The translations under genes and the position numbers were made by a program. Below, piece by piece: positions 1-53,445 of a stretch of DNA of 53,445 nt. Location of the stretch: the NCBI GenBank assembly GCA_046153645.1, contig JBJXGI010000086.1, positions 1 to 53,445 on the forward strand, written 5' to 3'. This stretch comes from Elusimicrobiota bacterium. GTDB lineage: Bacteria; Elusimicrobiota; Elusimicrobia; F11. The notes beneath the pieces are model-generated. The model saw nothing but the letters and a program-made list of their open reading frames with translations, did no database searches and had not been told where the DNA came from. Positions within the stretch are counted from its first letter, which is position 1, and each line of letters opens with the position of its first letter.

Positions 1-52
1 ATTTAATATTAAATACATTCTTACTATACCACAACTTAATTTCAATATTTAA

Positions 53-1363
53 ATGGAAAACAAAGACCCTCTCTTATCAAGAATATTTAACATTCGTACA
101 ATATTTTTATATGGCAATGTAATATTGATGGTATTGTTTTTTCTTGTTGTCGCTAAAGACCAAAAACGAGGATACAAACAATATCAAAAAGAATACCGGG
201 CGCTCGAAATTAAAAAAGCCAACGAAAAGCTAGCTGTGGCAACAACTGCTGAAGAGAAAGAAGCCGCGCTTCAAGAATTAAAGATAGCAAAGAAAATGGA
301 AATGGGTGTTCGCCAAATTTGGTCCACTGAAATGGGGGCCATTGACCGTTGTATAACTTGCCATGTGGCTTATGATTCGTTATCAAATCCCGCTTTATCT
401 AATAGTTATAAAGAACATCCTTATAGTGCCAATGGAGCCTCTCCAGCCTTAGACATTCATAAAATTCATAATATTCAGAAATTTGGTTGTGTTGTTTGCC
501 ACGGTGGACAAGGTTATGCAACTGAGAAAGAAGCCGCTCACGGAAACGTTATTCATTGGGAAAAGCCTCTTTTAAAAGAAGTGTATCTCCAAGCTTCTTG
601 TGCAAAGTGTCATGACAATGTTGATTCCCTCAATATAAATGGAGAGAATTACACCAAAGATATTATTAAAGCCAAAAACTTATTCCGAAATCATGGTTGT
701 ATTGGTTGTCACCAAGTTGGGGGCGAAGGCGGTCCGATATCTGTTGATCTTAAAGAAGAAACCGCCACTAAACCCCTCAGTCGAATTGATTTTGCCTACA
801 CTGACTTAGACCATAAAGATTGGTCTTTGGCTAATTGGATAAAAATTCATTTTGTTAAAGACCCTGTTAGTTTTGTCCCGGGTGATCCTAAAGCCAAATT
901 CAACACCGAACCTATTTCTCCTTCGGGAATGCCTCCCTATCATATGTCAGAAGACGATGCTGACGCACTTACCGCATATATTTTAGGAATGAATAGAAAT
1001 GGGATAGCACCGCAATATTTGGTTTTACGTCCTAAAACATCTAAACCTGAAATTAAAGATCCCGTTGAGCATGGCAGATGGGTATTTGAAGAATATGGCT
1101 GTGCCGCTTGTCATGGATCTGACGCAAGAGGTGGCATTCGGAACTATAATTCGCAATATGACGTTACACCTAACTTAAGAAAAGTTGTGGCGACTTATTC
1201 TAGAGAAGATTTAAGGGAAAAATTAAATAAAGGTGTGGCTTTCATTGCTCGTCATGATCCTCATGGTCCTCAACCTCCGTTATATATGCCTGGATGGGAA
1301 ACCAAGATTAAGGGTGATGAGATGGAAGATCTTATTACCTACCTTTACAGCATAAAAGAATAA
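53..1363 (+). CDS. Membrane-anchored multiheme (5 CxxCH) c-type cytochrome
   Basis: N-terminal hydrophobic anchor (IFLYGNVILMVLFFLVVA); heme motifs CITCH, CVVCH, CAKCH, CIGCH, CAACH; candidate Met ligands in SGMPPY and YMPGW. Confidence 0.9.
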   Translation: MENKDPLLSRIFNIRTIFLYGNVILMVLFFLVVAKDQKRGYKQYQKEYRALEIKKANEKLAVATTAEEKEAALQELKIAKKMEMGVRQIWSTEMGAIDRCITCHVAYDSLSNPALSNSYKEHPYSANGASPALDIHKIHNIQKFGCVVCHGGQGYATEKEAAHGNVIHWEKPLLKEVYLQASCAKCHDNVDSLNINGENYTKDIIKAKNLFRNHGCIGCHQVGGEGGPISVDLKEETATKPLSRIDFAYTDLDHKDWSLANWIKIHFVKDPVSFVPGDPKAKFNTEPISPSGMPPYHMSEDDADALTAYILGMNRNGIAPQYLVLRPKTSKPEIKDPVEHGRWVFEEYGCAACHGSDARGGIRNYNSQYDVTPNLRKVVATYSREDLREKLNKGVAFIARHDPHGPQPPLYMPGWETKIKGDEMEDLITYLYSIKE

Positions 1364-1407
1364 TTTCCTCTAGTTTTTTTTAAAAACTCTCTTACATTTA
1401 AGGTGTT

Positions 1408-2772
1408 ATGGCAGACGAAAAATTTGATGTTATTGTAGTTGGTGCTGGTCCCGCTGGCGTTTCCGCCGCGATTACAGCTGCCAAAGCTGGTCTTAATGTT
1501 GTTCTCCTTGAACGAGGAGAATATCCCGGTGCAAAAAATGTTCAAGGTGCCATTCTCTATACGAAAAATCTAGCTGATATTGTGCCAGAATTTTGGAAAG
1601 ATCCTCATTCTCCTGTTGAAAGATTTATTACCAGCCAAAATGTGTTAGTCACTTCCGATGATTCCGCTATTCAAGTGGGGTTTAAATCCCATAAATGGGT
1701 TCAGGAGCCTCATAACTGTTATTCAATTATTCGCTGTAACTTTGATAAATGGTACAGCAAAAAAGCGGAAGATGCCGGCGCACAGCTTTATAATGGAGTT
1801 CGTGTTTCCAAGGTTCTTCAGAAAGAAGGACAAGTTATTGGAATTGAAACCAGCGAAGGGGATCAACTTCTTGCTGATGTTGTTATTGCTTGCGACGGCG
1901 TAAATTCAATGTTGGCTCAATCAATCGGACTTATTGATGAGTGGCGCTCTGATGAAGTTGCTTTGGGCGTTAAAGAAGTTCTTTCTTTACCAAGAGAGAG
2001 AATTCAAGATCGATTTAATTTGGAAGGGGATGAGGGTACCACTTTTGAAATGTTTGGTGGAGTGACCAAGGGAATGATGGGTTATGCTTTTTTATATACC
2101 AATAAAGATAGTTTATCTTTTGGTGTGGGATGTAAACTTTCGCATTACCAGAAAAGTGGAATAAAACCCTATGAACTTTTAGAATATGCCAAAAAACATC
2201 CGATTGTAAGGAAATATCTTGCCGATGCAAAACCGATGGAGTATTCAGCTCATTTGATCCCGGAGGGGGGATATTATTCTCTTCCTCCTCTTTATACCGG
2301 TGGTTTTATGTTGGCTGGTGATGCGGCTCAGATGATTAACCCCTCTCATAGAGAAGGCTCTAATTTGGCCATGACGGCGGGCGTCCTTGCCGCTCAAACA
2401 GCTATCGAAGCCAAGAAAAAAGGGGATTTCTCGAAAGCTTCTCTTTCTGAATATCAAAAAAAGTTAGAAGCTTCTTTTATTATTCCTGATATGGAAGAAC
2501 ATAAAGATTTAGAAAATAAAGTTGAAAGCAATATGGATTTGTTGCGCGTTTATCCCGATCTGGCTTGTAGGGCATTGCACGAGTATTTCACGGTTGATGG
2601 CAGGGCCAAGAAAGATGTTCAAAAAAGTATTTTGAGAAAAGTTCTTAAGACCCGGTCATTAGCTAAAATTTTTAAAGATGTTTGGGGAATGGTTAGAAGA
2701 GAAGATAAAAAACTTTCTATTTTTGGATTTATAAAAGAGATTTGGAAAATGAGGAAGATGCTCAAGGTTTAG
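1408..2772 (+). CDS. fixC: FixC-family FAD-dependent oxidoreductase (ETF:quinone oxidoreductase-like)
   Basis: Rossmann motif FDVIVVGAGPAG; LERGEYPGAKN; YSAHLIPEGG; AGDAA; immediately followed by a FixX-like ferredoxin. Confidence 0.85.
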   Translation: MADEKFDVIVVGAGPAGVSAAITAAKAGLNVVLLERGEYPGAKNVQGAILYTKNLADIVPEFWKDPHSPVERFITSQNVLVTSDDSAIQVGFKSHKWVQEPHNCYSIIRCNFDKWYSKKAEDAGAQLYNGVRVSKVLQKEGQVIGIETSEGDQLLADVVIACDGVNSMLAQSIGLIDEWRSDEVALGVKEVLSLPRERIQDRFNLEGDEGTTFEMFGGVTKGMMGYAFLYTNKDSLSFGVGCKLSHYQKSGIKPYELLEYAKKHPIVRKYLADAKPMEYSAHLIPEGGYYSLPPLYTGGFMLAGDAAQMINPSHREGSNLAMTAGVLAAQTAIEAKKKGDFSKASLSEYQKKLEASFIIPDMEEHKDLENKVESNMDLLRVYPDLACRALHEYFTVDGRAKKDVQKSILRKVLKTRSLAKIFKDVWGMVRREDKKLSIFGFIKEIWKMRKMLKV

Positions 2773-2790
2773 TTGGGATAGGAGACTTTT

Positions 2791-3090
2791 ATGGATGTCA
2801 ATATTGATGAAAAATTAGGACTCTTGACCTATAAAGCAGACCATAGTTTCGCACACATTCAAATAAAAGACGCTTCCGAAAAAAGCCCTTGTGTTACCAA
2901 GTGTGAACAGAAAACGTGCACGACTGTTTGTCCTGCCAAAGTTTATTCCTGGGAAGCGTCGCAGAATAAAATTCTGGTTTCTTATGAAAATTGTATCGAA
3001 TGTGGAGCCTGTCGCATGCTTTGCCCTTATGACAACATCTCTTGTGAGTGGCCTCGCGGTGGGTTTGGTGTTCAGTATAAGATGGGGTAA
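2791..3090 (+). CDS. fixX: FixX-like ferredoxin
   Basis: CxxxCxxxxCxxxCPA and CIECGACRMLCP clusters; C-terminal WPRGGFGVQY typical of FixX; RBS AGGAG upstream. Confidence 0.85.
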   Translation: MDVNIDEKLGLLTYKADHSFAHIQIKDASEKSPCVTKCEQKTCTTVCPAKVYSWEASQNKILVSYENCIECGACRMLCPYDNISCEWPRGGFGVQYKMG

Positions 3091-3094
3091 TAAA

Positions 3095-4135
3095 TTAACA
3101 GATCATTTTTGAAGATGCTTCGTTTTTGAGGTTAGTAAATTCTTTTCTTAGTAAATTGTTAAAAGGGATTTTAAATAGTGAATTTAAAATCCCTTTTTTT
3201 ATTTTGTTTCTTCCTATTTTAATCGGTTTTCCAATGAAAATATTGTTTTCGATTCGTAATCGAGCAAGGGTTTTCATTCCAATCCATAAAGGCAACCAAA
3301 TTGAAAGTCGAAGGCGTATTTGCCAAAAAGGGATCATTTCTAAACAATCCATTCCTAATTCCATTCTTGTTAATGTTTCATCGATCATAAAATGAAAAAG
3401 TGTCCTGAATTGAGATGATTTTTCATTGGGAAGTAGCTCATTCGGTTTTAATTGGTAGTCTTTGAGTAAAGAATCGGGAATGTAACATCTCCCCCGATTC
3501 AAATCTTCTGGAAGGTCTCTCAGAATGTTTATTAATTGAAGACCAGTGCCAAATTTAAATCCTTGTTGAATCCATTTGTCTGAGTTTTTTATTTTTTTGT
3601 GGTCATGAAAAAGAAATAAAGATAACCAAAAACGCCCTGGTTCTCCACCAATAAGCCCTATATAATTTTCTAATTGATGACTTGTTTGAAGGCTTTGAGG
3701 GTTTTCTTTTGTTCCATTCTTAAAATCATTTAAATCATTTGTCATTCCTGTTGTGACAGCCAGAACGACTTTTTGAATCAAGGTTTTTTCCGTTTGAGAA
3801 AGACAGTGAAGTGCTCGGAAACATTGTTCCAATGATTTGAGGAGAATTTCTTCAGATGTTTTCTCACCAAGAACAGCATTTTTAATTTTTTCTGAAAAAA
3901 TTATTTGATCCGGTAGTGAAAGAGGGAAAGATTTAAAGCAATCTTTAAAATTTTTCAGATATGAAAGTCGTTCTTCCTGTGATAATAAATCCGTATCGGC
4001 GATTGTATCTGCCGCTCGACAAAGCAAATAGGCAATGCTCATTGCTGGTTTTATATGGGAAGGGAGTATCTTAAAACTTAAAAAAAGTGACCTTGATACT
4101 GACTTTAGTAATTGTTCGTTGGTTGATGGTTGCAC
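3095..4135 (-). CDS. Squalene/phytoene synthase family protein
   Basis: VSRSLFLS, AYLLCRAADTIAD and GLQLINILRDLPEDLNRGRCYIP motifs; GTG start, exact start uncertain. Confidence 0.85.
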   Translation of the reverse strand: MQPSTNEQLLKSVSRSLFLSFKILPSHIKPAMSIAYLLCRAADTIADTDLLSQEERLSYLKNFKDCFKSFPLSLPDQIIFSEKIKNAVLGEKTSEEILLKSLEQCFRALHCLSQTEKTLIQKVVLAVTTGMTNDLNDFKNGTKENPQSLQTSHQLENYIGLIGGEPGRFWLSLFLFHDHKKIKNSDKWIQQGFKFGTGLQLINILRDLPEDLNRGRCYIPDSLLKDYQLKPNELLPNEKSSQFRTLFHFMIDETLTRMELGMDCLEMIPFWQIRLRLSIWLPLWIGMKTLARLRIENNIFIGKPIKIGRNKIKKGILNSLFKIPFNNLLRKEFTNLKNEASSKMIC

Positions 4136-4269
4136 CCTTCTATTCTATTAACCTTGGAGTTATTTCACATCAGGAATAACTGATTTACTTTTGGGAAAAC
4201 CTTGATATCTGTTAAAGCGCCTGTTAGAATTCGAATTGAGTTTAAGCTTAATCGTTATTGGAGGTTTCA

Positions 4270-4587
4270 ATGGCACCAGGTATGTTTTACGGCACCCCAC
4301 TTGTCATTATCGCATTGGGGATTATTGCACTGATTCTTAGTTTCATGGTTACAGATGACAAAAAATCAAAGATTGCTCTCATTCTTGCCATCGTTGTTAT
4401 TTTGACTGGACTCTTTCAATTTGGTTCACAGTCTATTACAAAATGGCAGTTTGACCGTCGATTAAAAGAAATTGAAAAAAGTCGTATGGCCGATTTAGAG
4501 GAATTGCGCCAACGCGCGAAAGAAAAATCTGCTGAGTTAGCGGCTCCCGTCGTTAATAAAGCGCCCGATTCTAATAAAAAGCCATAA
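4270..4587 (+). CDS. Small hypothetical membrane protein (2 TM plus charged coiled-coil tail)
   Basis: ATG at 4270 follows GGAGG (4260-4264), preferred over TTG 4258; two hydrophobic segments, then a charged helix. Confidence 0.7.
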   Translation: MAPGMFYGTPLVIIALGIIALILSFMVTDDKKSKIALILAIVVILTGLFQFGSQSITKWQFDRRLKEIEKSRMADLEELRQRAKEKSAELAAPVVNKAPDSNKKP

Positions 4588-4596
4588 TTTCAAATA

Positions 4597-4633
4597 TCCC
4601 TCCTCTTTTATTTTAAGGGGAGGGAATTTTTTT
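4597..4633 (+). terminator. Probable intrinsic terminator or REP-like hairpin
   Basis: TCCCTCCTCTT-ttatttt-AAGGGGAGGGA stem (one G:U) followed by a T run, just after the stop at 4587. Confidence 0.6.
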
Positions 4634-4695
4634 GAATTTATTTGGTTATATTCGGAGAAATAAGGAAAATTTTTACTATTTAAAGTGAGAAAAAA

Positions 4696-6339
4696 ATGAA
4701 AAAAGCAAGAATAAAGCTCTGGTTTTCTGAAAATTGGTTGAAATTGTTTTTATGGACTATTGGGATATTATGCGCAATTGCCACTGTGTATGGCACGTAT
4801 GTTTTCCTTTTTCAATTAGAATCATTTCAAAAACAGAGTCTTGTTGCTAGTTTTCCCATTTATCTTATTAATGGAATTGTCACATCTATGGTTTTTATTT
4901 ACGGCTATACCTTGATGGGTGGTCGAATGGGCCAACTTAAGAAAAATAAAAAAATGGATGCTGAGTTATTAAAAATAAAATTTAGTGATGTTATTGGCTT
5001 AGAAGAAGCCAAAAGAGAAGCTCTTGAAGTTGTGAAGCTTGTCAAAGACCGTGCTTTAGTCAAAAAAATTGGTGGAAAAATTATTAGAGGTATTTTATTG
5101 CAGGGGCCTCCTGGTTGCGGGAAAACCTTATTAGCAAAAGCAATGGCTTCTGAGTGTGGCCTTCCTTTCATGGCTATTTCTGGAAGTGAATTTGTTGAAA
5201 TTTTTGTTGGTGTTGGTGCTTCTCGTGTGCGCCAATTAGTAACCAAAGCCAGAGTTATGGCTGAAATTCATGGTGGATGCATTATTTTTATTGATGAGCT
5301 TGATGTGATTGGTCGGGCTCGTACTTTTAACGCATTTGGGGGCTCGGAAGAAACCAATTCTACTCAAAATGAATTGTTGGTTCAGATGGATGGAATTCAA
5401 TCGACCAATGATCAAATTATATTTATTGGGGCTACGAATGCCTCTGAAAATACTTTAGATCCGGCTTTATTAAGACCAGGAAGATTTGACCGCAAATTGT
5501 ACGTTGGTAAACCTCATTTGAAAGAACGTGAAGATCTTTTTAAATATTATTTAGGAAAAATTAATGCGGACCCTGCGCTGGATATCAGAAAGTTAGCGCA
5601 ACGATCTGTTTATAAATCACCTGCAGAAATTGAAGCTGCCATTAAAGAAAGTGCACTTATCGCTGCTCGCGAAGGGCGAGAGGTCGTTTTATTTAAAGAC
5701 CTCTCTTCCGCGTTTGAAAGAATTGATTTGGGTATTGCCCATCGATTACCCATGACCGATAAAGAAAAACAAGTTATTGCTACCCATGAAGCGGGGCATC
5801 TGGTTACCGTTTATACAGCGCATCCTGGAAAAGACGTTTTTAAGGCGACTATTTTGAATCGTGGTGGGGCTTTGGGACACGTTATGCCTATTTCTAGAGA
5901 AGAGGAGTACACACGAACCAAAACGGATCTCGTCGCAGATATAAAAGTGGCTTTGGCGGGGTTTATTTCAGAGCGGATTAAGTTTGGCGTAACGAGCACA
6001 GGGGCATCTTCTGATTTTGCTAATGCTTTGGGAATTGCTGAAGCCATGGTGTGGGAATATGGAATGGGTACTTCTGGGGTTATTGGTAATTACGGAATTC
6101 ACCGAAATGGTGGAAGCATTATGCAGCTTTCCGAAGAGTTTAAGAGTAAATTGAATTCTGAAGTTCAATCTCTTTTGCGCCAGTGTGAAAAAGAAACAGA
6201 AGATTTCTTAAAATCGGAATGGCAAATGGTTGAGATATTTGCGAAACTCCTTATAGAGAAAGAGGAGTTGAATTACGACGAGATTGAAGAAGTATTTGTT
6301 CAAAATGGTAAATCTCGTTTGCCCTCTCCTAATAACTAA
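4696..6339 (+). CDS. FtsH-like membrane AAA+ zinc metalloprotease (short N-terminus)
   Basis: Two N-terminal TM segments; Walker A GPPGCGKT, pore loop FVGVG, Walker [23 protein letters not shown], zinc motif HEAGH, GASSDF. Confidence 0.9.
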
Positions 6340-6347
6340 AAATAAAC

Positions 6348-7577
6348 ATGTCAGATCATAAAGAAGAACAAAAAGACGGGGAGAAATCCTCGGATTCCAT
6401 TATTTCTGAGGGCGTTTCCCAAGAGCCTTCAGCTCTCCTTGCCACTGAAACTACCGTTAATGCGCAGTCTCCTATTCCTAGTGAAGAAAAGCCTCCCCTT
6501 CCACCGAATATCAATAACTTAAAAGAAAGTTGGATTAAGGCCAATAAAAAAATTGTTCTTATTGGTGGTTTTATTGTCGTCGCTGGTTTAATGTGGGCGA
6601 TAAACCGTTTTCGTTCTTCGGGAGAGGAGATTAAAGAAGAAACATCAGGTCAAACCACTGCTCCCGATGAAATTTCAGTTAATGCTGTAGAGGCTAGAAT
6701 GGGGCGGTTTCAAGATGTGATCAGCGCTGTGGGAACGATCAAAGGTGAGGCTGAGATTGAACTGCGTTTTGAAGTAGACGGAAAAATAGAAGAGTTTACG
6801 CCCAGAGACGGAGCCAAAATACGTAAAGGTCAGTTAATTGCCAGATTAAGTGACAGAGACGCTCGCCTAAAAGTTCAACGTGCGAAAATTGAACTTGAAC
6901 AGACAGAGAAACTTTTTCAGGTGGGTGGGGTTTCTAAAACCAAATTAGATGAGTCTCGGCTTGATATGGAAGTAGCTCAGAGTGAGCTTGATAAAACGAG
7001 AATTTTTTCGGCGCGTGATGGTATTTTAGGTGATAGAGCCGCTGATGTAGGAGAATTTGTAAATCCTCAACGGAAAATTGGAACATTGGTCTCTATTAAA
7101 AATGTCGTTGTCGAAGTCGGTATAATTGAAAAACAAGTTGATAAGGTTTATCCAGGGCAGAAAATTTTGGTTTCAGTTGACGCTTATACAGGGAATATTT
7201 TTGAAGGGGCTGTTGAGAGTATCTCGCCTATTATTTCCGCCGACGGAAGTAAAACCTTTTCCATAAGAGCTAAAATTCCCAATCCTGATAATTTACTCCT
7301 TCCTGGAATGTTCGCAAGAAGTCGAATAATAACTTACGAAGTTGATGATGCGATATCTGTTCCAAATGATGCATTAGTGAAAACCACCGGAGGATTCCAG
7401 TTGTTTGTTATTACGCCAGAAAATACTGCTGAAGCGCGTGATGTTCAGGTCGGTTATGTTGCTTCTGAATTTACTCAAATCCAAACAGGTTTAAACCCTG
7501 GTGATGTCGTTATTGTTCAAAAACCGCCAGAGCTCAAAGCAGGTTCAAAAGTGAAAGTTATAGAAGTTCAAAAATAA
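6348..7577 (+). CDS. Efflux RND-type periplasmic adaptor (membrane fusion protein)
   Basis: Single TM after a disordered N-terminus; barrel-sandwich hybrid halves (DGKIEEF..GAKIRKGQLIARL; IFSARDGIL..VGEFV), helical hairpin, LLPGMFAR, VPNDALV, GLNPGDVVIV. Confidence 0.85.
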   Translation: MSDHKEEQKDGEKSSDSIISEGVSQEPSALLATETTVNAQSPIPSEEKPPLPPNINNLKESWIKANKKIVLIGGFIVVAGLMWAINRFRSSGEEIKEETSGQTTAPDEISVNAVEARMGRFQDVISAVGTIKGEAEIELRFEVDGKIEEFTPRDGAKIRKGQLIARLSDRDARLKVQRAKIELEQTEKLFQVGGVSKTKLDESRLDMEVAQSELDKTRIFSARDGILGDRAADVGEFVNPQRKIGTLVSIKNVVVEVGIIEKQVDKVYPGQKILVSVDAYTGNIFEGAVESISPIISADGSKTFSIRAKIPNPDNLLLPGMFARSRIITYEVDDAISVPNDALVKTTGGFQLFVITPENTAEARDVQVGYVASEFTQIQTGLNPGDVVIVQKPPELKAGSKVKVIEVQK

Positions 7578-7579
7578 TA

Positions 7580-9031
7580 ATGAAACTGAGAGCGAGATTA
7601 ACTTCTTTTACGGTTTTTTTGGTTCTTCTTGTTTTGATTTTTTCAACAGCTGTTAGTGTATTCACCATCAAATACTTCCTATCTAATGAAGTTCAAATTA
7701 CACAACAAACTTGGATTGGCAATTTTAAGAAAACTCTGGAGGAATCTCTCTATTCTGGTGATGATTTAGCCATTCAATCTTATGGAGAGACTTTGGAGAG
7801 AACTATTCCTGAATTGGGTTATGCTGTTTTTGTTGACCAGTCTCGGGGAGCCATTTTGCTTGGTGGGTTAGAAAGCATTCAACGGTTTAAGAAATTAAGT
7901 CCTGAATGTAAGGGGGACCCTGTCGGAAATACAAACCCACCAGTTCTTATTTCAAATATTACTTCTGAAGGAAATCATTGGCATCATTATTGTCAAAACT
8001 TAGAGCTCGTTAATTTGGTTGGCGGAAAAGTACATGGAACCATTCAGATTGGATTTAGTGTTAATGCAATTCAAATACGCCAAACTGCTCTTATTAAAAA
8101 AATTGTTACTCCTTTAATTGGGGCTATGTTGATCATTCTCCTTGTTGGGGTTTTTCTTGCTTTTATGTTTTCAAAACAATTGACACGACCTATTGCCATG
8201 TTAACCGAAGGCGCTAAGTCGATTGGTGATGGAAATCTTGAGACTCAAATCCCAGTTCATTCCAAAGATGAATTGGGGTTTCTAGCAAAAGAATTTAATC
8301 TCATGGCCAATAAACTTAAAGAACTTGATCAGTTAAAAGATGATTTTGTGTCCAGCGTTTCTCATGAATTGCGTTCTCCTTTATCAGCTATTTCTGGGTA
8401 TGTTGAGTTACTCACCAGTAAACCTTTTGAAGAAATTTCTCCGGAAAAGAGAATGAAAGCTCTTTCTATTATCCAAGAAAGCACGGCTCGATTGACTCAT
8501 TTTATTAATGATATTTTAGATTTAGCTAAAATTAAATCAGGTCATACTGAGCTTCGTCAGGAAGCAATAAATCTTAACGAGACGGCCGAAGATGTGATTG
8601 CTCTTTTACATCCTCTTTTTGAAAAAAAGAATGTTCAATCAGGAATTAGTATCCCCCATGATTTACCGGAAGCCTATGTTGATGATGAAAAACTACGTCA
8701 GATCTTGGTGAATCTTATTTCAAATGCCTTGAAATTTACACCATCCGGGGGCAAAATCATAATTAGAGCGAAAAATCAGGGTGGTTGTATTCAAATGTCA
8801 GTTGAGGACACTGGAATTGGAATTTCTGATGACGCTAAGAGCTCAATTTTCGATCGTTTTAAACAAGCGAAGGGATCAAACCAGGTTTCTGGTCAAAAAG
8901 GCTCAGGCTTAGGGCTTGCGATTGTGAAAGGTTATGTGGAAGCTCATGGCGGAGAAATTTGGGTGGATTCTGAGGTTGGAAAAGGAACGGCAATTAATTT
9001 TACATTGGCGTTTGCGCCGGTATCTAAATGA
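7580..9031 (+). CDS. Membrane sensor histidine kinase (periplasmic sensor, HAMP, HisKA, HATPase)
   Basis: Two TMs; HAMP (DELGFLAKEFNLMA); H-box VSHELRSPL; N-box NLISNALKFT; DTGIG and GSGLGL G-boxes. Confidence 0.95.
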   Translation: MKLRARLTSFTVFLVLLVLIFSTAVSVFTIKYFLSNEVQITQQTWIGNFKKTLEESLYSGDDLAIQSYGETLERTIPELGYAVFVDQSRGAILLGGLESIQRFKKLSPECKGDPVGNTNPPVLISNITSEGNHWHHYCQNLELVNLVGGKVHGTIQIGFSVNAIQIRQTALIKKIVTPLIGAMLIILLVGVFLAFMFSKQLTRPIAMLTEGAKSIGDGNLETQIPVHSKDELGFLAKEFNLMANKLKELDQLKDDFVSSVSHELRSPLSAISGYVELLTSKPFEEISPEKRMKALSIIQESTARLTHFINDILDLAKIKSGHTELRQEAINLNETAEDVIALLHPLFEKKNVQSGISIPHDLPEAYVDDEKLRQILVNLISNALKFTPSGGKIIIRAKNQGGCIQMSVEDTGIGISDDAKSSIFDRFKQAKGSNQVSGQKGSGLGLAIVKGYVEAHGGEIWVDSEVGKGTAINFTLAFAPVSK

Positions 9032-9119
9032 AATTTTTTACCTGTCAGCTGGCAGGCAAATCGAGGATCTAGATTTCTGATAAAGAAATTTAGAGACGGC
9101 GGATAAGAGAGGAAATAAT

Positions 9120-9812
9120 ATGCCTAAAAAAAGAATACTAATCGTTGATGATGAACCTCAAATTTGTCAGCTCATAAAAGACGTTCTTGAGGAAAATGCA
9201 TTTACCGCAACGATGGCTCACACAACTGATGAAGCATTTCAGAAATTAAAAGTGACCATTCCTGATCTTATTTTATTGGACGTTCGTCTTCCTACTATTG
9301 GAGGCTTAGAGTTTTGTCGAACTATTAAACAAGACGTTAAAACGCGTGCTCTTCCTGTTATCATGTTAACTGTTCAAGATACTGAAACCGATAAGGTTAT
9401 TGGTTTGGAAGTTGGCGCCGATGATTATCTCACAAAACCATTTGGAAATCGTGAATTATTGGCACGTATTAAAGCCGTTTTTAGGCGAATTGAAATAGGA
9501 AAGTCTGACGAATCTTCTACTATTAAAATCGGTCCGATGGAAATTGATTTGGATATGCATGAAGTGAAATATAAAGGTAAAGATGTTTTGCTGACGCCTA
9601 AAGAATTTGAACTTCTCGTCGCACTAGCGAAAAATAAAAATAAGGCCCTTCGCCGTGAAGCCCTCATGTCTACTGTGTGGGGTTATGATTATCCTGGAAC
9701 ATTAGGAACAATAGATGTTCATATCCGACATTTAAGGAAAAAATTAGGCGACGCTGGTCGATATATCAAAACCTTAATTGGCGTTGGTTATCGCATGGAC
9801 GATAAGCTTTAA
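9120..9812 (+). CDS. OmpR/PhoB-family response regulator
   Basis: REC domain (ILIVDDE, LLDVRLP, GADDYLTKPF) plus winged helix (LTPKEFELL, TIDVHIRHLRKKL, IKTLIGVGYR); RBS GAGAGG upstream. Confidence 0.95.
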   Translation: MPKKRILIVDDEPQICQLIKDVLEENAFTATMAHTTDEAFQKLKVTIPDLILLDVRLPTIGGLEFCRTIKQDVKTRALPVIMLTVQDTETDKVIGLEVGADDYLTKPFGNRELLARIKAVFRRIEIGKSDESSTIKIGPMEIDLDMHEVKYKGKDVLLTPKEFELLVALAKNKNKALRREALMSTVWGYDYPGTLGTIDVHIRHLRKKLGDAGRYIKTLIGVGYRMDDKL

Positions 9813-9832
9813 AAGTATTATGGGTATCTCAG

Positions 9833-10990
9833 ATGGCCCAGCCTGCTAAAGTTTCTCTCGAACTTCTTAACGAAGAATCCAATAATAAAAATAATCGAAT
9901 TCTCATTATTGATGATGAAGAGCAATCTCGTTTATTGTGTAAACGATTTTTAGAAGAAGAAGGGTATCTTATTGAAGTATGTGGAGAAGGAAAAAAAGCT
10001 GTTGAACTTTTGACTAGGCATGTTTTTGATTTGGTCTTGGCCGACTTAGCGATGCCCGATATGAATGGGGTTGAGTTGGTTAAACATGTGAAATACCATC
10101 ATCCTCAAACCAACGTCATTATTATGACGGCCTTTGGCTCAATCACTTCTGCTGTGGAATCAATGAAATCAGGTGCCTATGACTATATCACCAAACCCTT
10201 TCCACGAGATATATTGCGGGCAACAGTTAAAAGATGCCTGGAAAGTCATAATCTCAAACGTGAAATTTCGAAAATGCAGATGGAATTAATTAAAAAAGAT
10301 CGCTTGGCTGCTGTGGGCGCTATGGCTGGTGCCATTGCACATCGGATGCGAAACCCCTTAAATATCATTCAGATGTGTGCTCAGTATCTACAAGGGCAAT
10401 TAGGTGGGAACCAAGAGCATCAGGAAATTTTACAAGCGGTCGAAGAAAAAGTGAAAGTATTAGAACAATTAACGAGAGATTTTGTCGAGTATTCAAGAGC
10501 TTCTCGAATTAAAAAAACACCTGAGCATATGGAAAAGTTGTCTGATGAAGTTATTCAGGAGTGTGAACCACGTTGCAAAATTCAAGGCGTTGAGGTTATT
10601 CGACGATATCAAAATGATTTACCTGTTGTTATGGTTGATGCCGATCTTATTCGCGAAGTTTTCACGAATATTATCTCGAATGCGTTGGAAGCAATGAAAG
10701 GAGAAGGAAAAATTATTATTTCTATTGGTCTTGATAGAAGTATTAATTTTATTTTAATTGCAATTTCTAATTCGGGAAGTGTTCTCCCAAAAGAGTTACA
10801 AGAAAAAATATTCGAGCCTTTTTTTACAACCAAAGAGACGGGAATGGGTTTGGGTTTGGCCATTGTAAAACAAGTCGTGGACGGTCATGGGGGGAAAATT
10901 CAGGTTTCAGGTGATACCAATACCAACTCAACAACTTTTAGATTTATTATTCCGTTAAAAGAAACAGGAGAATCCAAAATTGCCAAGTAA
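9833..10990 (+). CDS. Cytoplasmic REC-HisKA-HATPase hybrid kinase
   Basis: N-terminal receiver (LIIDDE, ADLAMP, GAYDYITKPF); H-box IAHRMRNPL; FEPFFTTK, GMGLGL; no TM. Confidence 0.9.
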   Translation: MAQPAKVSLELLNEESNNKNNRILIIDDEEQSRLLCKRFLEEEGYLIEVCGEGKKAVELLTRHVFDLVLADLAMPDMNGVELVKHVKYHHPQTNVIIMTAFGSITSAVESMKSGAYDYITKPFPRDILRATVKRCLESHNLKREISKMQMELIKKDRLAAVGAMAGAIAHRMRNPLNIIQMCAQYLQGQLGGNQEHQEILQAVEEKVKVLEQLTRDFVEYSRASRIKKTPEHMEKLSDEVIQECEPRCKIQGVEVIRRYQNDLPVVMVDADLIREVFTNIISNALEAMKGEGKIIISIGLDRSINFILIAISNSGSVLPKELQEKIFEPFFTTKETGMGLGLAIVKQVVDGHGGKIQVSGDTNTNSTTFRFIIPLKETGESKIAK

Positions 10991-12338
10991 GGGAAAAGTT
11001 TTAGTTATCGACGATGAACCTCAAGTTGGAATGATATTTACTAAGGTTTTAGAATCCGCAGGCTATGACGTCGTTGCCGTTTCGACGGGAGAAGAGGGTT
11101 TGCGTCGGATGGATTCAAAACCGCAGGTGATTTTTTTAGATATTAAATTACCCGGAATTGATGGCGTAGAAACATTACGTCGAATACGAAAACAGGTGCC
11201 AGATATTCCTGTTGTCATGATGACAGCACACCAGACGGTTGATACTGCTGTGGCCAGCATGCGTTTGGGCGCAATGGACTACCTCATTAAACCTCTTGAT
11301 ACCAGTCGAATCAAAGAAGTGGTAAAACACGCTTTTTTGTTGGCCAATTCTCCGATGAATTCAACTCCCGATGTGGTGATTTCTCCTGGTGAAATGGTAG
11401 GGAAAAGTGAAGCTTTTATTGAATGTCAGAGATTGATTAATAAAGTGGCTCCTACGGATTTAACTGTTCTTCTTTTAGGCGAATCCGGAACTGGAAAAGA
11501 ATTAACCGCTCACGCTATTCATATGGCATCCAAACGAAGTGGGAAAGCTTTTGTGCCGGTTGATTGCGCTGCTTTACCCGAAACTTTAATGGAATCTGAA
11601 CTATTTGGATATGAAAAAGGAGCTTTTACGGGAGCAGAAGAATCTAGGCCCGGTCGTTTCGAAATGGCCAACGATGGAACTTTGTTCTTAGATGAAATTG
11701 GGAATTTGTCTTTATCAGTGCAAGCTAAGTTATTGCGTGTTCTTCAGGATCCATCATTTGTGAGATTGGGGGGAAGAAAACAAGTACGAGTTAACGTTCG
11801 TGTTATTGCTGCGACCAATAAGGATTTAGAGGTGGCCTCAGCACAAGGAGAGTTTAGAGAAGATTTGTTTCATCGAATTAAAGTTTTTACCGTTGAATTG
11901 GTCCCTCTTCGCAATAGATTGGGAGATGTTCCCACTTTAGTTGAGTATTATTTAAAAAAATATTCCCAAGAAATGGACGTGCCGCTCAAAAAAATATCTC
12001 CAAAAGTAATGGATATTTTTAATCATTATCGTTGGCCTGGAAATATTCGAGAGTTATCTAATGCGTTACGAAGTGCCGTGGTTTTAGCTGATGATGTGAT
12101 AACTGAGGAACATATTCCAACCAGCATTCGATATTCACAGTCTTCTGGTTTGGTTAAGGCAACAGTCTCTAAAACTGGTGACGCTGGTCTCAAGGATATA
12201 ATGAAAAAAGTTGAGCGTGAGCATATTTTAGGTATATTAAAAAAGGCAAATGGGGATAAATCGCTGGCGGCTAAGGTTTTGGGCATTGACTTAAAAACCT
12301 TGAATTCTAAAATTAAAGAACATCGAATTGAGTTTTAA
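10980..12338 (+). CDS. NtrC/AtoC-family sigma54-dependent response regulator
   Basis: REC, then AAA+ domain with GESGTGKE, intact GAFTGA, LFLDEIG, WPGNIREL, then Fis-type HTH (AAKVLGI); TTG start with AGGAG RBS, overlapping the upstream stop. Confidence 0.92.
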   Translation: MPSKGKVLVIDDEPQVGMIFTKVLESAGYDVVAVSTGEEGLRRMDSKPQVIFLDIKLPGIDGVETLRRIRKQVPDIPVVMMTAHQTVDTAVASMRLGAMDYLIKPLDTSRIKEVVKHAFLLANSPMNSTPDVVISPGEMVGKSEAFIECQRLINKVAPTDLTVLLLGESGTGKELTAHAIHMASKRSGKAFVPVDCAALPETLMESELFGYEKGAFTGAEESRPGRFEMANDGTLFLDEIGNLSLSVQAKLLRVLQDPSFVRLGGRKQVRVNVRVIAATNKDLEVASAQGEFREDLFHRIKVFTVELVPLRNRLGDVPTLVEYYLKKYSQEMDVPLKKISPKVMDIFNHYRWPGNIRELSNALRSAVVLADDVITEEHIPTSIRYSQSSGLVKATVSKTGDAGLKDIMKKVEREHILGILKKANGDKSLAAKVLGIDLKTLNSKIKEHRIEF

Positions 12339-12356
12339 ATCAATTTGAAGCGTGAG

Positions 12357-12372
12357 TGTGACAAAAATCACA
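12357..12372. promoter_or_regulatory. CRP/FNR-family-like palindromic site TGTGA-N6-TCACA
   Basis: TGTGAcaaaaaTCACA, an exact match to the CRP core, in the intergenic region before the giant gene. Confidence 0.5.
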
Positions 12373-12445
12373 TCGAAAAATCGCCTTTTTCTCTTCAGAT
12401 AAAAATCTTCAGAAATTCCTAGAAAACACTGGTTTTTAGCAGGTT

Positions 12446-12498
12446 TTAACCTAACCTTAATGAGACCTTAATCTGACACTGTTACGATTCTGTTACAA
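12446..12498 (+). promoter_or_regulatory. Conserved upstream element, copy 1: TTAAY boxes x3 and TGTTAC x2 at 11-bp period
   Basis: TTAACCTAACCTTAATGAGACCTTAATCTGACACTGTTACGATTCTGTTACAA; 42/53 identical without gaps to 49585-49637. Confidence 0.75.
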
Positions 12499-12500
12499 CT

Positions 12501-15500
12501 ATGGTGACTTTAAACACGCTCGATCAAAAACTTTTTGGATGGCCGGGGAAAATTATTCCGCGGTTATTTTCATTTGTAATTTTTTCTGCTTTATTTATTC
12601 TTATTTCCCTTCCTTTAAGCGCGGTTGATCGTATTTGGACAGGTCTTGGGAGCAATAATAATTTTTCAACAGCTGAAAATTGGAGTGGAACCGCTGTTCC
12701 TGGTGCCTCTGACCGAGCTATTTTCGATGGAACCTCTAATAAACCATGTAATATTAATACTGATGTTACCCTTGATACCATTCAAACAACACTAACCTCT
12801 ACTGCCACAATTACCCTTAACAGTGCTAGATTTTTAACGACTACGGTTCTTGATTTTCAGGGAGGAAGTTTCTCCGCTGTAGGGACGAACAATCAAATTA
12901 TTGTTAATAGTACTTTTAGTAAAGCTTCAGGTTTTTCTTTTAATGCGGGGAGTTGCACTGTTGATTTGGATGGATCGAATATCTATATGTTAGGGTCAAC
13001 GACTTTTTATCGTTTGATTGCAGATCATGTCGGCGCGACCGTTAAATTTGATGTTAATGAAACGGTTACCGTTTTAAATTCTCTTACCCTGCGAGATGGC
13101 GTATTCACTTCTTTAGTTGATGGTAGTCATTGGAAATTAAATTTTTTAGGAACTACTTTAATATTACAAGGAGCTCAGATTAAAGATTCTGACGCGTCTC
13201 TTGGACAAACAATCATTGCAGATGCGTCAAATACAAATTTAGGTAATAATATTAATTGGATTTTCCTCGCAGACGAGCCTCAAGCAGTTGGAAATTTACA
13301 AGTGTTCAAAGAAGCTCAAATTGGAGTCACTTGGAATAGTCCCCCTGGTGGAGCGCTTCAATATGAAATTCGTGCTGCGACTTACCCGATTAATAATGGA
13401 AATTTAACTTCTGTTTCGCTTGTTTTTAATATTGCTTCCTCGGTTTCAATATCAACTCAAAGTCTGGCTTTTTCAGTTGGAAATCTTTTGTTTGACACGG
13501 ATCATTTCATCTCAATAAGAGCCAAAAGAGCAGGTGCTTTTGGAGTTGCTAGTTTCGCCGGGCCTGTTCAATCTGGTAGATATTGGAAGCAGGCCGTGGG
13601 CCTACCTCAAGATATGGTTAAGCCCATGATTAAGTTGGGTGATTATAATTTAGATGGATATCTTGATGTTGCTGTTGTTGGGCAAGTGGGTACATCATCC
13701 AAGCTCAGGGTGTTTAGATGGGATTCGACAAATAAAACTTATGTTGGCGTCATTAATGAGCTTATGTTTGGCAATGATCCCTTGGTTGAGTGGATTGATG
13801 TGGATTCAGATGGGGATCTTGACCTTCTTTATTCAGATAGCGTAGATACGAATTTTTTAAGAAATGATTCTGGTGTTTTAACCCAGGCATCGATGGGGAA
13901 TATTTCCGCTTTTGCAAAGGGCGTTTTGGCTTCTGGTGATATTGATAATGACGGTGATGTTGATATTGTTATTTCTGCGCAAAGAACCGTAAATGATACT
14001 CCTGATATCCGTTTTTTAATTAATGAGAATCGCGTTCTTAATATGAGTCAGGAGGTTATAGAAAATAGCGCCATCACCAAAGGTTCATTGGCTTTAGGTG
14101 ATGTGGATTGGGATGGGAAATTAGATATTTTGATTAGCGGTGAATGGTCGGGAACGCGAAAATTAATGATTTACCGAAATGATTCCAAATTGAAGTTTAC
14201 GCAAATTTTAAATGCAACAGGTTTATCTAAGTCAGGCGTAGCGTGGACTGATTATGACGCAGATGGAGATTTAGACTTCGCTACCATGGGAGAGTTGGCC
14301 ACACTTCAAAAAACGGTACGCGTGTTTCGAAATGATTCGGGCTCATTTAACCAGTCTTTTAGTTTTCTACCGAGAATTGATTCAGGTGGAGACGCTCCCG
14401 GTTCGATTGCTTGGGCAGATGTTGATAACGATGGCGATTCTGATTTAATTGTTATGGGGAGTGATGGAACTCAGGCTCGTTTCGTTATTTATATGAACTC
14501 AAACCCAGCAGATCCTTCTACCTGGTCAACGATAACTGAGCCTATTGCCACAAATAAAGGTCTGCAAATGGGGTCCATTGTAGTGGGCGATATTGATGGC
14601 GACGGGCCTGGTCAAAGTGGAGATGTAGACTTTATTTTAGGCGGAAGTGATTCTGGTGGGCCAAAAATGTTCCTACTAGAAAATCTTTATTACTCTACTT
14701 ATTCTTTAACAAATCCCAATGATCGACCGGGAATCCCCCAAACACTTCTTGAAAGCCATTTCTTAGATGACGTTACATTAACTTGGGACTCTGCCACTGA
14801 TTCCGAAACGCCCTCTAACGCGCTTTCTTACCAAATTCAAGTTGCTTCACATAATTTCATTACTAATTCTTATGCGCTTTCCGGTGTCCATGGGACTCCT
14901 CTTTTAGGCAATTATTTTAACAACAGAATTTCTAGGTTGCAGTTGGGCACTAAAGTAAGGCTTATTGATGACGCAACATATTATTGGCGGGTTAAAGCTA
15001 TAGATAATGGAAATGCGCAGGGTTTTTATGTGCAGGCTTCATCATCATTTTATGTTGCTGCTGTACCGCCCGCGCCTATTACTGATTTAGAGGCACTGAC
15101 AGGGGCTCAAGTTACCTTAACTTGGTCGGCCCCTGCTGCACATCCAAACGGAGAGGGAATTATTTCTGGTTATGAAATTTATTATTCCTCGGCGGTTAAT
15201 CCAAATCCAGCGCAACTCGATCCTCCCATCTGGAACAGGTATCTGGCTTCAATAACACCACTTGCTCCAGGAGGAAAACAACAGCTCACGATGACAGGTC
15301 TTACTCCGTTTTTAAATTATTGGTTTGCGGTTAGATCGTTTAATAAAAAAACGTTTTCTGTTAATGCCGCTACAGCGACTGCTAAAGCGGGTCATTTTTT
15401 AGATCTTTCATCAAAAATATCGACGTCATTGGGTTTTTCTAGAGGAAATATTGCGTGGGCTGATTTAGATATTGATGGTGATTTGGATTTTGTGGTTTGC

Positions 15501-18500
15501 GGTAGCACAGGCTCTGGAGTTGTTTCTGCTGTTTATACTTATAATGGATCTCAATTTATTTCCGCGCAAAATTTAAACGAAAAATTAGACAACTGTAATT
15601 TAAGTTTGGGTGATTATGATAATGATGGATGGGTTGATTTGGGTATTCGAGGTCAACTTGCGGGGGGAGGTGCTTCTGGTTCTCGAATTTATATATATAA
15701 GAATAGAGCCAATAGTCAAACTCCGACAAATATATTTAATCCACCAAGCGACTCCATTGTTATTGATCCTTCTTTAAATGTGGGCTTATTTGGTCAAGTT
15801 CAATGGGCTGATTTTGATTCCAATGGAACTCAAGACTTAACTTTTATTGGGGCTAGTGGCGGTCTTTACGCTTTCACTTATAATTCATTGTTGTCTCGGT
15901 TTGAAAGTATTCGTATTTCAACTCAAGGTGCAGCTACAACTGGTGGTTCTTTGGCCTGGGCGGATATAGATTCTGATGGCGACCTAGACGTTGCTTTTGC
16001 TGTGCGAGACGAATCCGCTATTTTAAGGAACCAAGGAAATGGCGTGTTTACTCGAAGATGGACGGGCATCGGCGTTGAAGGCTCACAGCTGGCCTGGGGC
16101 GATTATAACAATGACGGTTTTTTAGATTTAGCACGAACCGGACAAACAACGTCCAATACTCAGATTTTTCAAATTCAAGTTGGGAATTCCAATTTAGATT
16201 ACAACGCGCAGGTTATTAATCTTTCAACAGGAATTCATACGGGCAATCGATTGCCAGGAATGTTGGCTTGGGCCGATTTAAATAATGATGGTTATCCAGA
16301 ACTCATGGGGACGGGGGCCAGAGGCTCATTAGAGTCGAAAAAATTTCTCGTTTTTTCTAATAAACATGCAACCACGCCTGATAGTTTTGAATTAGAAGAA
16401 TTCCCTTTTGGAAAGGATTTTGGCTTTCAGCAAGGGGGACTTGCTTTAGGTGACTATAATAACGATGGAGATGTCGATGTTATTGTTTCAGGTTTACTCT
16501 CCCAGCCTGGAGGCGGAGAAGTTCCTACTATTTCACTTCTCGAAAACTTAGAAAACAATCAAGGGGGAAATGCCCCCATACTTCCCGGGGCGCCGAGTAA
16601 TCTTTCTGCAAGTGTAAGCACCACAACAGGGCTGGCAACTCTTAGTTGGGACGGCCCATCTTACAGCGCTTCTTTAAGAAAGGGATTGTATTACAATGTT
16701 TTTGTCAAAGACCGTGATTCCAATCAGGTCTATATTTCTAGTGCTTATGCTTCTCCTTTATTAGGTAATAATTTGCTTCATTCAACAGGAGTGGTGAAAT
16801 TATCTGTTTCTTTGCCTGATTCGAAATCTTATTCCTTCCGAGTTCAATCTATTAATTCAGCTTTGATGAAAGGGCCTTTTTCAGGATTTGTTAATTTTTC
16901 CGTTCCTGCGATTCCGCCGGCTGTTATTACTGATTTAGCTGGTTTAGAGGGTTCTCAGGTTCGTCTTCATTGGACTGCTCCTGGCGAAGATGGTTCTGTG
17001 GGAACACCCACTCGCTACCGAATTTATTATGCGACAAATAGTTTTACAACGGGTCTTGAACCCGGTGTTTCGGTGTACACCATTGAAGGAATTTCTGCAA
17101 ACCCACCACTCAAAAAAGCAGGAGAACAAGAATCTCGTGATATTCCTATCCTGGTTCCTAATCTTTCATATTTTTTCAGAGTGGCAGCAGAAGATCGAAA
17201 TGGCGCGCGCGCCCCTTTAAGTGGTTCAGTCAATGTGGTTGCAACATATTTTGAAAAAGTCCCATTTGAAAGTTTTTCTGGTTTATCTGAATCTTCATTA
17301 GTTGTCGGAAATACAACAGTTGGCCAAGATTCTTATTTGGATATGGCCATGATGGGTGGAGACTCGACTACGTCTAGAGTATTAAGAGTGTTGGTGGGAC
17401 AAGGGGCGGGAGATTTTAATCAGGTTACTATTGCCAATGAAGGGTTGAAAGATGGCGCGCTTGCTCTTGTTGATATCGACCGCGATAATGATTTAGATTT
17501 TATTGCCTCCGGATTTAATTCTGCAAATACGCCTGTCACAAAAGTGTTTTTAAACAACAATAATTCTTACAGTGTCTTAGGGGCTACTTTACCAGCCATG
17601 ACAAAAGGTTCATTTGCCATTGCCGATATCGATGGAGATGGAGATCTTGATATTGTGGCTGTTGGCAGTGGGTTATCTGGGATTCAAATGTTTGAAAATA
17701 GATCAAATGATTTGGTGTTTAGTTTGCTTCCTCGAACGCTTTATAATGTTTCATTCTCATCCGGAGCTGCTATAACAACTGCTGATATAGATAGAGATGG
17801 GGATATTGACTTAGCGGTGAGCGGTTTTGATGGATTAAAAAACAGATTCATCCTTTTAAAACAAAACGCCGGTGTTTTTTCTGTTTTCAAAGAACCATTA
17901 GGAAGTGTTGATGGCTATAGAAATGGATCCTTGGCATTTGCCGATTTTAATTTAGATGGAAGATGGGATATTGTTGCTTCAGGTGAACGCCAAACTGGGA
18001 GTGAATTGGTCATTTATGAAGGGCCCATCAATCCTAGTGACCCTTATATTGTTCACTCCGCTAACCAACCGATGTCTTCGGCTGCTGGTGGTTCAAATTC
18101 ATTGGTTGTTGGTGATATCAATAATGATGGATACACTGATTTTGCTGTTGTTGGAAGTAGCGGTAATTTGGCCAATGCAGAGAGACTATTTGTCTATATA
18201 AATAATCAAAGTCTTCCTACCGGAGCGCTCAATTGGTCCCGCCAGCAACCGCTGGGAACAAACACTGGTCTTACTAAAGGTTCGTTGGCATTTGGGGATT
18301 TTGATAACGACCGCGATCTCGATTTGGTTGTCACGGGGCAAGTATCAACATCACGAATGATTTATTATTTTAATAATCGACAAGGTGAAGCAGGGCTTCC
18401 TATTAATGCCTCTCCTTCAAAGCCAGCACTTAATTTCATTCGCGATTCTCAAAGTAATCTCGTTACTTTTGATTGGACTCATCCAGGTTCAGAAAATGAT

Positions 18501-21500
18501 CGTATTGCTTATACCTATGATTTAGCAGTTGATTACCGCCGAAATGGAACGGGACCAACTTATCATTTGGTTACAGGACAACAACACTCGCCTCTGCATG
18601 GAAATGTTCCTACCATAGGTCTTGTTTCTTCAAGTCGAACACTGAGTTTATTTGATAACGCAACGTTCTATGTAAAGATTCGGGCTGTTGATACAGGGTT
18701 CCAAGTAAGTCCCTGGTCAGACCAAATTACAATAGATATTGGAAATATCCCTCCTGGCCCTATTACAGATTTTGTTGCAAGCAAATCAGGAAAAATTGAA
18801 TTAACCTGGACGGCTCCCGGAGGTGATGGAAATCAAGGTCAATTACAGTCTTATGAAATTCGATGGACGACGGAAGCTATTAATTCAGGGAATTTTTCCT
18901 CAGCAAACCTATTAAGCGGCATTCCAGCACCAAAACCTGTTGGCAGTGCGGAGAGTTTAATGGCTTCCAATGGTTTTAAAGTTGGGACGACATATTATTT
19001 CGGAATTAAAGGTTACGATGATGCTGGAAATCCAACGCCTTTGGTTACTTCCTCAGCAGTTGCAGGAAACTTTTCACTTGCGCAGACACTCACAGGATTG
19101 GGAGATAGTGCTATTGCCGCGGCTGATTATAATAATGATGGGCACCATGATTTGGTTTTAGCAGGAGAGGATAATTTACAGGGTTGGTTAAATTCAGGTT
19201 CTGGCGCTTTTAGTGCTGATGCTCAAATAAACCTTTCAGGTTTCACCTTTGCTTCAATTGCAGCTCTCAATTATAACAATGATGGAAATATTGATTTTCT
19301 TGTTTCCGGAACTCAGGCGGGAGCGAAAAAAGTTTTCTTATATAAAAATCAACGTCCCCTAACACCAGTATTAATTCCAGATGCGCATTTTAATATGACT
19401 GGTTTTGATGAAGGGTCTATTGCTTGGGGCGATTTTGATCGCGATGGTGATTACGATGCTGCTGTTGCAGGAAAAGGATTAGACGGAATTTACATTTATA
19501 AAAATAATTATAGAGAGAATCCACTCATCCCATTTATTGCTGAAAAAATTGATGACATGGTTTTGTCAAATGGCGCTTCACTGGCATGGGCAGACGCAAA
19601 TAATGATGGAGTTCTCGATTTGGCTGTGGCAGGACAAGATAGTGGTGGGTTTCCTCACTTCTGGATTTTTACTGGTAAAGCTATTGGTGGCTTTAATCCT
19701 CCTTATTTCATGATTCAAACGAGCGGAGCTGAAACAGATGGCTATGCGGAAGCTGCTCTTTCTTGGGCCGATTTTAATGGCGATGGGAAGTTGGATATTG
19801 CTATTACAGGTTATCGAAGAAATGGTCGTGATTCGCGCGTGTTCTTCAATCAAACTTCCGGTGCAAATTTAAGTTTTACCAATACTTCCCTTCCTGGCGC
19901 GGGCCTTTCTTCTGGCCGAAAAACTCAAGGTGCTTTAGTTGTCGCAGATCTTAATAATGATGGAAAATTTGATATCGCTCTTTCTGGAACTGACGGAACA
20001 CGTACAAGGTTCTTCACTTACCTTAACCAGTCTGGGTCTTGGGAATTGGTTGAACCTTTAGGTAAAAATAAGGGTTTAGATAAATCAGCTCTGAGTACCG
20101 CTGATTTCGACAAAGATGGTGATGTCGATTTGGTTTTATCTGGTTTTATGGGTGCAGTAAAACGAGTTTATGTTTTCTTAAATAAAGCAGCAGACGATTC
20201 TGGTTTTGGAGGTGCTAATTCACCACCCAATGCACCGTCTTCATTAACAGCGGGAATAAGTGGAAACCAAATTTCAATAAATTGGCCTGCCACCAGCGAT
20301 CCTGCCTCTGGTGGTCCCACTCCGAGTAACGCGTTAAATTATGATTTAGAAGTGTTAGTCAAACCCATTGGAAATATTTCTTATGACGTTTACCAAAGTT
20401 CGTATTTAGGAGCTCCTCTCCTTGGCAGTATTTCACCTACGCGTGGCGCTAATTTCTCTTATTCTCTTTCTGCCAGAGACAACGCTGATTATCAGATTCG
20501 TTTGCGTGCTGTGGATGCGGGGTTAACGCCTGGTCCCTGGTCAAGCGTACTTTCAACTTCTGTTCCTGCGATTCCACCAGATGCTATTTCAAATTTGGTT
20601 GCAACCCAAGGGTCTCAAATTAATTTGACTTGGACAGCCACAGGAGCTGATGGCAGCTTTGGCCAGGCCAGTGGTTATGACTTAAGATATTGGATTTCGG
20701 GTCAAAGTTATTCAGATCCGTTGGCCGTTTTGGTTGGATTGCCATCGCCCAAACCGTCTGGTCAAATAGAAACAGCTGTTGTTAGTGGGCTTGTTCCTGG
20801 AACTTCATACTTCTTTGGTATTCGTGCCTTTGATAACGCTTCTCAATTTTCTCCCGTTTCAAATATTGTGAATGCCACCGCAGGACTCTTTGAAGGATTT
20901 GCTGATTTAAGTGGACTTAAACAAGGCGGAGTATCTATCGGAAGCCTTTTCCCTGGAGAAAAGAATTTTATTGTGATGGGATCGAGCCAAGACGCTTCAG
21001 GTCAGGCGGTTTTGTATTCATACGCGTCAAACCAAGTGACGTTAAAACAAAATTTAAATAAAGAATTTTTGTCAGGGGTTCCTAGTTTTACTGATTTTGA
21101 TGATGATGGTAAGTTGGATTTAGTTATTGGCGGACAGGTGAAATTTTTCTCAAGTTCTCTTCCTAAAACCGTTTTCTTTAAAAATAATGGGACCGCTTTG
21201 GTTGAACAGCCGGGGATGGAATTATCTTTAGAGCCCAATTCTATTTCTTGGTCTGATTTCGATAATGATGGAGATTTGGATTTATTAATTGGAGGTCAAA
21301 CCTCTGGTTCATCACGTGTTTCACGCGTCTATGAAAATAGAAGTGGAGCTTTTGTTCAAGTATGGGAAAAGTCAACAGGTGGAACAGCTGCCTGGGTTGA
21401 TGTTGATCAAGATGGTTGGGTTGATGTTCTTTTGTCAGGCAAAGGTTTTTTTGCTAATTCCTCTCAAACGGCTGTTTATAAAAATATTTTTGTTTCTTCA

Positions 21501-24500
21501 CCAACAGTTTATTTCCAAGATCCTTCTGGTGCAAATATCATCAGTACAACACTTCAAGGGAATATTTCAGTGGGGGATATTAATTTCGATGGGAGAATGG
21601 ATTTCGCCCTCGGTGGAAGAGACGAATTAGCTGAAGTGAAAGTGTTTCGTCTAAGCGCTAATGGTTTGTACGATACAACACCCCTTTCAACTGGCATTTC
21701 ACTTAGTTCTTCCACCTTTGTGTGGGGTGATGTTGATCATGATGGAAAAATGGATTTACTCGCTTCAGGTTACGATTCATCTTCTCAACCAAGATTTCTT
21801 CTTTTCTTTAATCAGGCGGGAACCTTATCTGCGCCGATTGAACCCTTGGCTCCTTTGTCTTTTGCTAATGGGTTAGCTCTCGGTGATTTGGATAATGATA
21901 AAGATTTAGATTTGGTTTTGTCAGGTAACAGAGGTTCTCAAGGTTACGTGCGAGTTTTGAAAAATGTCGTAAATCGAAATGCCAGTCAAAACAATAATGA
22001 ACCTGCTCAAGTTGTCGGGCAACCAGAAGTTCTAACTGGTTCCCAATTGACGATTAACTGGAATGCTCCAGCTGATGATAAAACACCAGGATCCGCATTG
22101 CTTTATGAACTTCGTATTGCCACTGATCCTGTTGCTTCAGCTACAAAATATGTTCGAAGTCCTTTCCCAGCCTCTCCTTTTATGGGACATGTCAGCACCA
22201 CCAGTATTAAATTAACAGTTCGAGATGCAGTTACTTATTACTGGTCTATTCGAGCCATTGACGCAGCTCTTCTTCCAGGTTCATGGAGTGCGCAACAACA
22301 ACGTTTTATTGGTGGAATTGCCCCCGCACAGATTGTTGATTTCAAAGCAGAAATTGGTATGCAAGTAAAACTAACTTGGACGGCCCCAGGCGCAGATGGC
22401 AATCAGGGGACTGCGTCTTCTTATGTGATTCGATATAGAGAAACTTCTGATCCCTCAAATCCACCAACATTCCCTACTGACCCTTCTTGGAAAGTTGTGA
22501 CTTCTCCAACCCCTAAAATTGCGGGTACAAAAGAAGAATGGGTTGTTTCAGGTTTAATCCCTGGTTCAAAATATCAATTTGGAATTTATGCCGTTGATGA
22601 TGCTGGCTTAACAGGAGCTGTTGCATTTTCTAGTACCGCAACGGCCTCTCATTTTGGAATCCAATTTTCTCCTTTTGGAAATGATTTTGGAATTGAGCGT
22701 GGTGATGTTGCATGGGGAGATATGGATGCCGATGGGAAAATGGACTTTATTGTCACTGGTGCCAGTAACACAACAAAAATAACACAAATGTATAGACAAA
22801 CCATAAATGGATTTGAATTATTTAGCAATCCTATTGCACCCACCAATTTTTTAGAGCTTGATTCAGGCTCACTTGCCATTGGCGATTTAGATAATAGTGA
22901 TTTGTATCTTGATTTTGCTGTGACTGGTCGAGATGCAAGTGGCGCTGAGCAACTAAAAATTTATCGTCAAATTCGTTTGCTTGAGTTTAATGAACAGACA
23001 TTACCTTACGGTGTATCAGATTCTTCATTGGCTTTCGGTGATGTAGATGGAGATGGCGATCAAGACTTAGCCATCATGGGAACTCATAATTTTGGGTCTT
23101 CTTATCGATTATTAGTTTTAAAAAATAGGGGTGTGGCTTTAGGTTTAGCTTACGATAGTAATTGGGATTTAAGTACAAGCTCTGGGTGTTCTCAAGGACA
23201 GATCCAATTTGTTGATATTAATAATGATGCCAAATTGGATCTAGTGGTTTTAGGAAGAAGAAATTCTGATTCATTTTTGAAAGTTTGGCTTAATACCGGA
23301 AATCCAATCCAACCTTACAACAGTGCCCTGAATATTGATACCGCTAATTTTTCCTTTGGAAGTTTAGCCGCCGCTGATTATGATAATGATGGTGATATCG
23401 ATTTGATTTCAAATATTTCAGGCCAACCAAGAATTTATCGCAATCAACTTAAAGAAACAGGAAATTTGGTTTTTACAACTCTCAATTTAGGTTTACCGGG
23501 TCTTCGTTCCGGCCGTGTGGCTTGGGCAGATGTTAATTCTGATGGATTCCTTGATTTAATTTATAACGGTACCACCGGTTCTGTTCGAAGAATGTTGGTT
23601 GTTCCTCAATCTATCGCTTCAGGAGCGGGGGGACAACAAAGTGTGGGGTTTGATTCTTCTAAAGCTCAAGATCTCTTCGGTGCACAAAATGGAATTGAGA
23701 ACGCTTCTTTAGCGATGGCTGATTATGATCTTGATGGTGATCCTGATTTATTATTAATCGGGAGAAACAGTTCACTTCCTACCACAAGGAAATTCCTTTT
23801 ATTGAAAAACTTTGATATTGATCCCATCCGTCCTGGTCGATCGAATCCTATCCCCAGTGTGCCGCAATCTTCAGGCGTCACATTTCAATATGATGGAAAT
23901 CAACTGAATGTTCGATGGAATCCATCAACAGATGTGAATGCTGAGACAAATTCATTAACGAACTCACTTTATTATGCGGTACAAATTAAATCTTTTAATG
24001 AAAGCGCTACTTTTGTTTCCGGTTCTTATGGCACACCTATGTTGGGTTCATTTATTCGTCCTCCTCTTATAGGGGGGAAATTACAATATTCCATTTCAGG
24101 TCTTCCCGGGTCTGGCGGCAGCTACAAAGTTTTCTTAAAAAGCATAGATTCAAGTTTACAACCCGGCAACTGGTCCAGTGCCGCTCCTGTTACTTTGGAG
24201 GAAGTGAGTCGTCCTCTTAATGTTGTGGGAACTCCCAATAGTTATAGTCAAATTACTTGGTCTTGGGATCCGCCACTTCAGGCTTCTGGTTTATTGGGTT
24301 ATAGAGTTGTAACGACTTCTGGTGTGGCTGTTTCTCCAAATCTTCCTATTAGTTCAACTTCATGGCAAGAGTCAGGTTTGTTATCAAATACGCTTTATCA
24401 AAGACGAGTAGAAGCTTTCAACCTTGTGATGACATCGGCTTCCGTTATTGCCTCTACCAGGACTTTGGTGAGAACTTTTGATGGTGTTCCCAATGCGCCT

Positions 24501-27500
24501 ATTAATTTTTCTGCCATACTTTTATCAAACACCACGGATTATCAATTTATCAGACTGAATTGGGAAGACACAAGTCCAACGGTTTCGCCCAATGATTTTC
24601 AAGCAGAAGGGTATATTGTAGAGCGATCGACTCTCCTTGCCGGGCCTTATAGCCAAATCGCCAGTGTTGTTCCAGCTACAACAACTTATTTAGATCAAGG
24701 ATTAATGCCGAATACCTCCTATTATTACAGAGTATTTGGTTTTAATGCAGTTGGTTTAAGTTCATCTTCTTTGGTGGCGGTAAGAATGACTCGCTCGCAA
24801 AAACCAGTGAATCCTGTTTTCTTCTCCGCTCATTCCAGCTCTATAACAGTTAATTGGTTAACAGATCATCCTGTGGGAAGCCGATTCGAATTACACATGG
24901 CGACTTCTTCAGATTTCTCAGGAATTATTTATTCTTCTATTAATGTGAAAGCACTTTCACAGCAATCAATGATTGGGGTTGTCACCTCGCTCCCTTCATT
25001 AACAACTTTTTATGCTCGAGTTAGATCGCTCTCGGACGCAATCGATTTGCCGCCTTCCGCAACTGATTTTGTTAATGTCCCGGGTTTCAGTGTTACCTTG
25101 GCGCCCGTTATTAATTTATCAAAACCAGTTATTAATCAAGTAAGGCATCTACCCAATCCCATAGATTATTCAAAGTTAGAAATTCTTTGGAGTACAGTTT
25201 CATTGGCGCAAACATATTTATTAGAGAGAAGTTTATCTCCTAATATTGGTTATATTTCAATTGCCACCTTGAATGACCCCACGACCTATTATGTTGACCC
25301 TGGTGTTTTAATTGCAGATAGTTCTTATTATTACCGTTTAACAGCTCAGGCAGGGAATAACGTTTCTCCTAAATCTGATGTGAAAGCTCTTCGCACCAAA
25401 TCAGCTCCTGTTTTATCTTGGGCTCCATTTAGCGTTTTTCAATCAAGCATGATTGTTCAATGGTCAGCGCCCAATAATCCAGCGACTGTTCGATACGATC
25501 TCATTCGTTCAACCAATAATTTCCAGACTGTTCAAAGCACCACATTGGCGAGTTCAACTTCTTCTATCCAAGGGGGAATTTTCTCCTCTCCACTTGTTCC
25601 CAATACAACCTATTATTTTAATGTGAGGTCTTCAAACCGAGATAATATCGTCTCATCTAATTTCTTGGATGTTCCCGTTATCTCAAGTGTCACTTTAGCG
25701 GCTCAACCAAATGCGGGCAATTACACAAATGTTGGAGCAGATTATTTGACTGCAAATTGGACAAGTATTAATCCTAATAACACTTTATTCATCGTCCAAA
25801 TTTCCTCTGATTCAAATTTCCTTCAAAACGTTATTGAACTTAATACCCAATCCAATAGCGCGATTTTCTCATCATTAGAGTTCGATACAGATTATTTTGG
25901 CCGGGTCAGAGCCATAAATCATTCTGGAATTCCGACTCAATGGAGGTTACTGGGAAGTACGAGAACACTTCCGAGCGGGGCGCAACTTCCTCGTCCAACT
26001 AATTTAGTTTTAACAGTTCTATCATCTGAAACCATTCGTTTAAATTGGTTAGATAATTCATCGAATGAAAGCGCTTTTGCTGTTGATAGAAGTGCTGATG
26101 GAACCAATTGGATCACCATCTCAACAAGTATTCCTTTAAATACAACAACCTATGACAATACGCAGCTTAATCCCAATTCAACTTATTATTATCGTGTCCG
26201 AGCGATAAATCCTCCTTTTACTTCGCTTCCTTCTGATCCAGCAGTGGCTGTTACGTTGGCTGATAATCCTAGGGCATCAGTTGTTCCTTTTATTGTTTAT
26301 GAGACCAGCATGACTGTCAATTGGTTGGCGGCCAATAATCCTTTTAACACCAATTATGAAGTGAGATGGTCATCCGCCGGTAATTTCTCTTCTCAAAATG
26401 TGGGCGCCACTTTAGCTGCTTCGCTCACTGGTCTTTTGGTCAACACAACCTATCAGGTAGATGTCAGAGCACTTAATTTCGCAAATCCTAGTGTTCCCAC
26501 AAATTGGGTTAATTTGGGATCACGTGCAACCCGAGCTGTGAACGTTAGCTCTATTAGTATTTCACCTGTTTACATTTCGAGTGTGGTTGTTAATTATAAT
26601 GTGGGAAGTAATCCCGCCGGAACTCGTTTCGAAATAAATGCTTCAACTGAAATTACTTTTACGCAGATTGCGACCTATCATACAACCAACGACATTAATT
26701 CAACGATTGTTTCCGGTTTAGCGGGCGGGACAACTTATTATTTCAGAATAAGAGCGATTAATCACGGTGGCCTTCCCACCGTTTGGACTGTATTTGGAAA
26801 TTCAATTAGAACCAATGATCCGCCATTCCCACCTATACCCCCAACAGGATTTAGTTTCACAGCTGTATCGAGTTCTACAATTTCAACTCAATGGAATCCT
26901 TTGGTGGGAGCGACTGATTATAAACTTCGCCGCCGATTAAATGGAGGGACGCCTGTTGAGTTTTTAGTTGGGGGAGCCATTAATAGCTATACAGATGGTT
27001 TAATTTTAGCGTTATTACCTAATACCACTTATGGTTATCAGTTAATGGGAATTGATGGTCAATTTAGCACGCTTCCAACCGTTGAGATTACAACGGCAAC
27101 ATTGGCCGCGCTTCCCGGTGCGCTTACTTCATTGAGTGTTACTTCTTCTCAGATATTAGCGTCTTGGAATAGTAATGGTAATCCTTTAGATACCACTTAT
27201 GTTGTCGAAGTTGACTCAGGCTCTATTTCTTTTGTGACGGTGAGTTCTCCTGCTATGTCAATTTCAAATTTAACTCCCAATACCAATGTGAGTTTAAGAG
27301 TGAAAGCGAAAAATAGATCAGGTATTGAAACGGCATTTACACTTTTAACAACGACGGTGACAAAAGCGGCTCTTCCTTCGCCTGTTCAGAAAGATGTGTT
27401 CACAAGTTCTTTTAGTGTGGTTTGGGGAAGAAATGGAAATCCTTTAAATACAATTTATGAAATCAATGTGACAACGGGGACGGGTTCTGTTTTCTTTTTA

Positions 27501-30500
27501 TCTACAACTTCATCTCGAGCAGATGTCCCAGCAGTGCCTAATACCAGTTATTATTTTATTTTAAGTGCGATTAACAGTGCTGGAGACCGAGTATCACTTC
27601 CACAAGACACTTTAGTTACCAAGCCCGCTCGTGTGGCCGATGCCACCTTAAGAATTTTTGTCAGTTCTGCTGATGTTCAGATTATTAATGCAAATGGAAA
27701 CCCCTCAGACACAATATACCGATTGACCATTACAACTCCTTCTCGCTCGAATGAAGGTGTGGGGCCTGGGCCTATTGCAGTTGCTGGTTTAACGGCAAAT
27801 ACAACTTATTCCTATCAGTTGGTGACTGTTGGTCGAAGCGGGTTGTTATCGGCGCCTTATGTATTACCTTCCAGTCCGACACTTTCGGCTCCTCCCATAA
27901 ACGGTCAGATTGTGTTGAGAGGTGTGAGTTTCATTAATGCTTCTTGGGCAGCCAATGGAAACCCTGTCAACACGCTATATGAAATGGAGACCATTGAACA
28001 AGGACAGTTTTCAGGAGTTCTTTCACCACGCTCAATCAACCTTAATGCTCAAGGAACACCTCTACAAGCTGACACTTTCTATACGTTAAGGTCACGTTCA
28101 ATAAATCATTCTGGGATTGTTTCTGATTGGACAACGATTGCTACGACATCAACACTTCCAACAAGCACATTAATTTCATCTCCTACTAATGTGGTTGTCA
28201 CGCCACCTGTGGACGGAGTAACAACTCCCAAACTTACTTTAACATGGGATCCTGTTATTAATCCGAATGTTCCTGACCGGTATATTATTTTCAGAGTTCA
28301 AAGCGGTCTTATCCAAATTGGGACCACTTCATTTTTAAATGAAATTTTTGTGGATACCGGAAGTGTGACAGCACCCATGGTTCCTAATACAGAATATTCA
28401 TATAGAGTTGCCGCAGGAACGGGTGCCGTGGTGGCTTATTCGAGTGTCGTGTCTTCGGCTACCTATGCGGTGCAACCGACATTATCATCTACCCTACCAA
28501 CAGCAACGACAGGAAGTATCACTGTTTTTTGGGCTGATAGCGTGAATCCGAATACACCCAATTATCGAGTTGAATTATCGAGTAATAATTTTGTGAGCCT
28601 CTTACAAACACAAGTAACACCCTTTAAACAAATTACTTTTGGAGGACTGACTCCGAACACTTCTTATTACACAAGAGTAAGAACCATTAATATTCGAGGG
28701 ATCGCCACTCCCGCAACTCTTTTACCTATTAAGGTGACTTTGGCAACTCCTGTTGTTGTGGGTGTTCCACCGTTTGGAACCGTCAATTCACATTCGATTG
28801 AAGCTCGCTGGATTAGCAATAACCCAGCCAATACAACTTACTTAATTGACACCACTTGGAGTGGGGGGAATGGCCCATCAAGTCTCACTCAAAATCAGTC
28901 AAGTGGTGTGGTTAGTGGTTTATTCCCCAATACACTTTACAACGTGTTTGTTCGCGCGATAAATCATGAGGGAATATCCACTACTCAAACTCTAATTGGT
29001 TCGACAAGAACACTGGCCAGCGTTAATATTTCATCTCCAACAAATTTGATTGTAACTCGCCCAGCAGCTTCTATTTCAGATCGATTGATTTTACAATGGC
29101 AAGATAATTCTTCAGGAGTTAATGAAGAAGATGAATTTGCCATCTGGCAGCAAGCTCAAGGCGGACCGGTTGTTTTGGTCGCAACGGCTCCGGCTGTATT
29201 AGGTCAAGGAACGACTACTTCATTTACGGTCACCAATTTAAATCCCAACACGCGATATTATTATTATGTTGTTGCTCGTAAATTTACCGGTGGCGTTTGG
29301 GAAAGTTCATTGCCTTCCAATACCGATGACGAAATCACTTGGGCTCAAATTCCCGTATGGAGTGCGCCTTTTATTAATCGGACTGATAAATCTATCACTG
29401 GGTTTTGGTCACAGGGATCCAATCCTTTGGGAACACGTTACCGCTTAGAAGTTTCCAGTGATTCGTTTAATCTTATTTCATCAAGTGAAACCTCTGGTTT
29501 GTCGGCACGAGTAGATGGTTTGTTATCGAACGCTATTTATCAAATGCGGGTTCGTGCCATTGACCCTGCCCCTGGATTATTTTCAACACTACAAACTACA
29601 AACACACTCGCGGCTGTTCCGGGTTTTGTTTTTGTGGGAGAACCATTTACTTCTTATGTTTCTTCTATAACAGCACGTTGGTCTTCAAATGAAAATGTTT
29701 CTGATACCACCTATCGGTTGCAAGCTTATTTGGATGAAGCATTAACCCAATTTGTTGGAAGTCAAGACACCCTTAATACAAGCGCGAATATAGCTGGGCT
29801 TTTGCCAAATACAAGTTATTGGTTTACCGTAAAAGCCGCCCATCGTGATGGGGGATATTCTGATGTTCAATTGTTGGGGGTTGCTGTTACTTTGCCAACC
29901 ACATTTGGGTTTACGGCAAACCCCTCTTCAAGCGCAACTTGGTATGGAAAAAACACTCTGATTGGGTACGCCAGTTTTACTTTTACTTCTAATGGGTATC
30001 CAACCAGTTTTGATTATGTGAGATACATTTGGTTGCCCTCTCAGCCCAGTTTTGTTTGGCCATCGGATTTAAATCAAAATAATATCCCCAATATTTGGCG
30101 ACCTGATCAGGGGCCGCTGGTTATTATTTCCAGCTATAGCGGACAATTTTATCTTCATATGAAGGGATACAATTATGCGGGGCAAAGTCATGTGGGCGCA
30201 GAAATTTCTACGGGCGCTTTCAAAGTAGATTTAGATATTCCCAGCCCCAATCCTTCTGCGTTTTTAAATGTGATTCGAAGTACAGACAGCATTGTTTGGG
30301 AGGGCCAATTCACGACGGATGCTGGAGACCCCAACGGTTCTGGCTTTGACGCATATGGCTGGACGTTTAATGCTGGAACAGAACAATTTTTAAGTTCGTC
30401 TGTATTAACGACGAATGGATTATTAGCCAACACGAGTTATGCCATGATGTTACGAGCAAGAGATTTTGCCGTTCCAGCCAACTACACATTACCCGCCTCA

Positions 30501-33500
30501 TCTAGTGCTGTTACACTTCAAAACAAACCAACGGGAGTGAATATCATTTCTGTTTATTTAAGTAGCGCTGTTGTTAATGTATTGGGCACATTCCCGAATA
30601 TCACTGTTGGTAGTTCAGGTATTCAAGTAAAAATGGTTACAGCAGGGGCTACGGTTTATTCAAATATTTCTCAAACCACGACCATTGGAATTTCCAGTCT
30701 TCTTGGTAACACTTTTTATGATGTTTACGCTCGAGCCTTTAATCAGGAAGGAATCGCGACTGATTGGACAGTTCCTGTTTCAACTGTGACGTTAGGAACT
30801 CGTCCTGATATTACGGCGGATAAGCCAGTTTATCCACCTTCTATTTATCCTGGAAATACACTGGTTCGATTTGCTGATAGCGGCGCATTTGATAGAGGCG
30901 AGGTGGCGTACTATCGGTTCATCATGAATGAATCAGATCGAGAGCCATCTCAAATTGAATTTTTAACCTTGGGTGTTCAAATTAATGCGGGGACTTGGAG
31001 CCACTTATTGGTGAGAAGTCAAATTGCCTATGCCCATGTGAGAAGTTATACCGTTGCCGGAGGTTCTCTCCCGGGTGATTATCAGCAGTTGGGCCCTTGG
31101 GTTATTGACGCAGATCCGCCCTTTATTGTTGGTGCTTCGAGCGTTCAAGTGCATGGAATTTCTAGCATGACATTCACCGCAGGTGAAGCCGAAGATATTG
31201 GGTTGGCCGGTTTTGGTCTTGACCGCACATCATTTGATGCCGGGTTAACATGGGTTGCAACAAATACACTAACGAGAACAAGTTTAACTCCCAATACTTC
31301 TTACTTTGCTGATATTACTGTTCGTGATGCTGTGGGAAACCAATCCGTTCCTCCCGTTCGCATAGGAGCTTATACTTATCAAAATACACCTACGGGAATT
31401 ACTATTCTCAATCGAAGAGGCAAACAAATTGTTGTTGGTGGTTTGGGCGTATTTCCGAATTTGACCACATTACAATCAGGATTATTATTTGACACCCTCC
31501 CTTCTATTAATCCCGCATGGGTTCAGGTAAATGAAGCGACGTTCACATTTTTAAATTACAACTCTTCTTATACCTTTGTTGTTAAGGCAAGAAATGCTGA
31601 CGGCATTGAAACAGCTTTTAGCCCGCCCTCTTCTGCTTGGACATTAGCAAGCCCTCCAAGGGTAAGCCCCTTCCAAGGCGTTGAAAGAGATTGGACCACC
31701 AATCCCATATTTATTTTCCGCGCACTTGAGTTGCCTTCTACCGGTACTTACACAAACTATTTGGTCAAATGGACAACGGCCTCAACATATAATTTTAATG
31801 GGTCAGAAACAGTTTGGACACCTTCAGCGCTCAACGATAAAATCTCACTAACCGCAACTCAATCAGGGAAATGGTATTTCTATGTTCGTTCTGTTAATAA
31901 TGTAGGAGATTTGGCTGAGCCTGACGCGAATGATGTTTTAAGTTGGTTTGGGTATGATGTTGAACCACCTTTGCCTGCCGCCTTCGATACTCCTGAAACA
32001 GGTCCTACGTTTATTACATTTAGAGCGTCTCTATCAAGTACCGATACACTCTCTGGTTTGCATTCCTCTCCTTATATATGGAGAGCCCAAGTGGGAACAG
32101 AAACTTTTACAGCAGATCGAAGCTCAACAACATTTGGGTTAATACCCAATACACCCTACACCATAGGACTCCGTTTAAGAGACGTTCTTCTTAATCGAAC
32201 GGCGGAAGTATTTCAAACCACTTATACACTTGCGGCAACGCCAAGAAGTTTTCCCAATTCATATCAGGTTTATTTAACTTCTGTTTCTGTTGAGTGGCTC
32301 ACCAATGGAAACCCAGTGGGAACAGAATATAAAGCTCAGCTTTCTCAAGTGTCTAATTTCTCTTCTATCTTACAATCGTCGATGACGGTCAGTTCGTTGG
32401 CGGTTTTTGGTCTTTCTCCAGCGGCGCCCTTGATTCCAAATACCACTTATTATTTGAGAGTCAATGCAAAAAATCAGGTTAATATAGAAACCACTTTTGT
32501 TGAATTGGCCACAGTAACAACAAGAGCGGTTCCACCTCAAGTAGTGGTTTCCACGAATATTGGAAATCCCAATGAGCCTGCCTTGGAGGGAGGTTCTTAT
32601 CCTGGTGGAACAACATTTATTTCTAAAACTCTTATTCCTTTTGGTCCGGGCACGGTTGAATATTATCGATATATTTGGAGTACCAATCCCAATTATGGTC
32701 CTTTCTCTGGTCTTGAAACCAAATGGGATAACGCCGGTGTTAATATCAGCACAACCATTGTTATGAATGGGGATTATTATTTCCATGTGGCCTCCTACCG
32801 TGGAGGAACCTTGTCTGCTTCTGAAGTTGTGACGAGCACCAAGGTGGGGCCCTTTAGAATTTTTGCTACAACCGAAGGCGAGCCTTTTGTTGAAGCGGTT
32901 CAGATCACAACAACGAGTGTCAGATGGCGACAGAGAAAAGCCACTCCTGCCAATTTTGATGGAACCATTGCACATTATGGTTTTGCCTTAGAAAACAGTG
33001 CCACCACTTGGGTTCAAGTTCCATTAGCAGAATCAATTATTGATCATACCTCACAGCCTTTAATTCCAAATACAACTTACGCGATGTATGCCTATTTGCG
33101 ACCCACTGTAGGCCCCATAACAGGACCTTCAACGGCAACAGCTGTTACTCATCAACTCACACCAACGGGTGTTTCATTTGATGTTGTTAATGAATCGAGT
33201 GTGACAATGCAAGCTCTGGGAATCTTCTTTAATGTGGATAAACCTTTCAGTGGATTTTTATTTACGCAAAGTGGTGGAGGTGATTCACCTTGGGTTAATG
33301 TCACAACCTGGACAGCCCAATCATTGTCAGCTAATACTCTTTATTCATTTGCTGTGAAAGCGCGCAATCAAGTTCGAGTTGAAACAGATTTTTCTCCCGT
33401 GGCTTCAACCACAACTTTGGCCAAAGCGCCAACTCGGTTAACCATTTTGGCCGATACCGATCTTGGTGGTTTTCCAGAACATGCAGAGGGTGGTTATTAT

Positions 33501-36500
33501 TCATTAGGAAAAGTGTTCCGCTTTATTAATGAAGCTGGGTGGGGCGTGGGAAATGTAGAGTACTATCAAGTTGTCACCACAACACGAACCAATATTAATA
33601 TGAGTGAGTTTGACGAACCTTCCGCGGCTCGCTGGACAACGCAGAAATTCTCAACTCAACCGGTGAGTGCTGGTTCTTATTATGTTTATTTCCGCTCTTA
33701 TAACAGCGCTGCCGTCGGTGGACCTGTGATCCTTCGTTATGGACCGCTTCATATTGATGATCAAGCCCCCACTCCCAATCCGCCTCAAATCGCTGGTGTG
33801 ACAGTTTATTCTAGCAGCGTAACGTGGGTTGCGGTGACGGCATCGGATAGTGGTTCAGGTCTTCCTCCTCAACCTTATAATTTTATTTACCCAGATCCTT
33901 CTGGTTGGAGAGGTTCTACTTTTATTCAAACTGAACACCGCCCGAATGTTCCGATTCGTCCGAATGAGAGGGTGAATATTAATTTGGTTGTTAGAGACAG
34001 AGTTGGCAATGAAACTCAGGCCACTTCTAGTTTCACCTATACATTGGCCGAAACTCCGGTTATTCAATTGGGTTCTTTTAACATATTTAATACCTCCGCC
34101 ACTTTTGCGTGGGACCGATTACAAAATTCTTCATTCACAACTTATGAAATGGGTTATTCAACAGATTCTAATTTAAGTCCTGTTACTTTGATTAGTGCGG
34201 GGGTTAACAGCAGCTCGGGTGTTGTAACCGGATTACAAATTGGTACCACATATTATTTCGCAGTTCGTGCCATTAATTTTCAAAATATGAGAACTCCGTG
34301 GTCCAATATTGTTAGTGGCGTGACAGATAACAATGTTTTACCTCCTGTTATTATTTCACCTTTGGTGGTTTATCTTAGTTCTGTAACGATGTCTTGGGTT
34401 GATTACAATTCTCCTGGGACTGTGTTTGAAGTGTTATCAAATACCGGTAGTGGTTTGGTTGTGCCTGGAACACCGACGCTTTTGGGGACAGTTTTTACTT
34501 ATACATTTAATGCGTTAACCCCCAATACCACTTATTCCTTTGGGGTGAGAGCTAAAACCTTGAACAATATTTTCAGTACTTATGCGGCAACATCGACCGC
34601 CACTTTAGCTGATCTTCCTTTAATAGATTCGCTCACTGTATTTTTCACTTCCGCGACGGGGAATTGGACTGCGGGCTTAAACCCTGTGGGGACTCAATAT
34701 GAATTAAGAGCTTCTTCTGTCTCTACAATGAACGGAACCTTTGATATTTCAACGGTTGTAACTTCAACGAGTGCGAACTTGGTTGATTTAACTCCAGATA
34801 CGTCTTATTTCTTTGCGGTAAGAGCCATTAATCATGGGGGAATTCCCACAGCATGGGTTTCGTATGGAGTCAGAAATACATTGGTTTCACCACCCGTGGC
34901 GCCCATTGCCTACACTGATATCACGCCTTCTTCTCTTAAGGTTAACTGGAATAATGGTGGTAATCCTGCATGGGTTGAATATTTAATTGAACGATCTCAA
35001 GATAATTTTGCCACAGCAGCGGAAGCCTCTTCTACAACAACCAATATTTATTTATCAACGGATAGCTTGAGTTATAACACCACTTACTATTTCCGTGGAA
35101 AATCAATCGGTCGTTTATCGACTTCAGCTTTTGTTCCATTTGGAGCGGTGGTAACAAAGGCGACAACGCCTGTTCCTGGTTCTTTGGTGCCAAGTACCAC
35201 TTCAATTTTAGCGAGCTGGTTAACCAATGGAAACCCAGCTTGGACGGAGTATTATGCGGAAGCCTCAAATAACCCCGCTTTTGTTGGAATTCCGGGAGGA
35301 ACGGATTTAATTCGCTCTTCGAATGTCACAGGATCCTTCGTCAATATTGAAGGCTTAAGATCCAATACAACTTATTGGGTGAGAGTGGTTGCGGTTAATA
35401 GTCTTGGCGTTACTTCCTCGCCTGCCAATTACCCTGCGCCTGTTGTCACATTTGCAATTCAACCTGTTTCACCTTCTTTCAGAGCGAAGTGGAAATCAAC
35501 TCTCGGAAATTATGTTGAAATTACCGTCAGTGGTGGCGATCAAAATCCTGACAACACGCTTTATGCCATTTATAATTCCAGCTTAAATGTTTATTTTTCT
35601 GGAGACGGTTTAGGGGGAACTTCTCTTGCACCTGTATGGTTTACGCGCGATGAATGGGCTCGTGATATTAATGGGGCTACAATTCTTCCCATTCGAGCCA
35701 CTCAAGGCAATTTAACGCCTTGGACTTATTTTGAATTTAAAGTAAAAGCCAAAAATCATGCGGAATTTGAAACATTATTATCATCGGCTTCTCTTGTGCG
35801 AACGGTTCCAGCTCAGCCCAACGTAACGGCAAGTATTTTAAATAATGATCAGGTTCGCTTGTTATGGACTCAAAGTATTGTGGGGGCTCAAGAGTTTAAA
35901 GCTTATGTTTCAGAGCCCGCCAATCAGTCCACCAATTTTGTTCCTTACTTCACCTATGTTTTGCCAGCAGAACCTGGGGTTTATTATTTAGATCGTGATG
36001 GAGGGAATAATATTCCTGGAGGAGTCAATCAAGCTCGTCATGATACCACAGGAGGAATTCCAGGAAACGCTTCCCCACTAGGGTTTGTTTCAGCTACGAC
36101 AGGAACTGTGACATTTAATTGGACAGAAGTATCTAATCCAGCACCGGCAGCAACCCATTATTATTATATTGTCGGGATGAGCGACTTTGATGAAGAGGGT
36201 GAGCCTTCCGCCATTGTTTCAGATCAAGTCAGGCCCATTATCGCTAGTTATGAAATTGTGGGAGAAAAAAATAAACTCGATCAGCCCGGTGGTTTGCCTT
36301 ACAGTTTCTCGGCTCCTGCAGCGTCATCTGGAACAGTTAATAATATTTCAGCAAATACGCAACTTCTTGTGAGAGTTAAACCAAAATCATCTGATGATCA
36401 ATTGCTTGGGCCTCAATCGAATTTGGTTGAAGCTTGGTCACTGGCAAAGGCGCCAACTGATGTAACAGTTTCAAATGGTTATGACGAATCGCATAAAATT

Positions 36501-38693
36501 TATCTGAACGTTTTCTTTAGCTCTGCTACAAATCCAGCCCATACAGAATATGCGATTCAATTGGTTCAACGTAATTTTGAAGTTTTAACCAGTAGCTGGG
36601 TTTCTTCCCAAGGAGGAACTGAAAATACACCTTTCTGGCAGGTCAAAGAGCGTTGGGATGAAGGGTTTACTCATACCAATTTAAGATCTGGTACGACTTA
36701 CTATTACCGGGTTTTTGCTCGTAATGGATATAAAAATGGTGGTCCTCATATTATGACGGATGGTTCTGACATTGGTTCTGGTGTGACCATTGGTTTATTG
36801 CCGCCCACTCAGTTTAGTGGAGTGGGTTCTTCTCAAACGGGTATTCAGTGGATCTTTAAAGACAATGCCACCGATGAAGATGGTTTTAGAATTTATGAAC
36901 AAGTCAGTCTTGGTGTGTTCCAACAAAAAGCAGAACGGGCTTATAGTATTCCTCAAAGTGATACTCCCATTGTTGATGTGATTGAAAGTGGTCTTGCAGC
37001 GCCAAATACGCCTTATGAACGATATGTGGTTTCTTATAATAATTTAGGTGAAAGCGTTAAAACCGGGCCTGCCGCGGCCTGGACTTTGGGTGCTAACCCG
37101 CAAGTTATTTCAACCAATCACACGATTGGCGAATTATCTGATGAGATTCGCTTTAAATTTAGAAATGAATTGGCTTTTGGCCAAGGAACAGCGGAATATT
37201 ACCGAGTTAAATTTGGAACCATGACCAATTATGTCTTTACAGGAAACGAAGAGAGATGGGACCCTGAAGCTGGTTTCCCCAATGGTCAAGATAAAACATT
37301 TACGCGTGACATTATTGAACAGTACACCACTTGGTACTTACACGTGATGAGTTACAATCATCAAAATACACCATCAATCCATATTCAATATGGTCCTTAT
37401 CCTTTATTCCAAGATATTATTGTTCCGCAAATTTGTTTGGTTACTCAAGATGGGGCGGCTGCTCAGTTCGGCGCGCGCCCTGCGTTTGCTCCACCCACAT
37501 GTCAAGAAGAAGGGGGCAATGGTCAAAGTCAAACTCAACTGAGAGCGGCACTGGATATTGGTTTCCAAAATGGTGTGCCCTGGGCGCCTGTGTCACATGG
37601 GATCCATTTCAACTTCTCAAAACGTTTAGAACCTGACACCATCAATAAAACGAATATTATTGTTCGATTGGTCGAAGATAATTTAAGTCAACCCGTCGGT
37701 CATTCACCGGAAATTAATTACGCATTAAATTACAATGATGTAGATATGAAGTTAGATGTAAACTTTTCTCAACCCGGACTTCCTGTCCCTGGCGGTTTAT
37801 ATGAATTGGTCCTCACCGAAAATGTGAAAGATTTGGCGGGAAATTCCTTGCCAGAATATAAACATTATTTCAGAAGCTTTATGAATCCTGAAAATCCTCA
37901 TTCTTACTCTGTGTATGGCGATAATGGAAAAGTTCTCATGAAAGTGGATATGCCAGCTGGCGCTTTATCTGAAGCGGGCTCGATAGCGGGCGAATATGAT
38001 CCTGTTACATTCCCTTCAGGTTTTGAGCCTTCTGCTCAAATAGAAGCAACACAAAAACAAATTCAGTTGGCCGGTGCTTTTGCAGAGCCCATTGCTATTC
38101 GGTCATTGGGAGAATTTAATACAAAGCATGCGCGGCTTAGCGGGCAGTTAAAGCAAGGTATCACAATTTCAATTCCATTTTTGGATGAAGACAATGATGG
38201 GTTTGTCGATAATCTCCCCAGCGGCTCTCGTTTGGGTATAAAAGGAGGGGCAGGGCCTGGTGTAAAAGTTCGTATTTCGACTTTAGGGCTATATAAATTA
38301 GATGAAAATACAAAATTGTGGGTCAAAGTCCCTGGTTCGCAAGTAAATTCTCAAGGAAAAATAGTTTCAGGCACCGTTTGGCAAATGGGAGTTTTCGCGG
38401 TCATGGGTGCTCCTTCAAATGATGTTAGTGCCTCTTATGCTTTCCCCGTTCCATTTGTGGCTTCTAAACATTCGAGTATTAAATTCGTCAACTTGCCAGA
38501 TGTGGGCGAAATTGAAATATTTACGGTTACTGGTGAAATTGTAAAAACAATACGTCTTGACGCAGGGCATTTAGATCCCATCGAGTGGGACGTAAAAAAT
38601 AACTCTGGGGAAAATATAGGGGCCGATGTATACTTGTACAGAATTAAGTCTGGCGGTAATGATAAAAAAGGTAAATTGGTTATTGTTAGATAA
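12501..38693 (+). CDS. Giant (8730 aa) secreted/surface protein: six FG-GAP beta-propeller modules, long FN3 array, Ig-like domain, T9SS type-A-like C-terminal domain
   Basis: Uninterrupted ORF; signal peptide (..FSALFILISLPLSA); dozens of W(G/A)DxDxDGxxD repeats; FN3 motifs LxPNTxYxxxVRA; C-terminus YAFPVPF..IKFVNLP..IEIFTVTGE..WDVKN..GADVYLY..KKGKLVIVR. Confidence 0.9.
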   Translation: MVTLNTLDQKLFGWPGKIIPRLFSFVIFSALFILISLPLSAVDRIWTGLGSNNNFSTAENWSGTAVPGASDRAIFDGTSNKPCNINTDVTLDTIQTTLTSTATITLNSARFLTTTVLDFQGGSFSAVGTNNQIIVNSTFSKASGFSFNAGSCTVDLDGSNIYMLGSTTFYRLIADHVGATVKFDVNETVTVLNSLTLRDGVFTSLVDGSHWKLNFLGTTLILQGAQIKDSDASLGQTIIADASNTNLGNNINWIFLADEPQAVGNLQVFKEAQIGVTWNSPPGGALQYEIRAATYPINNGNLTSVSLVFNIASSVSISTQSLAFSVGNLLFDTDHFISIRAKRAGAFGVASFAGPVQSGRYWKQAVGLPQDMVKPMIKLGDYNLDGYLDVAVVGQVGTSSKLRVFRWDSTNKTYVGVINELMFGNDPLVEWIDVDSDGDLDLLYSDSVDTNFLRNDSGVLTQASMGNISAFAKGVLASGDIDNDGDVDIVISAQRTVNDTPDIRFLINENRVLNMSQEVIENSAITKGSLALGDVDWDGKLDILISGEWSGTRKLMIYRNDSKLKFTQILNATGLSKSGVAWTDYDADGDLDFATMGELATLQKTVRVFRNDSGSFNQSFSFLPRIDSGGDAPGSIAWADVDNDGDSDLIVMGSDGTQARFVIYMNSNPADPSTWSTITEPIATNKGLQMGSIVVGDIDGDGPGQSGDVDFILGGSDSGGPKMFLLENLYYSTYSLTNPNDRPGIPQTLLESHFLDDVTLTWDSATDSETPSNALSYQIQVASHNFITNSYALSGVHGTPLLGNYFNNRISRLQLGTKVRLIDDATYYWRVKAIDNGNAQGFYVQASSSFYVAAVPPAPITDLEALTGAQVTLTWSAPAAHPNGEGIISGYEIYYSSAVNPNPAQLDPPIWNRYLASITPLAPGGKQQLTMTGLTPFLNYWFAVRSFNKKTFSVNAATATAKAGHFLDLSSKISTSLGFSRGNIAWADLDIDGDLDFVVCGSTGSGVVSAVYTYNGSQFISAQNLNEKLDNCNLSLGDYDNDGWVDLGIRGQLAGGGASGSRIYIYKNRANSQTPTNIFNPPSDSIVIDPSLNVGLFGQVQWADFDSNGTQDLTFIGASGGLYAFTYNSLLSRFESIRISTQGAATTGGSLAWADIDSDGDLDVAFAVRDESAILRNQGNGVFTRRWTGIGVEGSQLAWGDYNNDGFLDLARTGQTTSNTQIFQIQVGNSNLDYNAQVINLSTGIHTGNRLPGMLAWADLNNDGYPELMGTGARGSLESKKFLVFSNKHATTPDSFELEEFPFGKDFGFQQGGLALGDYNNDGDVDVIVSGLLSQPGGGEVPTISLLENLENNQGGNAPILPGAPSNLSASVSTTTGLATLSWDGPSYSASLRKGLYYNVFVKDRDSNQVYISSAYASPLLGNNLLHSTGVVKLSVSLPDSKSYSFRVQSINSALMKGPFSGFVNFSVPAIPPAVITDLAGLEGSQVRLHWTAPGEDGSVGTPTRYRIYYATNSFTTGLEPGVSVYTIEGISANPPLKKAGEQESRDIPILVPNLSYFFRVAAEDRNGARAPLSGSVNVVATYFEKVPFESFSGLSESSLVVGNTTVGQDSYLDMAMMGGDSTTSRVLRVLVGQGAGDFNQVTIANEGLKDGALALVDIDRDNDLDFIASGFNSANTPVTKVFLNNNNSYSVLGATLPAMTKGSFAIADIDGDGDLDIVAVGSGLSGIQMFENRSNDLVFSLLPRTLYNVSFSSGAAITTADIDRDGDIDLAVSGFDGLKNRFILLKQNAGVFSVFKEPLGSVDGYRNGSLAFADFNLDGRWDIVASGERQTGSELVIYEGPINPSDPYIVHSANQPMSSAAGGSNSLVVGDINNDGYTDFAVVGSSGNLANAERLFVYINNQSLPTGALNWSRQQPLGTNTGLTKGSLAFGDFDNDRDLDLVVTGQVSTSRMIYYFNNRQGEAGLPINASPSKPALNFIRDSQSNLVTFDWTHPGSENDRIAYTYDLAVDYRRNGTGPTYHLVTGQQHSPLHGNVPTIGLVSSSRTLSLFDNATFYVKIRAVDTGFQVSPWSDQITIDIGNIPPGPITDFVASKSGKIELTWTAPGGDGNQGQLQSYEIRWTTEAINSGNFSSANLLSGIPAPKPVGSAESLMASNGFKVGTTYYFGIKGYDDAGNPTPLVTSSAVAGNFSLAQTLTGLGDSAIAAADYNNDGHHDLVLAGEDNLQGWLNSGSGAFSADAQINLSGFTFASIAALNYNNDGNIDFLVSGTQAGAKKVFLYKNQRPLTPVLIPDAHFNMTGFDEGSIAWGDFDRDGDYDAAVAGKGLDGIYIYKNNYRENPLIPFIAEKIDDMVLSNGASLAWADANNDGVLDLAVAGQDSGGFPHFWIFTGKAIGGFNPPYFMIQTSGAETDGYAEAALSWADFNGDGKLDIAITGYRRNGRDSRVFFNQTSGANLSFTNTSLPGAGLSSGRKTQGALVVADLNNDGKFDIALSGTDGTRTRFFTYLNQSGSWELVEPLGKNKGLDKSALSTADFDKDGDVDLVLSGFMGAVKRVYVFLNKAADDSGFGGANSPPNAPSSLTAGISGNQISINWPATSDPASGGPTPSNALNYDLEVLVKPIGNISYDVYQSSYLGAPLLGSISPTRGANFSYSLSARDNADYQIRLRAVDAGLTPGPWSSVLSTSVPAIPPDAISNLVATQGSQINLTWTATGADGSFGQASGYDLRYWISGQSYSDPLAVLVGLPSPKPSGQIETAVVSGLVPGTSYFFGIRAFDNASQFSPVSNIVNATAGLFEGFADLSGLKQGGVSIGSLFPGEKNFIVMGSSQDASGQAVLYSYASNQVTLKQNLNKEFLSGVPSFTDFDDDGKLDLVIGGQVKFFSSSLPKTVFFKNNGTALVEQPGMELSLEPNSISWSDFDNDGDLDLLIGGQTSGSSRVSRVYENRSGAFVQVWEKSTGGTAAWVDVDQDGWVDVLLSGKGFFANSSQTAVYKNIFVSSPTVYFQDPSGANIISTTLQGNISVGDINFDGRMDFALGGRDELAEVKVFRLSANGLYDTTPLSTGISLSSSTFVWGDVDHDGKMDLLASGYDSSSQPRFLLFFNQAGTLSAPIEPLAPLSFANGLALGDLDNDKDLDLVLSGNRGSQGYVRVLKNVVNRNASQNNNEPAQVVGQPEVLTGSQLTINWNAPADDKTPGSALLYELRIATDPVASATKYVRSPFPASPFMGHVSTTSIKLTVRDAVTYYWSIRAIDAALLPGSWSAQQQRFIGGIAPAQIVDFKAEIGMQVKLTWTAPGADGNQGTASSYVIRYRETSDPSNPPTFPTDPSWKVVTSPTPKIAGTKEEWVVSGLIPGSKYQFGIYAVDDAGLTGAVAFSSTATASHFGIQFSPFGNDFGIERGDVAWGDMDADGKMDFIVTGASNTTKITQMYRQTINGFELFSNPIAPTNFLELDSGSLAIGDLDNSDLYLDFAVTGRDASGAEQLKIYRQIRLLEFNEQTLPYGVSDSSLAFGDVDGDGDQDLAIMGTHNFGSSYRLLVLKNRGVALGLAYDSNWDLSTSSGCSQGQIQFVDINNDAKLDLVVLGRRNSDSFLKVWLNTGNPIQPYNSALNIDTANFSFGSLAAADYDNDGDIDLISNISGQPRIYRNQLKETGNLVFTTLNLGLPGLRSGRVAWADVNSDGFLDLIYNGTTGSVRRMLVVPQSIASGAGGQQSVGFDSSKAQDLFGAQNGIENASLAMADYDLDGDPDLLLIGRNSSLPTTRKFLLLKNFDIDPIRPGRSNPIPSVPQSSGVTFQYDGNQLNVRWNPSTDVNAETNSLTNSLYYAVQIKSFNESATFVSGSYGTPMLGSFIRPPLIGGKLQYSISGLPGSGGSYKVFLKSIDSSLQPGNWSSAAPVTLEEVSRPLNVVGTPNSYSQITWSWDPPLQASGLLGYRVVTTSGVAVSPNLPISSTSWQESGLLSNTLYQRRVEAFNLVMTSASVIASTRTLVRTFDGVPNAPINFSAILLSNTTDYQFIRLNWEDTSPTVSPNDFQAEGYIVERSTLLAGPYSQIASVVPATTTYLDQGLMPNTSYYYRVFGFNAVGLSSSSLVAVRMTRSQKPVNPVFFSAHSSSITVNWLTDHPVGSRFELHMATSSDFSGIIYSSINVKALSQQSMIGVVTSLPSLTTFYARVRSLSDAIDLPPSATDFVNVPGFSVTLAPVINLSKPVINQVRHLPNPIDYSKLEILWSTVSLAQTYLLERSLSPNIGYISIATLNDPTTYYVDPGVLIADSSYYYRLTAQAGNNVSPKSDVKALRTKSAPVLSWAPFSVFQSSMIVQWSAPNNPATVRYDLIRSTNNFQTVQSTTLASSTSSIQGGIFSSPLVPNTTYYFNVRSSNRDNIVSSNFLDVPVISSVTLAAQPNAGNYTNVGADYLTANWTSINPNNTLFIVQISSDSNFLQNVIELNTQSNSAIFSSLEFDTDYFGRVRAINHSGIPTQWRLLGSTRTLPSGAQLPRPTNLVLTVLSSETIRLNWLDNSSNESAFAVDRSADGTNWITISTSIPLNTTTYDNTQLNPNSTYYYRVRAINPPFTSLPSDPAVAVTLADNPRASVVPFIVYETSMTVNWLAANNPFNTNYEVRWSSAGNFSSQNVGATLAASLTGLLVNTTYQVDVRALNFANPSVPTNWVNLGSRATRAVNVSSISISPVYISSVVVNYNVGSNPAGTRFEINASTEITFTQIATYHTTNDINSTIVSGLAGGTTYYFRIRAINHGGLPTVWTVFGNSIRTNDPPFPPIPPTGFSFTAVSSSTISTQWNPLVGATDYKLRRRLNGGTPVEFLVGGAINSYTDGLILALLPNTTYGYQLMGIDGQFSTLPTVEITTATLAALPGALTSLSVTSSQILASWNSNGNPLDTTYVVEVDSGSISFVTVSSPAMSISNLTPNTNVSLRVKAKNRSGIETAFTLLTTTVTKAALPSPVQKDVFTSSFSVVWGRNGNPLNTIYEINVTTGTGSVFFLSTTSSRADVPAVPNTSYYFILSAINSAGDRVSLPQDTLVTKPARVADATLRIFVSSADVQIINANGNPSDTIYRLTITTPSRSNEGVGPGPIAVAGLTANTTYSYQLVTVGRSGLLSAPYVLPSSPTLSAPPINGQIVLRGVSFINASWAANGNPVNTLYEMETIEQGQFSGVLSPRSINLNAQGTPLQADTFYTLRSRSINHSGIVSDWTTIATTSTLPTSTLISSPTNVVVTPPVDGVTTPKLTLTWDPVINPNVPDRYIIFRVQSGLIQIGTTSFLNEIFVDTGSVTAPMVPNTEYSYRVAAGTGAVVAYSSVVSSATYAVQPTLSSTLPTATTGSITVFWADSVNPNTPNYRVELSSNNFVSLLQTQVTPFKQITFGGLTPNTSYYTRVRTINIRGIATPATLLPIKVTLATPVVVGVPPFGTVNSHSIEARWISNNPANTTYLIDTTWSGGNGPSSLTQNQSSGVVSGLFPNTLYNVFVRAINHEGISTTQTLIGSTRTLASVNISSPTNLIVTRPAASISDRLILQWQDNSSGVNEEDEFAIWQQAQGGPVVLVATAPAVLGQGTTTSFTVTNLNPNTRYYYYVVARKFTGGVWESSLPSNTDDEITWAQIPVWSAPFINRTDKSITGFWSQGSNPLGTRYRLEVSSDSFNLISSSETSGLSARVDGLLSNAIYQMRVRAIDPAPGLFSTLQTTNTLAAVPGFVFVGEPFTSYVSSITARWSSNENVSDTTYRLQAYLDEALTQFVGSQDTLNTSANIAGLLPNTSYWFTVKAAHRDGGYSDVQLLGVAVTLPTTFGFTANPSSSATWYGKNTLIGYASFTFTSNGYPTSFDYVRYIWLPSQPSFVWPSDLNQNNIPNIWRPDQGPLVIISSYSGQFYLHMKGYNYAGQSHVGAEISTGAFKVDLDIPSPNPSAFLNVIRSTDSIVWEGQFTTDAGDPNGSGFDAYGWTFNAGTEQFLSSSVLTTNGLLANTSYAMMLRARDFAVPANYTLPASSSAVTLQNKPTGVNIISVYLSSAVVNVLGTFPNITVGSSGIQVKMVTAGATVYSNISQTTTIGISSLLGNTFYDVYARAFNQEGIATDWTVPVSTVTLGTRPDITADKPVYPPSIYPGNTLVRFADSGAFDRGEVAYYRFIMNESDREPSQIEFLTLGVQINAGTWSHLLVRSQIAYAHVRSYTVAGGSLPGDYQQLGPWVIDADPPFIVGASSVQVHGISSMTFTAGEAEDIGLAGFGLDRTSFDAGLTWVATNTLTRTSLTPNTSYFADITVRDAVGNQSVPPVRIGAYTYQNTPTGITILNRRGKQIVVGGLGVFPNLTTLQSGLLFDTLPSINPAWVQVNEATFTFLNYNSSYTFVVKARNADGIETAFSPPSSAWTLASPPRVSPFQGVERDWTTNPIFIFRALELPSTGTYTNYLVKWTTASTYNFNGSETVWTPSALNDKISLTATQSGKWYFYVRSVNNVGDLAEPDANDVLSWFGYDVEPPLPAAFDTPETGPTFITFRASLSSTDTLSGLHSSPYIWRAQVGTETFTADRSSTTFGLIPNTPYTIGLRLRDVLLNRTAEVFQTTYTLAATPRSFPNSYQVYLTSVSVEWLTNGNPVGTEYKAQLSQVSNFSSILQSSMTVSSLAVFGLSPAAPLIPNTTYYLRVNAKNQVNIETTFVELATVTTRAVPPQVVVSTNIGNPNEPALEGGSYPGGTTFISKTLIPFGPGTVEYYRYIWSTNPNYGPFSGLETKWDNAGVNISTTIVMNGDYYFHVASYRGGTLSASEVVTSTKVGPFRIFATTEGEPFVEAVQITTTSVRWRQRKATPANFDGTIAHYGFALENSATTWVQVPLAESIIDHTSQPLIPNTTYAMYAYLRPTVGPITGPSTATAVTHQLTPTGVSFDVVNESSVTMQALGIFFNVDKPFSGFLFTQSGGGDSPWVNVTTWTAQSLSANTLYSFAVKARNQVRVETDFSPVASTTTLAKAPTRLTILADTDLGGFPEHAEGGYYSLGKVFRFINEAGWGVGNVEYYQVVTTTRTNINMSEFDEPSAARWTTQKFSTQPVSAGSYYVYFRSYNSAAVGGPVILRYGPLHIDDQAPTPNPPQIAGVTVYSSSVTWVAVTASDSGSGLPPQPYNFIYPDPSGWRGSTFIQTEHRPNVPIRPNERVNINLVVRDRVGNETQATSSFTYTLAETPVIQLGSFNIFNTSATFAWDRLQNSSFTTYEMGYSTDSNLSPVTLISAGVNSSSGVVTGLQIGTTYYFAVRAINFQNMRTPWSNIVSGVTDNNVLPPVIISPLVVYLSSVTMSWVDYNSPGTVFEVLSNTGSGLVVPGTPTLLGTVFTYTFNALTPNTTYSFGVRAKTLNNIFSTYAATSTATLADLPLIDSLTVFFTSATGNWTAGLNPVGTQYELRASSVSTMNGTFDISTVVTSTSANLVDLTPDTSYFFAVRAINHGGIPTAWVSYGVRNTLVSPPVAPIAYTDITPSSLKVNWNNGGNPAWVEYLIERSQDNFATAAEASSTTTNIYLSTDSLSYNTTYYFRGKSIGRLSTSAFVPFGAVVTKATTPVPGSLVPSTTSILASWLTNGNPAWTEYYAEASNNPAFVGIPGGTDLIRSSNVTGSFVNIEGLRSNTTYWVRVVAVNSLGVTSSPANYPAPVVTFAIQPVSPSFRAKWKSTLGNYVEITVSGGDQNPDNTLYAIYNSSLNVYFSGDGLGGTSLAPVWFTRDEWARDINGATILPIRATQGNLTPWTYFEFKVKAKNHAEFETLLSSASLVRTVPAQPNVTASILNNDQVRLLWTQSIVGAQEFKAYVSEPANQSTNFVPYFTYVLPAEPGVYYLDRDGGNNIPGGVNQARHDTTGGIPGNASPLGFVSATTGTVTFNWTEVSNPAPAATHYYYIVGMSDFDEEGEPSAIVSDQVRPIIASYEIVGEKNKLDQPGGLPYSFSAPAASSGTVNNISANTQLLVRVKPKSSDDQLLGPQSNLVEAWSLAKAPTDVTVSNGYDESHKIYLNVFFSSATNPAHTEYAIQLVQRNFEVLTSSWVSSQGGTENTPFWQVKERWDEGFTHTNLRSGTTYYYRVFARNGYKNGGPHIMTDGSDIGSGVTIGLLPPTQFSGVGSSQTGIQWIFKDNATDEDGFRIYEQVSLGVFQQKAERAYSIPQSDTPIVDVIESGLAAPNTPYERYVVSYNNLGESVKTGPAAAWTLGANPQVISTNHTIGELSDEIRFKFRNELAFGQGTAEYYRVKFGTMTNYVFTGNEERWDPEAGFPNGQDKTFTRDIIEQYTTWYLHVMSYNHQNTPSIHIQYGPYPLFQDIIVPQICLVTQDGAAAQFGARPAFAPPTCQEEGGNGQSQTQLRAALDIGFQNGVPWAPVSHGIHFNFSKRLEPDTINKTNIIVRLVEDNLSQPVGHSPEINYALNYNDVDMKLDVNFSQPGLPVPGGLYELVLTENVKDLAGNSLPEYKHYFRSFMNPENPHSYSVYGDNGKVLMKVDMPAGALSEAGSIAGEYDPVTFPSGFEPSAQIEATQKQIQLAGAFAEPIAIRSLGEFNTKHARLSGQLKQGITISIPFLDEDNDGFVDNLPSGSRLGIKGGAGPGVKVRISTLGLYKLDENTKLWVKVPGSQVNSQGKIVSGTVWQMGVFAVMGAPSNDVSASYAFPVPFVASKHSSIKFVNLPDVGEIEIFTVTGEIVKTIRLDAGHLDPIEWDVKNNSGENIGADVYLYRIKSGGNDKKGKLVIVR

Positions 38694-38704
38694 GGGGGGT
38701 TGGT

Positions 38705-39031
38705 ATGAATCGGTTTTTAGTTCTTGTGGCCTTTGTCCTCATTGGAATTTCTGCCCAAGTTTATTCCGCAGAAACCTATGCTTTTCCCAATCCCTATAGA
38801 GCCAATGTTAATCCGAATATCACTTTCACAAATCTGCCTGGCTCAGGCACAATTGAGATTTATAGTATTTCCGGTGAAAAAGTAGCACAACTCTCTATCG
38901 CTCCAGGCGAATTGTCTAAACAATGGAACGCCACCAACGATGACGGAGAAAAATTAGCCAGTGGTGTTTATATCTATATCGTTCAAGCCGGCGGCCAAAC
39001 CTCCCAAGGAAAAATAATCGTTATTACCTGA
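38705..39031 (+). CDS. Signal peptide plus a stand-alone T9SS-like (FlgD-Ig/type-A) C-terminal sorting domain
   Basis: Signal peptide ending VYS-A; YAFPNPY..ITFTNLP..IEIYSISGE..WNATN..LASGVYIY..GKIIVIT aligns with the last ~90 aa of the giant protein. Confidence 0.8.
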   Translation: MNRFLVLVAFVLIGISAQVYSAETYAFPNPYRANVNPNITFTNLPGSGTIEIYSISGEKVAQLSIAPGELSKQWNATNDDGEKLASGVYIYIVQAGGQTSQGKIIVIT

Positions 39032-39054
39032 ACACCCTATACCTTTTTTTTGAA

Positions 39055-39089
39055 AAGGGCTTTGCTGTTAAGACGGCAAGGCTTTTTTT
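39055..39089 (+). terminator. Intrinsic terminator after the giant-gene operon
   Basis: GGCTTTGCTGT-taag-ACGGCAAGGCT stem with G:U pairs, followed by a T run. Confidence 0.75.
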
Positions 39090-39112
39090 ATGTTCGAATA
39101 AACTTTTTTAGG

Positions 39113-39151
39113 TTGTTATGTCGAATCTGTTCATGTACACTTAGTTGTACA
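39113..39151 (+). promoter_or_regulatory. Toxin-antitoxin promoter/operator with paired TGTACA palindromes
   Basis: TTGTTA(39113)-N17-TACACT(39136); TGTACA at 39134-39139 and 39146-39151 (12-bp offset), overlapping the -10. Confidence 0.7.
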
Positions 39152-39163
39152 AAAGGGGGAATT

Positions 39164-39433
39164 ATGCAGCAAATGTCTATTTCTCAAGCGCGAAGTTTGT
39201 TAACAAAAATGCCGAATCTTTTTCGTAAAGATTCCGATCCGATAGAAGTTGCTAATAGGGGTGTTCCTGTTTTGGCTATATTGCCTTGGGTGTTGTATGA
39301 ATCTATGGAGGAAACATTGGCGATTGTTTCTGACGAAAAATTGATGAGAAAAATAAAAAAAAGTTTGCGTCAGGTTAAACTAGGGAAAACTGTTTCTTGG
39401 GAAACCGTAAAGAAAAACCTTAAATTAAAATGA
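39164..39433 (+). CDS. Phd/YefM-family antitoxin
   Basis: ATG 39164 after AAGGGGGA; MSISQARSLL..PIEVANRGVPVLAILPW..YESMEETLAI is the Phd/YefM pattern; ATGA overlap with the toxin. Confidence 0.85.
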   Translation: MQQMSISQARSLLTKMPNLFRKDSDPIEVANRGVPVLAILPWVLYESMEETLAIVSDEKLMRKIKKSLRQVKLGKTVSWETVKKNLKLK

Positions 39434-39744
39434 CCTATTCGATTCGACTATCAATAGCTGCACAAGCCATGCTTGTGGAAATTTCTGATCGTCGTATTCG
39501 TCAGAAAATTGCCGATAAAATAAATCAATTAAAGTTAAATCCTGAAATGCAGGGAAAACCTCTTTCGGGAGAATTAAGTCAATATCGAAGTATTCGCGCT
39601 GCCGCACAACGATACCGGATCATATATCAGGTTATTCGAGGACAAGTTGTTGTTCTTGTCATTGCCATTGGGATTAGAAAAGATCAAGATCGGAGTGATA
39701 TTTATCAAAGGGTCAAAAAGTTAATTCGCTTAAAGTTACTTTGA
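39430..39744 (+). CDS. RelE/ParE-family type II toxin
   Basis: YSIRLS..LKLNPEMQGKPLSGELSQYRSIR..RYRIIYQV..VVVLVIAIGIR; basic, 104 aa; coupled to the antitoxin. Confidence 0.88.
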   Translation: MTYSIRLSIAAQAMLVEISDRRIRQKIADKINQLKLNPEMQGKPLSGELSQYRSIRAAAQRYRIIYQVIRGQVVVLVIAIGIRKDQDRSDIYQRVKKLIRLKLL

Positions 39745-39788
39745 GTCTACTTTTCAATTCCACCTCTATTTATCGAGGGGAATTTTGT

Positions 39789-39850
39789 TGTGAAATTTCT
39801 GTGAAATTTAACCTCTCCTACATGACTTTTTTACGTCCTTCCGGTACAAT
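39789..39850 (+). promoter_or_regulatory. Putative promoter of the 3010-aa gene with an 11-bp-period direct repeat
   Basis: TGTGAAATTT at 39789 and 39800; ATGACT(39822)-N17-TACAAT(39845), ending 6 nt before the GTG at 39857. Confidence 0.45.
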
Positions 39851-39856
39851 TAACAT

Positions 39857-42800
39857 GTGAATAAAGCGAAATTCTTTCGACGTATTTCTCTCCTTCTTTT
39901 GCCCTGTTATCTTTCTACCCAGGTCTTTTTTTTGCATGCCGCAGAATCGAGTCTTTGGGAAGATCGACGTAAAGCCCTCCATACAACTCAGAGTCCTCAA
40001 TCAAATAAACAGTTCGCCTCACTGCCTTCTTCTTTGACTCATTTTGGAGTTGAAGAATTTAGAAATTTAACAGAAAGTCTCCCAAGTCTTAAGAAAACTT
40101 TTGAAACATCAGTCAGTGTTTCGCAGCCAAATTTGAAGAAAATACCACCTGTTTATACAGAATATTTAAATGAATTATCCCGCAATTTTGGAATGGTAAA
40201 AGAAGTATATGTGCCTCGTCAAAAATCAAAGACACCCTTAATCGTCCTCCTTCAAGACGTGCATTTAAACTTTGAAGCTCAAAACAATTTGGCTCAAATG
40301 TTGATTGCCCTTAACCAAAAAGCACAAAAAAAACTTGAGACTTTAGTTGTTGGCGTTGAGGGCGCTTTTGGGCCCTTTGATTTCAAAAGATACAGAGCTT
40401 TAAATAATTTAGATCTTCAAAAAAAATTAGCTGATTTCTTTTTACAAGAGAACAGAATTGCCGCCCCAAGTTATTTGGGGTTAACGGCACCTGTTGTTTC
40501 ATTTCAAATGGAAGGAATTGATGATAAAGACAGCTACGAAAAAAATGTGGAGGCCTACCTCTCCTCACGAAGGAAAAAAGAGTCTCTTCTTATTGAACTC
40601 AATAAAACGAAAGCAGAACTGAATAATGAAAAAATAAAAGAATTCGGAAAAGATCTTTTTGCTCATGAGGCACAAAAAACCGCTTATGCAGAAGGGAAGT
40701 TGAGTTTTGGAGATTACATTCAATATTTAAGCGCATTAAATGAAAAATTGAGCAGAAGTGAAGATTCTTTGGATCAAGATTTAACACTGGAGCAGTTCTT
40801 GGTCGCCTATTCAATGGAGAAAAACCTTTCATTGTCTTTGGTTGAAAAAGAGCGATCAGAAATTTTAAAAATACTGATTCCGCAACTTTCCAAGTCAGAG
40901 GTGGATGAGCTTTTGGCGCTGAGTTTAGGTCATCGAATGGGACAAATTAGTTTCGCTGATTATTATCGCCATATTAAAAACATGATATTGAAGAATGGTA
41001 TTGCTCTTTCTAGGTACACCTCTTTTGATAAATATATTCAATATGTGTTGCTCTGTGAAAGTTTGAACGCGGAAAAATTGTTTTCCGCACTTGATGAACT
41101 TGAGACAAAGTTATCCCAAAAGTTATCTCTTGATGATGGTGATCGGCGCCTTATTCACAAGTCAGATTGGGTTAATTTAACGTTTAAGCTGCTTGATTTT
41201 TCTTTAACCCCTCAGGAGTGGGAGAGATATAAAAAATTGCGTGAGCCCTCACCCTCCCCTCTCCCGCAAAGCGGGAGAGGGTTAGGGAGAGGGAATGAAA
41301 TAACTTCCTTTGAATCTTTCTATATTCAAGCGGATATTCGTTCAGAAAAGATGGTGGAAAATCTTTTAATGGCGGTTCCTAGTAGAGAAAAAAATCCAGG
41401 AACCAGGAACCAGGAGCCAGAAACGTCTTCCGCTGCCATTTCCGCTCTTGTCGTTGGTGGTTTCCACACGCCTCACATCATGAATCTCTTAAAAAAGAAA
41501 GGTATTCCCTTCGCTCTAGTTCAACCTGTTCTGACAAAAATTGACGAATCGACTGGATCAGCTTATTTAAGTGTTTTTCACAGAGAAAAAACGCCGTTAG
41601 ATGAGTTGTTTAAAGGGGAGAAGCTTTTCATGGCTCCAAAGGAATTAGCGCTTGGGAACTCTGTGGGGAACCCAGTGACAGGGGCGGCACTCCTTGCGGC
41701 TGGAGTGGTTTCTCAATTTCTAAACTCTTTGCCGGTGAAGCCGGATACGGGTTTAAGTGTCAGTGCGCAAAATGAGAATGAATTTGTCGTAAGAAATAAT
41801 AATACCGGTCAAGATTTGGTGGTTGTGCGAGTTAGTAATACCCCTGATCAACCTGGGGAAGGCGAGTTTAAAATTTCACTCCCCGGAAATCCCAATCTTT
41901 ATTTAAGAGCAGTGGTTTCAGGGGGAAACTTAAGTCGTTGGGGAAAAACTCTTTTATCGCTTGCTACAAAAAATGGAAATCGCCGACTCAAAGCGCTTAT
42001 AGGAATAAACCGCTCATTTACAGAAGTCTTTAAAAGTATTTATCGAGGGCCTTTGGGTTTTTTTAATGATCACCCCGAAAGAAGTGTTAGTCAAGCTTTC
42101 GGTATTCTGGGAATGTGGGTCGCGATGGGGTTTGCTTTTGTTGATGTATCTCTTTACAGTCCTCTTTTGGCTCTTATTTATAACATTCTTGCCCATTTAA
42201 CTTACACTTTTTTGGCTGTTTTATTTGGATTACCTTTGTTATCGATTCCTCCAGCTCCTGGTAATGGTCAATTTTCAGTGACAAATTTTACAATTCCAAT
42301 AGCGTCAAATTTTTTACCTGCTTTTAACGAGTTAAGGGGTAATGTAAAAGATGGAAAAATTGCTGTTTATGAAGGAATTACAGAGATTGATAAAAATAGC
42401 GGTGCTCTTGTCCCATTTGTGGATATTGAAAATGACAGCAGTGGAACCCAATTTATAATTATCCGATATAAAAACAACGTTTATGTTTTGAGAAATAAAA
42501 ACCTGAGTGTTGTTAAATCAGAAAATTTATTTATACAAACAGGTAATTTTCCGGAATTAACGAATCGCTGGAGTCAAATAAATAGATCTCAAGCGCCTCT
42601 AAACATGAAAATGAATGTGGCCGCTCAGTTACTAAATGTGTTTTTTATTCGAGAACAAAATCTGCTTGCTCCAACAAATCCAAACTTAAAACCTGACTTA
42701 ATTGAGGCGTTGTTAACGTTTTATCAAGACATCGGTCTTATAGGATCTTTTGACGGAAGTCCTTATGATTTTTCACTCAACCTTTCTTGGGTTCCCGGAT

Positions 42801-45800
42801 ATGATCGACGTACTGAAAAACCGGTTTTTAACCAAGTGTTTTCAAAAGAAGGAATTTTATTAAAAGCAAATATTATGTTTTTAGATTCTCCCGCGCCGCA
42901 ATCACCACCGGTAGCACCAGTTGTTTCCGCAAAACCTCAAACTCCACCGACTCAATTAACTTTTTTAAGAGCGGACGGCTCCATTAATAGCATACCAACA
43001 GTTCAAGCTCTAGTTATGGCGCAATACAATATTTTAATGAATATTGTTGCTCCAAAAGTAAGCGAAGTTAGAAATTGGGCTAATGCGAGTAAACAGTCAT
43101 TAGAGAATTTGTTAGGCCTAAAAAAAACACTTCTTTTTATTTTGAAACAAAATGAAGAAAGTCCGTGGTTATGGCGGATAGACAAAAGTAAGTTAGAAGA
43201 GTATTTGAGTTTTACTCGAGGTGCAATTGGGACTCGTGCTTCTAAAGAATTAACAGAATATATCGATTTTTCTGATGGTCTAGAGAATGATTTTATTTCT
43301 GTTGAAGCTCACCGCCAAAAAATAAAACGAATTCTTCGGCTTATTGAATTTCATCAGAACATTGGTGATGGAAATGAAAAATTAGGACTCTTGGAAGAAC
43401 GGGTGGATTGGAAGGCAGAACTTACGGAAGTTGAAGCGAGGTTATTAAGATTTTATAGTAAACAGAAATTTGTTGTTGACGTGAGAGGGATTCCTTATTT
43501 AGCCAGTGATATGGAAACACCAGACCCTCGAGCCACAGTGAGAATGCCCACCATCAGAAAATTGGATGAGATTTTAGATGCTGCTTATCAGCATTTTTAT
43601 TCTCCGTATAAACCCAAGTTAACAACACCTTCAACTGAATATGCGGGGAAAGTCATTTTTCAATCATTAGCGGTGTTAGGAAGTTTGGTTTGGATTGTTT
43701 CGATGTTTTTAACCCAAGAGTTTTACGTTTATCACATGATTGGAATATTCGCGATTATCTTATTCGCCATGCCACCCTTAGGCCTCATCGCCATCACCAT
43801 CGCGCCTTGGTGGGAACTACGCCAAACCATGCGCGACTTTAAAATATATTTAAAATCCCAAACAGAATCATTAACGGATCAAGAAAAAATTCTCTTAAAT
43901 AAGTTTTTATTGGAGCATAATCTGGACTCAGTGAAGGCCGCGTTACTAGGCAAGCGGTTGGGTCAATTTAGAAAAGCGTCTTTATGGATATACCAAAACA
44001 CCGGTTCATTTTATCTGGTTGCATTTACCCAAGTATTGGTTCACTTATGGCTTAATTTAAAAGCCCTGTTGAGCGATCGTATTTATTTAACCCAAAGGAA
44101 TTTATATTTGGGATGGTTCATCGGTTTTTTCTCCTTTGTGTTAAGCTTCTTTGGCGGCAATAAGAGGACAGAAGTAGTCCGGAATGAAACAGTTGATGAT
44201 GATGAAGTTCCTATTGGAAGAGAAGAGTTAGATCATGTACGTGGGACATTGAGACTTCCACCGCCGCATCATCAGAAAATTTTTGGAAAAACTAAAATTA
44301 CTTCTTTTGAAACGGGAGAGGCTGCATTAGATTATTTTTTAAAAATAATGGATGAAGGTCTTCTTCCGAATAAGGATACAGATGATGAGATAGCGCTGAT
44401 TCATAAGGAAGTTTTTCATTTATTGTTTGGAGAAGATAAAAATTATGATCTTCAGGCATCAAAAAATGACCCTCGACTTTTTGGGTTGTGGTTTAAAATA
44501 ATTGGAGTGATTCAGAATGATCGCTACGCGCAACCAGTCCCATTGCATTGGCTGAATCATTCAATTAGAGATCAGGTGTCTTCTTTATTGGTTGAAAAAG
44601 TAGTGCAAATATCTGGAATATTTGATAACGCTATTTTTCGCGATGCCTTTGATTCTTTTTCATCAGATCTTCAAGGGAAAATTGCGTTAGTGAAGAGTTT
44701 TATTGTTGGAATTGAAACAGCGGCTATTTTAAAAGAAAAACCTATTTTAGATTTCCTTGAAACTATTCCACTGAACATTCTTTTTTTAGATGAAAATAGC
44801 CAGTGGTACCCTTCTGCTCGTCCTTTGGTTGGATTTTTACTTTCTGAAATCTTGCTTGAAAATAAAAATATAGAAACCTATTTGTCTCGACTAGGCACAG
44901 TCTTTAATCAGTTAAACTCACCAGAAAAAGCCACTCTTCTATGGTTTATTGGGAAAATAAAAAGTCAAAATGAATTAAGAAAAAGACTTTTATGGTCAGA
45001 GTACCTACGAAGATTTGTGCTATCGGGTAAAAAAGAAAATTTGACTGCTGAGGAAAAGAGTTCTCTTGAGGATAAAATTAATGAGGTAAAATTCGATCTC
45101 GAAAATTTATCCAAATACGATCTGGTTTTTGAGGTAGGGCGTTTTGATAATTATGGCGATTTAATGCAGGCCATTGACATGGCAAAATTTGCTTCTAAAA
45201 ATAAGTACGGTAGAAAAGTTATTGTTGTTTTAGATCAGTCTCCAGGAGGAGCCAAACATAAGAAGGAACCTTCTCACTCTGAAAAAGCCGCCAGAGTTCT
45301 TGGCTTAAGTGATTCCATAACGGATCCTATTGAAATAGATGGGGTTATTTTTGTTGGCGCTAAGGAATTAAATAAAGCTATTTTGGGGCCTTTTTTTAGC
45401 GTGTTGGTTCCTGGTCATCCCATGTTCCACTCCGAAGCTTTTTATAAGAACAGAAAAGGGTTTATCCAGTTGGGAGAAAGTGCTCGTGGTCCGAATCCAA
45501 GAAATGTTACGGGAGATGGGGGCGTTTATCCTTACGCGGATGGTTTGTATCTTCAGCCAGGCGTGCTCTCTGATGAAATTGGTTTACCTTTAATGCAAGA
45601 GGAAATTCCAGGACTTGATAGAAAACATGAAAAGTCTGAATTTCAAGAAGAATTAAAGCTAACAGAAGCGCAACTTAATAAAAAATGGGTTTTTATTTAC
45701 ATGAGTGCGGTTCAAAAAGAAGATAAAAACAAAGTTAAAGAATTGATTGTGAAAATGTTGGATAAAGGTTGGCTAATTCTTTTAAAGTCTGATGATTATG

Positions 45801-48800
45801 ATTTTCAAGAGATCTCTCGCTTGGTTTTAAACTCAAAGGATGTAATTTCAGTTCCATCTTCTAATAGATCGTTTTTAACGGGACTTATGACAGCCACTGA
45901 ATTAAACCTGGTCACTGGAACCATGAGTTATTCAGAAGGAATTCGAATTTCTGCGAAATTTGGTGTTCCATTTTTCTATATGCGACCAGGTTGGTTGGCA
46001 AATACAGTACCTGGTTTGAAGTCATTTGTTGATCAATCTTCTTTGAATCCTGAAGATAAAATAAATCTTCAGAATTTTTTTGATAATCCATCTCTTTTTC
46101 TTGAAAAGGAAGATTTGATCCGCCGTGCCTTACAATTGCTTTCAAAAAGATTGGTGCAAGAAAAAGACACGGTCAATATTCTTTTTCCATTGATCGAGGC
46201 CGGTTTGTGGGCTGTTTCAAATTGGGGAGAAACAGACTCTCGTTTTTTAAACGGAACAAGGCGCCCAGTACTTGATGCTGAAATTATCAGAAGAAAAGAA
46301 CTTTCTTCTTCCGCCCTTGGTGGTCTCATGGCTTGGTTACGCGAATTGGTGCTTAAAATTTTTCCGAAAATGTCAGTGTCATTTTATAACCGTTGGGTGG
46401 CATTTTGGTTGGAGAACACATTGTCTATTTCGATCGCTTCTGCGGTGGCTTATCCTATTTATTCTTATACCCAAAATCTCGATTTGGCCCTGCTTGTCGG
46501 TAGTTTTTTAGCACTTGTGGTTTTTCTCGCGCTACATTTTATTGATTTATTACTTCCCAAAGAAAAACAGGGTCGTGGGGAAAATTATGTTATTGCATTT
46601 ATTATTTCAATATTAACGGGTCTTTCTGGAACAATAACTCTTGCCATTACTTTTAATGTCGTTTACTCACTCATTGCTGTTGCCGTTGTTTTCTTTACTT
46701 CTCACTTTATCGCTAACCAGTATTTTAAAGAGTTTTCGGTTTTAGAAGATATTATGAATGGGAGTAGTTTTAATGTCATTTTTGGAAAAAATACTAAGGT
46801 GGATTTATGGCGTTCAGATGTGAGTGGTCAATCGAAAACGGATTCTTTTAAGGTAATCAAGAATGATAACAGTGTTTTCATTCAGGAAAATAATTCTAAT
46901 CCTATTCAATTAACAGTAGATATGCCGGCTGGATATTTTTTTGATGGATTTCAACTTAAACTAAATCGAAATGGAAGCCTCACTATAATAAAAATGTATG
47001 AAGAAAATAATTTGCGGGTACAAGTTCTAAATGCCAGAGGTTGGAGCATTAAAAGATCAGATTATCTTGAAGAGGGAGATCCACAAAATGAATTGCCCCT
47101 TCATTATAATGATTTGCCGAATTTTTCGGATCATTGGAATAACATGTTGAACAGTTTTGGGTCATATGCAAACAATGACATGATAATATCCCAATTGAAC
47201 CAAATTATTATATGTGCCAATCAGAATCGCGCTGCTCTTCCCACCGCCAACCCCTTCTTAAGATTTGAAATAGAAAGAAATCTTCGATATTTACATGAAG
47301 AGGTATTGAAACTGCTTGAAAAAGAAACTGTAATCACAAATGACGTTTTGATTGAGAAAATAGGTTCAACAACTATTAAGAGATATTCTCTAGGAGAGAA
47401 TTCTCCTCTGAAACTCTCACTTTATAGTCTTCCAGTTGAAATAAATAAAGGTTTTGTTTATATCGAAATAAAAAGAGGGGACCGGTACTTCCCTTTGCCG
47501 TTTAATCTTTCAGATGGAAAAGATTTTGAACTTGTTTTGAAAAATGTAAATGACGTTAAAATTAATGTTCAAGATGATCTTGTTGAAGTCATTCCGGAGG
47601 GAGAAAGTAACCAAGCTGAGGCCTTTATGTTTAGGTTGCCCCCTATTAATAAAGCAATGTCCGATGAGCAGTTGAAGTTAGAGCTCGAAAAAATTTTCAA
47701 GGATGGAATTGATATTGAAAAAGATAATCTTCCTCCTTCATCTTCTTTTGGGAAAACTAATAAGAAGGAATTGGCGAACTATACCATCCCACATTCCTTA
47801 GTTGCTTCAGGTATTTTATTTAAACCCCAGACTTTTATTTCTGCTTCTGATCAAGAAAAGGAAATTCGTTATGAAATAGACACAATGAATATATTTCTGG
47901 AAATTACAGTAGATAAGAATGATAAGTTACTTTCTCTCGCTCTTCAAAAAAGAGATTCTGATAATTCAGCGCTTGAAAATATAGAATTTCAACTAAAAGC
48001 AACTCGTGGAAATATCCTCACTGATACGGCTGGTTTTATTCCAAATTCCCGAGATAAAATCAATTTAACGAAATTCCAAAATGTGGAAGTAAAACTTTTT
48101 GATGATGTTTTGTCGATTCGTCTGTTCGGTCCCGTTGTTGATTCTGAACAAGATGTTTACAGTTTCACGGGCTCCAATAAAAATAGTGCATTAACGTTAA
48201 CTTATGGCGGGAAAAAGTCTGAAAAAGCTTCCGCTAAATTGTCACCTAAACAACAGTTAGAAAATGAAGCGAAAAACATGGTTTCTTTTACGCAAGCATT
48301 AAACACCAATGATGAAGGAAAAATGGTTGAAAGCTTGATGAATGTACAGTTGTTGGGAGTGGGAGAAAAAACTCAAGACGTGTCAGTGGGGCGTTGGAAT
48401 GAGCTTCTATCAGATGCGGAATTTATAGAGATCTTAAAAATAGAAATGGCAAAAATTGTTCCCGCTCAAGTGGCTGGGAAGCCTCTTGTTTTGGGTCTTT
48501 TTGATGAAACTCCTTATTCTGATAGTCAACTCTTAGCAGCCGCCATCAAAGCGCGCTTACAGGGCCAGCCATTAAGAATTATTTTAAGTGATGCCCGATA
48601 TAACGGAAATAAACAGTTCTTCGATCAATTAAAGAAAACAGCTCAATTAGATATTTATAGCGGAGAGGATTTAACACAAATCGTTCAATCCAAAAAAGTG
48701 ATATCGAGTATGGTTCAAAGTAAACTCAAAATAGATCTCAATAGTGTTTCATTGGCCCTTCCAGAAGGATTTGTTGTTGATATTGAGGGGTATTCACCCA

Positions 48801-48889
48801 TTCGCCTTCGAGATTTCATGCCTCCGCTGACTAGAATAAACACAGAGGCTATTTTGGTTATTTATCGAGCTATCCAAGTAGCAGCGTAA
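39857..48889 (+). CDS. Giant (3010 aa) mosaic membrane protein of unknown function
   Basis: Open ORF; N-terminal signal-like segment; N-domain with QDVH / VEG / VVGGFH motifs; three hydrophobic clusters; GT-B-like region (DNYGD..LVTGTMSYSE..VPFFY). GTG start uncertain. Confidence 0.8.
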   Translation: MNKAKFFRRISLLLLPCYLSTQVFFLHAAESSLWEDRRKALHTTQSPQSNKQFASLPSSLTHFGVEEFRNLTESLPSLKKTFETSVSVSQPNLKKIPPVYTEYLNELSRNFGMVKEVYVPRQKSKTPLIVLLQDVHLNFEAQNNLAQMLIALNQKAQKKLETLVVGVEGAFGPFDFKRYRALNNLDLQKKLADFFLQENRIAAPSYLGLTAPVVSFQMEGIDDKDSYEKNVEAYLSSRRKKESLLIELNKTKAELNNEKIKEFGKDLFAHEAQKTAYAEGKLSFGDYIQYLSALNEKLSRSEDSLDQDLTLEQFLVAYSMEKNLSLSLVEKERSEILKILIPQLSKSEVDELLALSLGHRMGQISFADYYRHIKNMILKNGIALSRYTSFDKYIQYVLLCESLNAEKLFSALDELETKLSQKLSLDDGDRRLIHKSDWVNLTFKLLDFSLTPQEWERYKKLREPSPSPLPQSGRGLGRGNEITSFESFYIQADIRSEKMVENLLMAVPSREKNPGTRNQEPETSSAAISALVVGGFHTPHIMNLLKKKGIPFALVQPVLTKIDESTGSAYLSVFHREKTPLDELFKGEKLFMAPKELALGNSVGNPVTGAALLAAGVVSQFLNSLPVKPDTGLSVSAQNENEFVVRNNNTGQDLVVVRVSNTPDQPGEGEFKISLPGNPNLYLRAVVSGGNLSRWGKTLLSLATKNGNRRLKALIGINRSFTEVFKSIYRGPLGFFNDHPERSVSQAFGILGMWVAMGFAFVDVSLYSPLLALIYNILAHLTYTFLAVLFGLPLLSIPPAPGNGQFSVTNFTIPIASNFLPAFNELRGNVKDGKIAVYEGITEIDKNSGALVPFVDIENDSSGTQFIIIRYKNNVYVLRNKNLSVVKSENLFIQTGNFPELTNRWSQINRSQAPLNMKMNVAAQLLNVFFIREQNLLAPTNPNLKPDLIEALLTFYQDIGLIGSFDGSPYDFSLNLSWVPGYDRRTEKPVFNQVFSKEGILLKANIMFLDSPAPQSPPVAPVVSAKPQTPPTQLTFLRADGSINSIPTVQALVMAQYNILMNIVAPKVSEVRNWANASKQSLENLLGLKKTLLFILKQNEESPWLWRIDKSKLEEYLSFTRGAIGTRASKELTEYIDFSDGLENDFISVEAHRQKIKRILRLIEFHQNIGDGNEKLGLLEERVDWKAELTEVEARLLRFYSKQKFVVDVRGIPYLASDMETPDPRATVRMPTIRKLDEILDAAYQHFYSPYKPKLTTPSTEYAGKVIFQSLAVLGSLVWIVSMFLTQEFYVYHMIGIFAIILFAMPPLGLIAITIAPWWELRQTMRDFKIYLKSQTESLTDQEKILLNKFLLEHNLDSVKAALLGKRLGQFRKASLWIYQNTGSFYLVAFTQVLVHLWLNLKALLSDRIYLTQRNLYLGWFIGFFSFVLSFFGGNKRTEVVRNETVDDDEVPIGREELDHVRGTLRLPPPHHQKIFGKTKITSFETGEAALDYFLKIMDEGLLPNKDTDDEIALIHKEVFHLLFGEDKNYDLQASKNDPRLFGLWFKIIGVIQNDRYAQPVPLHWLNHSIRDQVSSLLVEKVVQISGIFDNAIFRDAFDSFSSDLQGKIALVKSFIVGIETAAILKEKPILDFLETIPLNILFLDENSQWYPSARPLVGFLLSEILLENKNIETYLSRLGTVFNQLNSPEKATLLWFIGKIKSQNELRKRLLWSEYLRRFVLSGKKENLTAEEKSSLEDKINEVKFDLENLSKYDLVFEVGRFDNYGDLMQAIDMAKFASKNKYGRKVIVVLDQSPGGAKHKKEPSHSEKAARVLGLSDSITDPIEIDGVIFVGAKELNKAILGPFFSVLVPGHPMFHSEAFYKNRKGFIQLGESARGPNPRNVTGDGGVYPYADGLYLQPGVLSDEIGLPLMQEEIPGLDRKHEKSEFQEELKLTEAQLNKKWVFIYMSAVQKEDKNKVKELIVKMLDKGWLILLKSDDYDFQEISRLVLNSKDVISVPSSNRSFLTGLMTATELNLVTGTMSYSEGIRISAKFGVPFFYMRPGWLANTVPGLKSFVDQSSLNPEDKINLQNFFDNPSLFLEKEDLIRRALQLLSKRLVQEKDTVNILFPLIEAGLWAVSNWGETDSRFLNGTRRPVLDAEIIRRKELSSSALGGLMAWLRELVLKIFPKMSVSFYNRWVAFWLENTLSISIASAVAYPIYSYTQNLDLALLVGSFLALVVFLALHFIDLLLPKEKQGRGENYVIAFIISILTGLSGTITLAITFNVVYSLIAVAVVFFTSHFIANQYFKEFSVLEDIMNGSSFNVIFGKNTKVDLWRSDVSGQSKTDSFKVIKNDNSVFIQENNSNPIQLTVDMPAGYFFDGFQLKLNRNGSLTIIKMYEENNLRVQVLNARGWSIKRSDYLEEGDPQNELPLHYNDLPNFSDHWNNMLNSFGSYANNDMIISQLNQIIICANQNRAALPTANPFLRFEIERNLRYLHEEVLKLLEKETVITNDVLIEKIGSTTIKRYSLGENSPLKLSLYSLPVEINKGFVYIEIKRGDRYFPLPFNLSDGKDFELVLKNVNDVKINVQDDLVEVIPEGESNQAEAFMFRLPPINKAMSDEQLKLELEKIFKDGIDIEKDNLPPSSSFGKTNKKELANYTIPHSLVASGILFKPQTFISASDQEKEIRYEIDTMNIFLEITVDKNDKLLSLALQKRDSDNSALENIEFQLKATRGNILTDTAGFIPNSRDKINLTKFQNVEVKLFDDVLSIRLFGPVVDSEQDVYSFTGSNKNSALTLTYGGKKSEKASAKLSPKQQLENEAKNMVSFTQALNTNDEGKMVESLMNVQLLGVGEKTQDVSVGRWNELLSDAEFIEILKIEMAKIVPAQVAGKPLVLGLFDETPYSDSQLLAAAIKARLQGQPLRIILSDARYNGNKQFFDQLKKTAQLDIYSGEDLTQIVQSKKVISSMVQSKLKIDLNSVSLALPEGFVVDIEGYSPIRLRDFMPPLTRINTEAILVIYRAIQVAA
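41246..41293 (+). repeat. REP-like hairpin inside the 3010-aa ORF
   Basis: CCCTCTCCCGC-aaa-GCGGGAGAGGG perfect 11-bp stem (41257-41281) with C-rich and G-rich flanks; translated as PSPSPLPQSGRGLGRG. Confidence 0.8.
41394..41421 (+). repeat. Heptamer tandem repeat (AACCAGG-like x4) inside the ORF
   Basis: ATCCAGG AACCAGG AACCAGG AGCCAGA. Confidence 0.75.
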
Positions 48890-48939
48890 TTTTTAGATTA
48901 TATACATGGCTATTCCATCATAATCAATACAAAATTAAT

Positions 48940-49017
48940 AATCCCTCCCTGTTTGGTCGCTTTAGCGACCGAACGGGGAGGTTGGTGGGGGGGATTAATG
49001 GGTTTTTCCTTATAAAA
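48940..49017. repeat. Left inverted repeat with hairpin, flanking the DUF559 gene
   Basis: AATCCCTCCC..GGTCGCT-tt-AGCGACC..CGGGGAGGTTGGTG7ATTAATGGGTTTTTCCTTATAAAA; reverse complement of 49394-49452 apart from the hairpin loop, a 2-G indel and one substitution. Confidence 0.85.
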
Positions 49018-49333
49018 ATTTCAATATGGACTCAAGGACACTTTCTGTATTAACGAGAACATGATTATTCCAGAATCTTAAAACTTTGTAGCCTTTTGAT
49101 TGTAAAAACTCAGTTCTATGCGCATCATAATTTTCTTGAAGCGCATGCTGCCCTCCATCAACTTCAATAATTAACTTTTTTTCTATGCAAACAAAATCAA
49201 CAATATAAGGCTTAATAACATGCTGCCTGCGAAACTTATAATTATTGAGTTGATTGTTTCTCAAGTAATACCAAAGTAACTTCTCAGCTTTAGATGGATT
49301 GCTTCGTAATGATCGCGCGTAGTTGTAAATCAT
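49010..49333 (-). CDS. DUF559 (Vsr-like PD-(D/E)xK) endonuclease-domain protein
   Basis: ARSLRSNPSKAEKLLWYYLR..KFRRQH..YIVDFVC..LIIEVDGGQH..YDAHRTEFL..GYKVLRFWN is the DUF559 signature. Confidence 0.92.
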   Translation of the reverse strand: MIYNYARSLRSNPSKAEKLLWYYLRNNQLNNYKFRRQHVIKPYIVDFVCIEKKLIIEVDGGQHALQENYDAHRTEFLQSKGYKVLRFWNNHVLVNTESVLESILKFL

Positions 49334-49393
49334 ATTTCCTCACCGGATTAAGACATGAGGAGGGGATTTAGAGGGGAATTTAATTCTAAGATA

Positions 49394-49452
49394 TTTTATA
49401 AGGTAAAACCCATTAATCCCCCACCAACCTCCCCGCTTTGCGGGGAGGGATT
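49394..49452. repeat. Right inverted repeat with hairpin, flanking the DUF559 gene
   Basis: TTTTATAAGGTAAAACCCATTAATCCCCCACCAACCTCCCCGC-ttt-GCGGGGAGGGATT. Confidence 0.85.
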
Positions 49453-49573
49453 TCAATTTAAGCCATACTTTCTACAGTTGTAATCCCTTCTAAACACTCC
49501 TATTGACTGTAAGTTCTTTTAAAATCATATTGGTTTTACGCCTCGAATTTAAAATAATCAATAAACATGAGGT

Positions 49574-49637
49574 TTAAGGCCATCTTAACTTGACCTTAAT
49601 GAATCCTTAATCCCGCACTGTTACAGTAGTGTTACAA
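49574..49637 (+). promoter_or_regulatory. Conserved upstream element, copy 2: TTAA boxes x4 and TGTTAC x2 at 11-bp period
   Basis: TTAA at 49574, 49585, 49596, 49607; TGTTAC at 49619 and 49630; matches 12446-12498. Confidence 0.75.
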
Positions 49638-49685
49638 GGAAACGCAGTTCAGGCACCTAAGATAAGTTAAGGGAGAAAAGAAGCC

Positions 49686-51662
49686 ATGAAAAATAATGAA
49701 CTTAAAAAAATGTGGGTTAAACTGGGAAGTGTCCTCACCATCATTTTCAGTTTCATTTCTTTGAGCTTGGCAGGTTCAGCCGGGACTGTTTCTAATAACT
49801 TCCTTAAAATTGGCCTGGGTGCCAGAGGATCTGCCATGGGAGAAGCCCAAGCCGCTGCTTCTGAAGACGTGACCGCCGCTTTTTGGAACCCCGCCGCGCT
49901 TTCCAACCTTCGATTTCAAGAAATCACTTTTATGCATCATGATATGGTTGAAGGTGTTCGCCTTCAACAAGTGCAAGTGGGGCTTCCACTCCAAAACAAC
50001 AAAGGAACCTTTTCTGCCGGCCTCAGCATGATGGATTTTGGATCTATCAATGGTTACAACGATGCGGGTCTCCCCACGGGTTCCGTTGAAGCTTCTGACC
50101 TTCTCCTTTCCGCTTCTTATGCTCGCGCCATTTCTAAAAAATCAAAATTAACGGGCGGATTTACTTTTAAATATCTCAATTCTAAGTTGGCCGGATATTC
50201 TGCTTCGGCTCCCATGCTCGACTTAGGCCTTCTTTTGCCCATTGAAACCGGACGAATGAAAGGCCTAAAGCTTTCTTTCGGAATGCGTAATGTAGGACCT
50301 TCTATTAAATACGATACGCAAAGTTCACAACTTCCTCGTCAGGTTGTTTTTGGAAGCGCTTTTTCCGCTTTAGGGGGAAATTTGAATATAGCCTTAGACG
50401 CTATTCAATCTGTCGATTCCAATCTTTATTTTGCAACAGGTCTTGAATATAGAGTGTTCGACATGCTCAATTTACGTTTGGGTTACAATGGACGCAGCAA
50501 TTTTGTCGGAAATGGCATTAGTTATGGAATGGGGCTTCGTTTCACACAATGGAATTTAGATTATGCGTTTGTTCCATTTGGTGATTTAGGTGCTACCAAT
50601 AGAATTAGTGTGGGTGTCCGTTTTGGTCGTGCTATCCAAATCAAAAATGCCGACGATCAAGTTGAATTCAATTACAATTTCGCTAAACGCCAATTGGCTT
50701 TAGGTAAAGGGGTGGAAGCTTATAGCACCTTATCTGATCTTCTCCTTATTGCTCCTTGGCATAAACCTTCCGTTGAACTCAAAGCCAAAATTCAAAAACA
50801 ATTCGACGAAATGGCGGTTTCTAAAAATAATGCCCGCATGGAAGCTGAAATTGCGGACAAATTCACTTTGGCTAAAGCTGCCTTTGACAGAGATGAGTTG
50901 GTTGAAGCTCGCAAAGGTTTTGAAACCATTCTTGCTCTTCAGTCAGAGCATGTTGGTTCTAAAGTTTATTTAGAAAGAATTCAAAATAGATATCAAAGCT
51001 TAGCCCATGAATCTTTCAAACAGGGAATGGACTACTACGCTGCGGCTGATTATGAAAAAGCCCAGATGTTCTTTGAGAAAACCCTCACAATTGATCCAAC
51101 CCACGCTGATGCCAAGGCCCAATTGGATAAAACAATCCAATTGATAGCTGATGTCACCAAGAGAGCCCGCGAGATGGAATTATTAGCCGGAGCGGGTGAA
51201 GCTTACAAAGAAGGCTTGGTGGCTTATCAGAAAAATGATCTCGAGAAGGCCTTGGCTAAATTTGAAGAAGTCAAAACCCAAATGCCTGAATATGAAGAAG
51301 TGAGCCGATATATAGAGTTAACCAAACAAACCTTGGCCGGCATTCTCTTCGAACAAGCCAAAGTAAATGTTGAAAACGGTCAGCTAGAAGAGGCTGTGAC
51401 CAAACTTAAAAGAGCCGATGAGTTAACCCCCAAAGCCAGCAATATCCAAACCGCTCTTGAAATGGCGAATAAAGACTTAGCCACCAAAAATGCGGAGTTG
51501 TCTAAGAAACTCTATAAAGATGGTTTAGAAGCTTACCTTGGTGGTCAAACCGATAAAGCCGAAAACCTTTGGAATAAAGCCCTTGAATTGGATGGCAATA
51601 ACGAGGAAGCTAAGAAGGCCATTGAAAAAGTTCAAGAAAAGAAGAAATTTGAAGGGAAATAA
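49686..51662 (+). CDS. PorV/PorQ-family outer-membrane beta-barrel fused to C-terminal TPR repeats
   Basis: Signal peptide; FLKIGLGARGSAMGEA..AAFWNPAAL PorV-type N-terminal motif; amphipathic strands ending LDYAFVPFGDLGATNRISVGVRF; TPR-like helices from about aa 325. Confidence 0.85.
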   Translation: MKNNELKKMWVKLGSVLTIIFSFISLSLAGSAGTVSNNFLKIGLGARGSAMGEAQAAASEDVTAAFWNPAALSNLRFQEITFMHHDMVEGVRLQQVQVGLPLQNNKGTFSAGLSMMDFGSINGYNDAGLPTGSVEASDLLLSASYARAISKKSKLTGGFTFKYLNSKLAGYSASAPMLDLGLLLPIETGRMKGLKLSFGMRNVGPSIKYDTQSSQLPRQVVFGSAFSALGGNLNIALDAIQSVDSNLYFATGLEYRVFDMLNLRLGYNGRSNFVGNGISYGMGLRFTQWNLDYAFVPFGDLGATNRISVGVRFGRAIQIKNADDQVEFNYNFAKRQLALGKGVEAYSTLSDLLLIAPWHKPSVELKAKIQKQFDEMAVSKNNARMEAEIADKFTLAKAAFDRDELVEARKGFETILALQSEHVGSKVYLERIQNRYQSLAHESFKQGMDYYAAADYEKAQMFFEKTLTIDPTHADAKAQLDKTIQLIADVTKRAREMELLAGAGEAYKEGLVAYQKNDLEKALAKFEEVKTQMPEYEEVSRYIELTKQTLAGILFEQAKVNVENGQLEEAVTKLKRADELTPKASNIQTALEMANKDLATKNAELSKKLYKDGLEAYLGGQTDKAENLWNKALELDGNNEEAKKAIEKVQEKKKFEGK

Positions 51663-51664
51663 GA

Positions 51665-53044
51665 GTGAAATCAAAAATCCTTAAAACCATATTAATTCCT
51701 CAACCTACCCTCTCCCGTGCCGGGAGAGGGGTTTTGGTTTTTATGGGGGTTCTTTCTTTTTTGACTTTAACGCCTGTTTTGGCTATCCCTTCTGCGGCCA
51801 CTCCTGAAGATAAAATTCTTTCAAAAGCTTTTTCAGCCTATATGGACGGTAATGATAAAGCGGCGATGGGGTATTTTGAAGAAGTCGTTCGCTTAAATCC
51901 TAGTAATGAAGCTGCCAAAAAAGGGTTAGAAAAAGTGAAAGTTCGTCTCAAAAAAGCTGGTGAGATTGAAAAAGAGAAAGCGCTAACTTTAGCCAAAGCT
52001 AAAACAGCAGAAGGAAAAGGTTTTTTACGCAATGGAGATGTGGTGGGGGCCATTGACAGTTTCCATAGTGCCACCAATGCCGTTCCTAACTATGCTCCCG
52101 CAGAAGGTGAATTAAAGACAATAAAAAAAGAAATGTTGCGGAATTCTGAGAAAAAACGAGTTAACCTTACCCAATGGGCACTCGCCAGAGGAACACTGGC
52201 TTATTTGGAAAAAGATTGGGCTAAAGCTTATCGGATTTGGTCAGAGCGATTACGAATCGATAAATCAGATGTGGTCTTATCTAATGCCAATGCAAGGGCG
52301 GAGAATAATTTTAAACGGCTCATGATCGCAGAACAAGAAGAATTTTTTAGAAGGGGCGCGCGCGCTTTTTATGGTCAAGGAATGTATGAGCAGGCCAAAA
52401 TATCATGGGAAAAAGTACTTGCTCTTCGCGGTGACGATCAAGAAGCGCTAGAGGGCATGGCTCGCTCAGAACAAGCTGTTTTAGCTGCGCAAGGAAAAGG
52501 AAAAGACAATCAAATGACCGATTTATTGGAAGAGGGTTTACAACAATATGCCAATCAAAATTGGACCAAAGCACTGTCAGTTTTTCAGCAATTGTCTGAA
52601 ATGGAATCTGGCTTTACGACAGCGAAAGAATATATCGTGAAAATAAATGCGCATTTAGAAAATAGAGTTTACTCACCCGCCAGCACAGCTGGGACATGGA
52701 AACCAAACAAAGCCTCTAATCAAAGTAATTCTCCTCTCGACTTGTCCGACAAAAATGAAAATGTGACCGAGAGTAAAAAAGAATTAGAAAAACAATTAAA
52801 TCGAGACCCAGGAAACATTAAAGTTCAACAGGAACTTGATAAGGTTGTTAAACAGCAAGAAGATGAAGGGGAGCGAATTTATAAAGACGGCTTGATTGCT
52901 TATTCTCAAGGAAATCGGGCCTTAGCCATGGAGCATTGGAAAAAAGTTTTGATTGTTAACCCCGAGCATAAAAAAGCATCTGCAGCGCTTAAAAAAGCAA
53001 AAGCTGAGGAGGAGCGCTCCACTGAGCCTGCGGCAACCGAATGA
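51665..53044 (+). CDS. Exported tetratricopeptide-repeat protein
   Basis: Hydrophobic signal segment, then multiple TPR units (AMGYFEEVVRLNPSN; AKISWEKVLALRGDD; AMEHWKKVLIVNPEH). Confidence 0.85.
   Translation: MKSKILKTILIPQPTLSRAGRGVLVFMGVLSFLTLTPVLAIPSAATPEDKILSKAFSAYMDGNDKAAMGYFEEVVRLNPSNEAAKKGLEKVKVRLKKAGEIEKEKALTLAKAKTAEGKGFLRNGDVVGAIDSFHSATNAVPNYAPAEGELKTIKKEMLRNSEKKRVNLTQWALARGTLAYLEKDWAKAYRIWSERLRIDKSDVVLSNANARAENNFKRLMIAEQEEFFRRGARAFYGQGMYEQAKISWEKVLALRGDDQEALEGMARSEQAVLAAQGKGKDNQMTDLLEEGLQQYANQNWTKALSVFQQLSEMESGFTTAKEYIVKINAHLENRVYSPASTAGTWKPNKASNQSNSPLDLSDKNENVTESKKELEKQLNRDPGNIKVQQELDKVVKQQEDEGERIYKDGLIAYSQGNRALAMEHWKKVLIVNPEHKKASAALKKAKAEEERSTEPAATE
51698..51731 (+). repeat. REP-like hairpin inside the 5' end of the TPR gene
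   Basis: CCCTCTCCCG-tgc-CGGGAGAGGG perfect 10-bp stem (51708-51730) preceded by CCTCAACCTA; same family as 41246-41293. Confidence 0.75.
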
Positions 53045-53445
53045 AAAAACTATTTTATTTATCTTTACTCTTCGTTACCCTTGCTTCAGCGGAAGAACCT
53101 ATTCAAGATTCAAACGCGATTGATTACACCTCTACTTTAAGTTCGGAACCGATCAAAAATGATGAAATTCCCGTCATACCCAGTGTTCCAGAACCTGCAT
53201 TGAACGTTAGCTCATCTTCGGCTTCCATATTACCTCCCCTTATTTCAACAAGTAGCCCAAGCGTAGATCAATTGTTAGAAAATTATGGGTTAAGCGAATC
53301 ATCTCAGCCGGTATTGGAAAAAGTTTCTATTGATGATTCTGGAAATAGATTATTGATTTTAATTCAAGTTTCTAAGCCGGTGGAATGTTTTGTGTTTGAG
53401 CGTCGTGACCCACCTTCTTTATTCATTCAATTTACAGGAACAACT
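53041..53445 (+). CDS. Partial exported protein with a probable AMIN-like domain (runs off the window)
   Basis: Not in the ORF track. My translation is open to the end: MKKLFYLSLLFVTLASAEE.., a Pro/Ser-rich linker, then VLEKVSIDDSGNRLLILIQVSKPVECFVFERRDPPSLFIQF. ATGA overlap with the TPR gene stop. Confidence 0.7.
   Translation, partial: MKKLFYLSLLFVTLASAEEPIQDSNAIDYTSTLSSEPIKNDEIPVIPSVPEPALNVSSSSASILPPLISTSSPSVDQLLENYGLSESSQPVLEKVSIDDSGNRLLILIQVSKPVECFVFERRDPPSLFIQFTGTT

Follow-up and report, generated by a model that had tools for sequence, protein, structure and literature searches.

The window analysed here, the whole of a 53,445-nucleotide contig from an Elusimicrobiota bacterium (assembly GCA_046153645.1, contig JBJXGI010000086.1), contains a giant gene for a secreted cargo protein, an operon that begins with a PorV-like gene, and, upstream of both, a two-component system with an RND adaptor (Table 1). 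The giant gene has a predicted leader of ~6 nt without a Shine-Dalgarno sequence; the PorV-like gene has a leader of ~52 nt and a GGAG motif. Between them lie a small sorting-domain (CTD) gene and an inserted member of another giant-protein family, the upstream boxes of which are degenerate, with a -10-like TACAAT 6 nt before its GTG. An earlier note on this DNA, made from the sequence alone, had recognized the PorV operon correctly but incompletely, as the operon runs on via contig C87, where TolC is followed by an RND pump, a 305-aa protein and another RND pump. The adaptor is likely the partner of the TolC protein and the RND pumps behind the second element. It is encoded 45 kb upstream of these pumps, next to the kinase gene, which is reminiscent of mdtABC-baeSR.

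Several smaller genes fill the intervening DNA. A Phd/YefM-ParE toxin-antitoxin pair (39050-39744) separates the cargo genes from the inserted giant gene, and a different toxin-antitoxin pair is found at the same place in a related genome (G008). A DUF559 gene on the minus strand (49010-49333) lies between the arms of a 29-nt inverted repeat at 97% (48989-49422), and this segment, just above the second element, looks like a small mobile insert.

The giant gene and the PorV-like operon are each preceded by a copy of a 53-bp element (12446-12498 and 49585-49637). In an ungapped alignment, the two copies agree at 42 of 53 positions, and all 11 mismatches fall outside the TTAAY and TGTTAC boxes, exactly as first described. 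We denote TTAA(C/G/T) as the A box and (G/T)TTAC as the B box; the element then reads A-N6-A-N6-A-N8-B-N6-B, plus a weaker fourth A box upstream. This fourth box, already seen as TTAAG at 49574 in the second copy, is a weaker TTTAG at the matching position of the first (12435). The boxes had also been written as CC-TTAAY at an 11-bp period; the period is correct, but the CC does not extend to the first TTAAC, which is preceded by TT or TC in each copy. The first B box overlaps a TAnnnT hexamer starting 10 bp after the last A box, and the B pair is out of phase with the A array.

The first copy was compared without gaps to every position on both strands of the 2.63-Mb source genome (G000). Apart from the match to itself (53), the best score was 42, for the second copy; the next was 33, and both 33/53 runners-up are promoters with the box order B-B-A-A described below. 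Outside the boxes, the window pair is identical at 0.66 of 32 positions, compared to 0.46 ± 0.11 for 13 pairs of different genes within one genome; 42/53 is thus at the high end of what shared constraint yields.

Table 1. Coordinates of the genes and promoter features in the window, with the evidence for each.
Feature	Position	Strand	Basis
RND periplasmic adaptor	6348..7577	+	TIGR01730, 185.6 bits (cut-off 94.9)
HAMP histidine kinase HK1, likely partner of RR1	7580..9031	+	Domain search
OmpR-family regulator RR1	9120..9812	+	Domain search; best candidate A-box reader (inferred)
Three A boxes: TTAAC 12446, TTAAT 12457, TTAAT 12468	12446..12472	+	Sequence, 11-bp period; predicted activator site in place of the -35 element
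B-box pair TGTTAC-N5-TGTTAC over the -10 and the predicted start (~12495); predicted repressor site, function inferred from position	12480..12496	+	Sequence and conservation at 23 sites
Predicted -10 hexamer TACGAT	12483..12488	+	10 bp below last A box; genome-wide 10-bp spacing peak
Secreted FG-GAP/FN3 protein of 8,730 aa; T9SS type A-like sorting domain at the C-terminus	12501..38693	+	TIGR04183, 23.8 bits (cut-off 23)
Small stand-alone sorting-domain (CTD) protein	38705..39031	+	Domain search
Other giant-protein family, member of 3,010 aa; gene inserted between both elements	39857..48889	+	No Pfam family
Four A boxes: TTAAG 49574, TTAAC 49585, TTAAT 49596, TTAAT 49607	49574..49611	+	Sequence
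B-box pair over predicted -10 TACAGT (49622-49627) and predicted start (~49634)	49619..49635	+	Sequence
PorV/PorQ-family barrel with fused TPR repeats; opens the second operon	49686..51662	+	NF033709, 159 bits (cut-off 90)
TPR protein, second gene of the PorV-like operon	51665..53044	+	Domain search
Start of TolC-family gene, continuing on contig C87	53041..53445	+	20-nt contig overlap (C79 end/C87 start)

Promoter geometry and conservation

The distance between the A array and the hexamer is strongly preferred. The pattern TTAAK-N6-TTAAK-Nx-TAnnnT has 25 exact matches in G000 at x = 10, 21 of which are non-coding, compared to 0-6 matches at every other x from 5 to 16. We labelled the Elusimicrobiota family of the source genome f1 (12 genomes, G000-G011). 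The A-A-N10-TAnnnT core is present in 8-25 copies in each of these 12 genomes, while the reversed-pattern control gives 0-2. The reading of the hexamer as a -10 element is supported by its final T, which is present in 12/12 matches although it lay outside the search pattern. The preceding TG, which had been interpreted as part of an extended -10, is not a general feature: it is found at 18 of 29 sites of the window layout and at 2 of 79 other core sites, and the G belongs to the B box.

The A array ends 10 bp (11 bp in four variants) above TAnnnT, where a -35 element would be. The TGTCAY-N5-TGTCAY boxes of the f1 genomes, which precede pstS (G002, G006), phoB (G008) and a porin/pst operon (G000, G008), also end 10 bp above TAnnnT in 12 of the 30 loci examined (from 46 matches). 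Given this equal gap and the tandem direct repeats of ~11 bp, the A array is laid out like an OmpR/PhoB activator site that takes the place of the -35 element, as in PmrA and PhoB promoters (PMC10570014) and in agreement with the regulator class first proposed. Among 87 core sites from seven relatives, 26 have an ATG start codon at the preferred distance of 6-7 nt below the hexamer, which fits leaderless messages, with predicted starts at ~12495 and ~49634 as the earlier note had guessed. Canonical TGTCAY boxes are also found in most f1 genomes upstream of a small PilZ-domain gene (L376, L379, L381-L383, L395, L398, L400; G000 C85:126696), which may therefore belong to the phosphate regulon.

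Footprinting in relatives located the window layout at 23 sites in 10 of the 12 f1 genomes and in none of the 109 other genomes of the class (reversed control, 0). The third A box is TTAAY at 23/23 f1 sites, even though it was not part of the search pattern. An exact GTDB-wide scan returned 10 matches, eight of them in Elusimicrobiota, including Ca. Obscuribacterium magneticum and fen_1177; the other two, in Bacteroidota, are without the third A box and seem to be chance matches. We take f1 to be family fen_1177, the family within order F11 to which both of these named genomes have been assigned (10.1101/2022.07.08.499144). A metagenome scan gave 43 matches: by blastp, 19 stand before members of the same four gene families, one unrelated sequence accounts for 14, two have no gene downstream in the locus, and eight are other, AT-rich matches, among which L492 also has a blastp match that was not counted. 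L492 lies on a metagenome contig of 25% GC and has A/B-like boxes before an alkaline-phosphatase-like gene of an unrelated low-GC organism, possibly a Bacillota-type PHO box that uses similar letters.

The element follows particular genes. It is present upstream of 8/8 f1 PorV-TPR orthologs with upstream DNA, three of which have one extra base; this count excludes three matches without upstream DNA, and the G002 copy is on another contig. The cargo gene carries it in nine genomes (G000, G001, G002, G003, G005, G006, G008, G009 and G011), the junction being outside the loci examined in G004, G007 and G010. The cargo gene of G002 (L002:1544-3040) starts with an alkaline phosphatase domain, and those of other genomes with FN3 or FG-GAP domains; different cargo N-termini thus stand under a constant promoter. 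Further targets of the window layout are a third giant family (six genomes), another PorV-like gene and two single genes. Members of this third family (L350:1711-19500 in G008; L335, L337, L339, L340, L344) exceed 5,900 aa and contain long repeats, with no Pfam match in the first 5,000 aa and no match to their N-terminus in G000. A variant with an inverted B pair over the -10 precedes a PorV-like gene in G000 (C43), G006 and G010.

Non-box identity across genomes is 0.645 for the same gene and 0.45 for different genes, and the hexamer also differs by gene, being TACAGT for PorV (6/6 PorV-TPR copies compared) and mostly TACGAT for the giant gene. Since the promoters follow their own genes across genomes, the element is old rather than a recent copy. 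Its conservation across f1, the invariant third A box and this gene-by-gene descent bear out the proposal of a promoter-like element under selection, and we consider it almost certainly a real promoter.

In the sister families f4, f10, f14 and f15, none of 19 PorV-TPR loci has the element, and a CTD-type gene ends just upstream in each; here the DNA was judged by eye (translated for G024, G035 and G020), and some loci may be paralogs. The small CTD gene lies directly 5' of the second element in G001, G011 and G008, with the toxin-antitoxin insert in G008. Since the two genes are adjacent without an element between them in 19/19 sister loci, the cargo and PorV-like genes were probably one operon ancestrally, and the second copy is probably an internal promoter gained in f1. 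The earlier idea that cargo and export genes form one regulon therefore holds for this set, where each has its own copy in f1, but not as a general rule: in G000 the window layout is directly upstream of 1 of 17 CTD-bearing genes and 2 of 22 PorV-like genes, and thus does not govern cargo and export in general.

A sister layout of the same boxes

The first account of the boxes was correct for the pair of elements but overlooked a much larger set of genes that are headed by these boxes in reverse order. In G000, many giant genes are preceded by B-N6-B-N6-A-N6-A-N10-TAnnnT, with all four boxes in phase, and are mostly leaderless. A weight matrix trained on relatives only has 28 matches in G000, most of them before giant genes. 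In the giant family gathered by iterative search from the N-terminus of the 39857 gene, the four-box layout (≤1 mismatch) is found at 16 of 45 genes, compared to 1 of 454 background genes. The flanks of the sister layout fit direct repeats better than a dyad; in the window layout, the A pair has inner flanks that partly resemble a dyad and outer flanks that repeat directly. Behind the RND operon, a 6,623-aa gene has a B-B-B-A-A promoter (C87:10483-10612), with a second A-rich promoter-like site ~90 bp upstream.

The A and B box types keep strictly to their own places in each layout. When sites in G000 were selected on B-B plus the -10 only, the two proximal boxes were TTAAK in 12/16 and 11/16 and KTTAC in none. 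Conversely, selection on A-A plus a downstream B-B gave TTAAY as the next upstream box at 27/27 Elusimicrobiota sites, never B. A B pair at the activator position (B-B-N10 followed by the -10) has 0 occurrences in G000. A second spacing peak, B-B-N18-TAnnnT (eight matches), was discarded, as its hexamer is the TAA of the last A box in 7/8. The reversed order at so many genes suggests that the TGTTAC pair is a repressor site in the window, maybe read by a second protein.

A B pair with a -10 ~32 bp on is present in f1, f10, f14, f15 and f4, and at 1-7 copies in f5. In f4, the proximal A box is shifted by one base and loosened (TTAAK at 0/29 in the usual place and 7/29 one base on). In f5, the A box is replaced by GTAAC/GTGAC/KTTAC, and the proximal box is B-type in 13/25. 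Four-box promoters of f5 (L250, L252, L230, L231, L240) head genes for a SprA-like translocon, a secretin, a LysM protein and single-domain response regulators, and one adjoins two OmpR-type regulators. The f5 promoters may represent an older form of the regulon.

Candidate regulators and the proposed switch

G000 encodes six OmpR-family regulators, among them RR1, RR2 and those on contigs C33, C76, C20 and C48, the last two being covered by the regulator tree. The 9120-9812 protein (RR1), named in the earlier note as a plausible regulator, remains the best candidate for the TTAA boxes, but not necessarily for the whole element, as a second protein may read the TGTTAC pair. RR1 adjoins its predicted target. 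Close orthologs are present in 11/12 f1 genomes, 15/15 f10 genomes and both f14/f15 genomes, and in none of 92 others at E 1e-62. Its DNA-binding domain (last 73 residues) is 95% identical across 11 f1 genomes, compared to 84% for RR2 (below). The HK1-RR1 operon is itself headed by B-B-A-A in 4 of 17 f10/f14/f15 loci (four genomes, all of the genus g17; some loci are truncated), and no A/B site precedes it in the window or in nine f1 loci. The recognition helix is altered in the f4 ortholog of RR1 (tree support 0.985, with synteny in G024), in the very family where the A box differs; this apparent match of helix and box represents one evolutionary change among kin. Against RR1 as the reader, eight of the 15 f10 genomes and the f14 genome have RR1 but 0-2 exact A-A cores. 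Taken together, RR1 has a somewhat better than even chance of being the A-box reader.

The most likely reader of the B boxes is RR2, an OmpR-type regulator on contig C6 (17726-18421). RR2 is found in 11/12 f1 genomes, 11/15 f10 genomes and f14, and more weakly in 7/12 f4 genomes; partial copies are present in G006, G064 and G066, and none was found in G059 or G087. Its helix is kept in f1, f10, f14 and f4, where the B box is also kept; f5 is the exception. In 5 of 7 f4 loci, a B pair lies ~6-22 nt before the estimated start of RR2, and none was found near RR2 in 11 f1 loci; in G000, neither the RR2 locus nor the SprA-like gene has an A/B site nearby at ≤4 mismatches. Although f5 has B-B promoters, no regulator placed in the tree from three f5 genomes falls into the RR1 or RR2 clade, in a tree in which one of 24 loci was not extracted and deep branches are weak. 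In G064 (98% complete), which has 22 B-B sites and one exact A-A core, the RR2 ortholog (L406, G064:C1:196566-197048) aligns only over residues 1-161, with a stop, reflecting a frameshift or an assembly error.

In the mechanism that we propose, phosphorylated RR1 would bind the A boxes head to tail and substitute for the -35 element of a sigma-70 promoter; an OmpR-type activator on these boxes is very probable. The second regulator, most likely RR2, would bind the B boxes. Where these lie over the -10 and the start, RNA polymerase would be blocked, and the B pair is quite probably repressive in the window layout; where they lie upstream of the A pair and in phase, their occupation would help activation. 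If only RR1 is active, the cell would produce the giant FG-GAP/FN3 surface protein together with its dedicated PorV-like partner and the TolC/RND exporter; with both regulators active, this cargo/export set would be turned off and the other giant family on. The second copy of the element would have arisen in the f1 ancestor as an internal promoter when the cargo-PorV operon split or lengthened. On balance, we expect the A and B boxes to be read by two distinct proteins, and we give about an even chance to the full prediction, in which one OmpR/PhoB-type regulator turns the element on, a second turns it off, and two surface programmes come under opposite control.

The main rival explanation is that one OmpR-type regulator, RR1, reads both box types at different affinities; the window layout would then be on at low and off at high activity, B-B-A-A would need high activity, and the result would be a graded reciprocal switch. 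There are precedents for both halves of this idea, as a single Bacillus PhoP reads four TT(A/T/C)ACA boxes at an 11-bp period, spanning TTTAC and TTAAC (PMC11870197), and CtrA activates and represses one promoter via -35 and -10 sites (PMC11264516). The common phase of the four boxes in the sister layout, the frequent B-type proximal box in f5 and the stronger conservation of the RR1 domain also favour it. However, A and B never mix at any position in either layout. Low-affinity sites are usually simply degenerate versions of the box. In f4, moreover, A changes while B stays, and the B pair there precedes RR2, not RR1. We therefore regard a single graded regulator as unlikely, and a reading of the boxes by altogether different proteins as improbable. 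The latter could involve a dyad-binding dimer on TTAAG-N5-CTTAA (LysR-type, or the Fis-type helix of the adjacent NtrC-like gene), or a downstream B pair that is neutral or activating; TTAA is palindromic, the window layout has dyad-like inner flanks (JS 0.013 and 0.156), and A pairs serve divergent genes. These features are countered by the third, often fourth, box that extends the 11-bp array, by the directly repeated outer flanks and by a 10-bp gap equal to that of true pho boxes. For the NtrC-like reader in particular, G006 keeps the element though the NtrC-like gene is not adjacent.

The remaining explanations are far less probable. The B half-site equals the Bacillus PHO half-site, the G002 cargo starts with an alkaline phosphatase domain, and automatic annotations name RR1 relatives 'PhoP', all of which count in favour of a phosphate (Pho) regulon with the PhoB-like regulator encoded next to pst on contig C33 as its reader. 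The boxes before the G000 porin/pst operon and before pstS and phoB of relatives are TGTCAY-N5-TGTCAY pairs, not A or B, so these targets do not place the element in the Pho regulon. The pst-linked regulator also forms its own clade reaching f5, where B-B promoters head response regulators, secretin, LysM protein and a SprA-like gene. Since this regulator has its own TGTCAY boxes, the A/B system is not the phosphate regulon, and we consider such membership very improbable. A recent promoter duplication in G000 without shared control would account for the high non-box identity of the window pair (0.66 vs 0.46 typical), but is largely refuted, and highly improbable, given that each promoter tracks its own gene across f1 with its own hexamer, and that the boxes are invariant while the spacers vary. 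A PmrA/CusR-like regulator on contig C76 has a TAA-type site beside its gene and a helix with PmrA's Thr-Asn pair, resembling the PmrA contact residues (PMC10570014); it was rejected as a reader of the TTAA boxes, with only a minimal residual probability, for its patchy distribution, as the query used did not find it in 6 of 11 motif-bearing f1 genomes or in 15/15 f10 genomes.

We thus return to two regulators, with the element likely acting as one half of an on/off switch between two cell-surface protein sets. A more tentative, though possible, extension is a two-regulator gate in which moving the B box from above the activator site onto the -10 toggles two envelope programmes (one adhesin-like giant plus an export operon, or dozens of mostly leaderless giants), as a separately evolved, CtrA-like master switch of life stages in an uncultured phylum. 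If true, RR1, RR2 and both layouts would be nameable parts that can be tested in a heterologous host. What appears to be new is the rearrangement of two strictly separated box types into two layouts over many giant-protein genes, mostly leaderless, and an internal copy through which an operon that has been split would stay under common control; OmpR-type boxes and repression by position are, as such, well known. A literature search on Elusimicrobia/Elusimicrobiota found no publication on this promoter, which is a weak negative, since the phylum term was partly not required and subscription papers or bioRxiv supplements may hold the motif; the main text of a study of giant genes does not contain the word 'promoter' (10.1101/2023.11.21.568195). 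The element bears on the function and expression timing of giant bacterial genes, tying a 26-kb gene, its export partners and a second giant family to one set of boxes, and it comes with candidate regulators that are named and with a clear-cut prediction, opposite expression, that is testable without culturing. In several Elusimicrobiota families, the motif can further serve to locate start sites and members of the regulon.

Comparison with known systems

The element would work like PmrA-, PhoB- and CtrA-type promoters, but its candidate regulators do not score as orthologs of any of these proteins. Of the two regulators scored, RR1 and RR2 reach 154.6 and 158.3 bits on the PmrA profile (cut-off 330), 146.8 and 151.4 on CtrA (350), and 212.2 and 164.8 on WalR/YycF (340), all below the cut-offs and arguing against orthology; RR1 reaches 219.6 bits on the PhoB model TIGR02154 (cut-off 296.2). 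The WalR motif is TGTWAH-N5-TGTWAH. PmrA (BasR) binds XTTAAY-N5-XTTAAY over the -35 region (PMC10570014), and both the half-site letters and the 11-bp period equal those of the A boxes, which likewise replace the -35 element. With the hexamer placed at -12 to -7, the A pair would span ~-39 to -23, a position intermediate between that of the PhoB site (-41 to -25) and that of the pmra-box, located four bases lower (PMC10570014). The present element differs from that of PmrA in having three or four boxes rather than two, a second box type over the -10 and giant exported proteins as targets. RR1 also lacks the Asn that PmrA uses on AA bases, in an alignment by eye with residue spacing from PMC10570014.

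The four TT(A/T/C)ACA boxes at an 11-bp period that form the PHO box of Bacillus subtilis and Lacticaseibacillus PhoP (PMC11870197) resemble the B half-site (TTTACA/GTTACA) and the sister four-box layout. This half-site is matched by the B pair and TTAAC, not by TTAAG or TTAAT; the proximal pair here is TTAAK instead of TTHACA, and the targets are not phosphate genes. The E. coli pho box also consists of two 11-bp direct repeats, with different letters (CTGTCAT; PMC4415409, PMC10294691), and PhoB activates or represses according to site position (PMC10294691); for this regulator family, repression from a site over -10/+1 is established. Caulobacter CtrA, a master controller of surface structures, recognizes TTAA-N7-TTAA, which the A pair matches exactly and at the -35 position; CtrA sites activate at -35, and at hemE a second site over the -10 represses (PMC11264516). 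In the element described here, however, the predicted repressing site has different letters.

[quoted passage not shown] By profile scores, the cargo CTD and the PorV-family protein both qualify as T9SS parts. A SprA/Sov-like protein of 1,801 aa is encoded elsewhere in G000 (C100:33154-38559; L374:7155-12557), matching TIGR04189 with E 1.5e-25 and 88.7 bits, below the cut-off of 200; a search of the genome for GldN gave no match, and neither did its control. Unlike in Bacteroidota, the PorV-like gene is fused to TPRs and shares one operon with TolC and RND pumps. The 22 PorV-like and 17 CTD-bearing genes, together with the SprA-like protein, suggest a T9SS-like system outside Bacteroidota.

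Follow-up and report, generated by a model that had tools for sequence, protein, structure and literature searches.

How does a bacterium outside the Bacteroidota and the rest of the FCB group export a protein of 8730 amino acids and keep it on display? The question arises from a 53,445-nucleotide stretch of DNA (the window), in which a first reading recognized a giant protein with a C-terminal sorting domain (CTD) and a PorV-type barrel, as in type IX secretion systems (T9SS). According to a 2024 paper (PMC11285876), phyla other than those of the FCB group lack T9SS genes. The original prediction had nonetheless placed a CTD/PorV system outside the Bacteroidota, and this is supported: the host is an uncultured Elusimicrobiota bacterium, whose genome (2.63 Mb, 99.7% complete) was compared with a set of 151 genomes of the phylum. 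The phylum assignment comes from a named orthologous locus, and a search for 16S genes in the assembly gave no match. All of the sequence features claimed for the window were found where they had been placed, on the + strand like every window feature located below.

The cargo gene (12501..38693) encodes a signal peptide, FG-GAP repeats (24 stretches by Pfam, and 34 matches to the motif within residues 381-3741) followed by Fn3 repeats, and a conserved end of about 370 residues that includes a Big_5-like domain and the CTD. The computed mass is about 938 kDa, in line with the roughly 0.9 MDa expected, and the single hydrophobic segment is N-terminal. Orthologues span 1027-8766 residues, and those of 8766 and 8596 residues in relatives rule out an artefactual reading frame. 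In a profile search the last 90 residues match neither PF18962 nor TIGR04183; their sole matches are to the CTD portions of the PorU (E 6e-6) and PorZ (E 2.5e-4) models. They qualify as a T9SS CTD solely through the profile of a second, lone CTD (38705..39031), with which they align at 99.9% in hhalign (E 4.5e-37). The conserved gene for the lone CTD encodes a signal peptide and a CTD and nothing else, as first described, and its product exceeds the cut-offs of PF18962 (32 bits against 27) and TIGR04183 (41 bits against 23). The best PDB matches of its profile are T9SS CTDs (PorZ 5m11, 8glj_D and PorU 6za2). The stretch that follows is variable or empty in relatives; in the window it holds two local insertions, a Phd/YefM and ParE/RelE toxin-antitoxin pair that lies outside the system (39050..39744) and a 3010-residue protein without a CTD from a 47-member giant family (39857..48889). 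Other members of that family bear the same upstream box as the window's operons (see below).

The carrier gene (49686..51662) encodes a PorV-family barrel, to about residue 316, and a 342-residue TPR arm that is predicted to be periplasmic. The proposed fusion of barrel and TPRs is borne out by NF033709 (PorV family; 159 bits, cut-off 90, with scores under the PorV and PorQ equivalog cut-offs) and by a predicted model (pLDDT 87.5) in which 14 strands make up the barrel and the TPR tail is helical. The top fold match of this model is PorV (8gl6_F/6h3i_F), with FadL behind, and a FadL porin was ruled out by HMM and fold rank. A search for the type B combination of CTD and PorP/SprF-family barrel found window CTDs that score as type A and a barrel of the PorV family; the one match to PF11751 (PorP) is sub-threshold and falls on another barrel of the genome. 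In five relatives from two other families, an orthologous cargo gene lies directly upstream of PorV-TPR, and three relatives (G035, G020 and G037) have no lone CTD in the interval from cargo to carrier.

This carrier is one of many. By counts that are partly circular, because the census profiles were built from the host genome's own proteins, the genome encodes 18 PorV-family barrels, most of them adjoining CTD cargoes, and a barrel is the adjacent gene for 12 of 16 CTD genes (13 of 16 with one pair that spans a 38-nt contig overlap). The NF033709 cut-off is passed by 12 of the 15 barrels scanned, and several of the 18 carriers have C-terminal TPR, LysM or Ig tails. The tail of the window's carrier was found in 21 of the 151 phylum genomes.

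SprA, PorKLMN and PorU had been reported as unrecognizable. This is true of the window; the genome, however, encodes a SprA homologue on contig C100 (G000:C100:33154-38559; TIGR04189, E 1.5e-25). The homologue is divergent (88.7 bits, family cut-off 200), and a PDB search with the single sequence found no match; a profile was needed, and one built from 20 SprA homologues matches SprA (6h3i_A) with an E value of 2.5e-37 over four collinear stretches. Homologues occur in 140 of the 151 genomes. The genome-wide search that the original prediction called for also recovered three secretin genes. Neither GldL nor GldM gave a match at E<=0.1 in the host genome and neither GldK nor GldN was found there, though very divergent copies of any of these are possible because the search had no positive-control genome; GldM was found in none of the 151 phylum genomes. 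The PorW/SprE search gave an unspecific TPR match on another protein of the genome, and all 13 matches to the PorU sortase model NF033707 are confined to positions 942-1087, the CTD end. The idea of a divergent or minimal CTD/PorV system for export or display thus stands in part. The system lies outside the FCB group, is conserved in relatives, and has no detected GldK/L/M/N or PorU; that it is so minimal as to lack a translocon is not supported, given the SprA homologue.

The suggestion that PorV-TPR and the two genes behind it form the export machine fared less well. The tight coupling is real: the gene for a TPR protein with a signal peptide (TPR2; 51665..53044) begins 3 nt downstream of PorV-TPR, and the AMIN-like gene (53041..53445) overlaps it by 4 nt. 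The latter is the 5' end of an AMIN-TolC fusion, which rules out a PilQ-type secretin. The rest lies on contig C87 (20-nt end overlap), which carries on with TolC, AcrB, a 305-residue protein and a second AcrB; the fusion belongs to an RND pump. Its periplasmic adaptor (MFP) is encoded far upstream (6348..7577; TIGR01730 185.6 bits, cut-off 94.9), completing the tripartite set of MFP, RND permease and TolC-family channel at scores below the cut-offs of named subfamilies. Next to the MFP gene lies that of an FtsH-like AAA+ metalloprotease (4696..6339; PF00004 and PF01434, with TIGR01241 under its cut-off), a member of the conserved super-locus that is syntenic in relatives. TPR2 always adjoins AMIN-TolC and, where the locus is split, goes with TolC and not with PorV; the RND cassette often occurs without PorV. 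The most plausible view of the pump is that it forms a module under shared regulation.

Two-component genes at 7580-12338 had been overlooked, and they are the most conserved partners of the system. They encode a membrane sensor histidine kinase with a single periplasmic Cache/PDC-type domain and a HAMP domain (7580..9031), an OmpR/PhoB-family response regulator (9120..9812; PF00072 and PF00486, with the best PhoB/YycF models under cut-off), a receiver-kinase hybrid (9833..10990) and a sigma-54 activator (10980..12338), the last two conserved just 5' of the cargo gene. The Cache-type kinase is the carrier's most conserved partner, often together with a CTD-only gene. In other classes it is encoded directly downstream of the carrier at 10 loci (seven that match the tail and three outside the training set), which are not independent because kin share gene order. 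Among the 18 tail-matching loci of other classes, the kinase gene is directly downstream in seven, within 5 kb upstream in two, and not found nearby in nine (five of these read with 1.5-kb flanks only), and CTD-only genes flank PorV-TPR in four, as they do in seven own-class relatives. A profile of the periplasmic domain trained on the window's own class regained eight of nine other-class kinases at E<1e-5 (the ninth at E 0.15) and matched one of 18 other kinase-like proteins of the host genome. The kinase family is the more widespread of the two (61 of 151 genomes, against 21 with the carrier's tail): at 21 kinase loci outside the training set, a barrel-TPR gene is directly upstream in three, and neither a TPR protein nor an MFP is encoded there in 12.

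Both operons are preceded by a common element, at 12442..12500, ending a few bases 5' of the cargo ATG, and with the same layout at 49581..49639. It consists of three TTAA repeats spaced 11 bp, followed by TGTTAC-N5-TGTTAC, the first half of which fits an extended -10 element. The similarity first noticed is genuine: 40 of 51 positions agree, against 8-15 in shifted registers, and a search of the 2.63-Mb genome gave these two matches only. Eleven copies occur in nine relatives, 5' of cargo or carrier, and a matrix built from relatives alone ranks the window's two boxes first. At a score of at least 15 this matrix finds boxes 5' of 6 of 43 genes of the giant family, which is one of giant membrane proteins, versus 3 of 2137 others (Fisher 3e-9), with no match in 20 column shuffles. 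TGTTAC-N5-TGTTAC alone, considered as an operator, is weak, with eight matches in the genome. The only boxes of this layout came from the family to which the window belongs, and a pattern search 5' of the cargo genes of the other two families found none. The likely reader is the OmpR/PhoB-type regulator.

The preferred model, to which somewhat less than even confidence is attached, is that the giant is exported through the SprA-like pore and displayed on its own carrier, while the adjacent kinase reads the state of this route and activates both operons. The signal peptide would direct the giant to Sec, and its CTD would then bind loops of the carrier within the SprA-like pore, by homology with what was shown in Flavobacterium johnsoniae. 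Because no PorU was detected, the CTD would remain uncut and the cargo would stay on its cognate carrier, like type B cargoes. Contact with the Cache domain of the kinase may come from lone CTD left unexported or from the TPR arm, a step suggested by gene linkage and modelled on Porphyromonas gingivalis, where one report (PMC12152298) describes binding and activation of PorY by the PorA CTD. The OmpR-type regulator would bind the 11-bp repeats, which span the -35 region, and activate the genes for cargo, carrier and RND pump as well as those for several giant membrane proteins, closing a feedback circuit that would tune surface display.

A less probable reading leaves export and display unchanged but has the kinase respond to envelope stress or to some unrelated small molecule and co-regulate adhesin, carrier and pump, the TPR arm being a tether only. 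BaeSR co-regulates MdtABC in this manner, and among PDB sequences AcrB1 matches MdtB best. The sensor domain has a generic Cache/PAS fold, often small-molecule-binding (a fold search gave no match at E<=0.001), the MFP gene is directly upstream of the kinase gene in the window's own class, and the kinase family also occurs without the carrier. The lone CTD has five basic residues, against six reported necessary in PorA, which counts against a PorY-like role. Yet in other classes the kinase remains beside PorV-TPR where the RND genes are gone, and CTD-only genes recur next to the carrier. Very unlikely as a complete account is a lone CTD that merely plugs empty carrier barrels or acts as a decoy for them; it is purely a sorting domain with a near-perfect profile match to the cargo CTD, encoded in the carrier's vicinity, but such a role leaves the kinase linkage unexplained. 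A plug or decoy role is compatible with the preferred model.

The remaining rivals concern the route itself. It is improbable, though conceivable, that the RND-MFP-TolC pump acts through TPR2 and the TPR arm as a private proton-driven motor that detaches the loaded carrier from the SprA-like pore; every carrier with a tail would then have its own motor. Release of the carrier from SprA is described in one study (PMC10994853) as the energy-requiring step for which the Gld motor is needed, and another (PMC12635249) has SprF reach its track through a periplasmic C-terminal tail. Two other tailed carriers lead motor operons, one preceding FliF/FliG-MotAB in 18 of 20 loci and one preceding TPR-ExbBD-TonB in all eight orthologous loci (0 of 21 paralogous), and in the window's own class the AcrB pair is distributed in the same way as PorV-TPR and TPR2. 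However, just 5 of 64 metagenome loci of the AcrB subfamily contain a barrel (1 of 27 among loci of at least 15 kb), one family has its TPR2-TolC and AcrB genes apart from the carrier, 17 of the 18 other-class tail loci have no RND genes beside the carrier, and, unlike SprA, each of the three motor modules is restricted to part of the phylum. FliG-MotAB and ExbBD-TonB operons are likewise not supported as a general SprA motor (53 and 26 of 151 genomes, paralogues counted, versus 140). The host genome encodes a full flagellar cluster as well. More doubtful still is export of the giant through a secretin (type II/IV pilus) route or TolC, with the PorV barrel only capturing it outside. The three secretin genes and the TolC of the operon would permit this, but a SprA homologue is retained, with CTD/PorV pairs, in 140 of the 151 genomes, the signal peptide of the giant is of the Sec type, and the pump belongs to the RND family, whereas type I secretion uses an ABC-type pump.

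The system resembles the F. johnsoniae T9SS (SprA/Sov, PorV and type A CTDs; 6H3I, 8GL6) in its SprA homologue, PorV-fold barrels and Ig-like CTDs on signal-peptide proteins. It differs in phylum, in the length of SprA (1801 versus 2403 residues), in the undetected components, and in having 18 carriers, several of them tailed, instead of one general PorV. With the type B pairs (SprB-SprF, PG1035-PorP) it shares one carrier gene per cargo gene, probable retention of the cargo and a carrier with a periplasmic C-terminal tail; the type B tail, however, is short and has a cysteine. The PorA-PorY-PorX-SigP pathway (PMC12152298) also ties secretion genes to a membrane kinase and to a CTD protein of very small size. 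Here, by contrast, a passenger domain is lacking from the CTD protein, the genes form a cluster, the carrier has a TPR arm, and the neighbouring regulator has a receiver and a DNA-binding domain (Trans_reg_C), unlike a PorX-type regulator acting via SigP. MdtABC-TolC/BaeSR is a heteromeric RND pump with a two-component system and offers the same set of MFP, two AcrB-type genes, TolC, kinase and OmpR-type regulator; in the window, TolC bears an AMIN domain, has a dedicated TPR partner, and is clustered with an adhesin, a carrier, the FtsH-like protease and the unnamed 305-residue protein. A search of the literature found no published account of a motor-less SprA system or of a kinase or RND link to the carrier.

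A wider and more speculative proposal, held to be less likely than not, is that each PorV carrier is a trans-envelope adaptor in a modular, motor-less system: the barrel would hold one surface cargo while the periplasmic tail plugs into a differing inner-membrane partner, in this locus the sensor kinase (with the CTD-only ligand) and the RND pump, and in other loci a motor of the FliG-MotAB or ExbBD-TonB type. The device in the window would then sense surface contact or secretion state and turn on a regulon that consists of giant envelope proteins. With SprA found across the phylum, dedicated carriers that bear tails, and a motor that went undetected, it becomes testable how the SprA pore empties without GldLM, and also whether sensing of a CTD by a kinase, so far seen only for PorA-PorY, is a general control of the export route. 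The box provides a ready regulon that ties the adhesin to many giant proteins of these bacteria.

The genes named in the original prediction were all found in the window. The giant cargo (12501-38693) is a protein of 8730 aa (~938 kDa) with a single, N-terminal hydrophobic segment; FG-GAP repeats extend to about residue 3740, Fn3 repeats come next, and the last ~370 aa are conserved and consist of a Big_5-like domain (recognized in shorter orthologues) and then the C-terminal sorting domain (CTD). The proposed resemblance of this CTD to the type A domain did not hold directly, where it falls below the type A models, but it did hold through the matching CTD of the adjoining gene (38705-39031). 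That gene, as proposed, encodes only a signal peptide and a CTD; the lone CTD exceeds the PF18962 and TIGR04183 cut-offs, and the top structure matches of its profile are T9SS CTDs.

The 658-aa carrier, PorV-TPR (49686-51662), passes the PorV-family model, and its predicted fold is a 14-stranded barrel plus TPR helices with PorV as the nearest match, in agreement with the proposed fusion. Because the number of barrel strands is even, the C-terminal TPR arm should lie in the periplasm. A self-built profile found 21 barrels in the genome, and 18 PorV-family genes remain after omission of three distant ones. Sixteen CTD genes were found in the same way; a barrel is the direct neighbor of 12, and a 13th pairs with a barrel across a contig overlap. 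Among the exceptions are the two CTD genes of the window, which are separated from the barrel by a toxin-antitoxin pair, a 3010-aa gene and DUF559; comparison with relatives identifies these as local insertions. Elsewhere in the genome, the barrels adjoining type-B-like (CHU_C) CTD genes (C11:22419, C40:43637 and C99:2399) form their own clade (100/99 support), which echoes the type A/type B split.

The original prediction recognized no SprA, PorKLMN or PorU. For SprA this holds in the window but not in the genome, where contig C100 encodes an 1801-aa protein whose TIGR04189 match is under the cut-off, and a profile built from 20 of its homologues matches SprA (E 2.5e-37). SprA homologues occur in 140 of 151 genomes of the phylum; of 19 loci inspected, most have putative lptF/G-like genes next to the homologue. 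For the other components, profile searches run with no positive control gave zero matches to GldK, GldL, GldM and GldN in the genome and to GldM in all 151 genomes, and a PorU search, likewise uncontrolled, gave matches confined to the CTD part of the model. The genome holds the outer-membrane core of a T9SS. The likeness to T9SS lies at the outer membrane (SprA homologue, PorV barrels, CTD cargo), whereas membership fails on motor, hub and sortase. The description as a minimal CTD/PorV system is apt for the motor, hub and sortase, none of which was detected, but not for the translocon, of which the genome has a homologue.

Synteny is conserved across related genomes. The host's own family shares with a sister family the order RND adaptor MFP, kinase (7580-9031 in the window), OmpR-type regulator (9120-9812), receiver-kinase and sigma-54 activator (9833-12338), cargo, (lone CTD), PorV-TPR, TPR2 (51665-53044), AMIN-TolC, AcrB and AcrB. 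A multiheme cytochrome c, a FixC/FixX-like pair and a squalene/phytoene synthase gene (53-4135) also keep their synteny in the family. The TPR arm is matched in 21 of the 151 genomes. Among 18 TPR-arm loci from other classes, seven have the order cargo, PorV-TPR, kinase and two the order kinase, regulator(s), PorV-TPR, lone CTD; the other nine have no such kinase nearby, with a response regulator directly upstream in seven. The other-class kinases share the periplasmic domain of the window kinase, a single Cache/PAS-type fold, even when the profile is trained on own-class sequences only. In an independent set of 21 kinase loci, none used in training, the upstream gene is a barrel-TPR in 3, a TPR protein with no barrel seen in 3, MFP in 3 and none of these in 12. 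By gene order, the kinase is the conserved partner of the carrier. At C6:17726-19918, a kinase paralogue and response regulator adjoin a 5710-aa giant gene.

The upstream element claimed for both operons (12442-12500 and 49581-49639) was borne out: the two copies are identical at 40 of 51 bases, and a third is absent from the genome. In nine genomes of own-family relatives, 11 copies were found, located ahead of the cargo gene and of the carrier gene. The layout is three TTAA units with 11-bp spacing and then TGTTAC-N5-TGTTAC, often with the ATG just a few bases away; OmpR/PhoB-family sites are 11-bp direct repeats across the -35 region. When a matrix built from relatives only was run on the genome, the two window boxes were the top two matches. 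It was also strongly enriched before a giant non-CTD family (6/43 versus 3/2137 other genes). From proximity, the predicted reader of the box is the nearby OmpR-type regulator. The giant family comprises 39857-48889 of the window and 46 other genes, up to 10,179 aa, with a common N-terminus of ~450 aa, several hydrophobic segments and no CTD; the 39857-48889 product has no Pfam or NCBIfam match.

The contig end shares a 20-nt overlap with contig C87, on which the genes past 53445, a suggested check, could be read. The AMIN-like gene (53041-53445) is indeed AMIN-like (Atlas 0.91 on an orthologue), and more fully is AMIN fused to an outer-membrane efflux (TolC) domain; an AcrB gene, the gene of a 305-aa protein and a second AcrB gene come next, and the MFP gene starts at 6348. 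Such an RND pump could be the motor of the carrier, an idea kept alive by two other tailed carriers that head motor operons. A second PorV-TPR (L012:1861-12000, C81) precedes a membrane-anchored FliG-TPR protein, two coiled-coil proteins, FlbD, MotA and MotB, with the barrel directly 5' of FliG in 18 of 20 loci; at L003:5062-18709 (C43), a CTD cargo and a PorV with an Ig-like tail are followed by a 994-aa TPR protein, ExbB, two ExbD and a TonB-like protein, with the barrel upstream in 8/8 orthologous loci. Against the idea stands the pump's independence from the carrier. Of 64 metagenome loci with an AcrB of this subfamily, just 5 include a barrel. TPR2 (18/41 genomes, three families) is directly 5' of TolC in each of the 16 relatives for which the two genes were read, even where both have moved away from the carrier. 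The pump is therefore a module in its own right, joined with the carrier operon in two families, and the PorV-TPR/TPR/AMIN operon does not hold up as a single export unit.

Several further arrangements were seen. In three relatives (L058, L062, L070) another operon of FliG-like, MotA and two MotB genes lies upstream of the super-locus. Another organism (L156:1-9755) has a CTD cargo gene and the gene of a PorV barrel whose tail is OmpA-like; immediately after these come MFP and a pair of AcrB genes from the subfamily of the pump described above. The unnamed 305-aa protein (L037:4810-5724), with an invariant N-terminal cysteine, occurs in 59/151 phylum genomes, adjoins AcrB or the FtsH-like gene (4696-6339 in the window), and has Atlas relatives in Omnitrophota.

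The source genome (2.63 Mb, 99.7% complete) lies outside Bacteroidota, as supposed: Ca. Obscuribacterium magneticum, also of the Elusimicrobiota, has the box, a PorV-TPR 63% identical, then TPR2, TolC and AcrB in the window's order. A literature search on Elusimicrobiota with PorV or type IX secretion, covering mostly open texts, returned no description of these parts in the phylum. Term look-up found T9SS unmentioned in the main texts of an Elusimicrobia survey (10.1101/765248), a giant-gene preprint (10.1101/2023.11.21.568195) and a preprint on magnetotactic Elusimicrobiota (10.1101/2022.07.08.499144), the motility section of which leaves motAB, fliG and flbD unexplained. A passage of PMC11285876 states that non-FCB phyla are without T9SS genes.

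Passages on F. johnsoniae describe carrier loops that bind the CTD within SprA, energy being required to draw the loaded carrier off, and type B cargoes that remain on dedicated carriers (PMC10994853, PMC12635249); in P. gingivalis, PorA, a small cargo, is described as binding and activating the kinase PorY through its CTD (PMC12152298). Based on these precedents, the giant would be exported through the SprA homologue and then displayed on PorV-TPR, a pair of steps that we consider probable. The whole reading, in which the kinase would also receive feedback via the lone CTD or the TPR arm, is put forward tentatively, with confidence a little short of even. The window adds a predicted conserved unit of carrier, kinase and lone CTD, together with its putative regulon, for which both gene order and DNA signals speak.

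Follow-up and report, generated by a model that had tools for sequence, protein, structure and literature searches.

Whether giant bacterial proteins persist whole or are cut up is posed as an open question in the literature, where their cleavage sites are called unknown. This question is raised by a 3,010-aa protein encoded on the forward strand of an Elusimicrobiota contig (positions 39,857–48,889 of the window, the whole stretch of 53,445 nucleotides that was analysed), which a sequence-only reading had suggested to be a self-processing polyprotein punctuated by three CPBP/CAAX-protease-like membrane modules. Because one of these modules is likely a CPBP relative that has all four cutting residues, the protein would likely cut itself into membrane-anchored pieces.

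Results

The protein is laid out as head, module, cargo, module, cargo, module, cargo and tail, and belongs to a paralogous family of 48 ORFs in the same genome, defined by a common TIKI/ChaN-fold head. A Pfam search returned no family covering the whole protein and no PrsW or toxin match within it. DNA contigs of four public runs cover parts of the ORF, none of them its full length, and no indel or joint is listed within it. Its N-terminus (39,857–39,943, forward strand) appears signal-peptide-like when compared with those of its paralogues: a basic and then a hydrophobic stretch, followed by a conserved Trp-x-x-Arg-Arg-like stretch. At the other end, cargo 3 and the family tail (46,739–48,886, forward strand) finish in alanine, as do 30/32 closed family ORFs versus 75/968 other ORFs; family searches with cargo 3 gave no match. 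The ORF is flanked by a Phd/ParE-type pair and a DUF559 gene (Pfam), and no immunity-like gene evidently adjoins it.

All nine motifs on which the earlier proposal was built lie in frame in the ORF, at the coordinates it gave. They yield the quartets E723, H739, H780 and T784 (module 1), E1320, H1354, H1396 and N1400 (module 2), and E2186, H2227, H2283 and N2287 (module 3). The idea that these are copies of one divergent repeated unit did not survive: the modules are of three different types, phmmer finds no match among them, and the spacing from E to the first H is 16, 34 and 41 residues, respectively. The statement that each hydrophobic cluster carries the motif set needs an exception for module 2, whose E and FxxxH sit not within its two hydrophobic helices but in a polar segment that follows them. 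At the family level, the pattern FxxxH-x(25-75)-HxxxN is above chance, with 21 occurrences in those parts of the 48 paralogous ORFs that follow the head (81,596 residues in all), compared with a mean of 3.3 (maximum 7) over 50 shuffles; of the 21 occurrences, several lie in hydrophilic stretches and are probably chance matches.

Module 3 (46,319–46,717, forward strand), which we call type A, has a Gly-Gly pair (residues 2155–2156), an amphipathic helix and four membrane helices, with the quartet. The amphipathic helix and the four-helix fold are predicted (AlphaFold2, AF2, pLDDT 91.7). Neither module 3 nor any of 15 members of its family gives a Pfam Rce1-like (PF02517) match, direct hhalign comparison of the family with stand-alone CPBPs is weak (probability 2.8%), and Rce1 was not among the structures returned by fold searches. 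Modules of two paralogues do pass the Pfam Rce1-like (PF02517) cut-off. An HMM built from 12 modules that lie in long ORFs and are positive for PF02517 matched type A modules at E 8e-4 without iteration (best reversed decoy 0.09). Iterated profiles that started from such Pfam-positive Rce1-like domains alone, run against an enriched set of 2,229 sequences, reached module 3 itself, kept out of every model, at E 8.5e-5 in round 5 and then at 1e-20 (reversed decoys 0.003–0.5). Module 3 is, by this transitive profile homology, CPBP-derived; the same profile does not reach modules 1 and 2 (E above 30).

The single glutamate of the first motif, seen earlier as a departure from EExxxR, falls into place in the joint alignment with CPBPs, where one E column holds 114/128 rows and corresponds to the first E of EExxxR; by alignment register, E2186 is that catalytic position. 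In MrtX/MmRce1, this glutamate and the FxxxH-type histidine are described as activating water (PMC11980579). The residue after it in type A modules is N in 44/66 and E in 7/66, with no R among the common residues at +5; module 3 here has E-N and lacks the full EExxxR motif. The remaining quartet is well kept. Among 62 non-seed homologues the four positions are conserved in 59 (E), 61 (H), 56 (H) and 57 (N), the misses being mostly truncations, and among 165 further matches in 163, 160, 164 and 159. The catalytic positions are thus retained at 96–99% across matches of about 20–30% identity, and the conservation in homologues that the sequence-only reading hinged on holds for module 3.

Like CPBP/Rce1-like proteins (PF02517; MmRce1, MrtX, MroQ), module 3 has a predicted four-helix core with ordered E, FxxxH and HxxxN, and the median E to H spacing of its family (42) is similar to theirs (35). 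In contrast to them, only the core is present here, built into a giant chain and recurring along it, with the second E and R mostly lost and a Gly-Gly/amphipathic leader added. Conservation of type A begins abruptly at this Gly-Gly and stops at the Asn of HxxxN. The two glycines are present in 81% and 89% of the 104 type A modules aligned there, mostly 26–32 residues before the E. The pair is typical of type A only; type B and other embedded modules begin differently. Its role could be no more than capping of the amphipathic helix. No conserved site was found on the downstream side of the modules, which would leave cargo tethered.

The Lys/Arg skew of the module 3 family places the active-site face on the cargo side. 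This is the inverse of stand-alone CPBPs, which in related genomes show the outward pattern; the active site of MroQ is also reported to face outward (bioRxiv 10.64898/2026.09.29.755489). Given this reversal, the module 3 site likely faces the cytoplasm, and the module is likely a stripped-down, inward-facing CAAX/Rce1 relative with all four putative catalytic residues. A simple all-cytoplasmic topology fits poorly with the signal-like N-terminus, as comparison of the paralogues reveals no conserved return helix between it and the first module.

Module 1 (41,915–42,244, forward strand) is a short membrane module of a second type, type B, in which, unlike in CPBP/Rce1-like proteins, only about 14 residues separate E from H. 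A type B HMM from which module 1 had been left out recovered it at E 2.7e-5 (best reversed decoy 2.3). In that family, E, H and a G are kept in 40, 42 and 43 of 43 members, and a downstream HxxxN occurs in 35/43 compared with 1.2 in shuffled sequences. As noted before, module 1 lacks the N: T784 replaces the Asn found in most relatives, and by this substitution module 1 may be weakened. Comparison of type B with the joint CPBP set gave an hhalign probability of 11.6%, on HxxxN only. Module 2 (43,643–44,158, forward strand), with its two hydrophobic helices, quartet and further helix, is an orphan. It is weakly type-B-like (E 0.4 against the type B HMM) and resembles paralogue modules by eye, and it may be degenerate. 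Because neither 151 genomes nor a protein-database region search contained a homologue, module 2 cannot be shown to exceed chance. A conserved family is thus matched strongly by module 3 and also by module 1, but not by module 2.

Cargo 1 (42,254–43,636, forward strand) is soluble and without family assignment: it had no Pfam or NCBIfam match and no relative among the ORFs compared. The second half (45,140–46,270) of cargo 2 (44,177–46,270, forward strand) is a probable EarP-like glycosyltransferase, a lead drawn from ESM Atlas feature matches of 0.92–0.96 that include an EarP cluster, and from a DNYGD-type motif at 45,143 that we take to be indicative of EarP. Sigma-70 domains, helicases and methyltransferases also occur as cargo. 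The expectation that intervening domains are shuffled was borne out, as 174 upstream flanks fell into 150 clusters and 149 downstream flanks into 128. Our models matched a module in only 21/42 long paralogues. In the same positions as CPBP-type modules, paralogues also carry 14 HExxH motifs in hydrophobic context (0.07 in shuffled sequences), one of these modules exceeding the Pfam M50 cut-off.

The head (40,163–41,665, forward strand) has the parallel beta-sheet core of the TIKI/ChaN/EreA superfamily, and its fold matches include ChaN, HopBA1, BcR135, EreC and RRSP. It differs from them in a large helical insert and in its role as the constant element that heads a polymorphic family; the head of this protein is below Pfam detection. 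Its putative catalytic residues D134, H136, E168, R495 and H537 are kept in 170, 170, 170, 168 and 168 of 170 sequences. This acid-x-His, Glu, Arg, His set (2 His/2 acid plus Arg) resembles the 2His/2Glu plus Arg set given for RRSP (PMC6254334) by motif order, not by residue-level superposition. The head is a second candidate processing enzyme, overlooked in the earlier reading.

Discussion

We favor, at a little short of an even chance, a self-processing membrane polyprotein cut close to the conserved Gly-Gly that precedes the Glu by about 30 residues. Under this reading module 3 would be a predicted minimal CPBP-type glutamic protease in the inner membrane, facing the cytoplasm, and modules 1 and 2 possibly would be as well. 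Such a protease would cut its own chain in cis just upstream, near the Gly-Gly, and every cargo domain would end up with a membrane anchor of its own.

A less probable but serious reading is that the modules are CPBP-derived and do not cut their own chain, acting instead as anchors with a polar pocket for lipid, metal or peptide, or as proteases in trans, so that the giant stays intact. The loss of the second E and R, the degenerate modules 1 and 2 and the lack of a conserved downstream site agree with it, and a non-catalytic CPBP protein, CflP, is on record; yet four catalytic positions persist despite such low identity, and unrelated HExxH-type protease motifs in the same positions are hard to explain for mere anchors. 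It is very improbable that only module 3 is real, with the motifs of modules 1 and 2 being chance or relic in ordinary membrane segments. Module 2 indeed has no homologue and the module 1 match is weak, but module 1 belongs to a family with its own conserved residues and module 2 looks like paralogue modules.

The processing protease could instead be the invariant head, with the membrane modules as anchors or recognition sites. MARTX and PVC-type toxins have a single processing domain, and the head defines the family, matches the superfamily in fold and keeps its active-site set in RRSP order. We consider this unlikely, because it leaves unexplained why each module keeps a protease-like quartet, the superfamily also contains esterases and haem binders, and the head would be on the wrong side if the signal-like peptide exports it. 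Somewhat less likely still, the chain could be exported as an effector polyprotein and insert into a prey or host membrane, its modules releasing or anchoring cargo in the target cytoplasm. The signal-like N-terminus, the placing of head and active-site face on one side with no conserved return helix, the polymorphic cargo (including the probable EarP-like glycosyltransferase) and the conserved Ala-ending tail would suit such an effector. Strongly hydrophobic helices that obey the positive-inside rule would normally stop in the inner membrane of the producer, and there is no evident immunity-like gene beside the ORF.

The precedent for such an effector is the PrsW-fused polymorphic toxins, in which a CPBP-related membrane peptidase is likewise joined to variable cargo and autoproteolytic release has been proposed (Zhang et al. 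2012, PMC3482391). In those fusions a single eight-helix PrsW at the N-terminus is followed by a single toxin, whereas here several minimal modules of different classes lie among many cargo domains behind a TIKI-fold head; the combination of N-terminal eight-helix PrsW, C-terminal toxin and adjacent immunity gene is not found. Omnitrophota giant proteins and Archaeovorins are also giant mosaic membrane proteins with enzyme cargo and proposed self-cleavage (West-Roberts 2023; 2026 complete-genome preprint). Those accounts invoke C39 and S8 peptidases, and the protein here, which carries a TIKI-fold head, is far smaller than theirs. The main text of West-Roberts 2023 does not mention CAAX, CPBP, M50 or intramembrane, nor does that of the 2026 preprint mention CAAX or polyprotein, and our literature searches found no description of such a self-processing membrane polyprotein.

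More broadly, and more tentatively than for this one protein, we suggest that the Elusimicrobiota giants may be virus-like polyproteins. In each genome, dozens of paralogues would intersperse cytoplasmic enzymes and regulators, in shuffled combinations, with mini intramembrane proteases. These protease units would be interchangeable, being inverted four-helix CPBP cores, a truncated type B or M50-like. Each would cut in cis at the leader on its N-terminal side, and a single reading frame would thereby yield several membrane-anchored proteins. Module 3, of roughly 130 residues, would then be a very small cytoplasm-facing CPBP protease. Since the module is small, its putative catalytic residues are named and a candidate cut site is at hand, a construct of about 250 residues would make the question testable in E. 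coli. Self-processing, if true, would provide a rule for dividing unannotated giants into functional units, and would offer the case of a CPBP protease pared down to its core and inverted in the membrane.

Results

The open reading frame (ORF) at window positions 39857-48889 encodes a 3,010-residue polyprotein in which three membrane modules alternate with soluble stretches, here termed cargo; all nine motifs of the sequence-only reading lie in frame where it had placed them. A Pfam search returned no family for the polyprotein. One study contributed four runs whose DNA contigs match stretches of the ORF; none spans it whole, and no indel or joint is listed within it. The modules had been regarded as three repeated, divergent units. 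Modules 1, 2 and 3 gave no phmmer matches to one another and differ in spacing from the glutamate to the first histidine (16, 34 and 41 residues, respectively); thus, they are not copies of one unit.

The first 600 residues of the polyprotein, which include the head domain, define a family of 48 ORFs in the same genome. A head search of the genome collection returned 78 loci, all from Elusimicrobiota, Elusimicrobia or Ca. Obscuribacterium, which we take to be an Elusimicrobiota genus. Downstream of the head, the 48-ORF family contains 21 occurrences of FxxxH-x(25-75)-HxxxN, versus 3.3 in shuffles. Pfam Rce1-like (PF02517) domains above cut-off directly follow the head in two paralogues, and giant ORFs of relatives hold further PF02517 matches. 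A second protease class is represented in paralogues by one M50 domain above cut-off and by 14 HExxH motifs that follow hydrophobic helices, against 0.07 expected; by our own pattern, an M50-like Asp motif comes after three of these. Module models matched 21 of 42 long paralogues, a count to be read knowing that the models miss some visible modules.

A 10,189-aa paralogue (G000:C86:11315-41881, minus strand) has eight repeated membrane modules with HExxH and, a few residues later, Glu; two similar modules occur in contigs C91 and C29, and these modules were left without a family assignment. Another paralogue (L038; G000:C31:7197-14609, minus strand) alternates four EE-type CPBP-like modules with sigma-70 domains. 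A 13,760-aa frame in a second genome (L197; G023:C15:4000-23999) has numerous short membrane segments and contains two CPBP domains that Pfam recognizes; the charge pattern is that of stand-alone proteins in one and the inverted one in the other.

Module 3 (46319-46717; E2186, H2227, H2283, N2287) belongs to a family we call type A. A single-sequence search found matches in 14 of 41 genomes, its own included, and an alignment of module 3 with 14 of the 18 non-self matches shows no variation at E, F, H, H and N, with mean column identity at 31%. In 29 of 121 genomes of the class, the profile found 81 matches, every one in a frame of at least 540 aa. In 62 non-seed homologues the two histidines, in order, are kept in 61 and 56 cases and N in 57; E is kept in 59, the other 3 having Asp. 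Truncations account for most of the misses. Against 1.84 billion representatives the profile matched 199 proteins, and the best 150 of these supplied 165 new full-length matches with E in 163, F in 160, H in 160, H in 164 and N in 159. The E/H/H/N quartet is thus kept in the module 3 family, as the sequence-only reading would have it. The AlphaFold2 prediction (pLDDT 91.7) has an amphipathic helix plus four long helices.

Module 3 had also been called CPBP-like. In a direct Pfam test 15 members of its family gave no Rce1-like match, hhalign against stand-alone CPBPs gave a probability of 2.8%, and Rce1 was not among the matches of three fold searches with this helical bundle, a fold type that is hard to discriminate. 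A transitive test was seeded with an HMM from 12 PF02517-positive modules of long ORFs, and module 3 of the window was left out of every CPBP model. Without iteration, the HMM matched type-A modules at E 8e-4 (best reversed decoy, 0.09). Upon iteration it gathered stand-alone CPBPs as well as type-A modules; module 3 was matched in round 5 at E 8.5e-5 and, once the search had converged, at 1e-20. These E-values are optimistic, since only 2,229 sequences were searched and such loci were over-represented among them. Each residue of the quartet falls in a single column of the 128-row joint alignment (E in 114 rows, H in 126 and 124, N in 110), and the column with E corresponds to the first E of EExxxR. 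In MrtX and MmRce1 this E and the FxxxH-type His are reported to bridge the catalytic water, with HxxxN forming the oxyanion hole (PMC11980579). Most type-A modules lack the second E and the R, and module 3 therefore fails the literal EExxxR definition although it keeps the catalytic quartet. The CPBP-like assignment of module 3 is thus supported by transitive profile homology.

Type-A modules start abruptly at a Gly-Gly and end at the Asn, with no conservation upstream. The first glycine occurs in 81% and the second in 89% of the 104 modules that align at this point; over the full 165 the counts are 85 and 93. The pair usually precedes E by 26-32 residues, and in module 3 it precedes E2186 by 30. 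Flanking sequences are unrelated, with 150 clusters among 174 upstream flanks and 128 among 149 downstream ones, so that the intervening domains are indeed shuffled. Cargo in 20 long ORFs of the genome includes sigma-70 regions, SNF2 and other helicases, AAA domains and methyltransferases, with no match at 1e-6 in 13; in 14 other proteins it includes a kinase, WD40 repeats, a deaminase and methyltransferases, with no match in 10. The second half of cargo 2 in the window resembles EarP-like glycosyltransferases, which we treat as a lead; family searches assigned no identity to the remaining cargo. The last residue of the family tail is Ala in 30 of 32 closed ORFs, versus 75 of 968 others. At these C-termini (window 48830-48889 and paralogues) a hydrophobic helix precedes the Ala, a candidate targeting or degradation signal.

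In 21 stand-alone CPBPs, Lys and Arg are on average abundant in the stretch linking E and the first H (mean count 2.8) and ahead of the last H (1.6), and scarce ahead of E (0.5), past the first H (0.7) and past N (0.4). The corresponding means in 66 type-A modules are 0.7 and 0.1, then 1.8, 2.1 and 2.4, a reversed pattern that 33 other embedded modules share. By the positive-inside rule, the putative active site of embedded modules is predicted to face the cytoplasm, on the cargo side. The stand-alone bacterial member MroQ is reported to be outward-facing (bioRxiv 10.64898/2026.09.29.755489), consistent with the pattern of our stand-alone control group.

Directly upstream of the polyprotein gene lies a Phd/YefM antitoxin and ParE-like toxin pair (39050-39744), and within 12501-39031 an 8,730-aa FG-GAP/FN3 surface protein is followed by a 108-aa ORF consisting only of a T9SS-like C-terminal sorting domain. 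Downstream, long inverted repeats (e.g., 48989-49017 and 49394-49422, 97%) enclose a DUF559 gene on the minus strand (49010-49333), probably forming a small mobile element (48939-49452), of which the runs contain a diverged copy; a PorV-like barrel-TPR gene occupies 49686-51662.

Discussion

We tentatively favor a reading in which the intact modules cut the polyprotein in cis. That the motifs of modules 1 and 2 arose by chance seems very improbable. Module 1 (41915-42244) matches a shorter family, type B (leave-out E 2.7e-5; decoy 2.3), which conserves E in 40, H in 42 and G in 43 of 43 members, with E and H a median of 14 residues apart; HxxxN follows in 35 of 43, versus 1.2 when shuffled. 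The window's module 1 has Thr in place of this Asn, and motif order suggests that type B may be akin to CPBP. Module 2 (43643-44158) has the full quartet; sequence searches found no homologues, and it reached only E 0.4 against the type B HMM. Modules that do not cut, or that act in trans, are a less probable alternative to cutting in cis.

Processing by the head itself is unlikely. Its fold is that of a TIKI/ChaN/EreA domain, and D, H, E, R and H are kept in 168-170 of 170 sequences, in the order of the RRSP catalytic set (PMC6254334). Within it, an in-frame palindromic insertion (41248-41295; arms 41257-41267 and 41271-41281) codes for a Pro/Gly-rich loop and looks like a dispersed REP-like repeat, since contigs of other sequences in the four runs match only that stretch. 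Somewhat less likely still is export of the chain as an effector that acts in a target membrane. A signal-like peptide precedes the head, and hydropathy revealed no conserved membrane helix between head and first module; the alternatives are that the peptide leaves the head unexported and that the chain is routed unusually.

Self-cleavage of giant proteins via C39 and S8 domains has been proposed (bioRxiv 10.1101/2023.11.21.568195), PrsW-fused toxins have been described (PMC3482391), and work on the lipocone mentions MPTase and papain-like peptidases in Omnitrophota giants (PMC12419801). The literature searched (few subscription papers, and preprints in their main text) yielded no description of repeated CPBP-like modules or of a TIKI head in giant proteins. 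In the cis-cutting reading, the chain would be inserted in the inner membrane and each intact module would cut near its own leader, where we infer both catalysis and the cut site. The products would be a free head and module-plus-cargo pieces anchored at the cytoplasmic face.
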